The translations under genes were made by a program, and so were the position numbers. Of a DNA stretch of 64,000 nucleotides, positions 1 through 64,000 are shown one piece after another. Origin of the DNA: Anaerohalosphaeraceae bacterium (GTDB taxonomy: Bacteria > Planctomycetota > Phycisphaerae > Sedimentisphaerales > Anaerohalosphaeraceae); the NCBI GenBank assembly GCA_050309605.1, contig JBNRMN010000052.1:1-64000 (forward strand), written 5' to 3'. Positions within the stretch are counted from its first letter, which is position 1, and the number at the start of each line of letters is the position of its first letter. The notes below the pieces were generated by a model. It ran no database searches, was not told where the DNA came from, and saw only the letters and a program-made list of their open reading frames with translations.

Positions 1-1
1 A

Positions 2-1150
2 ACGTCGCGTCAGCAACTGAGCTGCATTCGAAACGGCGGGAACGTTCAGCGTGTTGTCCGCCACGCAGTGATAAAATCCTTCATCGGCGATCTGCACATT
101 CTCAATGACCAGCGTCGAAGCGGTTTGCCCGCTCAGCGCTTCGCCGTCTTTGTACCACTGATAGGTTTCGGCGTTCAGAGCGTGCACCGACAACTCCGCC
201 GCAGCGCCGATGTCAACGGTTTGAGCGGCGGGATGCTGCACGATAATCGCCTCGGCAGGCACGGTCGTAAACGACCAGACCGGTCCCACATACCGAATCG
301 GCGTCGGATCATTCGGCTCATACACATCCACCCGCCAATAATACGTCGTTCCGTTCAGCAACGAAACCGGAAGGCTGGTCTGGTCCGTCGAAGCCTCAAG
401 CGCCGACGGGTTGCCTTCGGCCACAAGCGTTTCGTTGGGGTCGATATAGACATCGTATCCCGCCGCCGCATACGCATTCGGGCCGACCCAGCTCAATTCG
501 ACATCCGCCGGTACATTATCCGCGCCGTTGGCCGGAACAGGTGTGTTGACATACGGTGTCACCGTGCTGTACGTCGCAATAAAATGGGGGTTCCAGTTGG
601 GTTGATTGATGGTGGTAAAACCGCTCTGGATAACACCGCCCCAGGGATAGGCCGTGCTGACTTCCTGTTCGACGCCGCCGGTGACAAGATTCCACGTCCC
701 TTCTTCTTCGCCCGGCACCAGCCACACGATGGCATACTGGGTGTCCTTATTCAAGGGGACATAATCAAACTCCCATGTCATCAGCGAATCAGGGTAGGTA
801 ATGGGAGTGGCTGCCATATTCACCGTATTGGTTGAAATACCGACAATCGTAGAGTTGTTGAGATTGCCGTCCCATGTCAAAACGCCCAAATGCGCTTCGC
901 CCGTTGCGCCAAATCCACTGGATGATTTGGCATAGGTCCAGTCCAGCAGATACATCACATCCGGCACCACCGTCTCGGCCGGATCCAGCGCCGTCTTGGC
1001 CGGGGTCATCACATGTGACAAGAAAGCCGCCTGATTGGTTCTAAAGAGAGGCTCCACACCATGAAACGTCTCGGTAAACGTGTCCGCAAAGGCAACCGAA
1101 CACAAGGCGATGAAAATCGCCGACACCAGTAATATGCTTTTATTCTTCAT
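2..1150 (-). CDS. Secreted modular protein (signal peptide + unassigned 'domain A' + FN3-like + Ig-like), 3' end runs off the window; paralogue of 1188..3137
   Basis: Absent from the ORF track (no stop in window). Manual translation from ATG 1150: MKNKSILLVSAIFIALCSVAFADTFTE...PDVMYLLDWTYAK...IVGISTN...MTWEFDYVPLNKDTQYA...YYWRVDVYEPN...GPVWSFTT...YQWYKDGE...DEGFYHCVADN, open to the window edge; GGAG-type RBS upstream; colinear with the 649-aa neighbour. Confidence 0.9.
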   Translation of the reverse strand, partial: MKNKSILLVSAIFIALCSVAFADTFTETFHGVEPLFRTNQAAFLSHVMTPAKTALDPAETVVPDVMYLLDWTYAKSSSGFGATGEAHLGVLTWDGNLNNSTIVGISTNTVNMAATPITYPDSLMTWEFDYVPLNKDTQYAIVWLVPGEEEGTWNLVTGGVEQEVSTAYPWGGVIQSGFTTINQPNWNPHFIATYSTVTPYVNTPVPANGADNVPADVELSWVGPNAYAAAGYDVYIDPNETLVAEGNPSALEASTDQTSLPVSLLNGTTYYWRVDVYEPNDPTPIRYVGPVWSFTTVPAEAIIVQHPAAQTVDIGAAAELSVHALNAETYQWYKDGEALSGQTASTLVIENVQIADEGFYHCVADNTLNVPAVSNAAQLLTRR

Positions 1151-1187
1151 AATCGTTCTCCTGTCAAACATAATGTTTCAATCGCCT

Positions 1188-3137
1188 TTAATCTACATTT
1201 CTGACGACATTGCTGTCCAGCCAGTTCTCCGCCAGGACCGCTAAATCGTACAGATCGACGCGGCAATCCCGATGTTCAGGCCCCACACCGGTCGGACCGG
1301 CGATGTCAAGTTCAGGGAATCGGGCACAGACATCATTATCCTTAATTTCACGATAGACCTCGATAATCTCATCAAGCGACAGCGGATAATTATAGATCCG
1401 GACATCATCGACGGAACCGGTAAAACCAAGCTGCGTATCCGCCTCGAATGCACCGCCGATCAGCAGATCGGTTTGCCCCGACGACAACGTCCCTTGAATC
1501 CCTGCGACATCCTGCAGAACTTCAAAGGTATCGCCATTATTGTAGATTCCGTAAGTGCGCCGCTCCTGCGTGGCCGGATCATAGGTCATCGCCGCAAACC
1601 GCCAGCCGTCGGATTGATCGCCCGGCACCGCCGTGACCCAGGGGCCTCCATCCAGAAGCGTCGCGATTTGTTCGTTTTGGCCTTTTCCAATCGCATAGGA
1701 TCCGGTTTTACTGACCGCCCTGCGGTAATCCCGACCCGACGGACCGGCCACCCAGGCCGTTACGGTCAGCCCATTGGGGTGGAAATTGAAGAACTGGGCA
1801 CTGTTCGGAATCCGAACCACCCTGATTCCATTAAACCGGGCAGCGCCCTGCGGCGTCCCGTCTGCCCCCTCGACATAGCTGACCGGTTCTGTTGCCGGCT
1901 CGCCTTCTTCAATATACACGCCGTCCCAGTTCTCATCCATTTTAGTTACAATCGCCTCAAGCGAACCGTCCAGCGGCCAGTGAGCAATCAGACGCCGAAT
2001 CATCAGCCGCGCCGGATTCGATGCCTCCGGTACTTGACGCTCATTGTCCACAACGCAGTAATACTCCCCTTCATCGTCATACTGAGCATTCTCCAGCGTC
2101 AGAACAGGTGAATCCTCCCCTATCGGCACACTGTTGCCGTCCGGCAGCACCTTGTACCACTGATACACCGTCGTGTTCTCCGCTTCCACGGAAAATTCAG
2201 CCGTGCCGCCTTGCGGTACGGACGTATTGACAGGATGCATCGTAATCACGGCTCTGGCCGTAACCGTCGAAAACGACCACACCGGACCGGTATGCACGAC
2301 CGGCGTCGGCTCGTTCGGTTCAACAGCCTCGACGCGCCAGTAGTAAGTCATATCGTTGTCCAGGGTCGGAACGGGAGTAAACGTCAACTCCTGCTGAGCG
2401 GGACTGTAATACATCGCATCCTGAGCCGTCAGGTTCAGCTCATTCGGATCCAGATACACCGTGTAAGATAAGGCCTCATAGGCCTCCGGACCCTCCCACG
2501 ACAGCGTCACTTCAGTCGGCACATTGATCGCACCGCTGGCCGGATAGGGACTACCGGCCACTTGGCGTTGACTGACACTGTAGGTCGCCTGAAACTGACT
2601 GTCCCAGTTATTGGCAATTTCACCTATACGAATCCAGCCGCCGCCGTCGTAGGGGCTGCCTGTCGTCATCCGAACCTCGCCGCGGATTCCGGAAGTGATT
2701 TCGCCCCCCACATACTGAACAAACATCATGGCGTACTGGGCATTGGCATCCAGCTCCAGATAATCAAACTCCCATATCATCAGCGCACCGGGGGCAAACG
2801 CTGACATATCCAGGGCGTTGGTTGACACGCCGACCAATGTGGCTTCGGTCATCTCGGCGACAGTCAACGCTGAAAAAACCGCCAGATAGGTCTGGCCGCC
2901 CTGAGGCACACTCGAAGGCGACCGGAAATACCTCCAGTCCAGCAGATAGACCGTTTCCGGAACGCTGAACCCCTCCGGACTTATCAGACCGGCGTTCGGG
3001 GTAAACGTCTGTCCCCAGCCGTTGGCTTGGTCGGCCACCTGATCAAACAGGGGGTTTCCGGCGGTAAACGTCGCTGCGCCGGCCGTAAGGGACAACCCTG
3101 CCAAAATCATCAAGCCTGCAATTAATTTTGTTCTCAT
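1188..3137 (-). CDS. Secreted modular protein: domain A + FN3-like + Ig-like + LamG-like jellyroll + C-terminal dockerin-like motif
   Basis: Signal peptide; YYWRVEAVEPN..GPVWSFST; Ig motifs YQWYK...DEGEYYC; LamG-like AHWPLDG...FTGSVDDVRIYNYPLS; C-terminal DCRVDLYDLAVLAENWL; GGAGG RBS. Confidence 0.85.
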   Translation of the reverse strand: MRTKLIAGLMILAGLSLTAGAATFTAGNPLFDQVADQANGWGQTFTPNAGLISPEGFSVPETVYLLDWRYFRSPSSVPQGGQTYLAVFSALTVAEMTEATLVGVSTNALDMSAFAPGALMIWEFDYLELDANAQYAMMFVQYVGGEITSGIRGEVRMTTGSPYDGGGWIRIGEIANNWDSQFQATYSVSQRQVAGSPYPASGAINVPTEVTLSWEGPEAYEALSYTVYLDPNELNLTAQDAMYYSPAQQELTFTPVPTLDNDMTYYWRVEAVEPNEPTPVVHTGPVWSFSTVTARAVITMHPVNTSVPQGGTAEFSVEAENTTVYQWYKVLPDGNSVPIGEDSPVLTLENAQYDDEGEYYCVVDNERQVPEASNPARLMIRRLIAHWPLDGSLEAIVTKMDENWDGVYIEEGEPATEPVSYVEGADGTPQGAARFNGIRVVRIPNSAQFFNFHPNGLTVTAWVAGPSGRDYRRAVSKTGSYAIGKGQNEQIATLLDGGPWVTAVPGDQSDGWRFAAMTYDPATQERRTYGIYNNGDTFEVLQDVAGIQGTLSSGQTDLLIGGAFEADTQLGFTGSVDDVRIYNYPLSLDEIIEVYREIKDNDVCARFPELDIAGPTGVGPEHRDCRVDLYDLAVLAENWLDSNVVRNVD

Positions 3138-3347
3138 TTTGAAAACCTCCGCTAAAATATTAAACTCTATCGGCAGCGAATCGTTCGCTGCTCATCTGTT
3201 TTCTTGTTCACGGTTCCGTTGTTCGCTTCCCCTGAAAATACCTTTGATATTCCCGCTGACACAATTCCTGATCTTATTTCTTGCATACCCATTGCTGTAC
3301 CGCATTGCTCACTGCTATATCACATCACACCGGCAGTCGTTTTTTTC

Positions 3348-3388
3348 AAAAGGCAGCGGCGGCCGGGATACACCGCGCAGCCGCTGCC
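3348..3388 (-). terminator. Possible intrinsic terminator downstream of the PEP-CTERM genes
   Basis: Stem GGCAGCGGCGGC / GCAGCCGCTGCC (one mismatch) followed on the minus strand by TTTT. Confidence 0.45.
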
Positions 3389-3484
3389 CCGTTTTACGTT
3401 CACAGCGCTGATTCGCAGTTGGGTGATGACACTGACCCTTGCCGTGCGTTGTTTGGAGCCGAAAAAATAATGTGACTGTTTTTC

Positions 3485-3562
3485 ACCACGAAGAACACGA
3501 AGATCGCCAAGGAAATCCTTTTATTCACTACTATCTTCGTGTTTCTTCGTGCCTTTCGTGGT
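3485..3562. repeat. Inverted pair of short tandem CACGAAG-type repeats
   Basis: ACCACGAAGAACACGAAGATCGCCAAG ... CTTCGTGTTTCTTCGTGCCTTTCGTGGT, about 9-10 nt periodicity, arms are mutual reverse complements. Confidence 0.7.
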
Positions 3563-3605
3563 TCAATGATCCGTGAATCAGTCATTTTATTTCTGTGCGA
3601 TCTCT

Positions 3606-4268
3606 CTACGCCCGTCGCCGACGCAGCAGCGCCACTGCACCGAATCCCAGCATCGACAGCGTTGCCGGTTCGGGAACGACGACCGAAACATTGTCAATGC
3701 CCACGAACGGGGCGGTCGCATCGGTGCCTGTAAAGGCGATCTGGATAAACAACATCTCGTCAACCCCAACCGTGCCGCTGTTGAAATGAATGGTCGTCAT
3801 CTGGTCGTCATAGGTCCCTTTGATCCCAATATCATCATTCCCGTCACCGCGTGCGACAACATCCAGCGGGCCGCCGATCACGCTGCTGGCCGTGCCCAGC
3901 GTCTGACCGACCAGCAGGTCAACCCAGGCGGTTGCGGTTCGGGCAGGGTCATCCGTCTCGCACACGATCGCGGCAGAAAAGATATAATCCGTATCCGCAG
4001 CCACGGTTATACCTCGGCTGTTAATCCCGGTCCCTGCCGCGGCATTGGCGGAGCTGGCGATCCACAGTGTCTGACCGCCAAAATTGCGCCAGGTATAAAA
4101 AATACGGCTGGCATTGGAACCTGAACCTTGGCCGTTCCAGGTCCAGTTACCGGTGGCACTGAAGTCGGCCGGGTCGCTCAGCGGATAGGCCTCGAAATCA
4201 TCGACGAAGACCGCGCTTGCCGCGGTCGCCAAGGCCACAATCATTGTTAATACTGCCAATCTCTTCAT
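3606..4268 (-). CDS. PEP-CTERM sorting domain protein carrying unassigned 'domain B'
   Basis: Signal peptide MKRLAVL...ASA; C-terminal VPEPATLSMLGFGAVALLRRRRA; GGAGGT RBS favours ATG 4268 (ORF track start 4283). Confidence 0.9.
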   Translation of the reverse strand: MKRLAVLTMIVALATAASAVFVDDFEAYPLSDPADFSATGNWTWNGQGSGSNASRIFYTWRNFGGQTLWIASSANAAAGTGINSRGITVAADTDYIFSAAIVCETDDPARTATAWVDLLVGQTLGTASSVIGGPLDVVARGDGNDDIGIKGTYDDQMTTIHFNSGTVGVDEMLFIQIAFTGTDATAPFVGIDNVSVVVPEPATLSMLGFGAVALLRRRRA

Positions 4269-4331
4269 CGTCATTACCTCCATACTAAAAGTTAAGATTA
4301 CGTTAATGACAGATCATCTACTGTGTGCCGA

Positions 4332-4961
4332 TCATGCGCGACGCCGACGCAGCAGCGCCAATCCGCCCAGCCCCAGCATCGACAGCGTCGCCGGTTCGGG
4401 AATATAGGTCGCCTGAAACTGGCCGTCCCAGTCATTGGCGATCTCGTTGATACGCACCCAGCCGCCGCCGGTGTATTGGTTGCCGACCGTCAAGCGAACC
4501 GCCCCCTTGACGATTTGCAGTACATCCTCATTGTACTGAACAAACATCATCGCATACTGCGTGTTCGCATCCAGTTCCAGCGCGTCAAATTGCCAAGTCA
4601 TCAGGTCGTTGGCCGCAAAATCCTGTGCATTGAGCGCATTGGTGGATACACCAACCAGCGCAGCATCAGTCATCCCGGCAACCGTCAATGCCGAATACAC
4701 CGCCAAATAGGTATCGCCCGGCGCCGGCAAGTTGGTTGTCGAATCCGTTTTGGCATACGTCCAGTCCACCAGATACACGGTATCCGGAACGACATAACCT
4801 TCCGGAAGGATTTTGCCGGCGTTCGGCGTAAAAATTTGTCCCCACCCGTCGGCGCGATTGTCCCATGTGCCGTACGTCGGGTGCCCGGCCGTAAACGTCG
4901 CAGCGGCGACTGCCGACAAGGCAATCACCATCGCCAGACTTAACATCATTTTCGTTTTCAT
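4332..4961 (-). CDS. PEP-CTERM sorting domain protein consisting of domain A
   Basis: Signal peptide; C-terminal IPEPATLSMLGLGGLALLRRRRA; GGAGG RBS. Confidence 0.9.
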   Translation of the reverse strand: MKTKMMLSLAMVIALSAVAAATFTAGHPTYGTWDNRADGWGQIFTPNAGKILPEGYVVPDTVYLVDWTYAKTDSTTNLPAPGDTYLAVYSALTVAGMTDAALVGVSTNALNAQDFAANDLMTWQFDALELDANTQYAMMFVQYNEDVLQIVKGAVRLTVGNQYTGGGWVRINEIANDWDGQFQATYIPEPATLSMLGLGGLALLRRRRA

Positions 4962-5066
4962 CAGTCAAACCTCCACTCATATGAAATAGGTTATCTCATC
5001 GGCGGACCATCCGCCAATTGTTCATCAACCGACATCTTACAATCTCTTTTCTGCTTTCAAGCCGCT

Positions 5067-5897
5067 TTATCGCCACGTTTGAGGGATATAAAAATACCCA
5101 TCCGAACTCATCATCGTCTCCTGACCGGTGTAGCGTCGGACGCTGCCGTCGGCATAACCGGCATTCATTCGCAATTCTTCCATTTCCGTTGGAAGCCGAC
5201 CGGTAGAGGGAATTGAGCCGGGGGCAGGCACATAAATCCAGAAAGACGCGCAATAATTCCCATACATAGGATCTCGGTCGTAATCTTTGAATAGGCCGGA
5301 ACCACGCCGCGGCCGATGCGCCAGCCACCAGTCCTCAGCCACGCCGGGCCAATTGTAAATACTGTCGGACAACAACAACTGAGCGCTGGCTTTGGTCTCA
5401 CCTCTGCCCTTGGGTCCTGTAAACTGCCGACCATCGAGCATCGCCATGGAATAACCGCCCCAGTATAAATTGTACGAGCAGTTTGTACCTTCTCCGGAGT
5501 CTTTGTAATTGACGTATTGATACTGCAATTCGGAATAATCCCTCGTACGTCCCAGGGGACACATAAAGGTGTCAACCAGAGGCAGATAGCCCCCCAAATA
5601 ATAATACGTGCCTTCATTTTCGGCCCAACCGGCAACGCCCTGATGGTAATTCAGGTAATTGGCCACGCTGAATGTTCCGTTTGTACGTTCAGCCGGATGG
5701 GGAGGCAGAACACCTTGATTGTCAGCGGCGTAGGCCAGCACGCCCTTAACCGTCTGATTCATATTGTTGGCGCAAACAATCAACTTCGCGGCCTCCTTGG
5801 CCTTGCGCAAAGAAGGCACCACAATGGACATCAACAGTGCGATGACGGCGATGACCACGAGCAGTTCGATCAGCGTAAACGCCCTTCGATTCTTCAT
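5067..5897 (-). CDS. Prepilin-type N-terminal cleavage/methylation protein (planctomycete DUF1559-like)
   Basis: MKNRRAFTLIELLVVIAVIALLMSIVVPSLRKAKE...C.NN; C-terminal MNAGYADGSV; start placed at ATG 5897. Confidence 0.88.
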   Translation of the reverse strand: MKNRRAFTLIELLVVIAVIALLMSIVVPSLRKAKEAAKLIVCANNMNQTVKGVLAYAADNQGVLPPHPAERTNGTFSVANYLNYHQGVAGWAENEGTYYYLGGYLPLVDTFMCPLGRTRDYSELQYQYVNYKDSGEGTNCSYNLYWGGYSMAMLDGRQFTGPKGRGETKASAQLLLSDSIYNWPGVAEDWWLAHRPRRGSGLFKDYDRDPMYGNYCASFWIYVPAPGSIPSTGRLPTEMEELRMNAGYADGSVRRYTGQETMMSSDGYFYIPQTWR

Positions 5898-5995
5898 TTT
5901 ATGATCCTTTCCATTGGATGTTGCTGCATTTATATTGCTGCACCATGTCATTCAGTCGTCTCACATCCATCGCCGTTAAGATGCAATGGATCGTT

Positions 5996-7366
5996 TCACG
6001 GCGAAATACAGTTGATATTCGCCGGATCAGTGCAGCTGAGCCAATCCTGTGCCAATAAGACAAAATCCTTAAAATCAACGTAACAATCCCGGTTCAAATC
6101 GCCCGGCAGATACGTTCCGGGCGTAAAACAGCCGTCCAGAAAATCTTCGACTTGCTGTCCGTCCAAAAGCCAGCTCAGGTTAAACCGGACAAACTGAGCG
6201 CCTTGATACATATAATTAGGGCCGCCTTCAAACATCAGATAAATCCAGCCTTCGCTCGGCGTGCCCGGTCGGCCTGCGGTCATTGATGAATAAGCACTGG
6301 GACCGTCAAAGACCAGCCGCTTGACCGGCCACGTCTTGCCGCCGTCAAAACTGCCCCACACCGTCATTCGCTGACGTCCGCTGTTTGAATCAATATTACT
6401 GAAGATCAAAATGTCCTGATCTCTGACCGGCAGTCTCACCAGACCGCCCATCAATCCATAGGTACTGTCCTGATTGCCGTCGGGCAGGACGTCACTGACC
6501 GACAAATCCTGCCAGGTGTGGCCGTCGTCATAACTCCAGGCGATATGCCGCCACAGCGGACTCAAGCCGTCGGTGGACAGGTGGCGACGTGAATTGTAAT
6601 TGATGACGCCGCTGGACAGCTCCGCCAGCGCCGCCTCGCCGGTCCCCAGGGCGGGAAACGGGGCACTGGTTTGCCACGTGTATCCCCCGTCGTCGCTGTA
6701 CATGGCGCAGTTATAATGAGTCGGCCAGCTCTCTCTGGCATTACTCCAGCCCGGCATCACCCGAGCGGGCATCAGCAGCCGCCCTTTGTGCTGACCATAC
6801 CGCAGCGTAATGCCGGAATCCGCGCCGTGCGTAAACGCGCTGCCGGCCTGGTACATTTCGTCGTTAATGACCGTCGCTTCATTGGCGGCAACAATGTCTT
6901 TTCTCTGGCCGTTGTGCTCCCAGGTCTTGCCGTGGTCGCCGCTGCGCCAGGAATGCCCACTCTCCCAATCGCCGCCGACGCCGTCCATAAACACAATCAC
7001 ATCGCCGGTGGTTTCATCGACCACCGCCGCGCCCAGCCCGACACCGGCCATGGCGGGATCGTCGCCAATCACAATTTGATCCCCCCATGTCGCCCCGCCG
7101 TCCTCACTGCGGCGAACGCGGGGCAGCGTATTATTCCCCCAAAACGCCAGCACTGTTCCGTCCAGTGCGACCACAATGCTTGGAAACCGGCCGCCCGTAT
7201 AAATCTGCTGCATTTCCATCGCAGGCTCTGCCAGAAACGAATCCAGCTGCGCATCCTGATACTCCAGATTGGCAGCTCCCAGCGCAACCGGCCTGAGCCA
7301 ACCCGTAACAGAAAAAACCGCGATTGCGAATACGAGTGTACATGGTGTTATTCGATTGTCAGGCAT
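5996..7366 (-). CDS. Sialidase (GH33 family) with C-terminal dockerin-like motif
   Basis: RFP (RIP-like) motif, five Asp-boxes (SEDGGATW, SGDHGKTW, SDDGGYTW, SYDDGHTW, SFDGGKTW), AYS nucleophile Tyr, signal peptide, PGDLNRDCYVDFKDF..LAQDWL; ORF track start 7381. Confidence 0.85.
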   Translation of the reverse strand: MPDNRITPCTLVFAIAVFSVTGWLRPVALGAANLEYQDAQLDSFLAEPAMEMQQIYTGGRFPSIVVALDGTVLAFWGNNTLPRVRRSEDGGATWGDQIVIGDDPAMAGVGLGAAVVDETTGDVIVFMDGVGGDWESGHSWRSGDHGKTWEHNGQRKDIVAANEATVINDEMYQAGSAFTHGADSGITLRYGQHKGRLLMPARVMPGWSNARESWPTHYNCAMYSDDGGYTWQTSAPFPALGTGEAALAELSSGVINYNSRRHLSTDGLSPLWRHIAWSYDDGHTWQDLSVSDVLPDGNQDSTYGLMGGLVRLPVRDQDILIFSNIDSNSGRQRMTVWGSFDGGKTWPVKRLVFDGPSAYSSMTAGRPGTPSEGWIYLMFEGGPNYMYQGAQFVRFNLSWLLDGQQVEDFLDGCFTPGTYLPGDLNRDCYVDFKDFVLLAQDWLSCTDPANINCISP

Positions 7367-7435
7367 TCTTCTTTCTTCCAAACAAATAATAAGTTCATCT
7401 GTTCCGATACAACCACGCTGACCGTTTCGTTGACA

Positions 7436-8506
7436 TTACGGCACAAGACAACGGTCAGGCCATGTCGTATCCGTGCACAACATCCAACCATCCGCCATCA
7501 TCGCCAAATCCAATAAATCAACATAACAATCCCGATTCAGATCGCCGGGCAGATAGACCGTCCCCGGCTGACCGCAATAGGGGTCCTGGCCGTGAATCAT
7601 AATGATCACCTCGTCGATCGGCTGATGATGGAAATCCGGATCGAGGCTCTCAACCGTGTGAACCAGTGTGATGGACCGCAACCGACCCGGAATGGGAACC
7701 TGCTCGGTCGCCGCCGTTACGGTGTGTACACCGGACTGCATCGCCGCAAACTGCAGCGTGATCGGCTGTGCCGGCCCGGCGCCGAGATCGACTTCGGCCG
7801 CATAATCACCGAGCGGGGCCACTGTCACCTCCACTGGCTCGGCAGGTTGGCCGCACAGAATGATGTTATACGAATCCGAAGGCGATTCAGACGTGAGATT
7901 CAGTGTGTTGTTTTCGGCGGTGATGATCAGTCCCTCGGTCATATACGCTGCCCGGTAATGCGGATCCCAGTCATTGGCGATGTCATCCACCCGAATCCAG
8001 CCGCCGCCGGGATACGGGTCGCCGGTGGACATAACAACCGCCTGACTTCGGAAAATCCCCGATGCGTCCGGCGTACTTGAAAACATCAGGGCGTATTGCG
8101 TCTCTTTATCCAGCGGGATGCCGTCAAATGCCCAGGTCACCAACACGCCGTTTCCCGCCGCGGCCATATCAACCGCCGTTGACGAAACGCCGAGCAGGTT
8201 GGATGCATTCATCTCATCGGGGTCCAGCTCGGAAAAAATCGCCAGATAGACATCCCCCGCCGTTTGGCCGAAGCCGGAATCGCTTGTTTTGTACGTCCAG
8301 CCCAACAGATACACCGTCTGCGGCAGTTCCAGACCTTCAGGTTCTATCATTCCAACGCCGGGCGTAAAGGTCTGCCCCCAGCCGTTGGCGCGGTCATCTG
8401 AAAACGTTCCGAAACCGCTGGTAAACGGAGTTGCCCCCGCCGCGGTTGAAATCAACAGTATGACCATACAAATCCTGCTCATAAAGACATAAAAACCGCT
8501 TTTCAT
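7436..8506 (-). CDS. Secreted protein: domain A + probable beta-sandwich spacer + dockerin-like motif
   Basis: Signal peptide; GWGQTFTP...TVYLLGWTY...TQYALMF...GGGWIRVDDIANDWD; C-terminal PGDLNRDCYVDLLDLAMMADGW; GAGGAG RBS. Confidence 0.85.
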   Translation of the reverse strand: MKSGFYVFMSRICMVILLISTAAGATPFTSGFGTFSDDRANGWGQTFTPGVGMIEPEGLELPQTVYLLGWTYKTSDSGFGQTAGDVYLAIFSELDPDEMNASNLLGVSSTAVDMAAAGNGVLVTWAFDGIPLDKETQYALMFSSTPDASGIFRSQAVVMSTGDPYPGGGWIRVDDIANDWDPHYRAAYMTEGLIITAENNTLNLTSESPSDSYNIILCGQPAEPVEVTVAPLGDYAAEVDLGAGPAQPITLQFAAMQSGVHTVTAATEQVPIPGRLRSITLVHTVESLDPDFHHQPIDEVIIMIHGQDPYCGQPGTVYLPGDLNRDCYVDLLDLAMMADGWMLCTDTTWPDRCLVP

Positions 8507-8537
8507 CAAAACTCCTCTAATGAATATTGGATACCAC

Positions 8538-9293
8538 TTATGGGTTCCGTCTGATGTCGCCGGAAATATTCAGCAGCTTGAAAATATATAGAAAATGCCT
8601 CGAAATCAGCTCGGCGGCGTCCTGACTGCTGCGCCGCACGAGAGCGTCATACAGTTCACGGTGAGTGGACATGCCGGGCGCTTCGAGAAGCGTGCTGTAT
8701 TGCTGTGTCCCCATCGACCGAACAAGCACCTGAAAAGCCATCGCGTACCATTGCATCAGTTTGGGACGATAGACGCGAACATACTGAGGCCCCCCGGCCA
8801 TCTTATTAACGGTCAAATGAAAATTGATGTCTTCTTGCCTGAACACGTTGATATCAGAGCTTTGCATAGCCTTGTCCATCCGCTCGATAATCCGGCCCAG
8901 CACAGTTAGTTGCTCATCGGTAATGCTCGAGGCAAGACCGTAAAATGAACCCGTCTCAAAGTTCACCCGAAAACGATAAATATCCAGCGCAATTTCAGGG
9001 TCGCTGAAATCCACCAGAAAAGAACCGCGATTGCGATCCGTATAAAGCCAGCCTTCCTGGCGAAGTCTGTAAAACGCCTCGCGAACAGGGCCGTTGCTGA
9101 CCTGCAGTTCTTTGGCCACCACCGATTCGGTAATCTTGCCGGCGTAATGGATTTGTGTTTCGGGGTCTTCTCCGGGAAACACAATCTCGCGCAGGATGTG
9201 CTCGTACACCTCCTCGGCCAGCGCACTGCCTTTTCGAGAACCCTCGTGAAAAGGAATATAATCAAAAATCTGGTGCATAGGAACGGCGGACAT
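8538..9293 (-). CDS. GntR family transcriptional regulator (FCD-type C-terminal domain)
   Basis: LAEEVYEHILREI...ITESVVAKELQVSNGPVREAFYRLRQEG wHTH; DINFH and H..LYDAL...D FCD-like motifs; start uncertain (9401/9326/9293/9278). Confidence 0.85.
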   Translation of the reverse strand: MSAVPMHQIFDYIPFHEGSRKGSALAEEVYEHILREIVFPGEDPETQIHYAGKITESVVAKELQVSNGPVREAFYRLRQEGWLYTDRNRGSFLVDFSDPEIALDIYRFRVNFETGSFYGLASSITDEQLTVLGRIIERMDKAMQSSDINVFRQEDINFHLTVNKMAGGPQYVRVYRPKLMQWYAMAFQVLVRSMGTQQYSTLLEAPGMSTHRELYDALVRRSSQDAAELISRHFLYIFKLLNISGDIRRNP

Positions 9294-9417
9294 CGTGTGT
9301 GTGATCTCCCTGAGAGGACTCATTGGCAATACCTTTCCGACTATTTCATAAATCCCAATCTGAGCGATTAGACCGAAGATAGCTGATAAACACTTAATCA
9401 CTTAAGTACTTAATTGA

Positions 9418-9446
9418 ATTATAGTGGAACGCCGCTTTGGATACAA
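9418..9446 (-). promoter_or_regulatory. Sigma70-type promoter for the gntR-led minus-strand gene run
   Basis: Minus strand TTGTAT-N17-TATAAT. Confidence 0.65.
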
Positions 9447-9841
9447 GAAAAATTTTCTGAAGAGAAAAAAATTTCAGACAAATGCCATTAAATGTAAATT
9501 GTAGGTTTTTTATATCCCCTACAAAGCAATACATTGTTCCCGCGCGTGCCGGCCTGGAATAATGTGATTTATCCATTAACTCAAACGGACCGAAAACTGG
9601 CTCTATTTTGACATAACTATAATCCATAAAGAATGTTACAGTATTCTGACAAAGGCCGTAAAAAGGACTCGCCCGAACGGGATAATCCTCAATTATGCTC
9701 TTTAATCTTTGATTTTTGATCTCTCAAACTGGCCATCGCTCAGTTGGAGTTAATAACATAATTTTAAGGGTCTTGAAATATCACAACCGTTCGCCGGTTT
9801 TTTTCAGTTTGACCCTTTCGTTTAGGTAAGTCAATAACCGT

Positions 9842-9858
9842 CCGCCCCTTCGGGGCGG
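9842..9858. other. Small very stable hairpin (cUUCGg tetraloop) at the edge of the REP array
   Basis: CCGCCCC-TTC-GGGGCGG. Confidence 0.5.
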
Positions 9859-9885
9859 CACAACAGCGCGCACAACAGCGAGGCG

Positions 9886-10318
9886 CAACAGCGCGGCCGC
9901 GCAAGCGGCCCGATGGGGGACGTAACGCCGTGGGTGTCGCAATCCGGCTCACTCGCGCGGCTCGGCTATTGTAAACAATAGCGCGGCGGCGCGAGCCGCC
10001 CGATAGGGGGATGCGGATAGATGGGACGTTTTCCAAATCGCCGTATTATCCGGCCGCTCGCGCGGCTCGGCTATTGTACGATGACGCAACGCACCAGCGC
10101 GGCGCAATAGCGCGGCGGCGCAAGCCGCCCAATGGGGGGATGCGAGTGTGTTGAACGTTATCCAAGGCGTGGTGTTATCCGGCCGCTTGCGCGGGTCGGC
10201 TATTGTACGATGACGCAACACACCAGCGCGGCGCAATAGCGCGGCCGCGCAAGCGGCCCGATGGGGGACGTAACGCCGTGGGTGTCGCAATCCGGCCGCT
10301 CGCGCGGCTCGGCTGTTG
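9886..10318. repeat. REP/REPIN(BIME)-like array: four inverted doublets of a ~29-nt GNRA-hairpin repeat
   Basis: Forward units CAA(T/C)AGCGCGGC(C/G)GC-GC(A/G)A-GC(G/C)GCCC(G/A)AT at 9886, 9976, 10105, 10234; inverted related units ATCCGGC..CTCGCGCGGCTCGGCTATTG at 9942, 10048, 10177, 10290. Confidence 0.9.
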
Positions 10319-10522
10319 TTATGAATCCGGCGCACCAGCGCGGCTCAGGTAAAATGGCCTTTCAGGCCGAAATAGTAAACATTTTTGGCCTGCTCCTGAA
10401 CGCGGTGAACGCTTACGATATTTCTATGAATACAGGCGTTCAGCAACACTTTCTTGCCAAACGCCTGTATAGAGCAACCTAAACAAAACTAAAAAGAGCT
10501 TTATTTGAACTATTCAGCCGAG

Positions 10523-14479
<3,957 letters not shown>

Positions 14480-14508
14480 TTAACAATATACGGTAATGAT
14501 CAGTATTC

Positions 14509-16803
14509 TTATTGTTCAGCCGCAGGATAAACCTGTATTCGTTGGCCGTCAAATCCAACAGCTACTATTTTTGTCGAGTCTTTGAAATAGGGCACATCTG
14601 TGAAACTGCGTGGATGAGGGCTGCCGGTTCCCGTCATGGTAATGTGCGTCATCTCCCGGTCGCGATACGTTTCGAATACGACCGTATTCTTCCAGACAGA
14701 ATGGTCAACCCGAATACCCCGTTCGGTTTCTGAAACGCCTTGGCCCGGGGCACCCTCAACAGCAAGGCGGTTTTTATAGGCCAGGTAACTGTTGCCGCTG
14801 ATATAATGCAATGTGTCCTCAAACGGCAGCTTGGGATGCCGCGAGACAGATTCCACGACTTCCTGAATCATCTCGGCAGTGATGGTTTTGCGAGCGGATG
14901 TGTAATCACTGAAAAGCTTATCCACCTCCTGAAGCATACCGATTCGAATAAAAAATTGCGATAAGTCGTAGCCTACGGCATCACACACATGTTTGACAAA
15001 ATCCACCTGCAATTGTCCATGCGGAATGCCCGTTTCATCACGTGTTCGAACCGCCTCATACACGTCGCCCCAAAAATACGGACGATGCCACGGATTGCCC
15101 TCTCCGGCCAGATGGAAAAACAGCGTCAACTGCCACAGCGGACACAATTTGACAAAATGATCTCCGTCCCAGTAGCCGTTGCGTTCACCGTAGGCCCTGT
15201 CGGGACCAGCCTGCAAGCCCCATTCCTGGTCATGAATATGTGCATTGTTCAGATAGGCGTTAAAACGACCGCCAATCGTCCCTGCCACGCGTTCATGTTC
15301 CAGGCGCAGATTGTCCGGCGTAAACCGATACTGCGTATAGACCGAAAATATATTGTTCGTCACCTCCGTTGTTCCGACCCACATCATCCCCGGCCGTGTC
15401 TGATTAATATGTCCGAATTCGTGAACCGGTCCCCATGAGTTTTGCAGGATTTTCGGGTAATGGGCGACGACCCCCATGGTATTTTCGTTAAATCCGGCGC
15501 CCAGTTGATCTCTGAACATATAACCGCGCCAGACCACTCGGCCGAACAGTCGGTTTTGAGGCACTCGACCGTGCTTAAACAATCCCAATAGGTGAAACTG
15601 GTGACGGACAATGGTATCGTACACATCCACCAGATCGCGAAGATTTTCAGGACTGTTTTCTTTCAGGGCATTGACCGTATAGGCCAATTGCACATGCCGC
15701 CCCCGTAAGTCCATAACGGGGCTGACGGCATGATTCAGCAGTGTTGCACCATCGGCGTTGGTATGTTTCCGAGCGTCAAAAAACCCATTGACCCGACCGG
15801 AAGCGATGTGCACGGTAATCGGCGGCGCGCTGTCGGGATGATCCACATAATAACTCAGATAACCGTTGCCGCGGCCTTTCGTTTTGAATTGGTTCACGCC
15901 CGTGCGCAACCGGTACGAATGGTCGTCGCCCGATTGGGCGAAATCACGCACGCGCAGTGAAATATCGCGGCCGTGGGTCCGGCCCACAAAGACGAGCACA
16001 TCCTGATCCGCTTCAAAGAAGAGGCCCGTGGGGTTCTCAAACTGATTGAACAGTCCCGTCTTGAGTTCCTCCGCCAGGCTGTACACATCGCGGTAAGCCT
16101 CATAGGCCTGAATACGATATTCACGCGGGTACGTCCCGTCAAACAGTTGCTGAGCAATCGTTTTCAACACACTGTTTTGAATCCCGTCGATATCCTGCTG
16201 GGTAATGCCGTCAGCCAGTTCAGAAAATGTCACGTCGGTAAACAGTCGATAATCGGGATGATCCTCCGTGCGGGCGGCGGCGTAGGCCTCAAACTGAGCC
16301 AGGGACACATAATACCTCTGATCTTGAGAATACGCATCAGTTACTGTAACGCGAACCGCCTCAGGGTTTTTTATCGGCGGGTTAAAATTGACATAGCCGG
16401 CCTGATGGGTTCGCCGAAAGCGGAATGTTTCCACTTCCTTAAAATCAGTCTCGCCGGCTCGTTTCACCGCGACGGCGCCCGCTCGAATGATGCCATTGAC
16501 GCCGGTAGTCCGGGGAGTCAGGACGATATAGCTGATTTCTTCAACGCCGGGTTCAAGGTAAAATGTCAGGGACAAAGGCGTATTCGGAGCAATACCCGAC
16601 CAGGGGGAGTGGAACAACGTTGTCAAATCCCCGTCAACGGCGTTGTCAATCCGCTCTCGCGGCTGAAACAACTCCGGCGGCGCCAGCGCGGCGGATACCA
16701 CGTTCAATTGGACATCTTGAGGAAAATCGGCGGCCGACAGTATTCCTGCAAGCGCACTCAATACCATAACCATTAAACCGACCGCATGTTGGCGACTTCT
16801 CAT
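14509..16803 (-). CDS. M60-like (enhancin-type) metallopeptidase with N-terminal F5/8 type C domain
   Basis: WGPVHEFGH...EVTNNIFS gluzincin motif; ENPTGLF; N-terminal AVDGDLTTLFHSPW; signal peptide. Confidence 0.88.
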   Translation of the reverse strand: MRSRQHAVGLMVMVLSALAGILSAADFPQDVQLNVVSAALAPPELFQPRERIDNAVDGDLTTLFHSPWSGIAPNTPLSLTFYLEPGVEEISYIVLTPRTTGVNGIIRAGAVAVKRAGETDFKEVETFRFRRTHQAGYVNFNPPIKNPEAVRVTVTDAYSQDQRYYVSLAQFEAYAAARTEDHPDYRLFTDVTFSELADGITQQDIDGIQNSVLKTIAQQLFDGTYPREYRIQAYEAYRDVYSLAEELKTGLFNQFENPTGLFFEADQDVLVFVGRTHGRDISLRVRDFAQSGDDHSYRLRTGVNQFKTKGRGNGYLSYYVDHPDSAPPITVHIASGRVNGFFDARKHTNADGATLLNHAVSPVMDLRGRHVQLAYTVNALKENSPENLRDLVDVYDTIVRHQFHLLGLFKHGRVPQNRLFGRVVWRGYMFRDQLGAGFNENTMGVVAHYPKILQNSWGPVHEFGHINQTRPGMMWVGTTEVTNNIFSVYTQYRFTPDNLRLEHERVAGTIGGRFNAYLNNAHIHDQEWGLQAGPDRAYGERNGYWDGDHFVKLCPLWQLTLFFHLAGEGNPWHRPYFWGDVYEAVRTRDETGIPHGQLQVDFVKHVCDAVGYDLSQFFIRIGMLQEVDKLFSDYTSARKTITAEMIQEVVESVSRHPKLPFEDTLHYISGNSYLAYKNRLAVEGAPGQGVSETERGIRVDHSVWKNTVVFETYRDREMTHITMTGTGSPHPRSFTDVPYFKDSTKIVAVGFDGQRIQVYPAAEQ

Positions 16804-16868
16804 CTTTCAGCCTTTCATCTGCATTAAAATGACCTGCTCGGCGTTCTGCCCAACACCTTTCACAAGAC

Positions 16869-16912
16869 AAAAAGTCTCGGCGGGATTGCACCTATCCCGA
16901 ACCCGCCGAGAC
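16869..16912 (-). terminator. Intrinsic terminator after the metzincin gene
   Basis: 11-bp stem GTCTCGGCGGG/CCCGCCGAGAC followed on the minus strand by TTTTT. Confidence 0.6.
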
Positions 16913-16932
16913 CTCGTATTCAGGCACGCCGT

Positions 16933-19900
16933 TCAGTCAAGCAGCCACATGCTCGACATCACGGCCAAATCCTCAAGATCAACCGCCTTGTCGCCGGTCA
17001 GATCCGCGCCCCCGCAGGGCGGAAAATCAGTACAGCCGCCGGCAAGCCAGTGCTCTGCCAGACCGGCCAAATCATCCAGCCCCTTTTCGCCGGTCAACAT
17101 ATCCCACACATACACCTCAAACAGGGCTTCCGTAAACCGGTCTTGCGAATCGGTCGCCCGAACGGTAAACGTATTCAATCCCGTATCGGCGTCGCGCGGC
17201 ATACCGCTGAGCGTCCCGTCAGGTTCAACCACAAGCCATTGCGGGCCGGCGACTTTGGAAAAGACAGCCGGATGGCCGTCGAAGGAGGACGCCAGATGCG
17301 ATACGCTGTCCAGGTAATCGCGGCCTTCCAGCGCATCGACGCCCTCAATCAATTCGGCTGCAAAATAAGGCGACCAATCATAATCGGGAGCATACGGCGC
17401 CAGATAGCGGCCCGGAATGACCTGCCGCTCAATGCCCGGCCCGCTCCAGGCCACCGACACATGATCGCCACCGCCGCCTTCTTTATGCAGCGCACGGATG
17501 TAATAGGCGCGTCCGGCCTGAAGGCTGTAGGTGTTGGATTGTTGAGAGGCATATTTATCCCATTGTCGATGATCCGTCCAGGCCGAATCGCCGGTCACAT
17601 TGGCAATGCGAATAGCGTTCGAAGCAGACGTTGTCGGACTGAGCCACAATTCCGAATTATCATCGCCGGCAATCCAAAACGTGTACTGACCCGTTGTCGG
17701 CGGGACAAGAAAACCGTGTATCCGCGACCCGTAATTATCCGCCCAGTTGATCGGCCCTTCAAACGAGTCAATCAGTTCCACGACATCGGGACTGTTCGGA
17801 TAGCGGGCGTTGCCGGTCAATGCCGAGACCCGATTGCCGGAGATATTTCGCCAGGCTTGGCGCAAAATTCCGCCGAAACCGTCGCCGGTTGTAAATGTCC
17901 AGACCTGTCCCGGAATGATCTGGCCGCCGGCAAGCACAGTATCCACCCGCCAATAGTATCGGGTGTTTCGTTTCAGTGCATCCGGCCGATAGGTCGGCAA
18001 GGTCACTCGGCCTTCATACTGCACAGAAGACGTATCCGCAGCGGCCACCGCATCGTAATCCGTGCCGAGATAGACGTCATTGGCTGCCGCCGAGGCGCCC
18101 ATCGACCACTTCAGATCAACAGACAAAAACATCGCCTGCGCGCCGTTAAACGGATTGGGACTTTCTGCCGCGCCGCCGGCAATCACGTCCTGGATTTGAC
18201 TTTCCGTCAGAGCGACACTGTAGATTCGCACATCATCCAGTCCGCCGTGGAAACTCCGGTCGGCCCGGCCCCAATCCCGTCCGACAGCCGAACTGCCGTA
18301 GAAGGATTCGGGCTGATGGGCGGCATTGTTGACGGCCTTATTCAGCGCCGAGCCGTCATAGGTATAAAGAGTCGCCCGCGTCGGTTCAATCACCAGCGCA
18401 ACAAAGGCCGCCTGACCGACCGAAAGGGACAATCCGGAATTCCAGTTCCAGTACTTGTCATTCCAGTGATACCCCAGCCGGTTGTTATCCCGGAAATTCA
18501 GATTGGCCGCGCCGCCGTTGCGGCACGAAAAAATCGCGGCGTACGGCGTCTGAACACTGTCAGGCCGGACCCATGCGGTTATCGTCACCGTATTGCTGCT
18601 GAAATTCATTGACGGCATTTCAATATAATCATCTTCACCGTCAAAGACCAGAGCGCGGCCGAACTTGCCCGGAATCGAATCCGCCTCGAAGGTCAAGCCG
18701 CCTCGTAATTGACCATGGTTGCCATTGATCGTTGAATCATAGGCCGTCGTACCGGAGGTTTCATCCAGTTTCCAGTATCCCCGAAGTGTCGGGTTCGGAA
18801 CCTCCACGGTAACATGAACATTGCCGTGAGCAGTCCGCCCGGTTGAATCCACAATGGTGTACTGAAATTGATCCATCCCGATCTTATTGCCGGGCGCCCT
18901 ATAAAACAACTCATCGCGACCGTTCGGGCCGGTTCCCGGCGACAGTTCCAATGTGCCGCCGAACGCCGTTGTTTCCGGAAAATCGGCAATCGCAATCGGA
19001 TCCCCGTTGGCGTCATAATCATTGGCCAGCACATCCAGTCTGCCCGATTCGGTCGCCGCGACGGTGAACCGGTCAAGATTCGCATACGGGGGGACCGGAT
19101 AATCATACAGTCCGATGTTGCGGATATTGACGCCCTGATTCAGCTTCGATTGACGACAACTCATAATCTGGAGCAGTTCGGGATTTGAAAAACGAGACAG
19201 CCCGTAATTGTTGCCGCTCATCACCGTCGCGCCTTCCGGATTGCCGCCCACATTATCGCTGGCTCCCAAGTTATGCCCGACCTCATGACGGGCCACATGC
19301 TGCCAGTTATGGTCGTTGCCGTTCCAGCCGTTAAAGGATCGCCCCCCCCAGCCGGAACCGCCGTAGTCGCAGACAAACGCCACCCCGCCGCCCACCGAGC
19401 CGACCATCCCAATAAAATGGTGATTTACGCCGGGGAACATAGCATTCCAGTAATCATTGACGTTCCACCAGTCGATGCCCCATTGCTCGCTGGATCGATC
19501 CAGACCGGCGTTGCTCGTGCGATAGACGACCTTGCCCAGTTTGACTTCCATCAGCAGATCGCGTGTATAAATCGCATTAAAATGCGCAACAGCGTTTTCC
19601 GCCTTGCGGGCGTAACTGGACAAATCAGAATAATTGGTGGCGTTCATATATTCGACCAGCACATCAAACCCGATATCGTGCTGATAAACAGTTTTATACA
19701 GATTGCCCAACCCGGCGGCTGAAGCGGTAAAAGAGGCTCCCGCATAGGGTGCTCCGGCGGGAGATTGAGGCGTTCCGCCGAGAGGGGTAAAGTTATTCAC
19801 CGCCGCGGCATTGTCATTGGTTTCGTACGGCGGATTGTACCACCAGTCCGTTGCGTTGCCCTTGAACACGTGGTAGCGCAGATCGCCGTTGGGCAGCAGC

Positions 19901-20715
19901 GTTGCCTCGACATAACTGTCCGGCTCTTCCTCGCACCAGCCGCGATAGGTCCGCACCGGCCCGGCCTCAATCGGCAATTGGGTCAAGCCGTCCCCATCCA
20001 GCAAAATCACTTCAAAGTTCGGACCGCGATGGGAAACCCGCTCCAGATTAAAGGTGCGGATCTGACCGTTTCGCAGGACCGCCCCGCGCATCGTTTCCGG
20101 CGGATCAGCCGGATCAATCGTCATATCGGTCACCGCAGAGACTTTCACATCATCCACGCCGAAAAAGGGTTTGGCCGTTTGAGGGTTTCCATTGCCGATC
20201 AAAGTAATCTTTATGAACAGGCGATCGCCGGGATTCAGTGTACCGGTGGTAAATGCATGGGTGGTCTTGAAGTCATTTTTATTGGAGTTATTACCCGAAC
20301 CGGCACTGAGCACTTCCACCGGACCGCCGATAACGCTCACAGCCGAGGCCGCATCGGAACCAACCAATAAATCATAGGATGACAATGTCATTCGGGACGG
20401 GTCGGATGTCTCGGCCAACAGCAGCACTGAAAACTCATAATCGGTACCGCTGGCAATGTTAATGCCGTTGCTGGTGATGCGCGTACCATCCACATTGGAG
20501 ATCCAGAGCCGCGTGCCGCCGTAAAGACCGGTATCGAAAATGCGCGACGCATCGCCTGTTCCCGGACCCGGATCAACCGTCCAGGTGGCCAGGAAATCAG
20601 AACCGGCAGGGTTTGCTGTCTGATAACTCTCAAAATCATCGCTGAAAATCACCATTCCGTTTACCGCCGACAAGCAGGCAGCCATCATTAAAACTCGTGC
20701 ATATTTCTTGATCAT
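16933..20715 (-). CDS. Secreted multidomain metzincin (M12/reprolysin-like): domain B + peptidase + Ig/cadherin-like + LamG + FN3-like + PA14 + Ig-like + dockerin-like
   Basis: HEVGHNLGASD with Met-turn TVMSG; LDVLANDYDANGD; YWKLDETSG...LDDVRIY; YYWRVD; PA14-like YTFWIAGDDNSELWL...HKEGGGGDH; LSGMP...NTFTVRATD; ADLTGDKAVDLEDLAVMSSMWL; ORF track start 20727. Confidence 0.82.
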   Translation of the reverse strand: MIKKYARVLMMAACLSAVNGMVIFSDDFESYQTANPAGSDFLATWTVDPGPGTGDASRIFDTGLYGGTRLWISNVDGTRITSNGINIASGTDYEFSVLLLAETSDPSRMTLSSYDLLVGSDAASAVSVIGGPVEVLSAGSGNNSNKNDFKTTHAFTTGTLNPGDRLFIKITLIGNGNPQTAKPFFGVDDVKVSAVTDMTIDPADPPETMRGAVLRNGQIRTFNLERVSHRGPNFEVILLDGDGLTQLPIEAGPVRTYRGWCEEEPDSYVEATLLPNGDLRYHVFKGNATDWWYNPPYETNDNAAAVNNFTPLGGTPQSPAGAPYAGASFTASAAGLGNLYKTVYQHDIGFDVLVEYMNATNYSDLSSYARKAENAVAHFNAIYTRDLLMEVKLGKVVYRTSNAGLDRSSEQWGIDWWNVNDYWNAMFPGVNHHFIGMVGSVGGGVAFVCDYGGSGWGGRSFNGWNGNDHNWQHVARHEVGHNLGASDNVGGNPEGATVMSGNNYGLSRFSNPELLQIMSCRQSKLNQGVNIRNIGLYDYPVPPYANLDRFTVAATESGRLDVLANDYDANGDPIAIADFPETTAFGGTLELSPGTGPNGRDELFYRAPGNKIGMDQFQYTIVDSTGRTAHGNVHVTVEVPNPTLRGYWKLDETSGTTAYDSTINGNHGQLRGGLTFEADSIPGKFGRALVFDGEDDYIEMPSMNFSSNTVTITAWVRPDSVQTPYAAIFSCRNGGAANLNFRDNNRLGYHWNDKYWNWNSGLSLSVGQAAFVALVIEPTRATLYTYDGSALNKAVNNAAHQPESFYGSSAVGRDWGRADRSFHGGLDDVRIYSVALTESQIQDVIAGGAAESPNPFNGAQAMFLSVDLKWSMGASAAANDVYLGTDYDAVAAADTSSVQYEGRVTLPTYRPDALKRNTRYYWRVDTVLAGGQIIPGQVWTFTTGDGFGGILRQAWRNISGNRVSALTGNARYPNSPDVVELIDSFEGPINWADNYGSRIHGFLVPPTTGQYTFWIAGDDNSELWLSPTTSASNAIRIANVTGDSAWTDHRQWDKYASQQSNTYSLQAGRAYYIRALHKEGGGGDHVSVAWSGPGIERQVIPGRYLAPYAPDYDWSPYFAAELIEGVDALEGRDYLDSVSHLASSFDGHPAVFSKVAGPQWLVVEPDGTLSGMPRDADTGLNTFTVRATDSQDRFTEALFEVYVWDMLTGEKGLDDLAGLAEHWLAGGCTDFPPCGGADLTGDKAVDLEDLAVMSSMWLLD

Positions 20716-20879
20716 TGAAAACTCCATATCTTATACATCCCCATCAAGTGATACTATCAGCCCCCCCGCAATGTCGCACTGTAAAAGACACAGGGGCTAC
20801 GCCAACATAATCGTCTTTACAGTCTTATCTTGCCGTCATAGTATCTCCTTTCGTTCTCAGAATTATCGGTTGCTATTGC

Positions 20880-22067
20880 TCAGCAAAGCCCCAATGCTTT
20901 GCCCACAGATAGAAACTTCTCTATCGCCATATCCAGATCATCCCGGGTATGCGCCGCGGAAATCTGGGTGCGAATTCGGGCCTTGCCTTCCGGCACGACC
21001 GGATACGCAAAGGCAATCACATAAATTCCTTCTTCCAACAGCCGCTCGGCCATCTGCTGAGCCGCTACCGCATCACCCAGCACAATCGGTACAATCGGAT
21101 GGTCGCCGGGCAGGACATTCAACCCCGTCTGCTCGATGCGCGATCGGAAATAGGCGGTATTTTCACGCAGTGTATCCAGCAGCGCTGACGACCGGCTGAG
21201 CATATCCAGCGCCGCCAGCGACGCGCACGCAATCGCCGGCGCCAGCGTATTGGAAAACAAATACGGCCGGCTTCGCTGACGCAGCAATTCGATGATTTCT
21301 TGACGTCCCGTCGTGAACCCGCCGCTGGCGCCGCCCAGCGCCTTGCCGAATGTGCCGGTGATGATATCCACACGTCCCGCCACATCGCGATACTCCGGCG
21401 TGCCGCGTCCGGTTGTACCAATCACGCCGGTGGCATGGCAATCATCAATCATCACCAGCGCATCATAGCGATCCGCCAGTTCACAAATCACATCCAGCGG
21501 CGCAACGTATCCATCCATCGAAAAAACGCCGTCGGTGGCGATCAGCCGAAAACGTGCGTCGCGGGCGTCTTTGAGCTTCTCTTCAAGATCTTTCATATCG
21601 CAGTTCGTGTAACGATACCGCTGCGCCTTGCACAGCCGGATGCCGTCGATAATACTGGCATGATTGAGCTGATCGCTGATAATCGCGTCCTCCGGCCCAA
21701 GCAGCGTTTCAAACAAGCCGCCGTTGGCGTCAAAACAACTGCTGTACAGAATCGTATCCTCCGTACCGAGAAAGGCGGACACCTTCTGTTCCAATTCTTT
21801 ATGAATACGCTGCGTTCCGCAGATAAACCGCACCGACGACAGACCGTAGCCCCACTTGTCATAACTGTCTTTGGCGGCCTGAATGATCTTCGGATGGTCG
21901 GACAATCCCAGATAATTGTTCGCACACAGATTCAGCACAGACCGCCCCGAAGCGACGTCGATGCGATTGTTCTGCGGACTGGTCAACACCCGCTCGGCCT
22001 TGTACAGACCTGACCGGCGCATCTGCTCAAGCTGCTTGGTTATAGATAATTGCATTTGGCCAAACAT
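20880..22067 (-). CDS. kbl: Glycine C-acetyltransferase (2-amino-3-ketobutyrate CoA ligase)
   Basis: [34 protein letters not shown] (PLP Lys), [18 protein letters not shown]. Confidence 0.96.
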
Positions 22068-22089
22068 ATCTCAATTCTCCGCTGTGCGG

Positions 22090-23115
22090 CTACGTTGCCC
22101 AATTCAATATGACCTTACACGCTTTACCGGACAACATCGCCGAAAATCCCTTTTCATAATCCCGATAGTCAAAACGGTGCGTAATCAGCGGCGCGATATC
22201 CAGCCCGCACTGAATCAGCATCGTCGTGTTATACCATGTTTCGTACATCAGCCGTCCGTAAATCCCCTTCAGTGTCAGTCCATTGAAAATCACCAGATTC
22301 CAGTCCACCTGCGTCGGAGGCAAAAGACCCAGCAGTGCAACCTGTCCCCCATGCGCCATCGAGGTCAGCATATCTGTCAGAGCCGACGGACTGCCGGACA
22401 TCTCCATCCCGACGTCAAAACCCTCTTTCATTCCCAATTCCCGCTGCACCGCATCCAGCGATTCGCTGCGCGGGTCAATGGTTTTCGTCGCACCCATCTT
22501 TCGAGCCAGCGCCAGCCGATCCGGATTGATATCGGTCACCACGATAAATCGGGCGCCGACTTGCCGGGCCACGGCCGTGGCCATACATCCAATCGGCCCG
22601 GCCCCGGTAATCAGTACATCCTCGCCGACGACACGGTAGGTCAGGGCCGTATGCACTGCATTGCCAAGCGGATCAAAACAGCTCAGCACCTCCAAATCAA
22701 TCGACGTATCGCAATACCAGACATTGGTCACCGGTACAGAGATATATTCGGCAAACGCCCCGTCGCGATTAACGCCGATCCCCTGCGGCGAATGACACAA
22801 ATGCCTTCGCCCGGCCAGACAATTCCGACAGCGGCCGCACACGACGTGACCTTCGGCACTAACGATGTCTCCTGTCTTGAAATCGTGCACGTTACTGCCC
22901 ATCTCCACGATACGCCCGACAAACTCATGTCCGATTACCATCGGCGTACGAATGGTCTGCTGTGCCCATTGATCCCACGTGTAAATGTGGACATCTGTCC
23001 CGCAAATCGAGGTTTTCAGGACCTGAATCAAGACATCATTGATGCCGATTTTTGGAATCGGGACTTCTTCGAGCCACAACCCCTCTTTTGCTTCTTTTTT
23101 GACCAATGCCTTCAT
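22090..23115 (-). CDS. tdh: L-threonine 3-dehydrogenase
   Basis: [45 protein letters not shown]; adjacent to kbl. Confidence 0.96.
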
Positions 23116-23205
23116 AGTCACCTGCTTTCAGCGAAATCGGCTTGTTCCGTCAAACCCCCATAAAACGCTATGTCTTTGTTTATACCGACCAACCTATCCA
23201 TGCGT

Positions 23206-23925
23206 TCACTTAAATTCGAGCGTTCCAAAACCATCGGGCCGATGAAAATCCGGCGACGCCGTCGAAATCGGCGACCAGCTCAGCCAATGCGGCCGCGAAC
23301 TCTCATCGGCGCACTTGTATAAATTACCGCGCCAGACCGCCCCTGCTTGCGGCTGTTCGACGGTCGCATAACGCCGAAGCAAGGCAAACGGCAGCGCGTA
23401 TTCCATAACCCAGACCACGGGGGTTTCAATCTCGGACGCAATCGGCCGCTCGGCAAGAGACGCGGCACGCTTGATTTGCCTGCAATCGTCGTTCTCCAGA
23501 AAACGGATGTCCCGATGCGGCGCCGTCTGGTATCGCATTAACAGGGTCCCGATGCAATTGACTTCAAGATTAAAATACGCCTCGGACGGCTCGGCCTGCG
23601 GCGTAAAGAAAAACTCCACACAGCTATCCTTCCAGACCGGCCCGTGCGTGTCCGTCGCAACCGCCCGAACCCATTGATCCTCCACCCGAAAGATCACATA
23701 CAGGGCATTCTCGTCATAACGCATTTTGGCCTGCGTCACGGGACGATGCGAACCGGTTGTCGGCTGGGCACAGGCAATCTCCAGCGGCGCGGTCCTCTGC
23801 CAGACAGGCTTTTCAAAATCCGCATCGACTGCAATCGGCTGCGGTGCGGGCAAGACGCGATAGGCCCTGGCCGCCGTCGGCGAAGCCTTGTCGCCCGTTT
23901 GAATTGAAAGTCTGCCTTGTGTCAT
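23206..23925 (-). CDS. Carbohydrate-binding family 9-like protein
   Basis: YDENALYVIFRVED, VWKDSCVEFF, YFNLEVN..G, WRGNLYKC, PDFHRPDGFG. Confidence 0.8.
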   Translation of the reverse strand: MTQGRLSIQTGDKASPTAARAYRVLPAPQPIAVDADFEKPVWQRTAPLEIACAQPTTGSHRPVTQAKMRYDENALYVIFRVEDQWVRAVATDTHGPVWKDSCVEFFFTPQAEPSEAYFNLEVNCIGTLLMRYQTAPHRDIRFLENDDCRQIKRAASLAERPIASEIETPVVWVMEYALPFALLRRYATVEQPQAGAVWRGNLYKCADESSRPHWLSWSPISTASPDFHRPDGFGTLEFK

Positions 23926-23995
23926 TCTTACATCCTGGCCGTATAGCCATTAATCACATACAAATCACTTTGATATCGTATCGACGACAGCCGCA

Positions 23996-26284
23996 TTATG
24001 CGCTGCCGCCTTCTTCGGTCAGGGTTTCAATGCCGATCCTGCCCAGCGTCTTAAACAGCAAGATTGTCGCCGCCAGAGCCGCACCGGACAGAACAAATCC
24101 CCACGCCAGATTGCCGTAAATAAAATTGCCCACCGCAAACAGAGACGCATAAATCACCACGCACCCCAGGAACACGCACAAGATCTGATACGGCATCTTC
24201 CAGTCGCCCACCGCGTCGGTCCGGTCAATCTCCACGCCTTCGGCGCGGGCGTCCATAACCACTTTTCGCCAGCCCGGACCGCCGGGATGACACAGCCGGT
24301 AAAAATTACGCAGCGTCTGTTGATCCGCCGGCCGAGTCAAAAACGTCGCTGTCAGCCACACCACCGTAACAATGCCAACGCACACCAGAAGCTGTACCGA
24401 GAATTTCAGATGATTCAGCGCGGGGTGAAAGATATAAATCGCAGTGCCTTTGACAACACCGTCAAAGGTCATCGCAATCTCGTCCACAGTGGCCGCCTCC
24501 ACCAAGCCGAGCCGCGCACGGCGTTTGTTTTCGCGCTCAAACTCACACTGTCTCTGGTATTCACAAAACGTCTCAAAGTCTTCCTGCCACGGCCTGCCCT
24601 CTATCGCCTCAACCAGAACCGGCACAGACGCCGCCGTTCTCAACTGCTCAAGCTCCTGCAGTTTGGCGTCATATCGGGCACGGGCCGCATCCCGCGCATC
24701 GGACCCCTGGTCCCTGGCCTTGCGCCACGCTGCAACGAGCGTCTCAAGTTCGGCATCGACCTGATCAATGTGACGTTGATATTGGCGTTGTTCTGCAACT
24801 ACCGTATTGACCGTTTCGACGTCTTGAATGGAAAAGACCTGATCCCGCACGACGGGACTGTCAACATACCATTTGATCGTGCCTTTATCGCCGACGCCCA
24901 GCACAATCCAAAAGGCCACGATTGTCGCAGCCACCATCGCGATGATTTCCGTCCAGGCGTTAATCCGCCACCAGAACCACCGCAGCAAATAGATCGCCCC
25001 GGTTCCCGCACCGGACAACAGCAAGATCTCAAACGCCTGATTGGCGTCCTCCAGAAACGTCAGGGCGAAAAAACCGGCAATCAGCATCAGCATCACCGTA
25101 CAGATCCGACCGGCCAACACCAATTCTTTTTCAGAGGCATTGGGTTTCATAAACCGTTTGTACCAGTCGTTGACGACATAAGAAGACCCCCAGTTCAGAT
25201 GCGTTCCGATGGTGGACATATAGGCCGCAATCAGCGAGGCCACCACCAATCCGAGCAGGCCCGGCCCCATCTTGGAAATCATCACCGGATAGGCGATATC
25301 ATGCCGCAGATAGGTCGGATCGATGCCGGGAAACTCCGATTTGATGCTTTCCAGCGACGGATACACCACAATCGAGGCCAGCGCCACGATAATCCACGGC
25401 CACGGACGCATTGCATAATGCATAAAATTAAAAAACAGCGTTGCCCCGATGGCGTTTTTTTCATCTTTGGCCGAGAGCATCCGCTGGGCGATATATCCCC
25501 CGCCACCGGGTTCAGCACCCGGATACCACACGCTCCACCACTGAACCGCCACGGGAATCAGCAGCAGCGGCACCCACGCCAGCCAGTTCGAAAAGTCCGG
25601 CATCCAGCTTAATTTCCCGACCACCTCCGGGTGAGCCAGCAAAGCGTTTAGTCCGCCGACTTCCGGCTGATTGCACGCGACCACCGCCGCATAGACCGCC
25701 CCGAACATCGCCACCGAGTACTGGAAAAAGTCCGCCCAGATACAGCTTTTGATGCCCCCGGCCGTGGCGTAAATCACAACCCCGGCCGAGCCGAGCACCA
25801 CCGCCACCCACGGCTTGACGTCAAAAATCACCTGCCCGATTTTGATCGCCGCCAACGTGACTGTGCCCATAATCAAACAGTTGAAAAAAATCCCCAGATA
25901 CAGCGACCGAAACCCGCGGATAAAGGCCGCACTTTTGCCGCTGTAGCGCAGCTCATAAAACTCCAGATCCGTCATCACCCGCGACCGCCGCCATAGCTGG
26001 GCATAGATAAACACCGTCACCATACCGGTAATTAAAAACGCCCACCATCCCCAGTTGGCCACCACGCCGCCGCCGCGCACCATTCCCGTGACCAGGTTGG
26101 GCGTATCGCAGGAAAACGTGCACGCCACCATCGAGACGCCCAGCAGCCACCACGGCATACTGCGGCCGCCGAGAAAAAACTCCGCCGAACTGCGCCCCGC
26201 CGTTTTGGAAACAATCAAACCGATGGCGACAATCGCCGCAAAGAATACCACAAGAATCAACCAGTCTATCCCTGCCAGTGCCAT
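23996..26284 (-). CDS. Sodium:solute symporter (SSS family) with a long hydrophilic insertion
   Basis: EFFLGGRSMPWWLLGVSMVA, GGGYIAQRMLSAKDE, IAAYMST; multiple TM segments. Confidence 0.9.
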   Translation of the reverse strand: MALAGIDWLILVVFFAAIVAIGLIVSKTAGRSSAEFFLGGRSMPWWLLGVSMVACTFSCDTPNLVTGMVRGGGVVANWGWWAFLITGMVTVFIYAQLWRRSRVMTDLEFYELRYSGKSAAFIRGFRSLYLGIFFNCLIMGTVTLAAIKIGQVIFDVKPWVAVVLGSAGVVIYATAGGIKSCIWADFFQYSVAMFGAVYAAVVACNQPEVGGLNALLAHPEVVGKLSWMPDFSNWLAWVPLLLIPVAVQWWSVWYPGAEPGGGGYIAQRMLSAKDEKNAIGATLFFNFMHYAMRPWPWIIVALASIVVYPSLESIKSEFPGIDPTYLRHDIAYPVMISKMGPGLLGLVVASLIAAYMSTIGTHLNWGSSYVVNDWYKRFMKPNASEKELVLAGRICTVMLMLIAGFFALTFLEDANQAFEILLLSGAGTGAIYLLRWFWWRINAWTEIIAMVAATIVAFWIVLGVGDKGTIKWYVDSPVVRDQVFSIQDVETVNTVVAEQRQYQRHIDQVDAELETLVAAWRKARDQGSDARDAARARYDAKLQELEQLRTAASVPVLVEAIEGRPWQEDFETFCEYQRQCEFERENKRRARLGLVEAATVDEIAMTFDGVVKGTAIYIFHPALNHLKFSVQLLVCVGIVTVVWLTATFLTRPADQQTLRNFYRLCHPGGPGWRKVVMDARAEGVEIDRTDAVGDWKMPYQILCVFLGCVVIYASLFAVGNFIYGNLAWGFVLSGAALAATILLFKTLGRIGIETLTEEGGSA

Positions 26285-26305
26285 ACAGCCTTCCTTTTCT
26301 AATGA

Positions 26306-27232
26306 TTACGATTTATTCTGCCTGCCGCGAAAAAATTCAATGGTCTCGGCAAGCCCTCGTTCAAAATCCGTCTGCAGAGTAAATCCGGCATCGGTTATTT
26401 TGTCGATGCTCGCCAGTGAATGTTTGACATCGCCGGCGCGAACCGGAGCGTACTGAATCTCGGACGACGAGCCGGTCAGGTCGATAATGTGTCGGGCGAT
26501 CTCGTTAATCGTCTGCCGCCTCCCGCACGCCACATTATACACACCGCTCAAAGAGTCGTGCTCGGCCAGAAACACATTGGCCCCCACGATATCCTTGACG
26601 AAAATAAAATCCCGCGTCTGGGCGCCGTCGCCGAAAATCGTTATCGGCTCGTTGCGCAGCGCCTTATGAATAAAAATCGGAATCGCCGCGGCATACGGAC
26701 TGTTCGGATCCTGCCGCGGTCCGAACACATTAAAATACCGCATACAGGCCGTCGGCAGCCAGCCTTCCTGAGCATATATACTGCAATAATATTCACCGTC
26801 CAGCTTGGTCACCGCATACGGACTTTTCGGTTCGGGGATCATCGTCTCGACCTTGGGCACCGCGGGATTGTCGCCATAGATTGCCGCCGAACTGCTGAAA
26901 CAGAGTTTTTTAACACCGGCCCAGGCCGCTTCCTGCAGCACAATCGTCGTGCCCTGCGTATTGATGGTGATGCACTCTTCGGGATGATCCATCGATTCGG
27001 GCACACTGATCATCGCCGCCAGATGAAACACATAATCCACATCCTGCATCGCGGCCTTGACATCCCTGCGTGAGGCCACCGATCCGTCGATGAATTCGCA
27101 GTCAATACCGTCCAGATTCTCACGCCGGCCCGTACGCAGATTGTCCAGCACACGAACCTGTGCCTTGTCGGCATAATACGCCGCGATATGACTGCCGATA
27201 AAACCGGCCCCGCCTGTTACAAGGACGCGCAT
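26306..27232 (-). CDS. NAD-dependent epimerase (UDP-Glc/GlcNAc 4-epimerase-like extended SDR)
   Basis: MRVLVTGGAGFIGSH, SSSAAIYG, YAVTK, RYFNVFGPRQDP. Confidence 0.9.
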   Translation of the reverse strand: MRVLVTGGAGFIGSHIAAYYADKAQVRVLDNLRTGRRENLDGIDCEFIDGSVASRRDVKAAMQDVDYVFHLAAMISVPESMDHPEECITINTQGTTIVLQEAAWAGVKKLCFSSSAAIYGDNPAVPKVETMIPEPKSPYAVTKLDGEYYCSIYAQEGWLPTACMRYFNVFGPRQDPNSPYAAAIPIFIHKALRNEPITIFGDGAQTRDFIFVKDIVGANVFLAEHDSLSGVYNVACGRRQTINEIARHIIDLTGSSSEIQYAPVRAGDVKHSLASIDKITDAGFTLQTDFERGLAETIEFFRGRQNKS

Positions 27233-28368
27233 TGTCCGGTTCTCCCAGAGACGGCCGACCGGGCGGCGTCTCGCCAAATGGTTTCCGTAATTCGATGCAT
27301 CCGATCCTCCTGCTCAATCATCGATTGCACCAGCTTCATTTGTGTTCGGGCGCGATCCAGATTATGCTCGGGTCGGGCGATCTTGTAATACACATCGCCG
27401 GCCAGATAGTCGCCCAGAAAGCGAATCATCTGCTCAAACGTGATCAATTTGCCCGCAAAGGCCAGATACTGCTTCTCGATCGGCGTAAAAAACGTCTCCG
27501 CCTCGACCGCAAATCCCCGCGCAATCGGTTCAAACAGCGAGATATCCATCCACACGTTCGACAAATCCCGCTCATCCTCAGCGGCCGGACACGTCGCCGT
27601 GCGAACCATATCGCCCACATCATACAGCGACAGCCCCGGCATCACCGTATCCAGGTCAATCACACACACACCCTTGTCAGTCGTCCGATCAAACAGCACA
27701 TTGTTGATTTTGGTATCGTTGTGTGTCACGCGAACGGGAATCTTGCCTTGATTCTGAAGCTCCACCAGCACGCCGCATATCTCGGCATGGTTCTGAACAA
27801 AGGCGATTTCCTCTTTGACCTGAGCGGCTCGGTTGCAGGGGTCTTTGTCCAGCACCTTACCGAACGCTTCAAGCCGCTTGGGCGTATGATGAAAATCCGG
27901 TATCGTCTCATGCAGCGGACCGCCCGGCAGATCGCTGAGCATCTTCTGAAACGCACCAAACATCCGCGCCGCCTCATACGCCTGAGCGGGACTGCTCAGC
28001 ACATCATAGGACACCGTTGACTCGATCCGATTGTACATACGCCAGTAATTGCCCTCCGGACACCGATAGCAGCCCGCCTGATCCCGCGTGCGGATAACGC
28101 GAAGCTGCCGAGCCCCCAGCGCCGGATTGTATTGGACGGTTTGACGGCGGATATGCTCGGTAACACGGAGCACATTGTCCATCAGGGCAAACGGATACCG
28201 AAACACCTTATGGTTGATCCGCTGCAAAATGTAACGAACCGTCGATCCGTCGCAGTCGGCCTGAACCGAATAGGTATCATTGATATGACCGCCGCCGAAC
28301 GGTTCTATTCGCTCAACCCGTCCGGCAATCTCAAACTGTTCGACAATTGTTTTCAGGTGGTTGTTCAT
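27217..28368 (-). CDS. Aminoglycoside-phosphotransferase-fold sugar kinase (N-acetylhexosamine 1-kinase-like)
   Basis: GGGHINDTY, YILQRINH, ETIPDFH, HNDTKINN, IDLDTVMPG, RFLGDYLAGDVYYK. Confidence 0.85.
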   Translation of the reverse strand: MNNHLKTIVEQFEIAGRVERIEPFGGGHINDTYSVQADCDGSTVRYILQRINHKVFRYPFALMDNVLRVTEHIRRQTVQYNPALGARQLRVIRTRDQAGCYRCPEGNYWRMYNRIESTVSYDVLSSPAQAYEAARMFGAFQKMLSDLPGGPLHETIPDFHHTPKRLEAFGKVLDKDPCNRAAQVKEEIAFVQNHAEICGVLVELQNQGKIPVRVTHNDTKINNVLFDRTTDKGVCVIDLDTVMPGLSLYDVGDMVRTATCPAAEDERDLSNVWMDISLFEPIARGFAVEAETFFTPIEKQYLAFAGKLITFEQMIRFLGDYLAGDVYYKIARPEHNLDRARTQMKLVQSMIEQEDRMHRITETIWRDAARSAVSGRTGQCASL

Positions 28369-28385
28369 CACAAAGCCTTTGCTGT

Positions 28386-30353
28386 CTATTCGTCTTTCGT
28401 AATGCTGATGATGCCGTTGGAATCCGATCCGCCGTCGCTGCGAACCACCGCACGCAGCCGATACGCCGCCTGCGGATCAAAATCCTTTTGGGGAACGACA
28501 AGCTTGTATGTATTGCGATAATTCGAGCCGCCGGTGCGCCCCTCATGAACATCCGTCGCAACCAAAACGTCGCCGCTGAGAAGCTGTACCTCGCGAATAT
28601 CCAGGCGATGAGCGCCGTGCGTATAGGAAAAGTGAACCGTATAGGTTCCCGGCTCTTGAAGATGGCCGCCCACATCCCAGGTCATCGGTTGATAGGTCTC
28701 ATCGGTCTGCCCCGACGACCAGCGGCCGATTTCAATCCGCGGCGGATCCAGCGGACGATAATGCATCTTCACGTAGGAAAGTCGCTGGGTATGCCGGGTC
28801 ATCCGATTGTAAAAATCGGAATAATCCTTTCTTTCCATCGGCGTCCAGGCAATTTCCGACAGTGCACACCCCCGCGGAAACGCCATATAAGCGGCATGTT
28901 CCGGCGTGGAAATGTATTCCGTCCAGATTTGAGCCTGCACCCCCAGGATATGCTTTTTCTGGGTGTCTGTCAGCACGCTCGGAACCGGATCATACGAATA
29001 GACTCTTTCCAGCGGTATAAATCCGCCGATGGCCAGCGGCTCTGTTTGGGGATCGGCCTGATAATAATCAAAATAAAGGTGCGTATTGGACGCCATCACC
29101 ACATCATGGCCGGCCCGTGCGGCCTGGATGCCTCCGCTTTCGCCGCGCCAGCTCATCACCGTCGCGTTCGGCGCCAGCCCCCCTTCCAGAATCTCATCCC
29201 AGCCGATCAGACGCCGTCCATGGGCGTTCAGGAATCTCTCGATTCGCTGAACAAAATAGCTTTGCAGCTCGTGTTCATCGGCCAGCCCTTCCTGTTCGAT
29301 TCGCGCCTGACAGTGGGGACAGGCTTCCCATCGCACCTTAGGGCACTCGTCCCCGCCGATATGAATATACTCACCGGGGAACAGTTCCATCGTTTCGGTC
29401 AGAACATCTTTGAGAAACTCAAACACCTTGTCGTTGCCGGCACAATAAACATCCCGCATAATACCCCATCGGGTTTGCACTTCAAACGGTCCGCCCGTGC
29501 AGGACAATTCAGGATAGGCCGCAAGCACCGCCATACAATGTCCGGGCATCTCGATTTCAGGCACAATGGTAATAAACTGCTGCTGAGCATACGCAACAAT
29601 CTCGCGGATTTCCTCTTGGGTATAAAACCCGCCGTGCGGCGTCCCGTCGTAGTCTTGGGTATTGCGCCCGAGGACTGTCTCTTTGCGCCAGGACGATATC
29701 TCTGTCAGTTTCGGATACTTCTTGATCTCGATCCGCCAGCCCTGATCTTCGTTCAGATGCCAGTGGAAGGTATTCATTTTATGCAGCGCCAGCACATCAA
29801 TGAATTTCATCACAAATTCCTTCGGCATAAAATGACGCGACGTATCCAGCATCATTCCGCGCCAGCCGAACCGGGGATAATCTTCAATCTTCACGCACGG
29901 CACAGTCCACGCCGCGCCCTGGACTTTCGAGGGGCTGAATATCTCTGTCGGCAAGAGCTGCCGCAGCGTCTGTCCGCCGTAAAACAACCCCGCCGGCGAC
30001 GGGGCCGTAATCACCACCTGTCGGACGCCTGCATCCAGACGATAGCCTTCCTGACCCAACGCCTCGAGCGACGGATCTATCTTCAGAACGATCCGATTCG
30101 CCTGATCCGACACCCAGCGTCGCACAGGCAGCGCAAACCCTGTGGCCGGGCGCAACTGCGCAGCCAGCCGACGACCGACCGACTCAGAAGCGTGTTCAAC
30201 CGCGATAACGGTATCGGAGGTCACCTCGAATTCGCCTGACTGCACCTCCAGTTTTACCGGTTGAGGAATAATCGAAACCGTCGATTGGCCGATTGCCGCG
30301 CTGGCGACTATTGTCATCGTCATAAGAGATACGAATCTTCGCAAACCATTCAT
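28386..30353 (-). CDS. Beta-N-acetylhexosaminidase (GH20)
   Basis: DYPRFGWRGMMLDTSRHF, HWHLNEDQGWR, PEIEMPGH, HIGGDEC, WTEY; signal peptide; ORF track start 30428. Confidence 0.93.
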   Translation of the reverse strand: MNGLRRFVSLMTMTIVASAAIGQSTVSIIPQPVKLEVQSGEFEVTSDTVIAVEHASESVGRRLAAQLRPATGFALPVRRWVSDQANRIVLKIDPSLEALGQEGYRLDAGVRQVVITAPSPAGLFYGGQTLRQLLPTEIFSPSKVQGAAWTVPCVKIEDYPRFGWRGMMLDTSRHFMPKEFVMKFIDVLALHKMNTFHWHLNEDQGWRIEIKKYPKLTEISSWRKETVLGRNTQDYDGTPHGGFYTQEEIREIVAYAQQQFITIVPEIEMPGHCMAVLAAYPELSCTGGPFEVQTRWGIMRDVYCAGNDKVFEFLKDVLTETMELFPGEYIHIGGDECPKVRWEACPHCQARIEQEGLADEHELQSYFVQRIERFLNAHGRRLIGWDEILEGGLAPNATVMSWRGESGGIQAARAGHDVVMASNTHLYFDYYQADPQTEPLAIGGFIPLERVYSYDPVPSVLTDTQKKHILGVQAQIWTEYISTPEHAAYMAFPRGCALSEIAWTPMERKDYSDFYNRMTRHTQRLSYVKMHYRPLDPPRIEIGRWSSGQTDETYQPMTWDVGGHLQEPGTYTVHFSYTHGAHRLDIREVQLLSGDVLVATDVHEGRTGGSNYRNTYKLVVPQKDFDPQAAYRLRAVVRSDGGSDSNGIISITKDE

Positions 30354-30372
30354 AGGCACTGTCCTTTCCAAT

Positions 30373-31305
30373 TTATCTTGACTGACTATCTCTCGCATAC
30401 AGATATTCGGGATAAACGCCCTGCTCAATCAATTGACGTACCTTCTCCTGAGCGATCGCCTGATCCTCGCGATACGTGATGCCGAACCAATTCTCGTTTG
30501 TGCTTAGAATTTGAACCTTTCTGAGACCTTTATGAATTAAGGCATCAACCGCTGTTGGAATGCCGAATTCACTTGTTGGGTTATCGCCCTCTGTTTTCAG
30601 GTAGCCGTCAAACTGCATCTGTAGAAAATCAAAAACATCCGACCCCAGCCCCCACAAATTCATCGACACATATTCCTCCCCCGACAGCCGATGCGACGCG
30701 CCCGAAGCGTCCTGATAAACGGCGCCTGTGCCGTCTTTTCGAATGCCGGTGCATTCCTGAATCGAAGTCAGCCTCATCTGCGCGTCGTACCGGCACAGGC
30801 CGCGGGATACCGCCCCGTATTCCGACAGCGTATTGCGCAGAAGATACCCCACCATCGCATAATCAGCGGCCTTGCCGGCGGCCATGTTGTCCAGATGCGA
30901 CGCCATCACGCGATACGCCTGGACGCCGTAATAATCGTCGGCGTTAATCACGGCAAACGGCTCATTAATCACGTCTTTGGCCACCAGAATCGCATGCCCC
31001 GTTCCCCAGGGCTTTTCGCGATGGGCCGGCAGCGAATAGCCGTTCAGACACGCATCCAATTCCTGATAGGCATACGCCGTTTCCACCTGATTTGCAAATT
31101 TATGGCCGATCTTCTCTCGAAAGGCGTCTTCAAAATAATGGCGAATCACAAAGACGATCTTGTCAAAACCCGCTCGAAGCGCATCATAAATGGAATAGTC
31201 AATAATGATTTCACCGTTCGGGCCGACGGGGGCGATCTGTTTCAGCCCCCCGTAGCGGCTTCCCAATCCGGCGGCGATAATAAGCAGTGTTTTTTTCTTC
31301 ACCAA
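30373..31305 (-). CDS. Sugar-phosphate nucleotidyltransferase
   Basis: AAGLGSRYGGLKQ, KPWGTGHA, NADDYYG, SMNLWG. Confidence 0.88.
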   Translation of the reverse strand: MVKKKTLLIIAAGLGSRYGGLKQIAPVGPNGEIIIDYSIYDALRAGFDKIVFVIRHYFEDAFREKIGHKFANQVETAYAYQELDACLNGYSLPAHREKPWGTGHAILVAKDVINEPFAVINADDYYGVQAYRVMASHLDNMAAGKAADYAMVGYLLRNTLSEYGAVSRGLCRYDAQMRLTSIQECTGIRKDGTGAVYQDASGASHRLSGEEYVSMNLWGLGSDVFDFLQMQFDGYLKTEGDNPTSEFGIPTAVDALIHKGLRKVQILSTNENWFGITYREDQAIAQEKVRQLIEQGVYPEYLYARDSQSR

Positions 31306-31316
31306 AAGACAACCCC

Positions 31317-33686
31317 TTAATCAAATGCCTCAATGGACTTGCGCAGCGTTCGACACGACTGGTAAAACTCGTCCGGCTCCATTTCTTTGAGGAAGACGAA
31401 CCCCCGCGTTGCGCGAATCAGCGGGCTTTTGTGATTGTAAAACCATTCCCGCCCCAGACAGGTCTTGAGCACCTGATACTGCTGAACCTGAATCCGCTGA
31501 GCCAGTTCCGAAAACGGCCCGTCGTGCTCATAACTGGGAAACGACGCTTCTTTCTGGCTGAGAAACGCATTCTCAAACGACTGATGCATCACCGAAAACA
31601 TATTCAGGCTCACCGGCACAAACACATTCGCCTCTGACGGCTCAAACCGATACCACACATTGCGATATCCCCACACCCGAATATCATCACGTTTGGTCTT
31701 CTGTTGATAGACCTGCATCGCCTCGGAGACGGCCTGAAGCACTTTATAGTGCGTATCCGGCCCGCTGGCTTCCGGGTCCAGCGCCACGGTGACCACGTCC
31801 GGATGAATACGCTCCAATTGTTCAACAATCGGCAGAATGTCGCGTTTGCGCGTCGGCTGCGGCGTGAACACATCCCCGGTATAAAACCCAAGCCGCAGAT
31901 GCATCACATTATCGCAGTTCCAGCCGTAATAGCCCCACAGACACTCCACTTCCCACTCACGGCACATGCCTTTGAGCTGCTGAATCGCCGGCGGGTCCTG
32001 CTTGCCGGGGTACTGCGTTCGAAAATAATCCAGCAGGTCGTCAATAATCTTTTCAATCTTATCGCTTTTTTTCTGCCCGTACACCGCGTACAAATTCCGC
32101 AAAAAGCGGCGCGCGCAGCCTTCGTCCTTCATCTCGGCGTTTCCGGCCGCCACCCCGTCCAGATACTGCCAGACATCACGATTCCGTGCCATCCGGTTGT
32201 CCGGTTCAAAATATCCCTCACGCCGCAACGCCGCAAACGAATGCGAATGATAAAACCGCCAAAGCGTGGATACCTGCCATTCCATAAACCGGTTGGTCAC
32301 CGACGTAAAGCCGCTGGTCAGCGTCATAAAATGATGGCGGTTGCTCGCCTTTCGAAAATGACGCACCAAATGACCGAAATACCCCAGCATAATATCATCA
32401 TGATGTGGTTCGGTATGCAGAAAACAGGTGTTCTCCAATACCTCAATGCCTTTTTTGATCTTCTGCTCAAGACGCTCCTGCACCTGTCGGGCCAATTGCG
32501 CGGGGGGGTGTTTTTCTTTGCGCACTGTTTCCGCGGCAAATCGATGCTGCTCAAAATCGCCGGCCGACAGACGCGAGAGCCTCTTTCTTTTCTGAACCGA
32601 CAGATCAATGACATATTTTTCGATATCCGCATCACTGAGCTTTCGCTGTTTGCGCAGCCGATGATACTGCCGTTCTTCAAGTCCTTTGGCCGCCCCCTCG
32701 GTCAGATAGAACCGAGCACCCGGCAACACCTGAAGCGAAGTCGCCGGATAGCGAACGTCCTTGCCCGATTGGATCGCATGGGCCACCACATCGGCTTTCG
32801 CCTCGCCGGCGGCCATAATAATCGCGGTGCAGTCCGGGTTGCGGGTAATGGTTCGCAGGCCAATGGTAATCACATGCGACCGCCGTGCGATTTCAATCCC
32901 GCCCAGATCGCCCGCCGCGGCGGCCTGCGTCTCATAATTGGTCGGACACAGCCGTGTCGTGGAATGATGATCCGAACCGCTGATATTAAACCCGATATGA
33001 CCGTCCGGCCCGATGCCGCCCAGAAAGAAGCCGATACCGCCCAATTCGGCGATGCGATCCTCATAATCCATACACCACTGGTCAATGCGCTCCAGCACAT
33101 CCTTCTGCTCGCACTCCAGATTGGTCTTGGGCTGACGATAACGCAGCGTCAAATCCACCCGCTTGTCCGGCCAGACGCGCTCCAGTGTCTGCCCAGACGA
33201 CAGACCGATCTTGCACGGATCGATCAGCATCGCCTTTTTCGGTTCCAGACCGAAGTTTTTGAGATAATACGTCTTGACGTAATAACAAAAGCTGTTGGCC
33301 TGGGCTGAATTGATTGGATAAAACTCATCAATCTGGACAAAATGAAGGCTTTTCATATCCGGCTTGACGGCCGGATCAATGCCCCATTCAATGAGCATCT
33401 TTTCGGTTTCGGGCTTGTGCCAGGTTTTCAGCAGATGCCGAACCCACTTGATGAAATACTCCGGCGTCTTGCCTGTCGGCAGTGAAATCAACCCGCCGGG
33501 ATGCTGCTGAACCCATTCCAGAAAACGCAGCGCCGCCAATTGGCCCAGGACGGGAAAACTGTTCACCACCAAAGACGGTATCTTCTCTGTCGGCGGATAG
33601 ATCATGTCATAAGCCGAACAGGCCAGCGCCTTTTTTTCGACGTGCGACAGTCGAACCGATGTTGTTACTCTTTTTTTTGCATCCAT
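31317..33686 (-). CDS. nagB: Glucosamine-6-phosphate deaminase, long form with C-terminal PIG-L/LmbE-like domain
   Basis: LPTGKTP, QIDEFYP, GGIGPDGHIGFN, ITIGL; C-terminal half has EPHHDD and DPEASGPDTHYK. Confidence 0.85.
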   Translation of the reverse strand: MDAKKRVTTSVRLSHVEKKALACSAYDMIYPPTEKIPSLVVNSFPVLGQLAALRFLEWVQQHPGGLISLPTGKTPEYFIKWVRHLLKTWHKPETEKMLIEWGIDPAVKPDMKSLHFVQIDEFYPINSAQANSFCYYVKTYYLKNFGLEPKKAMLIDPCKIGLSSGQTLERVWPDKRVDLTLRYRQPKTNLECEQKDVLERIDQWCMDYEDRIAELGGIGFFLGGIGPDGHIGFNISGSDHHSTTRLCPTNYETQAAAAGDLGGIEIARRSHVITIGLRTITRNPDCTAIIMAAGEAKADVVAHAIQSGKDVRYPATSLQVLPGARFYLTEGAAKGLEERQYHRLRKQRKLSDADIEKYVIDLSVQKRKRLSRLSAGDFEQHRFAAETVRKEKHPPAQLARQVQERLEQKIKKGIEVLENTCFLHTEPHHDDIMLGYFGHLVRHFRKASNRHHFMTLTSGFTSVTNRFMEWQVSTLWRFYHSHSFAALRREGYFEPDNRMARNRDVWQYLDGVAAGNAEMKDEGCARRFLRNLYAVYGQKKSDKIEKIIDDLLDYFRTQYPGKQDPPAIQQLKGMCREWEVECLWGYYGWNCDNVMHLRLGFYTGDVFTPQPTRKRDILPIVEQLERIHPDVVTVALDPEASGPDTHYKVLQAVSEAMQVYQQKTKRDDIRVWGYRNVWYRFEPSEANVFVPVSLNMFSVMHQSFENAFLSQKEASFPSYEHDGPFSELAQRIQVQQYQVLKTCLGREWFYNHKSPLIRATRGFVFLKEMEPDEFYQSCRTLRKSIEAFD

Positions 33687-33720
33687 ACGTTCACAAACAA
33701 GTAAGAAAATGTAATAAAAG

Positions 33721-35085
33721 TCAATACAACGTATCCACCCCCAACGGACGGGCTGTTTTCCACGCGCCGCGCGTAAAATCGGGGAATTTGACCGGTTCGC
33801 CGTTGCGCGCGACGGATTTTTCGCTCAGCGGAATGACCGCATTCCACACGACCGAGTCATACACATTGATGTCCGGCTGAAGCCCTTTGCGCAGGGCCTG
33901 AATCAAACGATAATCCTCAATGAAATCCATTCCGCCGTGACCGGCCCCGGCGGCATCTTCTTTCAGCTTCGTCCAGACGGGGTGTTCAAACTCGTCAAAA
34001 TACGCCTCCAGCTTGTCCCACTGATGAGAACGGCTTCGACCTTCGATATGCACCAACTGCTCCGGATATTTGCGCGCCAGCCCTCGGGTGCCCTGCACCA
34101 GAAAGTCCCGACTGTAAGGCCGCGGCAGATTGGTGTCATGCTTGCAGATGATGGTCTTGCCGTTTTTCGTGCGAATCAGACACGTATTGACATCCCCCAG
34201 CGCAAATTTCTGATGAACCCATTCGCTGTCCGGATAATGCTCACGGGCATACGCATTCAGCCCGCGCCCTTTGCTGCTGAATGAGACCATATAATCCAGC
34301 GCATCGCCGTGATGAATCCCCATACACCACGCCATCGGGCCGATGCCGTGCTGCGGATACAGATTGCCGTTGCGTTTGATAGAATACTGCAAACGCCACA
34401 TATTGTAATAGTACGTCGGCGACAGTTTCAGCGCCCGCAGATCATGCAGATAGCCGCACTCGCCGTGAATCATCTCACCGAACAGGCCCTTTTGAATCAT
34501 ATTCAAAAGCACCATCTCCGTGTAATCATAACAGCAGTTCTCCATCATCATACAGTGGCGGCGATGTTTCTCCGACGTCTCGACCAGCTCCCAGCAATCG
34601 TCCAGCGACATCGCCAGATTCAGCTCCGTGGCCGCATGCTTGCCGTTTCGCATCGCTGTCAGTGCAATCGGTGCGTGCCATTCCCACGGCGCGGCGCTAT
34701 AGACCAGATCCAGCTCTTCCTGCTCGCACATCCGCTGGAAATCCCGCGGCCCGTCGGTATAGGCCGTCGGTTCCGGATGTCCCGCATCCATCAGGACTTG
34801 TTTGGCCCACGCCGTCCGTTCGGGACGCACGTCACAGACCGCGGCCACCTGACACCCTTCAATTCGCGAAAGATTACGAATATGCCCGCTGCCCATATTG
34901 CCAATCCCGACAAAGCCGACCTTGATCACATCCTTGGGGGGCGTCGGATAATTCAGCATCACAGCCGGTTCGGCCTTGTGAACCGACTGGGCACAGCCGG
35001 AAAGCGTGGCACCGGCAACAACGGCGCCGAAGCCGGCCGCAGCGCTTGTTTTGAACAAATCTCTTCGGTTAATCGAATTTTTCAC
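33721..35085 (-). CDS. Gfo/Idh/MocA-fold glycosidase, GH109 alpha-N-acetylgalactosaminidase-like; Tat lipoprotein
   Basis: GTG start with AGGAG RBS; NRRDLFK Tat motif, LSGC lipobox; GFVGIGNMG, MENCCY, YPQHG, RPYSR, GHGGMD. Confidence 0.87.
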   Translation of the reverse strand: MKNSINRRDLFKTSAAAGFGAVVAGATLSGCAQSVHKAEPAVMLNYPTPPKDVIKVGFVGIGNMGSGHIRNLSRIEGCQVAAVCDVRPERTAWAKQVLMDAGHPEPTAYTDGPRDFQRMCEQEELDLVYSAAPWEWHAPIALTAMRNGKHAATELNLAMSLDDCWELVETSEKHRRHCMMMENCCYDYTEMVLLNMIQKGLFGEMIHGECGYLHDLRALKLSPTYYYNMWRLQYSIKRNGNLYPQHGIGPMAWCMGIHHGDALDYMVSFSSKGRGLNAYAREHYPDSEWVHQKFALGDVNTCLIRTKNGKTIICKHDTNLPRPYSRDFLVQGTRGLARKYPEQLVHIEGRSRSHQWDKLEAYFDEFEHPVWTKLKEDAAGAGHGGMDFIEDYRLIQALRKGLQPDINVYDSVVWNAVIPLSEKSVARNGEPVKFPDFTRGAWKTARPLGVDTLY

Positions 35086-35182
35086 GTTCGCACTCCTGTT
35101 CCTGAAGGGTTGGCGTTCACTGTATTTGAACCGATATTGTCCGCAGCGATCCAAGTGACATCAATTATAAGCGGATTATTTC

Positions 35183-35211
35183 TTGAACCCAATAGACCAA
35201 CGTAATATAAT
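35183..35211 (+). promoter_or_regulatory. Sigma70-type promoter for araC (a divergent TATAAT lies at 35164-35169 on the minus strand)
   Basis: TTGAAC-N17-TATAAT. Confidence 0.65.
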
Positions 35212-35247
35212 GATGGAAAATCGTAACATAAATTGAGGGTTCATACC

Positions 35248-36135
35248 ATGACAACCGGCGAAAAACAAAAGATAAAACGTCAATATACGTCCGGAAAGCC
35301 TGGAAATGTCATTGATGCGGATTACTTCTACTTTGATACAGCCCCGCGGGAGCACAACGATCTGGCCATTGTCTGCGGCGGATACGAAAAATGCGCCCCG
35401 GACTTTGACATCAATCGCAGCAACTATCCCTACTACTTTATCAAATATACCGTCAACGGCAAAGGAACGCTGCACATCGATTCACGGTCCCACGCGCTGC
35501 GGCCGGGAATCCTGACCGGATTCGCCCCGGGCACCCCACACCATTACAAAGCCGACACGGCCAATCCGATGGAACATATTTTCATTACCTTTTTGGGGGA
35601 TGACTGCGCCGACTTGTTCGCAAAAAGCACGCTGGCAGAAAAACACTGCATTCTGTCGGACAACCCCGATGAAACACTGAATCTGCTCAACAAAATCCTG
35701 CTGTTGGGCCATGAAAAAATCGATTATGCACAAGAGATCTGCTGTGCGTATCTGCGCATCCTGCTGTTGGAACAGCCCGCCTATGTGACGCAAAGTAAAG
35801 CCAATTATCCGATTTCCAAAGGCACTTACCTGGACTGCAAACGATACATCGACACCCATTTCTCAACCATTAAATCACCCAGTGAAGTCGCCGAAAAGTG
35901 CGGCATCGACGTCCGCTATTTATCGGTCCTGTTCAAGCGTTACTGCCACATTTCCCCCAGTCAGTACCTCCAGCGGCTCAAACTCAATAAAGCCGCCAAT
36001 TTATTGCTGACCACCGATCTGGCCATTAAAGAAGTCGCTTATCGGGTTGGATTTGAGGATCCCTATCATTTCTCGAAAAATTTCAAAGATCTTCACGGAC
36101 AAGCGCCCAATCATTATCGAAAAAATCACATGTGA
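35248..36135 (+). CDS. AraC family transcriptional regulator, divergent from the HexNAc operon
   Basis: N-terminal cupin (PGTPHHY); C-terminal double HTH YLSVLFKR..ISPSQYL...IKEVAYRVGFEDPYHFSKNFK. Confidence 0.93.
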   Translation: MTTGEKQKIKRQYTSGKPGNVIDADYFYFDTAPREHNDLAIVCGGYEKCAPDFDINRSNYPYYFIKYTVNGKGTLHIDSRSHALRPGILTGFAPGTPHHYKADTANPMEHIFITFLGDDCADLFAKSTLAEKHCILSDNPDETLNLLNKILLLGHEKIDYAQEICCAYLRILLLEQPAYVTQSKANYPISKGTYLDCKRYIDTHFSTIKSPSEVAEKCGIDVRYLSVLFKRYCHISPSQYLQRLKLNKAANLLLTTDLAIKEVAYRVGFEDPYHFSKNFKDLHGQAPNHYRKNHM

Positions 36136-36225
36136 TTCCATCCGAGACGCCCGCCTCCCAAGTCCGCATTGATGGATGTGCTGTCTTGACTGTTTTCGAG
36201 TATCGAGGGTTCTGCATCCGCTCGC

Positions 36226-39006
36226 TCAATCTTCCATCCACGTCGGACCGATAGCGATGTCCACCTTAAGAGGCACCCGCAGCGGCATCGCGCCGGTCAT
36301 TTCGTCTTTAATCCACGCCGCATGCCGTTCGGCCTGGGCCTTCGGCAGTTCAAAAACCAGCTCGTCGTGAATTTGCAGAATCATTTTGACCTCCGGCTGT
36401 GTTTTTTCAATCCGGCGATGAATGTTGACCATCGCCACTTTGATTAAATCGGCGGCGGAACCTTGAATGACCGTATTGACCGCCAGTCGCTCAGCCTGCG
36501 ACCGTACATTATGATTGCGGCTGTTCAGCCCGCTAATGGGACGCCGACGCCCCAAAATCGTCTCGGCATATCCTTGTTTTTGGGCCTTGGCAATGACTTG
36601 GTCCATAAATGCCCGAATCGATTTATAACGCGCAAAATAGTCATTGATAAATTGCCGGGCTTCCTGCTGACTGATGCCGACACTCCGCGCCAAACCGAAC
36701 GGCCCCTGCCCGTAAATGATGCCGAAATTGACCCCTTTGGATTTACTTCGCATCTGTGGCGTAACCTCCTCAATCGGCACACCGTAGATTTGCGAAGCGA
36801 CAAAACTGTGAATATCGCGATCTTCGGCAAACGCCTTGAGCAAGGCCGCATCCCCGGAAAAATGCGCCAGCAGCCGAAGCTCAATCTGCGAATAATCGGC
36901 GCTGAGAATGCAGCCGTCCTCATCTGCGGGCACAAACGCCGCACGAATTCGGCGCCCCAGCTCGGTACGCACCGGAATATTCTGAAGATTCGGATCCGAC
37001 GAGCTGAGCCGACCGGTTGCCGTTACCGTTTGGTTGAAGGAGGCATGCACACGACCGGTCCGCGGGTTGATCAATTGCCCCAGCTTGTCAATATAAGTAT
37101 TCTTGAGTTTGACAAGTTGACGGTATTGCAGAATCAGCGGGACAATCTCATGCCGACCGGCCAACTGCTCCAGCACACCAACGTCAGTGCTGCGTTGAGT
37201 CTTGCCGGACTTGATGCTTTCCAGGCCGAGCCGATCAAACAAAATTTCGCCAAGCTGCCTGGGAGAATCTATGTTAAACGACACCCCCGCCAACTGAAAT
37301 ATTGTGTCGGTCAGTTCACCGATTGTATCGGAAATATCGTTGCTCATGCGCCGCAGCAGCGCCGTATCCAGCGACACACCATTGGCCTCCATACGGGCCA
37401 GCACCTCCACCAGCGGCATCTCAACCGTTTCGAATAATTTTTTCAAGGCCGGCTGGGCATCGAGCCGCCGTGAAAGATACGCATAAAGCTGCCATGTCAC
37501 ATCGGCATCCTCGGCGGCATAATCGCACGCGGCCTGCGTATCTATCTGATCAAACGTGCGCTGGTTCTTTCCTTTGCCAATGAGCGACGTGATGGCAATC
37601 GGCTCATACCCCAGGTAATCCCGACTCATTGCATCCATCGAATGACTGCCGCGATCCGGCGACAGACAATACGAGGCCACCATCGTATCAAACACGCCGC
37701 CCTCCGAGACGGCGACCGGCATACCGGCATTTTCCAGCACAAGCCAGTCGTACTTAAGGTTCTGGGCGACTTTATACCGCGTCGCATCCGCCAAAATCGG
37801 CCCTATAGCCGTCTTGACATCCTCCAGTTCAAGGCGATTTTGCCCCAGCGGTGCTCGAACTGGCAGATACCACCCCGTGTGTGCCTGCCACGAAAAACTC
37901 AACCCCGCCAGATCGGCCCGCATTGCATCAATGTGTGTCGTTTCGGTGTCAAAGGCGAACTGTTTCTGCGTTTTCAGTGCGTTGACAAAAGCATCCAGTT
38001 TCTCCGGTGTATCGACCAGATGATACACCTTGTTGGCCGGTCGCACCGACGGCGGCTCACGATCATCTTCAAAAAGGCTGCCCTGTCCTTTTCGCGCGAC
38101 GGGCGGCTGGCCGGCATTCGACGGCGAGGCGTTCGAGCCATCGGCCTTTAGCCCCATCTGCGACAGCAGCCGGGTAAACCCCAGCTCCGAAAACACCGCC
38201 GCCAGTCGTTCCTTGTCCGCCTCGGATACCCGGAACAGCGACTGGTCAAACGCGACCGGCGCATCGCAATGGAGAGTCACCAGCTCGCGGCTTAACTCAA
38301 TCTTATCTTTATTGGCGCGCAGATTGTCGCCCCGCTTACCCTTGATTTCATCGGCGTGGGCCAACAGCGCATCCAGCGACCCGTATTTTTTGATCCAGTC
38401 CATCGCCGTCTTCGGCCCGACATCCGGCACGCCCGGCACGTTGTCGGCGGTATCGCCCTGCAGCGCCAGTACATCCACAAACTGCTCAGGCCGAAGCCCC
38501 GTCTCGGCCAGCAGCGCTTCGGGATCGGTCTTTTTACCGGTCTTGATGTCGTAGGCAAACACCGACGGCCCCAAAACCTGAAGCATATCCTTGTCTTTGG
38601 AACAGATATACACCTCCACGCCCCGTTTGACAGCGGCCGCGGCCAGCGTCCCCATCACATCATCGGCCTCATAACCGTCCACCCGCAGCATGGGAATCCG
38701 CAGCGCTTCAAGAATCTGCTCAATACGGGCAATCTGCCCCGGCATATCTTCCGGCATCGGCGGACGATGAGCCTTGTACTCCGGATAAATCGACGTGCGG
38801 AAACCGGGCGTCTTGGAGTCCATCGCCACGACCAGCATATCCGGCTTTTCCCGCTCCAGCAGGCCCAGCAGCGCCGTGGTAAACACATACACCGCTTTGG
38901 TCGGTTCGCCGTTGGGCGCATTAAGCGGACGCATCGGAGCATAATAGGCCGAATAAATATGGGCATGCCCGTCGATGATAAACAAACGCGGCGTTTTCTT
39001 CGTCAT
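36226..39006 (-). CDS. polA: DNA polymerase I
   Basis: 5'-3' exonuclease IIDGH/EADDV, 3'-5' exonuclease FDTETT, ADYSQIELR, KGVNFGIIYG, LQIHDELVFE. Confidence 0.98.
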   Translation of the reverse strand: MTKKTPRLFIIDGHAHIYSAYYAPMRPLNAPNGEPTKAVYVFTTALLGLLEREKPDMLVVAMDSKTPGFRTSIYPEYKAHRPPMPEDMPGQIARIEQILEALRIPMLRVDGYEADDVMGTLAAAAVKRGVEVYICSKDKDMLQVLGPSVFAYDIKTGKKTDPEALLAETGLRPEQFVDVLALQGDTADNVPGVPDVGPKTAMDWIKKYGSLDALLAHADEIKGKRGDNLRANKDKIELSRELVTLHCDAPVAFDQSLFRVSEADKERLAAVFSELGFTRLLSQMGLKADGSNASPSNAGQPPVARKGQGSLFEDDREPPSVRPANKVYHLVDTPEKLDAFVNALKTQKQFAFDTETTHIDAMRADLAGLSFSWQAHTGWYLPVRAPLGQNRLELEDVKTAIGPILADATRYKVAQNLKYDWLVLENAGMPVAVSEGGVFDTMVASYCLSPDRGSHSMDAMSRDYLGYEPIAITSLIGKGKNQRTFDQIDTQAACDYAAEDADVTWQLYAYLSRRLDAQPALKKLFETVEMPLVEVLARMEANGVSLDTALLRRMSNDISDTIGELTDTIFQLAGVSFNIDSPRQLGEILFDRLGLESIKSGKTQRSTDVGVLEQLAGRHEIVPLILQYRQLVKLKNTYIDKLGQLINPRTGRVHASFNQTVTATGRLSSSDPNLQNIPVRTELGRRIRAAFVPADEDGCILSADYSQIELRLLAHFSGDAALLKAFAEDRDIHSFVASQIYGVPIEEVTPQMRSKSKGVNFGIIYGQGPFGLARSVGISQQEARQFINDYFARYKSIRAFMDQVIAKAQKQGYAETILGRRRPISGLNSRNHNVRSQAERLAVNTVIQGSAADLIKVAMVNIHRRIEKTQPEVKMILQIHDELVFELPKAQAERHAAWIKDEMTGAMPLRVPLKVDIAIGPTWMED

Positions 39007-39062
39007 GCGGACCTTCGCTTTCGCTCAAATTCAAAACACCCACGGTCAAAATGCAGCGCAGG

Positions 39063-40379
39063 TCAACCGTTATTCTTCATAATCCAGCCGGTCAGTTGAT
39101 CCACCCGGTCGCGAAACGCAGCGTCGGACTTATACAATTGCTCGATCTTGCTGCAGGCATGGACGACCGTCGAATGATCACGCCCGCCCAGATGGCCGCC
39201 GATCTCTTCGAGACTGTGTCGGGTCAGATTGCGCGCCAGATACATACAAACCTGACGCGGCAGTGCGATGCTTTGGCTGCGTTTTTTGCTTTGCAGGTCG
39301 GTGATGCGTACATCGTACTGTTCGCTGACCGCACGCACGATATCGCTCATCGCGATGCTGCGCCCGGCGGCAGCCTCCTGAACACCGAGCGCCTGTTTGG
39401 CCAGTTCCAGCGTTATCGGCTGACCGGCGGCGCGAGCCGTGGCGTAGATCACCGTCAGCGCCCCTTCTAACTCGCGAATGTTGGTCTTGATTTGCTCGGC
39501 AATCAGCTCGGCCACGTTGTCCGGCAGCGTCAGACCGCGAAGATGAGCCTTCTTTTTGACAATAGCAATCCGCGTTTCATAGCTGGGCGGATCCAGCCGC
39601 GCGACCAGCCCCCACTTGAAACGGCTGATGAGCCGATCTTCCAGCGCCGCCAGGTCCTGCGGTGCGCTGTCGGCGGTCAGAACGATTTGTTTACGATTGT
39701 TGTACAGCGCGTTGAAGGTATGAAAAAATTCTTCCTGACTCTGTTCCCGCTCGCGAAGAAACTGAATATCATCGATGATCAGAATATCGACGTTGCGATA
39801 CTGATTTTGAAACTCCGGCAGGTTGCCCTGCTCAATGGCACTGATGAATCCATTGACAAACTGCTCGCAACTGTGAAATTCGATGCGCAGATAGGGCGAC
39901 CGTTTATGCGCGTCGTGGCAAACCGCGTGCAGCAGGTGCGTCTTGCCCAGGCCGACGTTGCCGTATAAAAACAGCGGATTGTAAATCACCCCGGGGTTTT
40001 GACTGACGGCGATACAACTGGCGTGTGCCAACCGATTGCACGGGCCGACCACAAAACTGTCAAATGTATAATCCGGATGAAGACGCACCTGCGGCTGAAC
40101 AACGACCGCATCAGCGGGACTGTGCTGTGTTCCGGTAACAACAAATTGAACGCCGACCAAATGCCCCGTGATACGCTGAGCCGCCTGCGTAAAAGCCGCC
40201 AGACAGCGTTCGTGCAAATACTGAGCCCACGACGGATCTGAGCAGCCCACCTGCAGCAGCCCCCCGTCAAACGACACCGGCGTCAGTTCATCAAACCACT
40301 TGCGGGTATTGACCGGATCGACGGATCGCACCTGTTCGAGTATGCGCTCCAGAATTTCAGATGTATCCTGAACGACCAA
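39063..40379 (-). CDS. dnaA: Chromosomal replication initiator DnaA
   Basis: YTFDSFVVG..N, NPLFLYGNVGLGKTHL, IDDIQF, QEEFFHTFN, IRELEGAL, GGRDHSTVVHA; TTG start with GAGGT RBS. Confidence 0.97.
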   Translation of the reverse strand: MVVQDTSEILERILEQVRSVDPVNTRKWFDELTPVSFDGGLLQVGCSDPSWAQYLHERCLAAFTQAAQRITGHLVGVQFVVTGTQHSPADAVVVQPQVRLHPDYTFDSFVVGPCNRLAHASCIAVSQNPGVIYNPLFLYGNVGLGKTHLLHAVCHDAHKRSPYLRIEFHSCEQFVNGFISAIEQGNLPEFQNQYRNVDILIIDDIQFLREREQSQEEFFHTFNALYNNRKQIVLTADSAPQDLAALEDRLISRFKWGLVARLDPPSYETRIAIVKKKAHLRGLTLPDNVAELIAEQIKTNIRELEGALTVIYATARAAGQPITLELAKQALGVQEAAAGRSIAMSDIVRAVSEQYDVRITDLQSKKRSQSIALPRQVCMYLARNLTRHSLEEIGGHLGGRDHSTVVHACSKIEQLYKSDAAFRDRVDQLTGWIMKNNG

Positions 40380-40655
40380 TGGTAACCTCGTTTATCCTGA
40401 ATGGCCTAAAAGACCGAAATCTTGATTTCTCGTCTCTACAAACAGGCCGAACGGGAAACAAAGCCCCCTTTTTCTGTCAGAAATTGCGGTTGCCATCTCC
40501 ACCGTCAGCCAAAAAACAAACTGTACCGCCTCTGCGAAACATTGTCAAAGAAATTTACCGCAGCGCAGCAAACAGCGCAAATCCCCCCTGTTGACGGCGA
40601 TGACGCCGGTTTGAACAACACCCGGATCAGCGGACGGCGGCACTGTCCGGTCAGG

Positions 40656-41213
40656 TCAACGCGGCCACAACGCAATCATCGGCTCGGCCACGGCATTGGC
40701 TTTTTCCTCGCCCATCAACTGCCGCACCAACTCCAGCGCAAACTCCAGTGCCGTTCCCGGCCCCTGGCTGGTCACACAACGCCCATCGACCACGACGCGC
40801 CGGGCCGCACAGGCGGCATCCGGCAGGGCATCGGCAAACGACGGATAACACGTCGCGTTTTGAGGCAGCAAACCGTGATGGGCCAGAACTACCGCCGGCG
40901 AGGCGCATATCGCCGCATACCAGCCGCCTCGCTGTTTCTGGGTCTTGAGCAGTTCAATCAGCATCTGACTGTCCCGCAGGTGTTCGGCGCCCGGCATGCC
41001 GCCGGGCAAGACGATGCAGGTGTAGGTTTTATCGGCGCATTGAGCGATCTGAGCATCAGCCGTCAGCTTGACACCCCGTGAGGCAGTGATCTGAAGCGAA
41101 CCGACCGACGCAACCGTGACCTCAGCGCCGGCCCGACGCAGCACATCAATCACCGTCACCGCCTCCAGCTCCTCAATCCCGTCGGCAATCGCAACAAGTA
41201 TATTCACACCCAT
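40656..41213 (-). CDS. DJ-1/PfpI family protein (YajL/ThiJ-like)
   Basis: GIEELEAV..IDVLRRAG, LPGGMPGA, AICASP, TSQGPGTA. Confidence 0.92.
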   Translation of the reverse strand: MGVNILVAIADGIEELEAVTVIDVLRRAGAEVTVASVGSLQITASRGVKLTADAQIAQCADKTYTCIVLPGGMPGAEHLRDSQMLIELLKTQKQRGGWYAAICASPAVVLAHHGLLPQNATCYPSFADALPDAACAARRVVVDGRCVTSQGPGTALEFALELVRQLMGEEKANAVAEPMIALWPR

Positions 41214-41249
41214 TGAAATCCCCTTTCTGCATTCTGAGTTCCGTGTTCC

Positions 41250-42059
41250 TTACAGCAGCGGACGCAGCGTCCAGAATGTTTTATACACCGCGTCAAGGAC
41301 GACGGCAAATACATAATTCATCGCCAGAATCGTCATAAAGCTGCCGACAAACGCCTCGGTACAGGCCTGCCCGACGCCCTGAGCGCCTTCCCGACAGGTA
41401 AACCCCTTGTAACAGCTAATCAACGCAATCGCCCCGCCGAAAAAGAACCCTTTTAATATACCCGTGCAGACGTCCCATAGTTCGACGCCCTGGGCACTGT
41501 AATCCCAGTACGCCCCCGCATTGATATTCAGTTGAGAAACGCTGATAAAATAGCCGCCCAAAATACCCAAAAAATCGGCGTAGATAATCAAAAACGGCGT
41601 CAACAGCAGGCACGCCAGCACCCGCGGCGCGACCAGATACATCATCGGATCGGTCCCCATACTCCGCACCGCCGCGATCTGTTCGGTAACATTCATCGTT
41701 CCCAGCTCGGCCGTCAGCGCCCCGCCGACCCGCCCGGCCAGCATCACCGCCGCCAACACCGGCCCCAGCTCCTTGACGACCGCGATATTGATCAAAACAC
41801 CAAGCCGCTCTTCCAGCCCCATCGCGGCCAGTTGACCAAAGGCCTGAATCGCCAAAATCATCCCGACAAACGCCCCCGTGGCCATAATGACCGGAACGCT
41901 GTGGACCCCGATCGCATTCATCTGGGTCAAAACGAATCCATAATAGCGGGGCTTGAAAATAATCTTGGCAATGGCACTGAGCGACCCGCCGGCAAACCGG
42001 ACAAACCGCCCCAGCCGCTCGATACCGTTGATTGTGTTGGCGCCGACTCGTTCAAGCAT
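41250..42059 (-). CDS. mlaE: MlaE family ABC transporter permease
   Basis: KELGPVLAAVMLAGRVGGALTAELGTM.VTEQI.A.RSMG.DP..YLVAPR. Confidence 0.9.
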   Translation of the reverse strand: MLERVGANTINGIERLGRFVRFAGGSLSAIAKIIFKPRYYGFVLTQMNAIGVHSVPVIMATGAFVGMILAIQAFGQLAAMGLEERLGVLINIAVVKELGPVLAAVMLAGRVGGALTAELGTMNVTEQIAAVRSMGTDPMMYLVAPRVLACLLLTPFLIIYADFLGILGGYFISVSQLNINAGAYWDYSAQGVELWDVCTGILKGFFFGGAIALISCYKGFTCREGAQGVGQACTEAFVGSFMTILAMNYVFAVVLDAVYKTFWTLRPLL

Positions 42060-42490
42060 CGTTCAAAAGGTCTTCAAATAATTCACGTCCTGCGTTTTCT
42101 TATTGGTTTATCGAACTGAAGTTACACAAACCTTTACAGAAACTGCCCAGGGAAATCTGTAAGGCCCCATTTATTCAAAAACCCCAACCATTCTTTTCTA
42201 AGTTTCCCATATTAACATCTGTAAAAAAGTTGACCTATCCAGAGAAAACAAACTCTTGTTTTATCGGTCTCGAATTTTTCGAATTTATATTAACCTATTT
42301 CAATAAATAGTTTACAAACAAATCACTGATTCCTCAAAAAAATCTCCAAATACCCCATATTGCCCATTTTAACTAAAGTTTTCACCCCCTCCATCCGATA
42401 GCAACCTGAAGACAAAGCAGCCAGATTAACAGACAAAAGGGAAAATTGGTAAAATAAGAAACTTTGAAACATTCAAAAAGAGAGGAACCT

Positions 42491-43213
42491 ATGATCAAGC
42501 AATTCATCCGCGAGCGTTATCTGGAAGCCCTTCTGACCGGTGATCGTCAAGCCTGCCGCAATATCATTGAAGAGGCCCTTCAGGGTGGAACAATGGCGAT
42601 TCAAATCTATATGGACATCATCTGGCCGATGATGGTCGAAATTGACGACTTATATCGTCAGGATCGCATTATGCCCGCTCAGGAGGCCCTGGCCTCACGG
42701 ATCAACCGCAGCATCGTCAATCAGTTACAAAACAAGCTGCCCCGCCGCCCCGTTACCGACAGACGCATCGTCATTGTCACAGCCGAAAGCGAGCAAGCGG
42801 AACTGGGGGGACAAATGACCTGTGATCTGTTTGAAAGCGACGGCTGGCGATGCCGATTCCTCGGCGGCAAAGTCAACAACGAAGATATTCTGGAGTTTAT
42901 TCACAGTTATGCACCCGATGTCCTGCTGTTGTACGGCTTTAACGGCAAGGACGCCCCGTCGGTACGCGAATTAATCGACCGCATTCGTCAAATTAACGCC
43001 TGGCCGGACATGCGAATTATGCTCTCCGGCGGGGTCTTTAAGCGGGCCGAAGGGCTGTGGGAAGAAATCGGTGCCGATCTGTATGCCGAAACTGCCGCCG
43101 AGGCGGTCCACATCGCCTCGCTTCCGGCTGAAGACCTGCCCGCACCGGTACGCACCATCAAGCAGCGAGGACGCTGCCAATCGAACCCCGAACCTGTCTC
43201 GGTCGCAAGCTGA
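42491..43213 (+). CDS. Cobalamin-binding-domain-like protein (helical cap + Rossmann domain), His ligands absent
   Basis: YLEALLTGDR, I.P.MVEI..LY, LGGQM..DLFESDGW...LG, IMLSGG, IGADLYAETA; GAGGA RBS. Confidence 0.75.
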   Translation: MIKQFIRERYLEALLTGDRQACRNIIEEALQGGTMAIQIYMDIIWPMMVEIDDLYRQDRIMPAQEALASRINRSIVNQLQNKLPRRPVTDRRIVIVTAESEQAELGGQMTCDLFESDGWRCRFLGGKVNNEDILEFIHSYAPDVLLLYGFNGKDAPSVRELIDRIRQINAWPDMRIMLSGGVFKRAEGLWEEIGADLYAETAAEAVHIASLPAEDLPAPVRTIKQRGRCQSNPEPVSVAS

Positions 43214-43317
43214 AAGAAAGCCAAACAATCAAACTGGATTCAGACGAGTGGACGGGCAACAAATCGCTCATTCTGGACTTTTCTTTGCTGAAATAGAAAA
43301 AACTTTCTAAAAACCTG

Positions 43318-43346
43318 TTGCAAACCCACCCCTGAGTCGCTATAAG
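43318..43346 (+). promoter_or_regulatory. Possible sigma70-type promoter for the PTS IIA gene
   Basis: TTGCAA-N17-TATAAG. Confidence 0.45.
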
Positions 43347-43403
43347 GATGTCTTTTATGTGTGTTCAGACGGTCAATTAAACTTTTTGAAATAAAATACG
43401 CTT

Positions 43404-43862
43404 ATGATTCTGACACAAATACTTCAGCCGTCCTGTATCAAGGCGCCCCTTGAGAGCAAAGAAAAGGATGCCGCCATTGAGGAACTCATCAATGTGCTTT
43501 CGGATGCCGGCTTGCTGAGCGACCGTACCGAGGCCCTTGAGGCCGTGATGGCCCGCGAAATGACGCGCAGCACCGGTATCGGATCGGGCATCGCCATCCC
43601 CCACGGCAAATGTGCCGCCGCCAAAGAACTGGTCATGGCCATCGGCATCGCCGCAGACCCCATCGAATTCGACAGCATTGACAACAAGCCGGTCCAGATC
43701 ATCGTGCTGCTCGTTTCGCCGCCCGATCAAACCGGTCCGCATATCCAGGCGCTGGCTCGCATCAGTCGGCTGCTGCTGGATGCCCAGTTCAAAGCACAGC
43801 TTGAAAAAGCATCCTCGCCGGAAGAAGTCTATTCACTGATCAGCACCAAAGAATCCCAATAA
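43404..43862 (+). CDS. PTS EIIA component (fructose/Ntr-type)
   Basis: [39 protein letters not shown]. Confidence 0.92.
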   Translation: MILTQILQPSCIKAPLESKEKDAAIEELINVLSDAGLLSDRTEALEAVMAREMTRSTGIGSGIAIPHGKCAAAKELVMAIGIAADPIEFDSIDNKPVQIIVLLVSPPDQTGPHIQALARISRLLLDAQFKAQLEKASSPEEVYSLISTKESQ

Positions 43863-43936
43863 AGCCGTCCTCTCCATCGGCCCAGGGCGCACCGCGTTAA
43901 AGACAAGACAAAATAACGAACTGGCTGCTTTGTAAA

Positions 43937-45361
43937 ATGCAATGCCTGTTGTTTCAAACCCAGACTCGGCTTACCGCGACAATTGTTGCAGCGGTGAGCT
44001 TTTTTTATTGTTCGCCGGCTCCGGCGCTGGTCGAATCGGTCGGGACGAACGGATCCAATGCGCGAATTGTTCAGCAGCAGGGCCTGACCGGCAAAGGCAT
44101 CGGCATCGTCATGCTCTCATCGGGCAATGCACGCGCTTCACACGAGGCCTTTGTCGTGTCCGACACTCAGCGGGCGGTCATCAATTATGACTTTACCGGC
44201 AAGGGCGCCAAGGCGGCCTCACACGATACGCAAGTAGCCGGGATTATCGCGGCGCAGGGCGGCCAACAGTATCCGTCGTGTTTGGGCGTTGCTCCGGGGG
44301 CCTGTGTTCACAGCGCCCGTATTTCGGACGGCGGCCTGTCGCCATATGCCATCGATCGCGCTTTGAATGAACTGATCGTCAACAAAGGCTGCCGCATTGT
44401 CGTTACCGGTGTTCAGATACCCGCCAGTGCGGCCGCGCCGGACGGCGCATCGGTTTGGAGCAAGATATACGATTATTACGCCGAACATTACGACGTGTTT
44501 TTTGCCAACGCCGCCGGCAACAGCGACTCAACTGTCACCATTTTCGGCGACAGCTATAACGGCGTCACCACCGGCGGGCTGGCACTGGATCCGGCCGGTC
44601 GTTACCGCATCGTCGGTTCGATTTCCAACCCCGGCCCGACGCTGGACGAGCGACGCAAACCCGAACTGACGGCCCCGGCCCAGCGGCAAATGATTCCAAA
44701 CGCCTCCGGTGATTCGTCGTGGTCATCGGCCGGCTCGGCGCGCGGCGAAACCAGCTTTTCCGCCCCGCATACCGCCGGCGCAGCCGCGCTGCTGATGGAA
44801 CGAGCTGCCCAGACCGACACGCCGTATGACGACAAGAGCCTGACCATCAAAGCCGTCCTCGTCAACGCCGCCGACCCAAACGTCCTGGACAAATCCGGAA
44901 AACCGACCGATCCCGATAAGACGCTGTGGCATCCGCAGCGCGGATACGGCCGTCTGGACGCCGGCCGGGCATTGAAACTGCTAAAGGCCGGACGCGTGCA
45001 ACCGGACCATCCCATTGAGAACACCGCCGGATGGGCGTATGAAACAATGGAGTTCTATGGCCGTCATCGTTATACCATCGATGCAAAAAAAAATCAGCGG
45101 CTGAATCTGACCGTCACCTGGCATCGTAAACTGAGACGCTACTCGCCTGTGTCATACGTTGAAGAAGCCCCCCGCTTTAACCTGCAGCTGGACATCACGT
45201 CACCGAGCGGACAAATCCTGTTCTCCGAATACGATCCGCAAAACAATCTCCGCAAGGCCGGCCTTGTCCTGCCGGAAGACGGCCTTTATCACGTCGAAAT
45301 ACGTAACCGCGTCTATCAGCAAAAGCGGTCCTATGCGATGGCATTTGAGCTTACAGATTGA
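43937..45361 (+). CDS. Secreted S8 (subtilisin-like) peptidase homologue with C-terminal beta-sandwich domain
   Basis: GLTGKG, HDTQVAGII, NAAGN, KPELTAP, TSFSAPHTAGAAALL, GYGRLDA; signal peptide. Confidence 0.82.
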   Translation: MQCLLFQTQTRLTATIVAAVSFFYCSPAPALVESVGTNGSNARIVQQQGLTGKGIGIVMLSSGNARASHEAFVVSDTQRAVINYDFTGKGAKAASHDTQVAGIIAAQGGQQYPSCLGVAPGACVHSARISDGGLSPYAIDRALNELIVNKGCRIVVTGVQIPASAAAPDGASVWSKIYDYYAEHYDVFFANAAGNSDSTVTIFGDSYNGVTTGGLALDPAGRYRIVGSISNPGPTLDERRKPELTAPAQRQMIPNASGDSSWSSAGSARGETSFSAPHTAGAAALLMERAAQTDTPYDDKSLTIKAVLVNAADPNVLDKSGKPTDPDKTLWHPQRGYGRLDAGRALKLLKAGRVQPDHPIENTAGWAYETMEFYGRHRYTIDAKKNQRLNLTVTWHRKLRRYSPVSYVEEAPRFNLQLDITSPSGQILFSEYDPQNNLRKAGLVLPEDGLYHVEIRNRVYQQKRSYAMAFELTD

Positions 45362-45412
45362 GCAGACGCTCGCCCGTCAGTTCTCTGCATAATTGACCTC
45401 AGAATATCTCGA

Positions 45413-46021
45413 TTATTGCGTTAAATCGGAATCTCCGGAACGTTCTGCAGACAAGCCGCTGTTCTTTTTGAATCGCGGGGGAACTTTGGCTGCCTTTTCC
45501 GCCCAGTGGGTTGACAGGTCCTCTGTTTCTCGTTCCACCGCGGAGCATTCCGGAATGTGATCCGATCCCTGAGTAACTCGATTTTTTAGATAAGTCAAAT
45601 GCTCCCGCTGGACTCTCAGCATCATCTGCAATCGTAAAAGCAACCCCGCGTCATTAAACTGTCTGGCCTGCTCAATCCGAATCTGGTTACGACGAATGGC
45701 ATCTTCTTCGTCTTCAATGTCATACCAAACCATCGCTTCACCGTCTCCGGAGGTATGCACTCGACTGATATTGACACTTGGACAACCACCAAATAAAGAG
45801 ATTCCTTCGGCCAGCATCATCGCATGCTCAACCTTCTGATAAGCATAGACCTTGAAAATGGCAGATAAATTCTCGACGCCCAATCGCCGCATCAGCGCGG
45901 CATGATTGATATATTGAATCGCACTGGTTGTTTCAAGCTCCAGATCCATATTGAGCAGCGCCAAAAAATTAATGGGTGTAATAATCATAATTTGCCTCCG
46001 GATACAAGTTGTAATATCCAT
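45413..46021 (-). CDS. Ferritin/bacterioferritin-like protein, divergent
   Basis: LLNMDLELE..SAIQYINHA, EHAMMLAE.I..FGG.P, E.DAIRR, REH; start may be 45988. Confidence 0.6.
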   Translation of the reverse strand: MDITTCIRRQIMIITPINFLALLNMDLELETTSAIQYINHAALMRRLGVENLSAIFKVYAYQKVEHAMMLAEGISLFGGCPSVNISRVHTSGDGEAMVWYDIEDEEDAIRRNQIRIEQARQFNDAGLLLRLQMMLRVQREHLTYLKNRVTQGSDHIPECSAVERETEDLSTHWAEKAAKVPPRFKKNSGLSAERSGDSDLTQ

Positions 46022-46557
46022 GGCAAGGACAATAGGACCCGTCAGAGCTTAACTGGAGAGGTACACTCGTACTCTGGTGATTCAACTGCGCCGGTTGCGT
46101 TGAGAATGAACAATCACAATCGGAAGCTCTGAGATATCTTCTCGCCAACATCCATGTTTTGACGACACCAAACATCTCAATTCCCCACTGACTTTTCAGG
46201 AAAACACACGCCGCTCTTTCACATCGACATGTCGAGGCAAATTACTTAAATGAAGAAAGATGCACCTTTGAAGATTATCATTGGGTCCTTTAATATCATA
46301 TATATTGACAGAATTAGGCCCAAATGAGGTATCCTCTTTCGTTGGTTTTTTTTGACCGAGGCTATTGATCTGCCTTTGTATAACTGGTATTTTGCAAGGC
46401 CAACTATCAGCAAAACTAAAACTTGGATTATGTCTTCTAATGATTTTGTGATTGGATTTTCCTGTTTTTTCTTTACATCGCTGTTCATTATGTCGATAAT
46501 AGTCTTGCGGGAAACCCGTTTTTTTGTTCTTAACTCTTTATAAATTAAGGATTTAAT

Positions 46558-48426
46558 ATGTGCGGCATTGTGGCGTATTTCGGACGGAAATCGGCTCAGC
46601 CGATACTCATTGAAGGCCTTAAGCGTCTTGAATATCGCGGCTACGATTCGGCCGGGCTGGCGCTGCTTGAACAGCCAGACTTTTCGATCTACAAAACAGC
46701 CGGACGTATTGCCAATCTGGAAGAGATTCTTCCCGTCCCGCCGCGGAAAGCGGTCCTGGGCATCGGTCATACCCGCTGGGCCACACACGGCCAGCCGAGC
46801 ACCGCCAACGCCCATCCGCATGTGGATTATACCGGCAAAATCGCCCTGGTGCATAACGGCATCATTGAAAACTACGCCACGCTGAAAAAATGGCTCATCA
46901 AGGAAGGCTGCACCTTCAAGAGCGAAACCGACACGGAGGTGGCCGCAAATCTGATTGGTTATTTTTACAGCAAAAATCAAACCCGCGACGGCCGAGACTG
47001 CCCTTCAGAATGCGACCGCTTCGAATGGGCTGTCCAGCAGGCCATCAATGAAATCGTCGGCACGTTCGGCCTGGCAATTTTGTGTCGGGACTGCCCCGAA
47101 ACACTCATCGGCGTCAAAAAAGGAAGCCCTCTGATTTTGGGCGTCGGCAAAAACGAATTTATCATCGCCTCGGACGCCTCGGCGATTATCGAGCACACCA
47201 GCCAGGCGGTCTATTTGTCCGACGGCGAGATGGTGACCATTTGCGGCGACGGCTTTTCGACCAAGACGCTTAGCAACGAAACGGTGGATGCCGAGCTGAA
47301 GGAGATTGAAATCTCGCTGGATCAGATTGAGCTGGAAGGCTTTTCGCACTATATGCAAAAGGAAATCGCCGAACAGCCGGCCTCTCTGGAAACCTGTCTG
47401 AACGGACGCATCGATCTGAAGAACGGCCGGGTCGTACTGGGCGGCATTCAATCGCGTCTGCGCGAACTGACACGCACCAAGCGAATCATCCTGACCGCCT
47501 GCGGCACGGCCTGGCACGCCGGGCTGGTCGGCGAATTCCTGTTCGAGCAGCTTGCCCGCATCCCGGCCGAGGTTGAATACGCCAGCGAGTTTCGCTATCG
47601 CAACCCGATTCTTGAAGAAGGGACGGTCGTCATCGCCATCAGTCAGTCCGGCGAGACCGCCGATACGCTGGCCGCCTTTGAACAGGCCAAAGAACGCGGC
47701 GCCACTGTGCTGGGCGTGGTCAACGTCGTCGGTTCGACCATCGCCCGACTGACCGACGCCGGCGTGTATCTGCGCGTCGGGCCGGAAATCGGCGTCGCCA
47801 GCACCAAGGCCTTTACCGCTCAAGTGGCGGTGCTGTCGATGCTGGCCATCGAGCTGGGCCGACGGCGGCACCTGAGCAACGACGTGGCCGAGGGACTGCT
47901 CAAAGAACTGGTCGCCATCCCGAACAAAATCAAAAGCATCCTGACACAATCCGAGATCATCCGCGACATCGCCGCGGCCAATGTGGACAGGGAAAACTGG
48001 CTTTTCCTCGGACGCGGCTTTAATTATCCGGTCGCGCTGGAAGGCGCGCTGAAACTCAAGGAAATCAGCTACATTCACGCCGAGGGACTGCCCGCAGCGG
48101 AAATGAAACACGGCCCGATCGCCCTGATTACCGACGGGATGCCGGCGGTCTTTATCGCCACACGCTGCGCTCAATACGACAAAATCATCGGCAATATCGA
48201 AGAAGTTCGCGCCCGCGGCGGGCGGACCATTGTCGTGGCGACCGAAGGCGACGAGCAGATTCGCCCTTACGCCGATCATGTCATTTACATCCCCGACACC
48301 TGCGATTACTTCCAGCCGCTGCTGACGGTCGTTCCGCTGCAAATTCTGGCCTATCACGCCGCGGTACTGCGCGGCCACGATGTCGATAAGCCCCGCAATC
48401 TGGCCAAAAGTGTCACCGTCGAATAA
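46558..48426 (+). CDS. glmS: Glutamine--fructose-6-phosphate transaminase (isomerizing)
   Basis: MCGIV, LEYRGYDSAG, GHTRWATHG, SQSGETADT, EGALKLKEISY, DKPRNLAKSVTVE. Confidence 0.98.
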   Translation: MCGIVAYFGRKSAQPILIEGLKRLEYRGYDSAGLALLEQPDFSIYKTAGRIANLEEILPVPPRKAVLGIGHTRWATHGQPSTANAHPHVDYTGKIALVHNGIIENYATLKKWLIKEGCTFKSETDTEVAANLIGYFYSKNQTRDGRDCPSECDRFEWAVQQAINEIVGTFGLAILCRDCPETLIGVKKGSPLILGVGKNEFIIASDASAIIEHTSQAVYLSDGEMVTICGDGFSTKTLSNETVDAELKEIEISLDQIELEGFSHYMQKEIAEQPASLETCLNGRIDLKNGRVVLGGIQSRLRELTRTKRIILTACGTAWHAGLVGEFLFEQLARIPAEVEYASEFRYRNPILEEGTVVIAISQSGETADTLAAFEQAKERGATVLGVVNVVGSTIARLTDAGVYLRVGPEIGVASTKAFTAQVAVLSMLAIELGRRRHLSNDVAEGLLKELVAIPNKIKSILTQSEIIRDIAAANVDRENWLFLGRGFNYPVALEGALKLKEISYIHAEGLPAAEMKHGPIALITDGMPAVFIATRCAQYDKIIGNIEEVRARGGRTIVVATEGDEQIRPYADHVIYIPDTCDYFQPLLTVVPLQILAYHAAVLRGHDVDKPRNLAKSVTVE

Positions 48427-48435
48427 CACGCCGTC

Positions 48436-48644
48436 GCCCGATACGGGATACGGATAGATGGGACGTTTTCCAAGGCGTGGCATTATCCGGCTCACTCGCG
48501 CGGCTCGGCTATTGTACGATGACGCAACGCAACATCGCGCGCAATAGCGCGGCCGCGCAAGCGGCCCGATACAGGGATGCGGATATACCGGGGCATTTTC
48601 CAAGACGCCACATTATCCGGCTCACTCGCGCGGCTCGGCTGTTG
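48436..48644. repeat. Second cluster of the same REP/REPIN-like element between convergent genes
   Basis: Truncated forward unit (..GCCCGAT), inverted units at 48485-48514 and 48615-48644, full forward unit CAATAGCGCGGCCGCGCAAGCGGCCCGAT at 48542-48570. Confidence 0.9.
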
Positions 48645-48672
48645 CGCAGGATGGGTTTTGCCCGTCGCGGGG

Positions 48673-49128
48673 CTATTTTCGTCCTGCCGGCGAACGCCGC
48701 ACGTTGTTGTCCGTTCTGCTTTTGGGAATATCCACATGTCCCTGAAGGACCTTCATGGCTTTTTTGACATCGGCGACCTTCAGCACGCCGGTGGTCCGTC
48801 CGCCCCGCGCGCCGGCGGTGCAGTAGGCATAGGCGATATTGATATGCGACTTGGCGAGTTTCTCGGTCACGTCGGCAAACGCCCCGGCCTTGTTGGGCAG
48901 ATTCACACACAGCACTTCCGTCTCGCTGAATTGCAGATTCAGCTTGTTCAACACCTCTCGTATGCGCGATGTGGCGCTGCCGACCAATCGCATCACCCCG
49001 TGCTCCATCGAGTCCATCATGGTCATCGCCACAATATTGATCTTCGCATCGGCCAGCTCTTTGAGTATCCGGGCCAGCACGCCGGGTTTGTTGACCATAA
49101 AAATTGAGAACTGTGTATCCAAATGCAT
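48673..49128 (-). CDS. ACT domain-containing protein (tandem ACT)
   Basis: QFSIFMVNKPGVLA...INI; LPNKAGAFA...INIAYAY. Confidence 0.85.
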   Translation of the reverse strand: MHLDTQFSIFMVNKPGVLARILKELADAKINIVAMTMMDSMEHGVMRLVGSATSRIREVLNKLNLQFSETEVLCVNLPNKAGAFADVTEKLAKSHINIAYAYCTAGARGGRTTGVLKVADVKKAMKVLQGHVDIPKSRTDNNVRRSPAGRK

Positions 49129-49197
49129 CGCCAACCCCTTTCCAATAGGTTAAGACAAATGATCACGTCCATACGATTATTTTCGACGGTCGCCTTG

Positions 49198-50187
49198 TTA
49201 TCCTGTTTTCGCCTTCCAGCACGCCGCCAGATGGGTTCCGCTCGGATCCTTGGGATCAAGCGATTGAACCTCCTCACGGCAGCGGGCCTCGGCCAATGGG
49301 CAGCGCGGATGAAACGGACAACCCGACGGCGGATTGGACGGACTGGGCACCTCGCCGCCCAGCACGATACGCTGTTTGGTGTCCACCGGCATCGGCTCCG
49401 GAATCGCGCTGAGCAGCGCCTGCGTATAGGGATGCCGCGGATCGGCATACAGCGCATCACGTTGGGCAAACTCCACGATACGTCCCAAATACATCACCGC
49501 CACGTCCTCGCTGATATGCTCAACCACCGCCAGATCGTGAGCAATAAAAATGTACGTCAGCCCCATCTGTTCCTGCAAGTCCTGGAGCAGATTGATGATC
49601 TGCGACTGAATGGACACATCCAGCGCACTGACCGGCTCATCGCAAATCAGCAGCTTCGGCTCCAGCGCCAGTGCACGGGCAATACCGATGCGCTGCCGCT
49701 GCCCGCCGGAAAACTCATGCGGATAGCGACCCAGATGTTCACCCGACAGCCCGACCCGATCAAGCAGTTCGGCCGCCTTGTCCCGTCGCTCAGAGCGTCC
49801 GGCCAAGCGGTGTATCAGCAGCGGCTCGCTGACGATCTGTTCCACATTCATGCGCGGGTTCAGCGAGCCATACGGATCCTGAAAGATCATCTGCATATCC
49901 CGAAGCAGATGCTTCATCCGTTTGGCATCGGCGGCAAACACATCCTCGCCGTCAAACACAAATCGTCCCTCCGCCGGCTCTGACAGTCGCAGCAGCGTCC
50001 GTCCGACCGTTGTTTTGCCGCAGCCGCTTTCGCCGACCAGCCCCAGTGTCCTGCCGCGACGAACGCTAAAACTGACCCCGTCAACCGCCTTGACATAACC
50101 GACCGTCTTACGCAGAACACCCGCCCGAATGGGAAACCAGGTCTTCAGATTGCTGACTTCAACAAGATTGTCGTTCGTTTGACTCAT
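49198..50187 (-). CDS. oppF: Oligopeptide/dipeptide ABC transporter ATP-binding protein (OppF-like)
   Basis: [48 protein letters not shown]; start at MSQTND (ORF track start overlaps oppD). Confidence 0.9.
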
Positions 50188-50203
50188 TATTTCTGTCTTC
50201 TGA

Positions 50204-51223
50204 CTACTGACCTCTGACCTCTGATATTTGCGCCTCATACCCCTCGGCATACCAGCAGGCGACGCATCGACCGACAGCAACCTCTTTGAGCGGCGGTTCT
50301 TCGGTTTGGCATCGCCGATCGTCTTTGCCCACCGGACAGCGCGGATGAAACTTGCAGCCGCTCGGAAAATCCAGCGGGTTGGGTACGGCCCCGCCGATGA
50401 CATCCAGCCGATGTTTGCGTTCGCCCAGCCGCGGAAGCGACCGCAGCAATCCCTGCGTATAAGGATGCAGCGGCTTTTCAAACAACGGCCTGACCGTCGC
50501 CGACTCGACCACACGCGAGGCGTACATCACCACCACATCGTCGGCGTTCTCGGCCACCACGCCCAGATCATGGGTAATCAGCATAATGCTCATCCGATGT
50601 TCGCGCTGCAACTGCCGCAGCAGGTCGAGAATTTGGGCCTGAATCGTCACATCCAGCGCCGTGGTCGGCTCATCGGCAATCAGCAGTTTGGGCGAACAGC
50701 TCAGCGCCATCGCAATCATCACACGCTGCCGCATCCCCCCGCTCATCTGATGCGGATATTCATCAATCCGACGCTGCGGATCGGCAATCCCGACGCGCCG
50801 CATCATCTCAATCGCCTGTGCTCGGCTCTGACGGAGATTCAGCCCGCGGTGCAGCCGAATCGCCTCGACAATCTGATTGCCGACCGTAAAGACCGGATTC
50901 AGACTGGTCATCGGCTCCTGAAAAATCATCGCGATCTCATTGCCGCGAATCTGCCGCATTCGGCTTTCAGGCAGATGCAGCAGCGAACGCCCGCTGAAGT
51001 GAATATCGCCCGCCACAATTCGACCGGGCGGATACGGAATCAGACGCATCACCGACAGCGCCGTCACGCTCTTGCCGCAGCCGCTTTCGCCGACCACCGC
51101 CAGCGTCTTGCCCGCGTGCAGGTCAAAACTAACCTCCTGCACCGCCCGCACCAGCCCCAGCTCGGTATAAAAATGCGTCGAAAGATTTCGGATCGACAAT
51201 AAATTGGAGTTAGTCTGCGTCAT
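50204..51223 (-). CDS. oppD: Oligopeptide/dipeptide ABC transporter ATP-binding protein (OppD-like)
   Basis: [44 protein letters not shown]. Confidence 0.92.
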
Positions 51224-51267
51224 ACCGGTTTTCTGTCATCCTGTTTGCGGTTCATTCCGATAGCTCA

Positions 51268-52260
51268 TCAATCCGTCCTCAGTTTCGGATCCAGACAATC
51301 CCGCAGCGCATCGCCGAACAAATTCAGAGCCAGTGACAACACAAAAATCGCCGCGGTCGCCGCCACCATTTCCCACCAGACATTGCGGGCCAGTTCCGCC
51401 CGAGCGGCATCAATCATCGCGCCCCAACTGGGTTTGTCGGTCTCGCCCAGCCCCAAAAAGCTCAAAATGACCTCGGCGTGAATAAATGTCACAAAGCGCA
51501 GCGAAAAATTGATGATGATGATATGAAACACATTCGGCAGCAAATGCTGAAAGATAATCCGACCCGACGAACAGCCCATCGCCCGCGCCGCCAGGACGTA
51601 TTCACTTTCTTTGCGCTTCATAATCTCGCCGCGAATCAGCCGGGCAATGCCGACCCAACTGGTCAGCCCCATTGCCAGATACACCCCCGTTACGCCCCGC
51701 AGCGGCACCCCGAACAGCGATTTATCCCGCAGCACCACCGCAAAAGCCATCACCAGCAGAATATAGGGAATCGTATTGAGCGTGGTCAGCAGCCAGACCA
51801 CCAGATCATCAATCCAGCCGCGAAAATACCCGGCTATCGCCCCCAACGGCACGCCGATCAGCAAACTGATGACCGACGCGCAAAGCGCCACGGTGATCGA
51901 TGTTTTGGCCCCGTACAGCGTTTTTCGCAAGGTGGAACGCCCCAGAAAATCCGTTCCCAGCAGCGACCAGCCCGACCGGGTATCCCCGTCCAGCGTCTGC
52001 CATTCATACGACGCCAGCGGCGCCTGATACGACGGACCGACGTCCTCATTCCATCGCATCAGCACATTATCCACACCGGCGATCTCACAGACAAACACAA
52101 ATCCGGCCAATACAAAATAGGCCATCGACACCCAAAAACACACCATCGCCAGCCGCCGTTTGCGCAATCGGCGCAATCCGTCCGCCCACAAGCTGCGCCC
52201 CTTTGAAGGGGTTCGAAGGTTCAGGTCTTTGTCTTTAATCGGTGTTTCAGTTTTCGCCAT
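51268..52260 (-). CDS. oppC: Oligopeptide ABC transporter permease (OppC-like)
   Basis: LGTDFLGR, EYVLAARAMG, HLLPN, LSFLGLG, PSWG, GDALRDCLDP. Confidence 0.9.
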   Translation of the reverse strand: MAKTETPIKDKDLNLRTPSKGRSLWADGLRRLRKRRLAMVCFWVSMAYFVLAGFVFVCEIAGVDNVLMRWNEDVGPSYQAPLASYEWQTLDGDTRSGWSLLGTDFLGRSTLRKTLYGAKTSITVALCASVISLLIGVPLGAIAGYFRGWIDDLVVWLLTTLNTIPYILLVMAFAVVLRDKSLFGVPLRGVTGVYLAMGLTSWVGIARLIRGEIMKRKESEYVLAARAMGCSSGRIIFQHLLPNVFHIIIINFSLRFVTFIHAEVILSFLGLGETDKPSWGAMIDAARAELARNVWWEMVAATAAIFVLSLALNLFGDALRDCLDPKLRTD

Positions 52261-52286
52261 TCGATTTCCGACTCTTATCAAAACGG

Positions 52287-53447
52287 TTATTCAAGCGACA
52301 CCCGCGGATCCACCCAGGCATAGCAAATATCCGTCAGCAAGGTAAAAAAGATAATCAGCAGCGACATGATATAGGTCATTGCATTAAGCACAAAAAAGTC
52401 CCGCGAGTTGATCGCCTGAATCATCAAATCGCCCAATCCCGGAATCCCGAAAAACCGCTCCAGCAGCAGCGAGCCGAGAATCAGATACGGAATGGACAGC
52501 ACGACATTGGTGATAATCGGGATCATGGCGTTTTTCAGGACATGCTTAAACAATACCGTACGCGTCGAAAGCCCCTTGGCAAAGGCCGTGCGGACATAAT
52601 CACAACGCATCTCATCCAGCATCACCGTGCGGTAAAACCGTAAATTGGCCCCCAGACCGGCCGCAATGCCGATCAGCGCCGGCAGCGCCACGCTGACCCA
52701 AATCGAACGGTCGGGCACAAAAAAGATCGGGAACCAGTCCAACTGATACGCAAAGAAATACTGACCGAAAATAATAAAGCTCAGATAGGGTATGCTCATC
52801 CCCGCCACACATATCACCACCACCGTCACGTCCCAGGCCGAGCCGCGGACGAACGCCACCACCAGCGCCAGCGTAATCGAAATCGCCAGCGTCCCGGCAA
52901 ACATCGGTGCCGTCAGCGCCAGCGACGGCCCCACCCCCCACAGAATACGATCGGAAATCAGTTCACGGTTCAAATCGTAGCCGAAATTAAATGTCAGTGC
53001 CCGCGTAAAGTGATTGAAAAATTGACTGTCAAAATCCAGCATTTTCCAGGATCGCCCCCATCGGACGCTGCCGAGACGTTCTTTGAACAGATCCGACAGC
53101 CAGAGGCCTTTGGCTTTTTGCTCAAGCTCAAACTCACTTAATGGACCAACGGCAGCGGATTCGGCATCTTCCAGACGGGCCGCTTCGGCCGCGCGCGCCG
53201 TCTCAAGATAAGCCGCTTTGTTGGACTGCCAGTCGTCTTCTTCCAGCGGCTCCAATCCGACAAACAGCGGCTTGTCCAAGCCGTATTCATGGCGAATCTC
53301 GGCAATGGTCTCGGCATCGGCATCACGACCGGCTATCTGATAGGAAATGTCGCCCCCGAGCAGCGTAAACAGCACAAACGTCAGCAACAACACCCCGAAC
53401 ACTATCGGAATCGTATAAAGCAGTCGTCGTATAATAAAGGCCGTCAT
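52287..53447 (-). CDS. oppB: Oligopeptide ABC transporter permease (OppB-like)
   Basis: FIIRRLL, YGLDKPL, DYVRTAFAKGL, HVLKNAMIP, FGIPGLG, DPRV. Confidence 0.9.
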   Translation of the reverse strand: MTAFIIRRLLYTIPIVFGVLLLTFVLFTLLGGDISYQIAGRDADAETIAEIRHEYGLDKPLFVGLEPLEEDDWQSNKAAYLETARAAEAARLEDAESAAVGPLSEFELEQKAKGLWLSDLFKERLGSVRWGRSWKMLDFDSQFFNHFTRALTFNFGYDLNRELISDRILWGVGPSLALTAPMFAGTLAISITLALVVAFVRGSAWDVTVVVICVAGMSIPYLSFIIFGQYFFAYQLDWFPIFFVPDRSIWVSVALPALIGIAAGLGANLRFYRTVMLDEMRCDYVRTAFAKGLSTRTVLFKHVLKNAMIPIITNVVLSIPYLILGSLLLERFFGIPGLGDLMIQAINSRDFFVLNAMTYIMSLLIIFFTLLTDICYAWVDPRVSLE

Positions 53448-53453
53448 AGCGTC

Positions 53454-55340
53454 TTATCTTCGTTTCAATTCCGTCAACAAATCCCTGTAGGCATCGCGCT
53501 GTTCCTTGTCGATCCGCCGATATTTCAATACATTATACGAAAACACATGCGGCTTGTAATTTTTATACCACCCATGACAAAGCGCATACGAAACGCGATG
53601 GGAGGTAAACGCCGCCGGATAGTCGTCCATCACCATCCGTTCCATCCGTCGGTACAGTTCCGTTCGCTCCGGGCTGTCGAACATCACCTGAGCCTGCTCA
53701 AGCAGTGTATCATATTCCGGATTGGAATAAAAAAACTTATTTCCGCCGGGAGCAAAATATTTTGATCCAAACAGTTCCAGAAAATCGATCGCGTCCGGCA
53801 TCCCGGCACTGACGCCGCTGGCAAACAACTGCAAATGGCCGTTATTCATTTCCGACAGATAGGTCGGCCAGTCCATATAATCAACATTCAGGCGAAGCCC
53901 GATCCGAGAGATGTATTTCTGCAAAAACTGGCCGTACTGACGGGAAAAATTGTCCGTCCCCGGCATGCCCAGCTTCAGCGGCCCAATAGGGCCGTCGTGA
54001 ATGCGTTCGGCCTCTTTGAGCAGTTCAGCCGCTTCGGCCGGATCATAACGCGAAAACCCGTACTCGGCGATATTGGGATCATAGGAATTTAACCCCGGCG
54101 AGACAAACCCATGGGCAACCTCAAATCGCCCGTTGAACAGCAAATCAATCATGGCCTGACGATCAATCGCACGCGAAATGGCCATACGCAGCGGCTTGTT
54201 CGCCCCCAGAACCGGATCTCTGAGATTAAAGCCCATCCAAAACGTGGACGGATCGACATAGGTTTCCAGCCGGATGTTGCGCTGAATCATTTCCTCGGTC
54301 AGTTCCCCGCCGCCGACGCCGATGGCCTCGTCAAAATTATCCTTGGGAATACCCGAAAAATCCAGCTCGCCCCGCATAAACAGCAGCCAGCGCGGCTGAT
54401 CTTCTTCAATCACGCGAAAGATAATCCGGTCGGCAAAGGGAAGCGGTTGGCCCGCATCATCCAGCAAGCCGGCCTCCGCATCGCCCGATTCCCCCTCGGA
54501 CGGATACACCTGCCCCCGCCAGTTGGCGTTGCGCACCAGTTCGACATAGCTGCCGCGACGCCAGGCCTTGAGCCGATACGGACCGGTCCCCACGGGACGA
54601 TTGCGAATCTGAGCACGATAATAATCGACCGCCTCATGCGGTACCGGCGCTGCGGAGACATCCGAAAGCATGGATTCGACCAACTGCGGCCAGGGACGAA
54701 TCAGTTTGATTTGCAGGGTATAATCGTCCAGTGCCCGAAGCCCTTCGACCTCATAGCTGTAATCAACGGCCCATTCATCGGGAAACTGCTTGGTGTAGTC
54801 GCGAAAGGCATCAAGCCCGACGACGCGATCATTCCATGAGGGCCAGTTTTGACTGCGATATTTGACGTTGGCAATGCGTTTCAGGGCGTACACAAAATCG
54901 TGCGCCGTCACGTGGCGCCCTTTGCCCTCCGGAAAACACGGGTCGTCCTGGTATTGAATCCCTTGCTTGATGCGAATGGTATAAGTCAGCTTATCCTCAC
55001 TGATGTCCGGCATACCGTCAGCCAGCAGCGGAATAATCTCATACGGCCGCTTCAAGTAATGGTACTCATACAGCGGTTCATAGATATTGCCCGCGACCGT
55101 CATTCCATAAACGTCGCGCAAATTGCCGCTGTCCAGCGTCTGAACTTTCGTAACCAGCGACAAATGAAGCACGCTCTGGTCGTCGTCGTGCGGGGTTCTG
55201 TGCCATCCGCAGCCGTAAAACGCCGTACAGACAATCAGCCATACGGCCAAAAGCTTAAACGTCAGCAGCATTGCCGACGCCGAAAAGCACCGCCCTGGCA
55301 AGTTATCGAAATGTCTTCTTGTAACGTTCACGCTTGTCAT
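53454..55340 (-). CDS. ABC transporter substrate-binding lipoprotein, family 5 (OppA-like), copy 1
   Basis: FYGC lipobox, IYEPLYEY, VTAHDFVY, PVGTGPY, LRMAISRAIDR; true start may be downstream. Confidence 0.88.
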   Translation of the reverse strand: MTSVNVTRRHFDNLPGRCFSASAMLLTFKLLAVWLIVCTAFYGCGWHRTPHDDDQSVLHLSLVTKVQTLDSGNLRDVYGMTVAGNIYEPLYEYHYLKRPYEIIPLLADGMPDISEDKLTYTIRIKQGIQYQDDPCFPEGKGRHVTAHDFVYALKRIANVKYRSQNWPSWNDRVVGLDAFRDYTKQFPDEWAVDYSYEVEGLRALDDYTLQIKLIRPWPQLVESMLSDVSAAPVPHEAVDYYRAQIRNRPVGTGPYRLKAWRRGSYVELVRNANWRGQVYPSEGESGDAEAGLLDDAGQPLPFADRIIFRVIEEDQPRWLLFMRGELDFSGIPKDNFDEAIGVGGGELTEEMIQRNIRLETYVDPSTFWMGFNLRDPVLGANKPLRMAISRAIDRQAMIDLLFNGRFEVAHGFVSPGLNSYDPNIAEYGFSRYDPAEAAELLKEAERIHDGPIGPLKLGMPGTDNFSRQYGQFLQKYISRIGLRLNVDYMDWPTYLSEMNNGHLQLFASGVSAGMPDAIDFLELFGSKYFAPGGNKFFYSNPEYDTLLEQAQVMFDSPERTELYRRMERMVMDDYPAAFTSHRVSYALCHGWYKNYKPHVFSYNVLKYRRIDKEQRDAYRDLLTELKRR

Positions 55341-57144
55341 TGTCCACTTGGAAAAATTTCGTCAGACCCATTCCGTTCGTATCGGGTCGATAGGAGTTCG
55401 GCACAATGTTTTCCACCCAGTCATGATGCAGCAGATACGAGATGCGATGATAGACATACGCCGCCGGCAAATCATGGACGACAATCCGCTGCGCCCGGTG
55501 ATACAATGCGGTTCGTTCCGGACTGTCCGGCATCACGGAAATCTGCTCATAAATCGCGTCAAATTCAGGATTGCTGTATTGGGTGCTGTTGGGCCAGGGC
55601 GAATTCTTACTGTAATACACCTGCATAAAATTTTCCGCATCGGGATAATCGGCGATCCATCCGGAAAAAAACATCTGATGGCTGCCGTTGCGCATCCGCT
55701 CCAAAAACGTCGGCCAGTCGAACATCTCCAGTTCCACCGTCAAGCCGATCTGAGCCATACAGCTCTGCAAAAACTGCCCCATCTGGCGAATCGTCGCGTC
55801 GGTGCCGCCCATCGCCAAACGCAACCGTCCCAACGGACCGCCGTGGATCCGCTCGGCCTCCTGTAAATACGTCTTAGCGCGGGCCAAATCCCGCTGCGAT
55901 GAAGAAATGTCTTCAATCGTCGGATCATACCCCTGCATCACCGGCGGAATATAGCCGTGTGCGACCCTGCCGCGACCGTTCAAAAACAATTCGATAAATC
56001 GCTCCCGGTCGATGCTGTAACTAATCGCTTTGCGCAGCGCAAGATTGCCGCCCACTGTCCTGTCGGACATCGTGAAGCCGACCCAAAAGGTATTCGGCTC
56101 ATCAAAGGTCCTCAATTGAATGTTTCGCTCTTTCATCATCTCGGTCATCTCGACGCCCATCGAAATCACCTGGCCGAAATTGTCTTTGGGAATACTGTTA
56201 ATATCCAGCTCGCCCCGAATAAACAGCAGCCAGCGCGGCTGGTCTTCAATGATGACCCGCCAGAAGACGCGATCAATATAAGGCAGACGCCGGGATGTCC
56301 CGTCCTGCTCTGATACAATCCAGTGATAATTCGGATTTCGCTCGGCTTCGATAAAACTGCCCCGCCGCCATCGAACCAGACGGTACGCCCCGGTTCCGAC
56401 GGGATTGGAGCCGATACGCTTGCCGTAATACGCAGCCGCTTCACGCGCGATCGGCGCGGTGGCGGTATATTGAAGCCACATCACCAACTGCGGCCAGGGA
56501 CGCACCAGTCGCACCACCAGCATATAATCATCCTCGGCGTACAGCCCCTCCACGTGCCGGTTGTAATCGACCTGATCCGGCTCGCATTGCTTGGTGTATT
56601 CGCGAAACGCATCCAAACCGACGATCCGCCCGTCAAATATCCACCAGCTTTTACTTCGGTTTTTGACGTTGGCGATGCGCTTCCAGGCAAACACAAAATC
56701 GTGCGCCGTCAGTTCTCGCCCTTGACCGTCCGGAAAACAGGGATTGTCGTGAAAATAGACCCCCTTGCGGACGGGAATGTGGTAAACCAAACCGTCTTCG
56801 CTGATCTGAGGCATATCCGCCGCCAACAGGGGAACCATCCGATACGGACGTTCGGTGTAATCATAATCGTATAAACACTCAAAAATATCCCCCGCAACGG
56901 CATGGGTGACCGCATCCCCCATTTCCGCCGGATCCAGCGTCTGAATACTTTCGCGCAACCGATGATAAATTATCATTTCATCCGTACTGTGCGGACTTGT
57001 GCGGTCACAGCCAAATACAATCATCGCCGCGCCCAAGCTGCACACCCAAGCACCCAGCATCCGAAAAACACGATGCTTCGTGTCGGTAGATTCTGTAGAG
57101 CGGCCTGTTCTGCCGTTATGCTGTCGTACCGTCTTCTTGCTCAT
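55303..57144 (-). CDS. ABC transporter substrate-binding lipoprotein, family 5 (OppA-like), copy 2
   Basis: VFGC lipobox, TLDPA, LTAHDFVF, PVGTGAY, GWIADYPDAENF. Confidence 0.88.
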   Translation of the reverse strand: MSKKTVRQHNGRTGRSTESTDTKHRVFRMLGAWVCSLGAAMIVFGCDRTSPHSTDEMIIYHRLRESIQTLDPAEMGDAVTHAVAGDIFECLYDYDYTERPYRMVPLLAADMPQISEDGLVYHIPVRKGVYFHDNPCFPDGQGRELTAHDFVFAWKRIANVKNRSKSWWIFDGRIVGLDAFREYTKQCEPDQVDYNRHVEGLYAEDDYMLVVRLVRPWPQLVMWLQYTATAPIAREAAAYYGKRIGSNPVGTGAYRLVRWRRGSFIEAERNPNYHWIVSEQDGTSRRLPYIDRVFWRVIIEDQPRWLLFIRGELDINSIPKDNFGQVISMGVEMTEMMKERNIQLRTFDEPNTFWVGFTMSDRTVGGNLALRKAISYSIDRERFIELFLNGRGRVAHGYIPPVMQGYDPTIEDISSSQRDLARAKTYLQEAERIHGGPLGRLRLAMGGTDATIRQMGQFLQSCMAQIGLTVELEMFDWPTFLERMRNGSHQMFFSGWIADYPDAENFMQVYYSKNSPWPNSTQYSNPEFDAIYEQISVMPDSPERTALYHRAQRIVVHDLPAAYVYHRISYLLHHDWVENIVPNSYRPDTNGMGLTKFFQVDNDKRERYKKTFR

Positions 57145-57159
57145 CGGTCAAGCCGATAC

Positions 57160-58269
57160 TCACCTCGCCGGCGGAGGGGGTAACTGGGGCGGAGTATGCC
57201 TGGGGCGCCCCGCGTCGGTTTGTCCATAATTAAACTTCAAACGTGTGGCCAGATGGCCCGGCCCCATATCACTGCCAAAATAGGCCTCAAATTCGCGATC
57301 CAGACCCGATCCGCCGCGCTGAAGAATGCGGATAAACGGGGTTTGCTGCTCCATAATACGGGTTAATACCTGACTGTCCACTTCAGCAATTACAGTGGCC
57401 ACTGCATTGCGCTGATCCTCGGTCAAGGGACTCGGATCGGCCATATAACGCTGGAAAACCAGCGACAACAGCTCCGCAAAACGACGCGCCATCGCCGCAC
57501 GCGCCTCGGATTCCCGTTGATCCAAAATAAGCTGACCCATCGACCGGAGCAATATGGCATCGAACTGCTCGTCATGGACGTTCCAGCTCAGATAGGCGTC
57601 AATCCGGCGCTGCGCAACAGCCATCAGAATATCGCGGGCCGTCTCATGGTTGACCATGGCCGCAAAGGTAACAATCGTTCGCAGAATTTGCGTATCCGAC
57701 TCGTTAGAGACACGCTCACGCAGCGCGTCCAGAATCCTTTCCGTCAGGACTTCATCCCCGATAGACGGATCAGTAAGCTGAACCGCAACCCCCGAACCGG
57801 CCACGCACTTGACCGCCCAATAGCGAAGCACTCCGTCAGGATCATCCAAACGCTCCAGGCCGAACTCTGCAAGCAGAGGGCTGTGCAGTTGAGCCGTCAG
57901 AATCATTAAATTCCGTCGCATCAGCGTCTTTTTCTCGGACGGCTCCCAACGCCCGACCGTCTCAAACGCCTGCTGCAAATGCTGCCGGCCGATCTGCACA
58001 TAACCGGCCGCGTACAGGCTGAGCGGCTCGCTGCCTTTTTCCTGCTGGATCTGACGGCGAATCGCTACAATCTGATCAGATTCCTCAGCCAGCAGCATGG
58101 CATCCAGGGCTATACGCCAAAAATCATTGACAACCGCACGATCCGAATCGCTCATCTGGCCGCCGCTGCTGACCAGCCGCTCACGAACGCTCGCGATTCT
58201 GTCGGTCGGAACCACCGCATATACCGCCGTGATTGCGCAGACCAAGAAAAAGACTATTGTTTGCTTCAT
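57160..58269 (-). CDS. Hypothetical secreted alpha-helical (HEAT-like) protein leading the opp operon
   Basis: Signal peptide; LDDPDGVLRYWAVKC resembles a HEAT repeat; Pro-rich tail; 15-nt gap to the next gene. Confidence 0.7.
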   Translation of the reverse strand: MKQTIVFFLVCAITAVYAVVPTDRIASVRERLVSSGGQMSDSDRAVVNDFWRIALDAMLLAEESDQIVAIRRQIQQEKGSEPLSLYAAGYVQIGRQHLQQAFETVGRWEPSEKKTLMRRNLMILTAQLHSPLLAEFGLERLDDPDGVLRYWAVKCVAGSGVAVQLTDPSIGDEVLTERILDALRERVSNESDTQILRTIVTFAAMVNHETARDILMAVAQRRIDAYLSWNVHDEQFDAILLRSMGQLILDQRESEARAAMARRFAELLSLVFQRYMADPSPLTEDQRNAVATVIAEVDSQVLTRIMEQQTPFIRILQRGGSGLDREFEAYFGSDMGPGHLATRLKFNYGQTDAGRPRHTPPQLPPPPAR

Positions 58270-58347
58270 TATCCCGCCACTTCAAAATAAATAGATCTTC
58301 TACATCGACTATCGGTTCAGCCAAATGCAAAACGTTTACCGCACAAG

Positions 58348-58376
58348 AAGATACCCCCCTGTCCGAGGCCTGTCAA
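58348..58376 (-). promoter_or_regulatory. Sigma70-type promoter for the opp operon
   Basis: Minus strand TTGACA-N17-TATCTT. Confidence 0.6.
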
Positions 58377-58638
58377 GGTAATTCATTTGTATTATAGTGC
58401 GTCATTCGACCAATTTGAAGCCTCGTCGGTACATATAGAGTCCGATAAAAAAAGTCTGTCATTTTTTTATCGCTTTATGAAGCTTTCTTGCCAGACGACG
58501 GTTATTATGACTTCGAAATCCGCCGAAAAAATGGTATAAATAATTTACGGCGAACTTTTCAAAATTCAGAACAGTAGATTTCTTATAACGATATTTTTAC
58601 TCTGAAAAACGCCATAATCGCACATATATGATCGTATC

Positions 58639-59712
58639 ATGACAACGCCTTGGATAAAGACGCGAAACGGACATTTCAGGACCGTGGTGTGGTCAGTCGC
58701 GGCGGTGCTGTTATCACTGGTCGCCCTGACGGAAGTCATCGCCAACGGCGCTGACGCTGCACCTGCTGCCGATCAACAACAGGCGCCATCAGCCGAAAAA
58801 GAAGAGCAAAAAGACCCCAATGCACCAATACCACCCCCTGCTCACCGCGATAACGCCCCATCCGATCCCAACCAGCCGCCGGCCAACGGCCGCATTGAGA
58901 ACGAAAAAGAAGAAGATGATGACGACGACTCAATGTTTCCCGATGCGGAAGATATGGTCGAGCTGTTTGAGCTTTTTAGTCGAATATTCAATGATCAATA
59001 CATCTCCGAGACCGGCTTTGTGGATTACGCCACGCTTCGTCGCAAACGGGCCGATCTGATCAAGGCATCCAATCTGCTCGAAAAGCTGCACCCGGCGGTG
59101 TTGATGAGCCTGGATCGAGAGCAGCGAGTCGCCTTTTGGATCAATACCTACAATACCTGCACGCTGAAATTGATTATCGATAACTACCCCATTCAGCCCA
59201 AGTGGTATATGATTCTGTATCCAAGCAACAGCATTATGCAGATTCCGGGGGCTGCAACGAAGGTCTTTTTTCGAATTATGGGGCTGGAGTATAACCTGAA
59301 AGAAATGCGCAATGACTTGCTTTTGGATCGGTACAGGGACCCGCGGATCTGTTTTGCGTTGACCGAGGCAGCGCGCGGCGGCGCTATCCTGCGCAATGAA
59401 CCGTATCTGCCTGACAAACTTGAAGAGCAGCTGGACGACCAGGTCCATCGCTTTCTCGATTCACCGCAAGGCCTGCGGATCGACCGACAGAATAACGTGC
59501 TCCATCTGTCTCATGTCTTTTCGATGAATAAAAAGGTGTTTCTTGAATCGGAATACGCCGAAATTCTCCGTTTTCGTGCTCGAAAACCCGAAGAACGGGC
59601 CTGGCTCAATTTTCTGTCCAAATACCTGCCCCAAGAGGATGCCCAGTGGCTGGACGCCAACGATCCGGCGATCCGCTTTATTGACTTTGACTGGAACCTC
59701 AATGAAAAATAA
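58639..59712 (+). CDS. DUF547 domain-containing exported protein
   Basis: [40 protein letters not shown]-terminal TM/signal and acidic Pro-rich linker. Confidence 0.8.
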
Positions 59713-59763
59713 CCATCTCACCCGCTGCGCCCTGTGAATTCCCATTTTCTGTATGCTTTTTGT

Positions 59764-59792
59764 TTGACCCCATGAACTGCCGCGGTTATAGT
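59764..59792 (+). promoter_or_regulatory. Sigma70-type promoter for metK
   Basis: TTGACC-N17-TATAGT. Confidence 0.6.
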
Positions 59793-59840
59793 TTATCATT
59801 TATTTTTATTGACGCATATAACCTTTGGGAGTCCAGACAA

Positions 59841-61046
59841 ATGGCGCAAAAGAAAGTTACAGAAAATGGTCGTTTTCATGGTCGCGGCCACTTGTTTACC
59901 AGTGAATCGGTCACCATGGGACATCCGGACAAAGTCGCCGACCAAATATCCGACGCCATCCTGGATGCCATGTTGGAACAGGACCCGGACAGCCGAGTGG
60001 CCTGCGAAACGCTGGTTGCCACCGGAATGGCCGTCATTGCCGGCGAAGTCACCACCAAGGCCGTCGTCAATATTGCCGATGTGGTCCGCACAACCATCAA
60101 AGAAATCGGTTACACCAATCCGCAAATCGGGTTTGACGCCGAGAATTGCGCCGTGATCGTCGCCCTGGGCAAGCAAAGCCCCGACATCTCACAAGGCGTT
60201 ACCGAAGGTCAGGGCCTGCACAAAGAACAAGGCGCCGGCGACCAGGGACTCATGTTCGGCTTTGCCTGCCGGGAAACACCCGCCCTGATGCCAATGCCGA
60301 TTTATCTGGCGCACAAAATTACCAATCGACTGGCATCCATGCGGCAAAACGGCAAGCTGCCCTGGCTCAGGCCGGACGGCAAGAGCCAGGTCACAGTCGA
60401 ATACGGCGACAACGGCAAACCCAAACGCATTCACACTGTCGTTGTCTCCACACAGCACGCCGAAGATATCTCTTATCGCGAGATAAAAAAACAGATCATT
60501 GAAAACATTATCCTGCCCGTGCTGCCGGCCAAACTAGTCGATAAACAATTGATCGTTCACGTCAACCCCACCGGACGATTCGTGACCGGAGGCCCCAAAG
60601 GCGACTGCGGCCTGACCGGACGCAAAATTATCGTCGATACCTACGGCGGACGCGGCAGCCACGGCGGCGGCGCCTTCAGCGGAAAAGACCCCTCCAAGGT
60701 CGATCGCTCGGCCAGTTATATGGCTCGCTACATCGCCAAAAACATCGTCGCAGCCGGGCTTGCCGATGCCTGCGAAGTGCAGCTTTCTTATGCCATCGGC
60801 GTTGCAGAGCCGATCAGCGTATTGGTTGATACCGAAGGAACCGGAAAAATCGACGAGATCGAAATTGAACAGTTGGTGCGCAAGCTTTTCCCGTTGACGC
60901 CCAAGGGAATGATCAATCATCTCAAACTCAAACGTCCTATTTACAAAGAAACCGCCCGCAACGGCCACTTCGGGCGCAACTACAGGGATTTTACGTGGGA
61001 ACAGACCGACATGGCCGACAAACTTCGCAAAGCCGCCGGACTGTAA
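59841..61046 (+). CDS. metK: S-adenosylmethionine synthetase
   Basis: [65 protein letters not shown] before ATG 59841. Confidence 0.98.
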
Positions 61047-61071
61047 ATTAGAGGCTTTGCAGCCGACGCGA

Positions 61072-62460
61072 TCAGAACGTCCCGTCAAAGATGGCTTTTG
61101 CGATATCGTTAATGGCTTGGCGCGTCGTGGCATTGCCGCCCTGCGTCAAGATGCTAAAGACAATATCGCCGCGCGGGGTTCGACAAATCCCTGAAAATGT
61201 GCGAACGCCGGCGATATAGCCGGTCTTGCCGTAGATGTGCCCGCGATACGGGGCCTGTTGAAAATACCGGGCAAGCGTGCCGTCGTTTCCGGCCTCAGCC
61301 AGCGTGGCCAGATACCGCTCGGCATACGGTTTTTTCAGCATGTCCTCAAGAACGGCGACAAGGACTTGACACGAAAGACGATTCTTGCGACTCAGGCCGC
61401 TGCCGTCGTCGAGTTCAAACTGATCGCTGTCCACGCCGAGCAGATTCAAATAGCGACCAACCAGCATCAGCCCGTGCGGCCATTCGCCATTGATGCGCCC
61501 CTGTGTGTTCTCCGCGGAAATGGTTTTGATCAGGCTCTCGGCGGCCAGGTTCAGACTGTCCTTGTTGCAGCGGTCAAGCACATCCCAGACAGGCGTGGAA
61601 AAGGTGTGCAGCCGCTTTAAATCCGCTTCCTGCCGAACATATTTTTTCACAATCCTGCCGTTGACGGCAATACCGGCCGAGCGAAGATAGCCAACAAGCA
61701 GATGGGCAAATAACCCGGCCGGCTGCTCAACGGCCGCATCAAAACCCGCGGATTGATTAAGATTGCCGCGGATGGAGAGCCGATTGGGCGTCGTCGTACG
61801 ATAGCCCCCGATGGCGCTGTTGCCGCTGTTGATCAATCGAAGCTGATTGATCAGCGTCACATAATCGTTGTCCGGCTCCATTCGCAGCACCGCCCTGCCG
61901 TTTTGCCGCGTCGCCGTGATCCGCACACAGTTGCGATTGTAGTTCAGTCCACTGACTTCGCAGGCGTACGCCTGATTGAGCTGATCAGCCGGCCACGACG
62001 GATGCACACGATTCAAATCGAAGAAAAAACTGTCGATCACAATATCCTGGAGACGGTCAACACCGCGATCGGCCAGAATTCGAACGATTTCCCCAAAAAT
62101 CCAGTCCTGACCGCGGCCATATCGCCGATCAATCAACGAATCACCCAATACCGGATCGCCGCCGCCGATAATGACGAGACTGTCGCCCAGCAAGGCAACG
62201 TGTGTTTGAAATTCGTAATCCGGGCCGAGATAATGCAGCACCGCAGCCGAAGTGGCCAGTTTCATATTCGACGCGGGAATCATCGTCTTTTCGGCGTTTC
62301 GACGATACAGCGTCGTGCCGTCCTCGGCCCGCAACGCCAGAATCGCAAACTCGGCCGTTCGTTGATTGGATCGGCTGATGATTTGCGAAATCGTGTCCGC
62401 TCTTGCCGGCCACTGCACCACCGACAACACAATGAGACCATAGATAAAAAAGGGTTTCAT
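61072..62460 (-). CDS. dacB: D-alanyl-D-alanine carboxypeptidase/endopeptidase (PBP4, peptidase S13)
   Basis: PASNMK (SxxK), SLN (SxN), DGSGLSR, KTG; signal peptide. Confidence 0.92.
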   Translation of the reverse strand: MKPFFIYGLIVLSVVQWPARADTISQIISRSNQRTAEFAILALRAEDGTTLYRRNAEKTMIPASNMKLATSAAVLHYLGPDYEFQTHVALLGDSLVIIGGGDPVLGDSLIDRRYGRGQDWIFGEIVRILADRGVDRLQDIVIDSFFFDLNRVHPSWPADQLNQAYACEVSGLNYNRNCVRITATRQNGRAVLRMEPDNDYVTLINQLRLINSGNSAIGGYRTTTPNRLSIRGNLNQSAGFDAAVEQPAGLFAHLLVGYLRSAGIAVNGRIVKKYVRQEADLKRLHTFSTPVWDVLDRCNKDSLNLAAESLIKTISAENTQGRINGEWPHGLMLVGRYLNLLGVDSDQFELDDGSGLSRKNRLSCQVLVAVLEDMLKKPYAERYLATLAEAGNDGTLARYFQQAPYRGHIYGKTGYIAGVRTFSGICRTPRGDIVFSILTQGGNATTRQAINDIAKAIFDGTF

Positions 62461-62657
62461 AATGCCGTGTTATTTAACACAATCCGTACACCGTTTCAAG
62501 GGGCAACAACCCGTAAAATGGAAAATCATAACCCACGCGGCACACTCCACTGTACACGCTCTGAACCAGATCGCATGGCTTGTTGCCTTTGAAAAGGGCA
62601 AACTGGCCAAAAGGCAAAACGCGATGACGGCCCGTGAACGATGGCCAAAAAGAAATG

Positions 62658-63101
62658 TTAACAACCGCCCAAAACAGGCACCTCAAGATCCGCCAGGAAC
62701 CGGCAGATATGTTGGATGGACTCAATAAATTTTTCGTATTCAATCGGCTTGACAACGTATAGACTGCATCCGAGTTGCTGACATTGCTCCACAGCCTGAC
62801 GATCTCCGGTGGTGGTCAAAACCACGATGGGGATTTTTCGAAGTGTGTCATCGGATTTCAGCCGCCTCAGGACATCCAGACCATCGACTTTAGGCATTCG
62901 AATATCCAGCAGCAACAGCATCGGACGACGGTAATTGTCCGATTCCGGCGACTTGGCATCCTCAAGAAAGTCCAGTATTTCCTGGCCGTCATTGAAACGT
63001 AAAATCGTATTGAGCATACCGCTGCGAATCAGATTCCGCTCAATCAAGGCAAAATGCCCGTCGTCGTCCTCGGCAACAAGAATCAAAGCATCCTTATTCA
63101 T
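62658..63101 (-). CDS. Single-domain response regulator (receiver)
   Basis: ILVAEDD, LLDIRMPKVDG, VVLTT, YVVKP. Confidence 0.93.
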   Translation of the reverse strand: MNKDALILVAEDDDGHFALIERNLIRSGMLNTILRFNDGQEILDFLEDAKSPESDNYRRPMLLLLDIRMPKVDGLDVLRRLKSDDTLRKIPIVVLTTTGDRQAVEQCQQLGCSLYVVKPIEYEKFIESIQHICRFLADLEVPVLGGC

Positions 63102-63381
63102 CGTAGCAGCCCGCCAACCCTTGTTGATTCGCTCTACTCGATGCGAAAAATTAGTTAAATTAAACTTAATACAAGTCGCAACTTATGTCAATGTTTTTAT
63201 AAAAAAACAAAAACAGCCCATACCTGATCTTAATATAAATATATACGCCGCTCACGCAACCGCCAAAAACCAACATCCGACAAAGAAAATTCTGACTTTA
63301 TGTAACTATCATAATATTAATAACTTACGTCAAAATCCTGTACCGGAAAAAAAAGTCTTGTTATTCTTGGCCGGGTGATTA

Positions 63382-63410
63382 TTGACAGCCCCGCGTTCGC
63401 CTGCTATATT
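63382..63410 (+). promoter_or_regulatory. Near-consensus sigma70-type promoter upstream of pyrK
   Basis: TTGACA-N17-TATATT with extended -10 TG. Confidence 0.7.
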
Positions 63411-63476
63411 GGTTACTGAAAAGATGGACAGTAGATTTTTGAGGTGAGAACTTGACGGCTTTCTTTGCCGTGGCGG

Positions 63477-63521
63477 GCTTCCGGAATATCAGTGGATGAA
63501 TGTTCCGGAAGCTTTATTTTT
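63477..63521 (+). terminator. Intrinsic terminator-like hairpin within the pyrK 5' leader
   Basis: GCTTCCGGAATAT / ATGTTCCGGAAGC stem (one G-U) followed by TTTATTTTT. Confidence 0.6.
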
Positions 63522-63548
63522 ACGTAACTTCTTTTTGGACAAAATCTT

Positions 63549-64000
63549 ATGGAAAAAGAGGTTGGCGCCGGACACAAAGGGAGCTTCACGGCCAACGTGC
63601 TGAGCAATCAGCAGATTCGCGAATGCTACTATCGCCTGAATCTAAAGCTTGACCCGATCGGAAGCCGTTTATTTGAAACAGCCAAGCCCGGCCGATTTGT
63701 GGAGATAGATTTGGCCGGACTGCCGCTGCCGCCCGAAGACAAAATTCCCCCCGCCCTGCGCGACGCAGCCCATCGACAAATCCTTCTGCGTCGTCCGTTC
63801 AGTTTTTCAGACGTCATCCTCACCCCCGGCCAGGACGGCCCAAGCGTCAAACTGGAGATCCTCTATTGCGTGCTCGGCCCGGCGACCTTGCGAATGATGA
63901 CGCTGGCCGGCGGCGACACCCTCAACCTAATCGGCCCGCTGGGCAACGGCTTTGCCCTGCCCGACACCCTCAAAAAAGCGGTTTTGATCGCCGGCGGCAT
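63549..64000 (+). CDS. pyrK: Dihydroorotate dehydrogenase electron transfer subunit (partial, runs off the window)
   Basis: Absent from the ORF track. Manual translation MEKEVGAGHKGSFTANVLSNQQIRECYYRL...AKPGRFVEI...LLRRPFS...IGPLGNGF...VLIAGG shows FNR-family FAD/NAD motifs typical of PyrK. Confidence 0.8.
   Translation, partial: MEKEVGAGHKGSFTANVLSNQQIRECYYRLNLKLDPIGSRLFETAKPGRFVEIDLAGLPLPPEDKIPPALRDAAHRQILLRRPFSFSDVILTPGQDGPSVKLEILYCVLGPATLRMMTLAGGDTLNLIGPLGNGFALPDTLKKAVLIAGG

Follow-up and report, generated by a model that had tools for sequence, protein, structure and literature searches.

The closest known system to the locus described here is the PUL BT4240-50 of Bacteroides thetaiotaomicron which, according to PMC11992087, comprises a GalNAc 1-kinase, GH2, an inner-membrane transporter, GH109 and M60L-CBM32, is induced by mucin, and has a kinase that is essential for growth on GalNAc and serves GalNAc from chondroitin sulfate as well. 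The same source experimentally ties the combination of kinase, GH2, GH109 and M60-CBM32 to the use of mucin O-glycoproteins and GalNAc. The planctomycete island shares these four components and resembles the Bacteroides mucin locus, but SusC/D-type families are absent among its 23 scanned ORFs.

The window, that is, the whole analysed stretch of 64,000 nt, starts contig C52 of a Sedimentisphaerales/Anaerohalosphaeraceae-like Phycisphaerae bacterium, and the locus occupies its positions 1-36135. The 23 ORFs of this part were scanned with Pfam and NCBIfam models, bit scores being compared to curated cut-offs, and were also read directly. All families listed in an earlier note on this DNA were recovered at the positions it gave, and the genes are co-oriented as it had claimed, with only the AraC gene on the plus strand (domain A stands for an unnamed N-terminal domain of several secreted proteins):

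2..1171, minus strand, 5' part of a secreted protein with signal peptide, domain A and Ig_3 (Pfam Ig_3, 3.4e-10)
1188..3137, minus, secreted protein with domain A, Ig_3, Laminin_G_3 and dockerin-like C-terminal tag (Pfam, termini read)
3606..4283, minus, PEP-CTERM protein 1 (PF07589, 24.9 bits, cut-off 20.7)
4332..4961, minus, PEP-CTERM protein 2, domain A and PEP-CTERM anchor (PF07589, 23.3 bits, alignment)
5067..5951, minus, prepilin-type N-terminal methylation (pseudopilin-like) protein (PF07963, 33.4 bits, cut-off 21.2)
5996..7381, minus, GH33-like exo-sialidase with signal peptide and dockerin-like tag (BNR_2, 65 bits, cut-off 31.4, 9.3e-18)
7436..8509, minus, secreted domain A protein with dockerin-like tag
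8538..9401, minus, GntR/FCD regulator, weakly NanR-like (FCD, 2.8e-13)
9870..10350, no strand, REP-like array of direct and inverted repeats
10523..14479, minus, secreted LacZ-type GH2 beta-galactosidase with C-terminal CBM32 (Glyco_hydro_2_C, 3.1e-90)
14509..16803, minus, secreted M60-like O-glycopeptidase with N-terminal CBM32 (PF13402, 126.6 bits, cut-off 25.8, 1.8e-36)
16933..20727, minus, secreted 1264-aa protein with metzincin-like site, Big_9, Laminin_G_3, PA14 and dockerin-like tag
20880..22067, minus, glycine C-acetyltransferase Kbl (TIGR01822, 651.6 bits, cut-off 493)
22090..23121, minus, L-threonine 3-dehydrogenase Tdh (NF003808, 542.5 bits, cut-off 380)
23206..23925, minus, CBM9_2-family protein without signal peptide (PF16011, 1.9e-40)
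23996..26284, minus, sodium:solute symporter (SSS), 762 aa (PF00474, 3.5e-30)
26306..27277, minus, NAD-dependent sugar-nucleotide 4-epimerase, GalE/TviC-like (PF01370, 1.2e-58)
27217..28371, minus, NahK-type N-acetylhexosamine 1-kinase, APH family (APH, 3.4e-20)
28386..30428, minus, secreted GH20 beta-N-acetylhexosaminidase (PF00728, 2e-124)
30373..31305, minus, sugar-1-phosphate nucleotidyltransferase, NTP_transferase (PF00483, 1.6e-9)
31317..33686, minus, NagB-like two-domain fusion, 789 aa (NF002557, 196 bits, cut-off 384)
33721..35154, minus, GH109 alpha-N-acetylgalactosaminidase with twin-arginine-like signal (PF21252, 191.9 bits, cut-off 27, 8.7e-57)
35233..36135, plus, AraC-family regulator, divergent from GH109 (HTH_18, 3.8e-23; AraC_binding, 6.7e-11)

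Judging from gene content, the island probably dismantles sialylated, GalNAc-anchored (mucin-type) O-glycoproteins and metabolises the released amino sugars; as the substrate we infer animal mucin, as opposed to another sialylated GalNAc-bearing glycoconjugate. The proposal that each layer of the glycopeptide is matched by an enzyme holds by homology, with solved matches for M60, GH109 and the kinase. Extrapolating from homology and predicted location, secreted or anchored enzymes, using Sec or Tat signals and in some cases dockerin-like or PEP-CTERM tags, would strip Neu5Ac (GH33), beta-Gal (GH2-CBM32), beta-HexNAc (GH20) and alpha-GalNAc (GH109), and the M60-CBM32 O-glycopeptidase and the metzincin-like protease would cut the glycopeptide backbone, with LamG, Ig and domain A proteins possibly binding glycans in place of SusC/D. 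HexNAc would be imported via the SSS transporter, the NahK-type kinase would phosphorylate it at O1, and the nucleotidyltransferase paired with the kinase would activate it. At the level of the UDP-sugars the 4-epimerase would then turn GalNAc into GlcNAc, and, following return to HexNAc or HexN phosphate by a putative mutase step, the NagB-LmbE fusion would deacetylate and deaminate the product, yielding fructose-6-P.

The sialidase has five Asp boxes and an R65-F-P motif, and its best solved match is 1eur ('SIALIDASE', 9e-22). The C-terminal CBM32 of the GH2 enzyme is matched by F5_F8_type_C at 8.3e-25, and the protein scores 982.9 bits with the Bga2A model NF052611, below the cut-off of 999; the enzyme is of the LacZ/Bga2A type, and a core-1 specificity in the manner of the beta-1,3-galactosidase BT4241 is not implied. 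Solved matches are 6q63 (2.5e-179) for GH20 and 6t2b (4e-102) and 2ixa (5e-89) for GH109, and the family search yields a single GH109_C match genome-wide.

The M60 protein carries HEFGH at residue 461, with a glutamate 14 residues past the second histidine. It matches the solved O-glycopeptidases BcM60K (2e-79), 7sci (1e-62), which we take to be Akkermansia AM0627, and 5kd2 (4e-49), presumably BT4244; the labels of these two entries read simply 'Peptidase M60 domain-containing protein' and 'metallopeptidase'. Its CBM32 resembles that of B. thetaiotaomicron (7blg, 1.5e-11), and all 15 homologs bearing an organism name come from genera that we take as Bacteroidota (two genera checked). The gene has GC3 of 0.571, is missing in G002 and G001, and was probably acquired from Bacteroidota. 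The metzincin call for the 1264-aa protein stands only in part: the motif HEVGHNLGASD is present at residue 481, but all Reprolysin matches are sub-threshold (Reprolysin_3, 20.2 bits, cut-off 22.4), the Atlas score to Reprolysin clusters being 0.92.

From GH109 down to kbl intergenic gaps do not exceed 84 nt. Solved matches of the kinase are the N-acetylhexosamine 1-kinase chains 4ocu, 4wh1 and 4ocj (3e-81), presumably B. longum NahK. Its conserved partner, as seen from the adjacency counts given below, is the NTP enzyme (best solved match 3pnn, 5e-91). The SSS transporter, a candidate HexNAc importer, is found beside the kinase also in G001, G002, G006, G013, and G022, and the gene of the CBM9-like protein (4jpq, 'uncharacterized protein', 3.7e-28) adjoins the transporter or the kinase in G001, G002, G006, and G031. 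The epimerase, proposed to be a UDP-GalNAc/UDP-GlcNAc 4-epimerase, matches the galE model at 8.2e-49, below its cut-off.

What had been called NagB does contain a NagB-fold deaminase/isomerase domain (residues ~36–344), but fused to an LmbE/PIG-L-fold deacetylase (~418–776). The invariant motifs of the fusion are GGIGPDGHIGFN, TEPHHDD and DTHYK, and its model (pLDDT 83.4) has Z of 25.1 to 1ne7 and 15.0 to 3we7. Canonical NagB has FNEP where the NagB-like domain carries FNIS. Neither NanE nor nagA (TIGR00221) is found in the organism's own genome, 99.7% complete, and the lack of nagA leaves the LmbE-type domain as the sole HexNAc deacetylase candidate seen. No gene in the locus accounts for the step from UDP-GlcNAc or HexNAc-1-P to the substrate of the fusion; two phosphohexomutase-family genes, below the glmM cut-off, are located elsewhere in the genome.

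The locus extends beyond the left edge of the window, as contig C20 ends with exactly the 23 nt that open C52, and the gene halves cut at these ends, the one at 2..1171 (92% identity to the G002 ortholog) and a LamG fragment ending C20, form a single gene in G002, where the nan-to-GH109 array is continuous. The joined co-oriented island (C20 from position ~133,400 onwards, together with C52:1-36135) comprises roughly 57 kb, positions 1-36135 being its right-hand two thirds. C20 contributes a further GH33 along with GH20, GH29+CBM32, and a sulfatase. The caveat of the earlier note that the window lacks nanA/K/E is lifted, as just past its left edge C20 carries a NanA-like lyase, a GlcNAc 2-epimerase and a NanM-SSS fusion, so that Neu5Ac catabolism is next door.

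In tblastn searches of the own 3.4-Mb genome (E<=1e-10, coverage >=0.4) M60, the kinase, NTP, the NagB fusion and the CBM9-like protein have one match each, GH109 has a second, weak match (26% identity), and other matches of tdh and kbl are distant paralogs only; given these single copies and the single-copy GH109_C, the clustering is not by chance. Both genome copies of GH33 and of GH20 fall in the joined island. Near-identical contigs of three other studies keep this gene order, X3 covering 3534-9631 and 10390-19035, and X4 and X5 bridging GH2/M60. Runs in which near-identical DNA occurs (half or more of sampled words; seven studies, with the possible source study left out) bear the labels soil, gut, biogas fermenter, and sludge; no RNA run contains the locus. 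The habitats supply non-mucin sialo- and GalNAc-glycans as well.

Among 40 genomes of relatives, 13 have the kinase, with NTP within ~3 kb in seven of them, the NagB fusion adjacent or close in four (G001, G002, G013, G023), and GH109 close in four (G001, G002, G013, G022). In a phylum sample of 150 other genomes the kinase and NTP are both present in 12 and adjacent in six of these, and the NagB fusion is found in only three, standing apart from the kinase in G045, the sole genome with both. The HexNAc core recurring across the order is the NahK-like 1-kinase and NTP, with or without the epimerase, GH109, SSS and the NagB fusion. Six of 41 genomes have M60, which is close to the kinase in G000 and G006 alone and far from it in G013 and G037. 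GH33 is missing from the corresponding position in G002, as is the gene at 7436..8509. M60 and GH33, which only the closest kin have in linkage with the kinase, are recent inserts; GH2, the metzincin-like protein and tdh-kbl are confined to the closest kin. A lack of linkage among the sub-clusters in relatives would, by the earlier note, count against its reading, and this is partly seen: the HexNAc core does recur, but M60 and tdh are mostly unlinked from the kinase. The island probably grew by accretion around an old kinase/NTP core, with GH20 and AraC added at the genus level, GH2, the metzincin-like protein, tdh-kbl and surface proteins at the subclade level, and M60, the latter probably transferred from Bacteroidota, and GH33 at the species level.

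The GntR regulator matches the NanR model at 4.6e-11, below its cut-off. AraC, which adjoins GH109 in G001 and G002 too, forms the right boundary of the locus, polA coming next. The REP array was confirmed at about 9870-10350, between the GntR/sialidase block and GH2, and metagenome depth over its bins (9339-10672) is 7- to 59-fold that of the 8672-9338 bin in four runs. Terminators, previously cited as a sign of several transcription units, do not define them, since terminator-like sites are no commoner than in shuffled sequence (19 vs. 21.1±4.8 expected; 18 vs. 18.8±4.7). Two regulators (GntR, AraC), the 1.1-kb REP-filled gap, and gaps of 129–468 nt argue for several units.

These separate regulators and the REP-filled gap would also suit a different, in our opinion unlikely, reading, that the island is only a general HexNAc salvage or utilisation operon (GH109/GH20, SSS, NahK, NTP, epimerase, NagB-LmbE) with no dedicated mucin-type system. 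On this view, the sugars for UDP-HexNAc pools or for catabolism would come from any source, be it N-glycans, glycosaminoglycans, bacterial or fungal glycoconjugates or biofilm glycoproteins, and GH2, the proteases, the sialidase and tdh-kbl would be units of their own that are neighbours by accident. Recurrence of the kinase/NTP core alone outside the genus, the LacZ type of GH2, the organism's DNA in soil, sludge and digester runs besides gut, and the use of the B. thetaiotaomicron kinase for chondroitin sulfate GalNAc agree with it; however, a functional link among the same enzymes exists in that bacterium (both points from PMC11992087). Moreover, the sole M60 and sole GH109 of the genome, both GH33 and both GH20 lie in one joined island, M60 matches solved O-glycopeptidases and has a B. 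thetaiotaomicron-like CBM32, and repeated independent insertions of O-glycan genes (M60 from Bacteroidota, GH33) are unexpected for unrelated neighbours. It is highly improbable that the kinase/NTP pair is a cell-wall recycling bypass of the AmgK/MurU type (MurNAc/GlcNAc to UDP-MurNAc) and not a GalNAc route. AmgK/MurU, which recycle cell-wall sugars, are the same pairing of an APH-family anomeric kinase and NTP_transferase, but the kinase has three solved matches, each of them an N-acetylhexosamine 1-kinase chain, NTP at E<=0.01 matches 3pnn and GalU-type enzymes among solved structures, and the pair sits among GH109, GH20, the 4-epimerase and the NagB-type deaminase.

Within the preferred mucin-type reading, the threonine layer is a lineage-specific adjacency, not a conserved coupling: tdh-kbl does stand in the array (Tdh also matches TIGR00692, 465.9 bits, cut-off 458), but linkage to the kinase is limited to G000, G002, and G006. 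That tdh-kbl works with the rest of the island is rather doubtful, and only tentatively may it be seen as a working third layer that would break O-glycopeptide threonine down to glycine plus acetyl-CoA and share its control with the GalNAc genes. The two genes are co-oriented inside the array, 84 nt downstream of the CBM9-like gene, occupy an identical position in all three subclade genomes, and include the sole true tdh of the genome; in family f1, tdh is present in eight of nine kinase-positive genomes compared to 12 of 25 overall, kin being non-independent and completeness confounding this count. On the contrary, tdh and the kinase are on different contigs in the five other genomes with both (G001, G013, G017, G022, G023), which makes the linkage one evolutionary event; positions 1-36135 have no amino-acid/peptide transporter or exopeptidase, the nearest Opp-type system starting 13 kb to the right, beyond polA; and Tdh-Kbl is a general housekeeping route.

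The surface-type proteins named in the earlier note are all present in the window, namely two PEP-CTERM proteins, one prepilin-type, and four with dockerin-like C-terminal tags (1188..3137, GH33, 7436..8509 and the 1264-aa protein). The protein at 7436..8509 has no Pfam family, and the model of PEP-CTERM protein 2 (pLDDT 56.8) gives no clear fold match. By tblastn, the N-terminal domain of PEP-CTERM protein 1 shares ~40% identity with the N-terminus of the metzincin-like protein of 1264 aa. The protein at 1188..3137, a candidate surface glycan-binding protein, has 22 paralogous matches in the own genome.

Twenty-three ORFs of at least 100 aa at 1-36135 were scanned against Pfam and NCBIfam, and their termini and metal motifs were read directly. 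All families named in the earlier note, which had proposed a mucin-type O-glycoprotein utilisation locus, are present, and all are encoded on the minus strand except AraC:

5996-7381, minus: GH33/BNR_2, signal peptide (BNR_2 65 bits, cut-off 31.4)
8538-9401, minus: GntR/FCD regulator
about 9870-10350: REP-like array
10523-14479, minus: LacZ-type GH2 with C-terminal CBM32, signal peptide
14509-16803, minus: Peptidase_M60 with N-terminal CBM32, signal peptide, HEFGH at residue 461
16933-20727, minus: 1264-aa multidomain protein, signal peptide, HEVGHNLGASD
20880-22067, minus: kbl, no signal peptide (TIGR01822 651.6 bits, cut-off 493)
22090-23121, minus: tdh, no signal peptide (TIGR00692 465.9 bits, cut-off 458.35; NF003808 542.5, cut-off 380)
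23206-23925, minus: CBM9_2-like protein, no signal peptide
23996-26284, minus: SSS transporter
26306-27277, minus: NAD epimerase, no signal peptide
27217-28371, minus: APH-family kinase, no signal peptide
28386-30428, minus: GH20, signal peptide
30373-31305, minus: NTP_transferase, no signal peptide
31317-33686, minus: NagB-like protein of 789 aa, no signal peptide
33721-35154, minus: GH109, twin-arginine-like leader
35233-36135, plus: AraC regulator
within 1-36135, minus: surface proteins (two PEP-CTERM, one prepilin-type, LamG/Ig proteins)

The interpretation of these genes as enzymes matching successive layers of a glycopeptide is largely right, with two revisions: the locus extends further to the left, and it is better read as an island built up in layers, in part by horizontal transfer.

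Comparison with PDB sequences places the kinase with the N-acetylhexosamine 1-kinase chains 4ocu, 4wh1 and 4ocj (3e-81 over residues 4-362), which we take to be B. longum NahK, and it is predicted to be a NahK-type HexNAc/GalNAc 1-kinase. GH109 matches 6t2b (4e-102) and the alpha-N-acetylgalactosaminidase 2ixa (5e-89), and carries PF21252 (191.9 bits, cut-off 27) and the Rossmann NAD-binding domain PF01408 (48.2 bits, cut-off 24). The M60 peptidase matches the B. caccae O-glycopeptidases BcM60K, C and F (2e-79 to 3e-66), 7sci (1e-62; presumably Akkermansia AM0627) and 5kd2 (4e-49; presumably BT4244), while its N-terminal module matches the B. theta CBM32 7blg (1.5e-11); PF13402 scores 126.6 bits (cut-off 25.8), and a Glu stands 14 residues beyond the second His of HEFGH, as in gluzincins. 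GH20 matches 6q63 (2.5e-179). The window GH33 is more distant, its best solved match being the sialidase 1eur (9e-22); it has five Asp boxes (SxDxGxTW) and G-R65-F-P in place of FRIP, an R-F-P variant of the RIP motif. Both Tdh and Kbl exceed the cut-offs of their equivalog models. The 1264-aa protein, called a metzincin in the earlier note, has the HExxHxxGxxD motif and an Atlas value of 0.92 to Reprolysin clusters, with Reprolysin_3 at 20.2 bits (cut-off 22.4) and Reprolysin_5 at 19.3 bits (cut-off 27), and appears to be metzincin-like rather than a proven member of that group. The NTP_transferase matches 3pnn, an uncharacterised "conserved domain protein" (5e-91), and GalU-type enzymes weakly. 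Reading the kinase and the NTP enzyme as an AmgK/MurU pair was rejected, MurU-type chains being absent from the 12 PDB matches of the latter at E≤0.01.

Clustering of the locus genes is far beyond chance. In a tblastn search of the 3.4-Mb genome (E≤1e-10, coverage at least 0.4), M60, the kinase, the NTP enzyme, the NagB-like protein and the CBM9-like protein have one match each; GH109 has a second, weak match at 26% identity, GH109_C being single-copy in the family search, and tdh and kbl have distant paralogs only (25-34% identity). All intergenic gaps from GH109 to kbl are at most 84 nt, and wider ones separate kbl from the 1264-aa protein (152 nt), the latter from M60 (129 nt), and the first PEP-CTERM gene from the LamG gene (468 nt). 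The REP array and terminators had been taken as a hint of several transcription units. The array is there, within the 1121-nt gap between GH2 and GntR, but the terminator-like sites of the locus occur at chance level in terminator and promoter scans and are therefore uninformative on operons. The repeated element of the array is highly repeated and variable: in four metagenome runs, the contig word depth of two bins at 9339-10672 is 7 to 59 times that of the 8672-9338 bin, with many internal joints. Among the holders listed, no RNA run contains 25201-35200. Co-regulation of the locus genes is proposed.

Twenty-five ORFs of the genome, including those at 7436-8509, 5996-7381, 1188-3137 and 16933-20727, end in a single dockerin-like tag (D-x-N-x-D-C-x-V-D-x-x-D-F), and 27 end in PEP-CTERM-like anchors. 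An unnamed N-terminal domain (domain A) occurs in the second PEP-CTERM protein and in LamG and Ig surface proteins. Its two longest queries give 13-22 tblastn matches within the genome, window copies counted, and it has few homologs elsewhere: a word-indexed homolog search gave only seven proteins in the 114-366 aa class, and the Atlas only PEP-CTERM clusters. The LamG, Ig and domain A proteins may have a binding role. A fold assignment for domain A was dropped, as the AF2 model of the second PEP-CTERM protein has pLDDT 56.8 and its best VIA hit (Z 5.8; beta-sandwich, lectin and CBM chains) is within noise.

The left end of the window cuts a gene. The 3' end of its first gene is truncated, as is the 5' end of a LamG fragment at the end of C20, another contig of the same genome; the G002 orthologs of both halves (92% and 80% identity) are one gene, and C20 ends in the very 23 nt with which the window contig, C52, begins. 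The end of C20 is hence read as adjoining the start of C52, the two parts forming one putative island of about 57 kb. The C20 part adds the following:

C20:140000-154393 (L032, the last 14 kb), minus: sulfatase, creatininase-family protein, GH33 (841 aa), NanM-SSS fusion (879 aa), GH20, lyase, epimerase, GH29 fucosidase with CBM32, LamG fragment ending at the contig end

The lyase is a NanA-like protein of the DHDPS family (149 bits, below the nanA model cut-off of 382), and its neighbour is a GlcNAc 2-epimerase (PF07221); NanE was not found in the whole-genome family search. The earlier caveat that Neu5Ac catabolism genes are missing is lifted, as the lyase, the 2-epimerase and NanM adjoin the window. 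With GH33, lyase, epimerase and a NanM domain, this block resembles the Bacteroides-type sialic acid route (lyase and GlcNAc 2-epimerase) with a NanM-type mutarotase, the difference being that NanM is here fused to an SSS transporter and that the genes lie outside the window. On one contig of G002, a related genome, nan genes occur together with the window-type array. G002 lacks both the window GH33 and the 841-aa C20-type GH33 at their positions, and has a different GH33-like gene (L039:7260-8462, on its contig C3; 30% identity to the 841-aa GH33) between the epimerase and a gene resembling the first PEP-CTERM gene, which suggests that the island's set of sialidases changes from species to species. 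Left of the C20 block are two LamG proteins and a pilin-like protein, followed on the opposite strand by a glycyl-radical enzyme pair: a PFL-like enzyme of 805 aa with its radical-SAM activase (L040:10032-13350, that is C20:130031-133349, plus strand). Glycoprotein breakdown could supply its substrate, a deoxy-sugar or amino-acid product.

Orthologs of the kinase are present in 13 of 40 related genomes, and the flanks of all 13 were compared by tblastn. In G006 (93% identity) the order from M60 to GH20 is identical, its contig stopping on both sides; in G002 (79%) the array is complete from LamG to AraC and polA except for GH33, the 357-aa protein and M60, which are missing; and G001, of the same genus (46%), has only CBM9-SSS-kinase-GH20-NTP-NagB fusion-GH109-AraC. 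Other genera keep the kinase with the NTP enzyme (G021, G022, G023, G035 and G039), and some genomes outside the genus show additions: the epimerase in G039 and G031, GH109 and SSS in G022 and G013, the NagB fusion in G013 and G023, and CBM9 in G031. In G017, G037 and G038 the kinase stands alone within the fetched flanks. Among 150 other genomes of the phylum the kinase is found in 19 and the NTP enzyme in 17, with both in 12, adjacent in six of these. The CBM9_2-family gene recurs next to the SSS transporter or the kinase in G001, G002, G006 and G031, the sole solved relative of its product being 4jpq, itself uncharacterised.

The proposal that the sub-clusters are linked across related genomes thus holds for the kinase/NTP core, which recurs in other genera, and fails for M60, which is present in six of 41 genomes (the source genome included) and linked to the kinase only in the source genome and G006. 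The 15 organism-named homologs of M60 (41-52% identity) come from Marinilabiliales genera, Sphingobacterium and Dysgonomonas, and most have a BACON domain; we take all of these genera to be Bacteroidota (two were checked in taxonomy). The sole non-kin M60 locus among genome contigs is in a Prolixibacteraceae MAG (52% identity), and the GC3 of M60 (0.571) is the lowest in the locus; the neighbouring genes (GH2, metzincin-like protein and kbl) have 0.63-0.65. Together, the named homologs, the MAG locus and the low GC3 suggest that M60 is of Bacteroidota origin and was inserted recently, the GalNAc locus itself being older. The arrangement is preserved in near-identical contigs of other studies: in X3, one contig covers 3534-9631 and another 10390-19035, and X4 and X5 bridge the GH2/M60 junction.

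The threonine layer of the original proposal has been downgraded on similar grounds: tdh and kbl are in the locus and both models are over their cut-offs, but of the 12 genomes with tdh among the 41, only the source genome, G002 and G006 have it linked to the kinase; in G001, G013, G017, G022 and G023 it lies on another contig than the kinase. We consider it unlikely that this layer is functional.

The 789-aa protein had been described simply as NagB. The NagB fold is present, but the AlphaFold model (pLDDT 83.4, pTM 0.83) and fold comparison reveal a two-domain fusion with a LmbE/PIG-L deacetylase fold. Residues 36-344 match 1ne7 (Z 25.1, rmsd 2.4, 243 aligned), and residues 418-776 match the P. 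horikoshii diacetylchitobiose deacetylase 3we7 (Z 15.0, rmsd 4.7, 232 aligned), followed by 5bmo (Z 14.8), 2ixd (14.4) and MshB (11.5). The C-terminal fold was found by exhaustive VIA search: Foldseek with the whole model returned NagB/Pgl chains only, the PDB sequence profile search also missed this domain, and Pfam at 1e-3 gave no match for the protein. NF002557 (PRK02122) matches it in two stretches, 140-349 and 408-593, at 196.2 bits against a cut-off of 384. The domain order is common to the "glucosamine-6-phosphate deaminase-like" NagB-LmbE proteins of that model, but at 789 aa against 653 model positions, and below cut-off, the fusion has the architecture in common without membership by model. 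Its own family is large and well conserved: of 8000 candidate proteins scored, 6809 reach E≤1e-10. The fusion is found in three of the 150 other genomes of the phylum. In 27 aligned sequences (62-82% identity to the fusion; source names Phycisphaerae, Anaerohalosphaeraceae, Sedimentisphaerales, Planctomycetota and Calditrichaeota) GGIGPDGHIGFN, TEPHHDD and DTHYK are invariant, and the DGH and HxDD...H motifs are presumably catalytic or metal sites. As nagA (TIGR00221) has no match in the genome, which is 99.7% complete, the fusion is the sole HexNAc deacetylase candidate seen. A literature search gave no paper on the function of a NagB-LmbE fusion.

Families, signals, gene order, conservation pattern and contig overlap are established from the sequence, and so is the fold of the fusion; the substrate class and the order of enzyme action are proposed. 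The co-occurrence of the kinase with the NTP transferase, the 4-epimerase and NagB-LmbE suggests a route downstream of GalNAc-1-P. HexNAc would be converted to HexNAc-1-P by the NahK-type 1-kinase, then to UDP-HexNAc by the 3pnn-type enzyme acting as a HexNAc-1-P nucleotidyltransferase, and the product would be interconverted by the UDP-HexNAc 4-epimerase. A return to hexosamine phosphate (6-phosphate) would follow; two phosphohexomutase-family genes lie elsewhere in the genome, below the glmM cut-off. Finally, the fusion may act as a bifunctional deacetylase/deaminase, with a HexNAc/HexN phosphate as the putative substrate of its LmbE-type domain. We tentatively propose, as a reading somewhat less probable than its negation, that the conserved core is an undescribed GalNAc/GlcNAc catabolic route bypassing NagA and the Aga/tagatose pathway, which here has also drawn in a Bacteroidota O-glycopeptidase and threonine catabolism, making a SusC/D-free island leading from glycopeptide to central metabolism. 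Literature listings for a bacterial catabolic step from GalNAc-1-P to UDP-GalNAc beside NahK show chemoenzymatic and review papers, none of them, by its listing, on such a pathway. Animal mucin is a plausible substrate, since runs labelled gut, litter, biogas fermenter, sludge and soil contain near-identical DNA; other sialylated, GalNAc-bearing glycoconjugates may also serve.

In the Bifidobacterium GNB/LNB pathway (NahK/GalT/GalE), too, a HexNAc 1-kinase acts before a 4-epimerase that converts the UDP-sugar, and the window has candidates for both enzymes. Unlike that pathway, it has a pyrophosphorylase-type, 3pnn-like NTP_transferase instead of a GalT-type uridylyltransferase, and neither a GNB/LNB phosphorylase nor an ABC importer is seen in the locus.

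The closest system is PUL BT4240-50 of B. thetaiotaomicron (Ndeh et al., 2025; PMC11992087). According to the available text of that study, operon 1 encodes a GalNAc-preferring 1-kinase (BT4240, 39% identical to the B. longum kinase), GH2 (BT4241), a transporter (BT4242) and GH109 (BT4243), and operon 2, M60L-CBM32 (BT4244), SGBP and SusC/D; the locus is induced by mucin, growth on GalNAc requires the kinase, and operon 1 is widespread in Bacteroides, while the M60 operon joins it in few species only. The terms epimerase, uridylyltransferase, deaminase, UDP-GalNAc and Leloir are absent from its main text, where GalNAc is said only to be phosphorylated "for downstream metabolism".

The window likewise has a NahK-type 1-kinase, an inner-membrane sugar transporter, both GH2 and GH109, and an M60-like O-glycopeptidase with CBM32, and the modular history is mirrored, with the kinase core spread wider than M60. 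Unlike BT4240-50, it lacks SusC/D, SGBP and ECF/anti-sigma genes, in place of which it has regulators of the AraC and GntR families; its transporter belongs to SSS rather than MFS, GH2 is LacZ-type with CBM32, and the host belongs to Planctomycetota. The claim that SusC/D is missing is borne out: none of the 23 ORFs of at least 100 aa at 1-36135 matches a SusC/SusD-type family in Pfam, and the locus is not a Bacteroidota-type PUL. Beyond BT4240-50 the window has GH20, GH33, the metzincin-like protease, PEP-CTERM, pilin-like and dockerin-tagged proteins, tdh-kbl, and the candidate downstream genes for NTP transferase, 4-epimerase and NagB-LmbE.

What is known of mucin-type O-glycoprotein breakdown comes mostly from gut Bacteroidota, Akkermansia and Bifidobacterium. 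The same enzyme logic appears to have been put together independently in a Phycisphaerae planctomycete, without SusC/D and with other surface proteins, one key part, the O-glycopeptidase, being apparently imported from Bacteroidota. The candidate HexNAc-1-P catabolic route with the NagB-LmbE fusion is the lead of greatest value: candidate genes for the fate of GalNAc-1-phosphate sit beside the kinase, so that the question is testable with four recombinant enzymes. If true, the route would fill the steps after GalNAc-1-P missing in the BT4240 study and give a function to thousands of proteins of about 785 aa labelled "glucosamine-6-phosphate deaminase". The locus also suggests that planctomycetes degrade glycoproteins in manure, litter, guts and digesters. 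In digester Planctomycetota, according to the available text of PMC11929135, GH33, GH29, GH95 and GH109 are enriched and Pirellulales grow on mucin; the mucin-enriched Pirellulales strains of that study encoded no known mucin-backbone metalloprotease.

Right of the locus, a DnaA-family protein (39063-40379; Bac_DnaA and Bac_DnaA_C) is encoded beside polA, and contig C89 of the same genome has another DnaA-like gene (33% identity); GC skew is monotonic across the window, so that no origin is evident there. Further right of polA, at 43937-57144, are an S8 subtilase (43937-45361), GlmS (46558-48426) and an Opp/Dpp-type ABC importer with two SBP_bac_5 proteins (49198-57144). This importer, separated from the locus by housekeeping genes, is a possible route of peptide uptake.

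Follow-up and report, generated by a model that had tools for sequence, protein, structure and literature searches.

The DNA analysed here (the window) is a 64,000-nucleotide stretch of the genome of an Anaerohalosphaeraceae bacterium (Phycisphaerae) that spans bases 1-64000 of contig C52 and therefore begins at contig base 1. Its first genes form a locus with four copies of an N-terminal domain, here called domain A:

2..1171, minus strand: protein A (390 aa), with a signal peptide, the most diverged subtype of domain A, an FN3/Big_5-like region and Ig_3 (E 3.4e-10)
557..1081, minus strand: domain A, copy A (HMM E 1.2e-71; 36% identical to copy C)
1188..3137, minus strand: protein B (649 aa), with a signal peptide, domain A, an FN3/Big_5-like region, Ig_3, Laminin_G_3 and a degenerate dockerin-like tail
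2568..3071, minus strand: domain A, copy B (HMM E 1.7e-84; 62% identical to copy C)
3606..4283, minus strand: protein E, companion of protein C, with a second, unrelated head and a PEP-CTERM anchor (found by Pfam and NCBIfam)
4332..4961, minus strand: protein C (209 aa), a stand-alone short form with a signal peptide, domain A and a PEP-CTERM anchor
4401..4898, minus strand: domain A, copy C, the copy modelled (HMM E 6.8e-84; AlphaFold pLDDT 94.5, pTM 0.90, all-beta)
5067..5951, minus strand: prepilin-type N-methylation (DUF1559-like) protein (N_methyl E 2.8e-8)
5996..7381, minus strand: GH33-type sialidase (BNR_2, Asp-box; BNR_2 E 9.3e-18) with a dockerin-like C-terminal tag
7436..8509, minus strand: protein D (357 aa, TTG start), with a signal peptide, domain A, a spacer and a dockerin-like tag
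7931..8428, minus strand: domain A, copy D (HMM E 7.8e-83; 44% identical to copy C)
8538..9401, minus strand: GntR/FCD (NanR-like) regulator (FCD E 2.8e-13), which heads the locus

Alignment of the mature N-termini yielded four paralogous copies of about 165-166 residues, all on the minus strand, with 30 invariant columns. The motifs that an earlier note on this DNA had quoted (GWGQxFTP, TVYL, YLAV, VGVS, WxFD, QYA, GGGW and DWD) were present in the aligned copies, which confirms its observation of four related domains. The copy that it had placed in a frame at 2..1150 was indeed the most diverged. Its reading frame for protein D also held, with the start moved from an ATG at 8506 to a TTG at 8509. 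An HMM built from the four copies matched only these four ORFs (E 1.2e-71 to 1.7e-84) among all 25,624 stop-to-stop ORFs of at least 60 aa in this 99.7% complete genome, and no fifth copy was found up to E 10. The extra genome matches of a broader 60-sequence profile were to signal peptides and PEP-CTERM tails only. Each of the four has orthologues retained in relatives, and the copies are real, selected paralogues. The variant signature of copy A was found again in relatives P0010, P0014, P0016 and P0018, and domain A comprises at least two conserved subtypes. The "one binding head" of the earlier note thus stands as a common domain but not as a single type.

We next consider the carriers. 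The C-terminus of protein A is missing because the contig ends at window base 1, and its full-length orthologues (652 aa) bear Laminin_G_3. In protein B, Pfam identified Laminin_G_3 (E 2.8e-13) and Ig_3 (E 2e-8). The PEP-CTERM, Ig-LamG and truncated Ig carriers described earlier were all recovered, while the proposed FN3 region yielded nothing beyond a weak match to Big_5 (E 0.017 in protein B). Protein D, spacer included, had no Pfam family match. The tail of protein C scored above the cut-offs of both PF07589 (23.3 bits against 20.7) and TIGR02595 (22.8 bits against 16), and the genome has a pair of Exosortase_EpsH genes (E 1e-57 and 7e-56). Protein C thus combines a C-terminal motif with an exosortase in the same genome, as befits an exosortase substrate. 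PEP-CTERM-type tails end 21 ORFs of the genome, and those of proteins E and C are 87% identical in DNA (repeat family D7).

Type I and GC-type dockerins contain two calcium-binding repeats. The dockerin-like tail found here is a single D-x-N/D-x-D...D..L...W repeat, with the motif DLNRDCYVDLLDLAMMADGW on protein D, and it terminates 53 ORFs of the genome. No dockerin model, including type I PF00404 and GC-type NF041540, matched the tails of B, D or the sialidase at E<=0.1, and the earlier likening of these tails to dockerins was not upheld. The tails of B and D contain a common DNA repeat (family D6), and the DNA of the sialidase tail is 73% identical to that of D (family D5). Anchors behind domain A therefore vary: PEP-CTERM on protein C and on 34 of 60 aligned relatives (by Pfam), the dockerin-like tag on B, D and relative P0009, and none on fusions to sialidases.

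Such variation is the defining property of choice-of-anchor R, in which one domain precedes differing C-terminal sorting or anchoring signals. Neither Pfam nor NCBIfam has a model that spans domain A in the four window copies, as the earlier note had supposed, and none of 60 relatives had any Pfam match in the head at E<=1. Searching 1.84 billion representatives with a profile returned only 102 relatives, and the profile matched no solved chain below E 0.69. Conversely, hhalign of the domain A alignment A3 against 18 true members of NF041539 (choice-of-anchor R) gave 86.7% (E 4.3e-6) over 132 columns, which cover nearly all of domain A; with the head of protein E as a control, the values were 36%, from the signal peptide alone, and 0.1%. 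Both families precede alternative C-terminal anchors and have in common the core pattern GQxFT ... L..(T)xY ... Y.GG. Sub-threshold NF041539 matches in P0021, P0026 and P0054 sit exactly on their domain A copies. This makes domain A a homologue of choice-of-anchor R at the superfamily level, on a distant branch, and bears out the earlier suggestion of a remote choice-of-anchor-type sandwich.

Plain membership of NF041539 was rejected. Its model matched none of proteins A to D at E<=0.1 and nothing elsewhere in the genome, only one of the 60 aligned relatives at E<=0.01, and the best relatives scored 21.7-25.4 bits, below the curated cut-off of 30 bits. CBM93 membership was likewise ruled out, as PF14873 (BNR_assoc_N) matched none of the 60 relatives at E<=1, and PF18560, the Lectin_like model of Cwp84, also matched none of them. 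To our knowledge, neither a function nor a link to sialidases has been described for choice-of-anchor R, and the choice-of-anchor literature matches listed included no title on type R. Domain A is an unnamed and undescribed extracellular beta-sandwich module.

The AlphaFold model of copy C is an all-beta sandwich, and the predicted fold is lectin/CBM-like, in agreement with the earlier proposal. Its best structural match was a Staphylococcus phage 812 baseplate protein (PDB 9euf chain 0, Z 11.7, 133 residues, rmsd 2.9), followed by the lectin-like domain of Cwp84 (Z 9.4 across 131 residues, rmsd 3.5) and then by a CBM-like domain, that of the PbeAcXE esterase (Z 7.7 across 129 residues; the FjoAcXE/PbeAcXE N-terminal domain entries PDB 7tog and 7tok gave 7.7 and 5.7), although Z values of 7-12 can arise from a common sandwich arrangement alone. 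The 50 best matches also included many CBM32/6/35 and F-lectins at Z ~5 but no CBM40 entry. Foldseek against the PDB gave no match at E<=0.001, and the nearest named ESM Atlas cluster was Lectin_like PF18560 (0.91). CBM40 has a carboxylate-binding Arg, whereas no Arg is conserved throughout the domain A family; the candidate Arg of "AVRLTVG" is present in copies B and C and absent from A and D. Residues conserved family-wide outside the predicted strands (T24-P25, P38, G61, S85-T-N87, Y142 and G144-G145) would fit a loop-formed candidate binding site. PMC13433997 describes a leg domain of a phage tripod protein as similar to the lectin-like domain of Cwp84 and as a possible receptor-binding site, although 9euf chain 0 need not be that protein. 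The Cwp84 and phage 812 domains differ from domain A in sequence (5-11% identity, no HMM match), and according to the same paper they have no proven ligand themselves.

Protein E provides a second case of the same architecture. Its head is also found atop FN3-Ig-LamG stalks in three other genomes (40-47% identity), and hhalign against domain A aligned the signal peptide alone; the two heads are unrelated. Pairing of a short anchor with a long stalk was also seen for a third head in A. lusitana. The pairing of short and long forms behind the earlier picture of display at several heights is therefore not peculiar to domain A.

Among 44 multidomain relatives scanned, a BNR_2 sialidase was fused to domain A in P0017 (where two copies flank it), P0024 and P0029, the last being an annotated sialidase precursor of Anaerohalosphaera lusitana, and a GDSL/SGNH esterase followed the head in P0027. 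BNR_2 is likewise fused to domain A at L028:9122-11311. In these BNR_2 and SGNH fusions domain A forms a discrete fold contiguous with the enzyme, as does a CBM in the CAZy sense. In all six domain-bearing genomes of the same family (G000, G028, G207, G399, G187 and G103), a copy of domain A was no more than 4 kb away from a BNR_2 gene or, in A. lusitana, shared its frame as a fusion, although these genomes of 2.8-4.6 Mb have only 3-8 BNR_2 matches each. This agrees with the earlier expectation that homologues would be associated with GH33. Among relatives this close, the linkage is partly inherited synteny. Individual copies vary: that of G399:C21 (locus L025) adjoins flagellar genes and has no BNR_2 on the stretch fetched, and that of G187:C67 sits on a 2.9-kb contig too short to show linkage either way. 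BNR_2 was present in 6/6 domain-positive and 8/17 domain-negative family genomes checked, a supportive pattern at most since these genomes are kin.

The related loci bear further genes for sialic acid use: a GntR/FCD regulator, a DHDPS-family (NanA-like) lyase, GlcNAc 2-epimerase, SASA sialate esterases and a NanM-SSF transporter. This type of regulator also precedes the domain A genes in L022, L023, L024, L027, L049, L050 and L053, and most related loci have a counterpart of the DUF1559-like gene, usually adjoining the short head gene. As the syntenic metagenome contig L050 shows, the locus in the window continues into a GH29 fucosidase, the epimerase and NanA. In G207 a neighbouring sialidase bears a genuine BNR_assoc_N domain, so this module and domain A are separate things that occur together. 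Domain A was found in 5/28 family genomes in one sample and BNR_2 in 28/40 in another, and domain A was absent from 392/401 sampled genomes of the class. Most GH33-bearing family genomes thus do without domain A, which makes it dispensable for sialidase function.

Considering that heads of relatives are fused to sialidases, we read domain A as a probable new sugar-binding module, used to forage on glycans capped with sialic acid. It is secreted by way of a Sec signal peptide and forms the mature N-terminus of proteins that have no catalytic part and belong to a locus for sialic-acid utilisation. On balance we favour, by a small measure, the narrower reading of a new CBM-like head that binds sialoglycans on non-catalytic surface proteins, in short PEP-CTERM and long stalked forms. 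The interpretation given in the earlier note is thus supported in part, with glycan binding, its core, being something we infer.

An unlikely alternative is that domain A is a generic adhesion or aggregation head, which binds the cell's own or community exopolymer, or a surface, like PepA-type or choice-of-anchor R heads, and whose place in a sialic-acid locus reflects nothing more than the usefulness of both in biofilms or flocs. The frequent PEP-CTERM tails of relatives agree with this, as do the full-length relatives, which are mostly stand-alone proteins of ~200-250 aa. Several distant relatives match floc_PepA below threshold with alignments that reach into the head (P0034, for instance, aligns its residues 34-229 to positions 61-258 of the 261 in the profile and scores 31.3 bits, where the cut-off is 80). 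The kinship to choice-of-anchor R, with no known sialidase link, points the same way, and sialidase linkage was not found in G045, G144 and G272, the three members of the class that are furthest removed. However, fusions to GH33 and SGNH enzymes are expected of substrate-targeting modules and not of floc adhesins, and the sialidase linkage extends to all six domain-bearing genomes of the close clade.

It is very unlikely that domain A is itself catalytic or assists catalysis. The structural resemblance to the N-terminal domain of PbeAcXE and the head-then-SGNH order of P0027 would suit such a role, and residues of the PbeAcXE CBM-like domain bind uronic acid at the domain interface, according to PMC9105624. 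Against this, non-catalytic carriers, or none at all, are the rule among relatives and apply to three of the window's four copies, the P0027 head matches no solved chain by sequence (7tog included), the SGNH part of P0027 matches ordinary esterases of that type, and no conserved catalytic-looking dyad is evident. Least probable of all is a cohesin-like dock, by which domain A would bind the dockerin-like tags, with C anchoring the tagged sialidase and B and D chaining head to tail: cohesins are also beta-sandwiches, head and tag occur in one locus and partly within one protein, and the tag has no identified receptor, but 53 tagged ORFs face four domain A copies, nearly all sampled class genomes lack the domain, no cohesin was among the 50 best structural matches, and fusions to sialidases without a tag partner would be left unaccounted for.

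Under the favoured sugar-binding reading, the head would bind the sialoglycan substrate through sialic or another nonulosonic acid or an underlying sugar. Protein C would be kept near the membrane through PEP-CTERM/exosortase processing, while the FN3-Ig-LamG stalks of A and B would hold their heads tens of nanometres out. The common dockerin-like tag would put D and the neighbouring sialidase at one site, and the heads together may capture polymeric substrate and keep it beside the enzyme. Copy A, since it belongs to a conserved subtype of its own, may have a second specificity. Sialic acid probably turns the set on through the GntR/FCD regulator.

The role proposed is the same substrate capture as that of CBMs and surface glycan-binding proteins in other phyla. 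The SusE/F-like proteins of Bacteroidota polysaccharide utilisation loci are beta-sandwich proteins that are anchored at the surface and lack catalytic activity, and their genes lie next to the glycosidases and the regulator of a locus devoted to one glycan, much like the carriers of domain A, but they are anchored through lipidation and not by PEP-CTERM or a dockerin-like tag, and no SusC/D pair is present here. As stated in PMC9472817, CBM40 and CBM93 (which equals PF14873, BNR_assoc_N) are beta-sandwich modules N-terminal to GH33 that are thought to position the enzyme on sialoglycans. Domain A is likewise N-terminal to GH33 in P0024 and in P0029, the A. lusitana enzyme, but is mostly found on non-catalytic anchored proteins. 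The N-terminal domain of FjoAcXE/PbeAcXE (7tog, 7tok), described in PMC9105624 as ~175 aa with three antiparallel beta-sheets, precedes an SGNH esterase and helps bind acidic sugar. The domain order is that of P0027, but the esterase domain is packed closely against its catalytic partner. Domain A mostly stands free and has no sequence match to it.

It is possible, if doubtful, that domain A founds a new CBM family for sialic or nonulosonic acids and, with the head of protein E, marks a planctomycete-type two-tier system of glycan capture. If so, each head would come in two versions, a short PEP-CTERM protein near the membrane and a long one on an FN3-Ig-LamG stalk, and the two tiers would form a net that feeds tagged sialidases under the control of a NanR-like switch.

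Minus-strand genes follow one another across the window's first 9.4 kb:

2..1171, minus strand, protein A, 390 aa, cut
1188..3137, minus strand, protein B, 649 aa
3606..4283, minus strand, protein E, 225 aa
4332..4961, minus strand, protein C, 209 aa
5067..5951, minus strand, prepilin-type N-methylation (DUF1559-like) protein, 294 aa
5996..7381, minus strand, BNR_2 sialidase, 461 aa
7436..8509, minus strand, protein D, 357 aa
8538..9401, minus strand, GntR/FCD regulator, 287 aa

Because the window starts at position 1 of contig JBNRMN010000052.1, protein A is truncated by the contig end and not merely by the window edge. After the signal peptide, proteins A, B, C and D have a stretch of about 166 residues in common, with 30 invariant columns; in protein C the mature head covers residues 22-187 or so. 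Identity of this head, domain A, to the copy in protein C is 62% for B, 44% for D and 36% for A. An HMM built from the four copies matched exactly these four heads (E 1.2e-71 to 1.7e-84) and no further copy up to E 10 among all 25,624 stop-to-stop ORFs of at least 60 aa in the genome (3.4 Mb, 97 contigs, 99.73% complete). A broader 60-sequence profile likewise revealed no extra or hidden heads in the genome and neighbouring loci. The alignment and the genome-wide search thus confirm the earlier note's placement of domain A on four proteins. Judged by its sequence, copy A is a subtype rather than a decayed copy, since its variant signature recurs in four relatives (P0010, P0014, P0016 and P0018), in the last of them on a PEP-CTERM anchor. 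A second specificity for this subtype is plausible.

No Pfam or NCBIfam model matched domain A in proteins A, B, C or D. Across 60 aligned relatives, none of the heads matched a Pfam family at E<=1 (0/60), and elsewhere in these proteins only PEP-CTERM and scattered single chance matches appeared. For protein C, sub-threshold matches to FxDxF (24.9 bits, cut-off 50) and THxN were rejected; they stem partly from the PEP-CTERM tail. Among 5.8 billion clusters, a word-indexed search found 8 matches; an exhaustive profile search across 1.84 billion representatives returned 102 relatives (E<=1e-3), of which 34 pass E<=1e-10 and 11 pass E<=1e-30. With only 102 relatives, the domain-A family is therefore small. 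Relatives are Phycisphaerae. A profile search of PDB sequences gave no useful match to a solved chain (best E 0.69).

Three distant relatives (P0021, P0026 and P0054) had sub-threshold matches to NF041539, the choice-of-anchor R model of NCBIfam, placed exactly on their domain-A copies. NF041539 matches occurred in 22 of 401 sampled Planctomycetota genomes, and 18 true members were aligned. Comparing the domain-A alignment with these 18 members, hhalign returned 86.7% probability and E 4.3e-6 over 132 columns, which span almost all of domain A. Controls with the unrelated head of protein E scored 36%, on the signal peptide alone, and 0.1%. Given this score and the clean controls, domain A is probably a remote branch of the choice-of-anchor R superfamily, in line with an earlier suggestion of a remote 'choice-of-anchor'-type beta-sandwich. 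At the curated NF041539 cut-off there was no match in proteins A to D or anywhere in the genome, so domain A lies outside choice-of-anchor R membership. It is of a known kind, a CBM-like accessory or choice-of-anchor head. The literature searched (CAZy and subscription journals lay outside its scope) does not describe domain A, its family, the tie to sialic-acid loci in Phycisphaerae or the paired display.

Domain A was found at E<=1e-5 in nine of 401 genomes of the class and in 5 of 28 from the same family. All six domain-bearing family genomes (G000, which holds the window, G028, G207, G399, G187 and G103) have a copy and a BNR_2 gene no more than 4 kb apart, and each has only 3-8 BNR_2 matches. 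In G103, domain A and the sialidase share a 730-aa frame, which is annotated in Anaerohalosphaera lusitana as a sialidase precursor (WP_146660961.1). The proposed co-occurrence of homologues with GH33 genes therefore held in 6/6 domain-bearing family genomes, with one fusion. A scan of 44 multidomain relatives found BNR_2 sialidase partners in P0017 (two heads), P0024 and P0029 (the A. lusitana precursor), a GH53 partner in P0102, a weak member, and an M12 protease partner in P0050. P0027 has a GDSL/SGNH esterase partner; when it was compared with PDB sequences for kinship of its head with esterase PbeAcXE's CBM-like domain, the SGNH half alone matched. Domain A is thus fused to sialidases and one esterase in other organisms.

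Several results count against the link. BNR_2 occurs in 28 of 40 family genomes, and many GH33-bearing genomes are without domain A. The copy on G399:C21 lies beside flagellar genes, and its fetched stretch contains no sialidase; the three most distant class members with domain A showed no sialidase linkage. For one further copy the contig is too short to judge. Among genomes checked for both, BNR_2 was present in 6/6 domain-positive versus 8/17 domain-negative genomes, a pattern that is only supportive because the genomes compared are kin. A metagenome contig scan gave little independent evidence, since it yielded only 5 loci, of which 2 were close relatives in synteny. On balance, we lean towards a role in which domain A would capture sialoglycan substrate at two display heights, with PEP-CTERM as the short form and FN3-Ig-LamG as the long one, and would work with the sialidase bearing the tag of protein D, like CBMs and surface glycan-binding proteins. 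With the unlinked copies on one side and the linked and fused copies on the other, a generic floc or adhesion head is an unlikely reading of domain A.

AlphaFold, run on a 60-row alignment, predicted an all-beta sandwich (pLDDT 94.5, pTM 0.90). Foldseek found no PDB match at E<=0.001. An exhaustive structural aligner gave the following, ranked by highest Z among the matches listed:

Phage 812 baseplate protein, Z 11.7
PBCV-1 capsid protein, Z 10.0
Cwp84 lectin-like domain, Z 9.4
Bxb1 tail-tip protein, Z 8.4
CBM-like domain of esterase PbeAcXE, Z 7.7
PHR domains, Z 7.3-7.6
CBM32, CBM6, CBM35 and F-lectins (long tail), Z about 5

According to PMC13433997, the leg domain of the phage 812 baseplate tripod protein resembles the Cwp84 lectin-like domain and is a possible receptor-binding site; this tripod protein and the matched phage 812 chain may differ. 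Independently of the aligner, the nearest named clusters in the ESM Atlas were Lectin_like PF18560 (0.91), DUF4082, DUF7901 and PHR. For the predicted model, these values say 'lectin/CBM-like sandwich' without naming a ligand. Several residues conserved family-wide lie off the predicted strands and (T24-P25, P38, G61, S85-T-N87, Y142 and G144-G145) would suit a candidate loop-formed binding site. Domain A is secreted and N-terminal, an autonomous beta-sandwich carried by anchored, non-catalytic proteins in a sialic-acid locus. A domain that assists catalysis in the manner of PbeAcXE, to which the structural match and the esterase fusion could be ascribed, seems improbable beside these non-catalytic carriers.

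Protein C ends in a PEP-CTERM motif above both the Pfam and NCBIfam cut-offs, and the genome has two exosortase genes and 21 ORFs with PEP-CTERM tails. Protein B contains Ig_3 and Laminin_G_3 (Pfam), and a stretch of it weakly resembles Big_5/FN3 (E 0.017). Protein A contains Ig_3, and its 652-aa orthologues in one same-genus genome and one metagenome contig also have Laminin_G_3. The spacer of protein D matched no Pfam or NCBIfam family. Proteins B and D and the sialidase have 'dockerin-like' tails, each with one repeat of the form D-x-N-x-D..VD..D...L...W; no Pfam or NCBIfam dockerin model matched these tails at E<=0.1. By a whole-genome regular expression, 53 distinct ORFs have this tag no more than 40 residues from their C-terminus (in the window, for instance, at 5999-6100, 7439-7560 and 16936-17010), many of them encoding large secreted proteins. 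The host genome thus uses it as a general tag for sorting or anchoring. A cohesin-like dock for such tags, which do share the locus with domain A, is the least probable role for the domain. At DNA level, C and E are 87% identical in their PEP-CTERM tails, and the tails of D and the sialidase are 73% identical, so these modules are common to neighbouring genes.

By hhalign, the head of protein E is unrelated to domain A, and the heads of several stalk proteins likewise belong to another family. The E head has the motifs DDFE.Y, GNWT, SRIF and LWI and matches no Pfam family; its AlphaFold model from 5 sequences was beta-rich and too poor for a fold search (pLDDT 66.6). It is short and PEP-CTERM-anchored in the window (3606-4283, minus strand) and in G028. 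In G207, G103 and G399, FN3-Ig-LamG stalks carry versions of it with 40-47% identity (stalk proteins at L023:7246-9186, L028:5026-6999 and L025:9493-11736). A third head in A. lusitana occurs as a 252-aa protein (L028:4193-4948) and, N-terminally, in a 664-aa Ig-LamG stalk protein (L028:7062-9053), the two versions sharing 65% identity over 241 aa. Because the E head and the third head pair like domain A, short/long pairing looks like a rule of these loci and not a property of one domain.

Domain-A neighbourhoods encode GntR/FCD regulators, prepilin-type proteins, a DHDPS-family (NanA-like) lyase, GlcNAc 2-epimerase, SASA/SGNH sialate esterases and a NanM-SSF transporter. In L050, a metagenome contig syntenic with the window, the locus continues beyond protein A with a GH29 fucosidase, the GlcNAc 2-epimerase and NanA. 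The genes downstream in the window are a mucin-type glycan toolkit. Positions 10523-35154 hold GH2 with F5/8C, an M60 peptidase, a tagged 1264-aa LamG+PA14 protein, CBM9, an SSF transporter, an epimerase, an APH-family kinase, GH20, a nucleotidyltransferase and GH109, then a plus-strand AraC regulator; the 789-aa protein at 31317-33686 matched no Pfam family. Between the GntR/FCD and GH2 genes, a 129-nt tandem repeat (9976-10267, 2.3 copies, 86% matches) is the source of odd repetitive minus-strand ORFs.

Most domain-A loci also contain a prepilin-type N-methylation (DUF1559-like) gene, usually adjoining the short PEP-CTERM head gene (window 5067-5951, minus strand; L022:15280-16173; L023:9315-10184; L024:4457-5290; L028:14711-15580; L050:5253-6134). 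The genome has 38 ORFs with a prepilin-type N-terminal motif. DNA near-identical to window positions 1-9400 (at least half of sampled words) was present in sequencing runs from five other studies, labelled soil, metagenome, biogas fermenter and gut metagenome; sludge and anaerobic-digester runs had lower shares. Manure is a further label among the runs with such DNA, and no RNA run is among those listed.

Glycan capture by Planctomycetota is poorly understood, and we know of no SusC/D-type machinery in this phylum. Domain A is a solid lead, with a function that we infer, and its locus offers a concrete candidate for surface glycan-binding proteins. The pairing of short anchors and long stalks for several unrelated heads is a candidate architectural rule. 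Biochemistry is feasible because the cultured A. lusitana has a natural domain-A/sialidase fusion (WP_146660961.1). If the proposed role is true, domain A would join CBM40 and CBM93 as a third kind of module associated with sialidases. As a reagent, a new sialoglycan-binding module would be useful, and it would make for better annotation of how sialic acid is turned over by communities in gut, manure, sludge and digesters.
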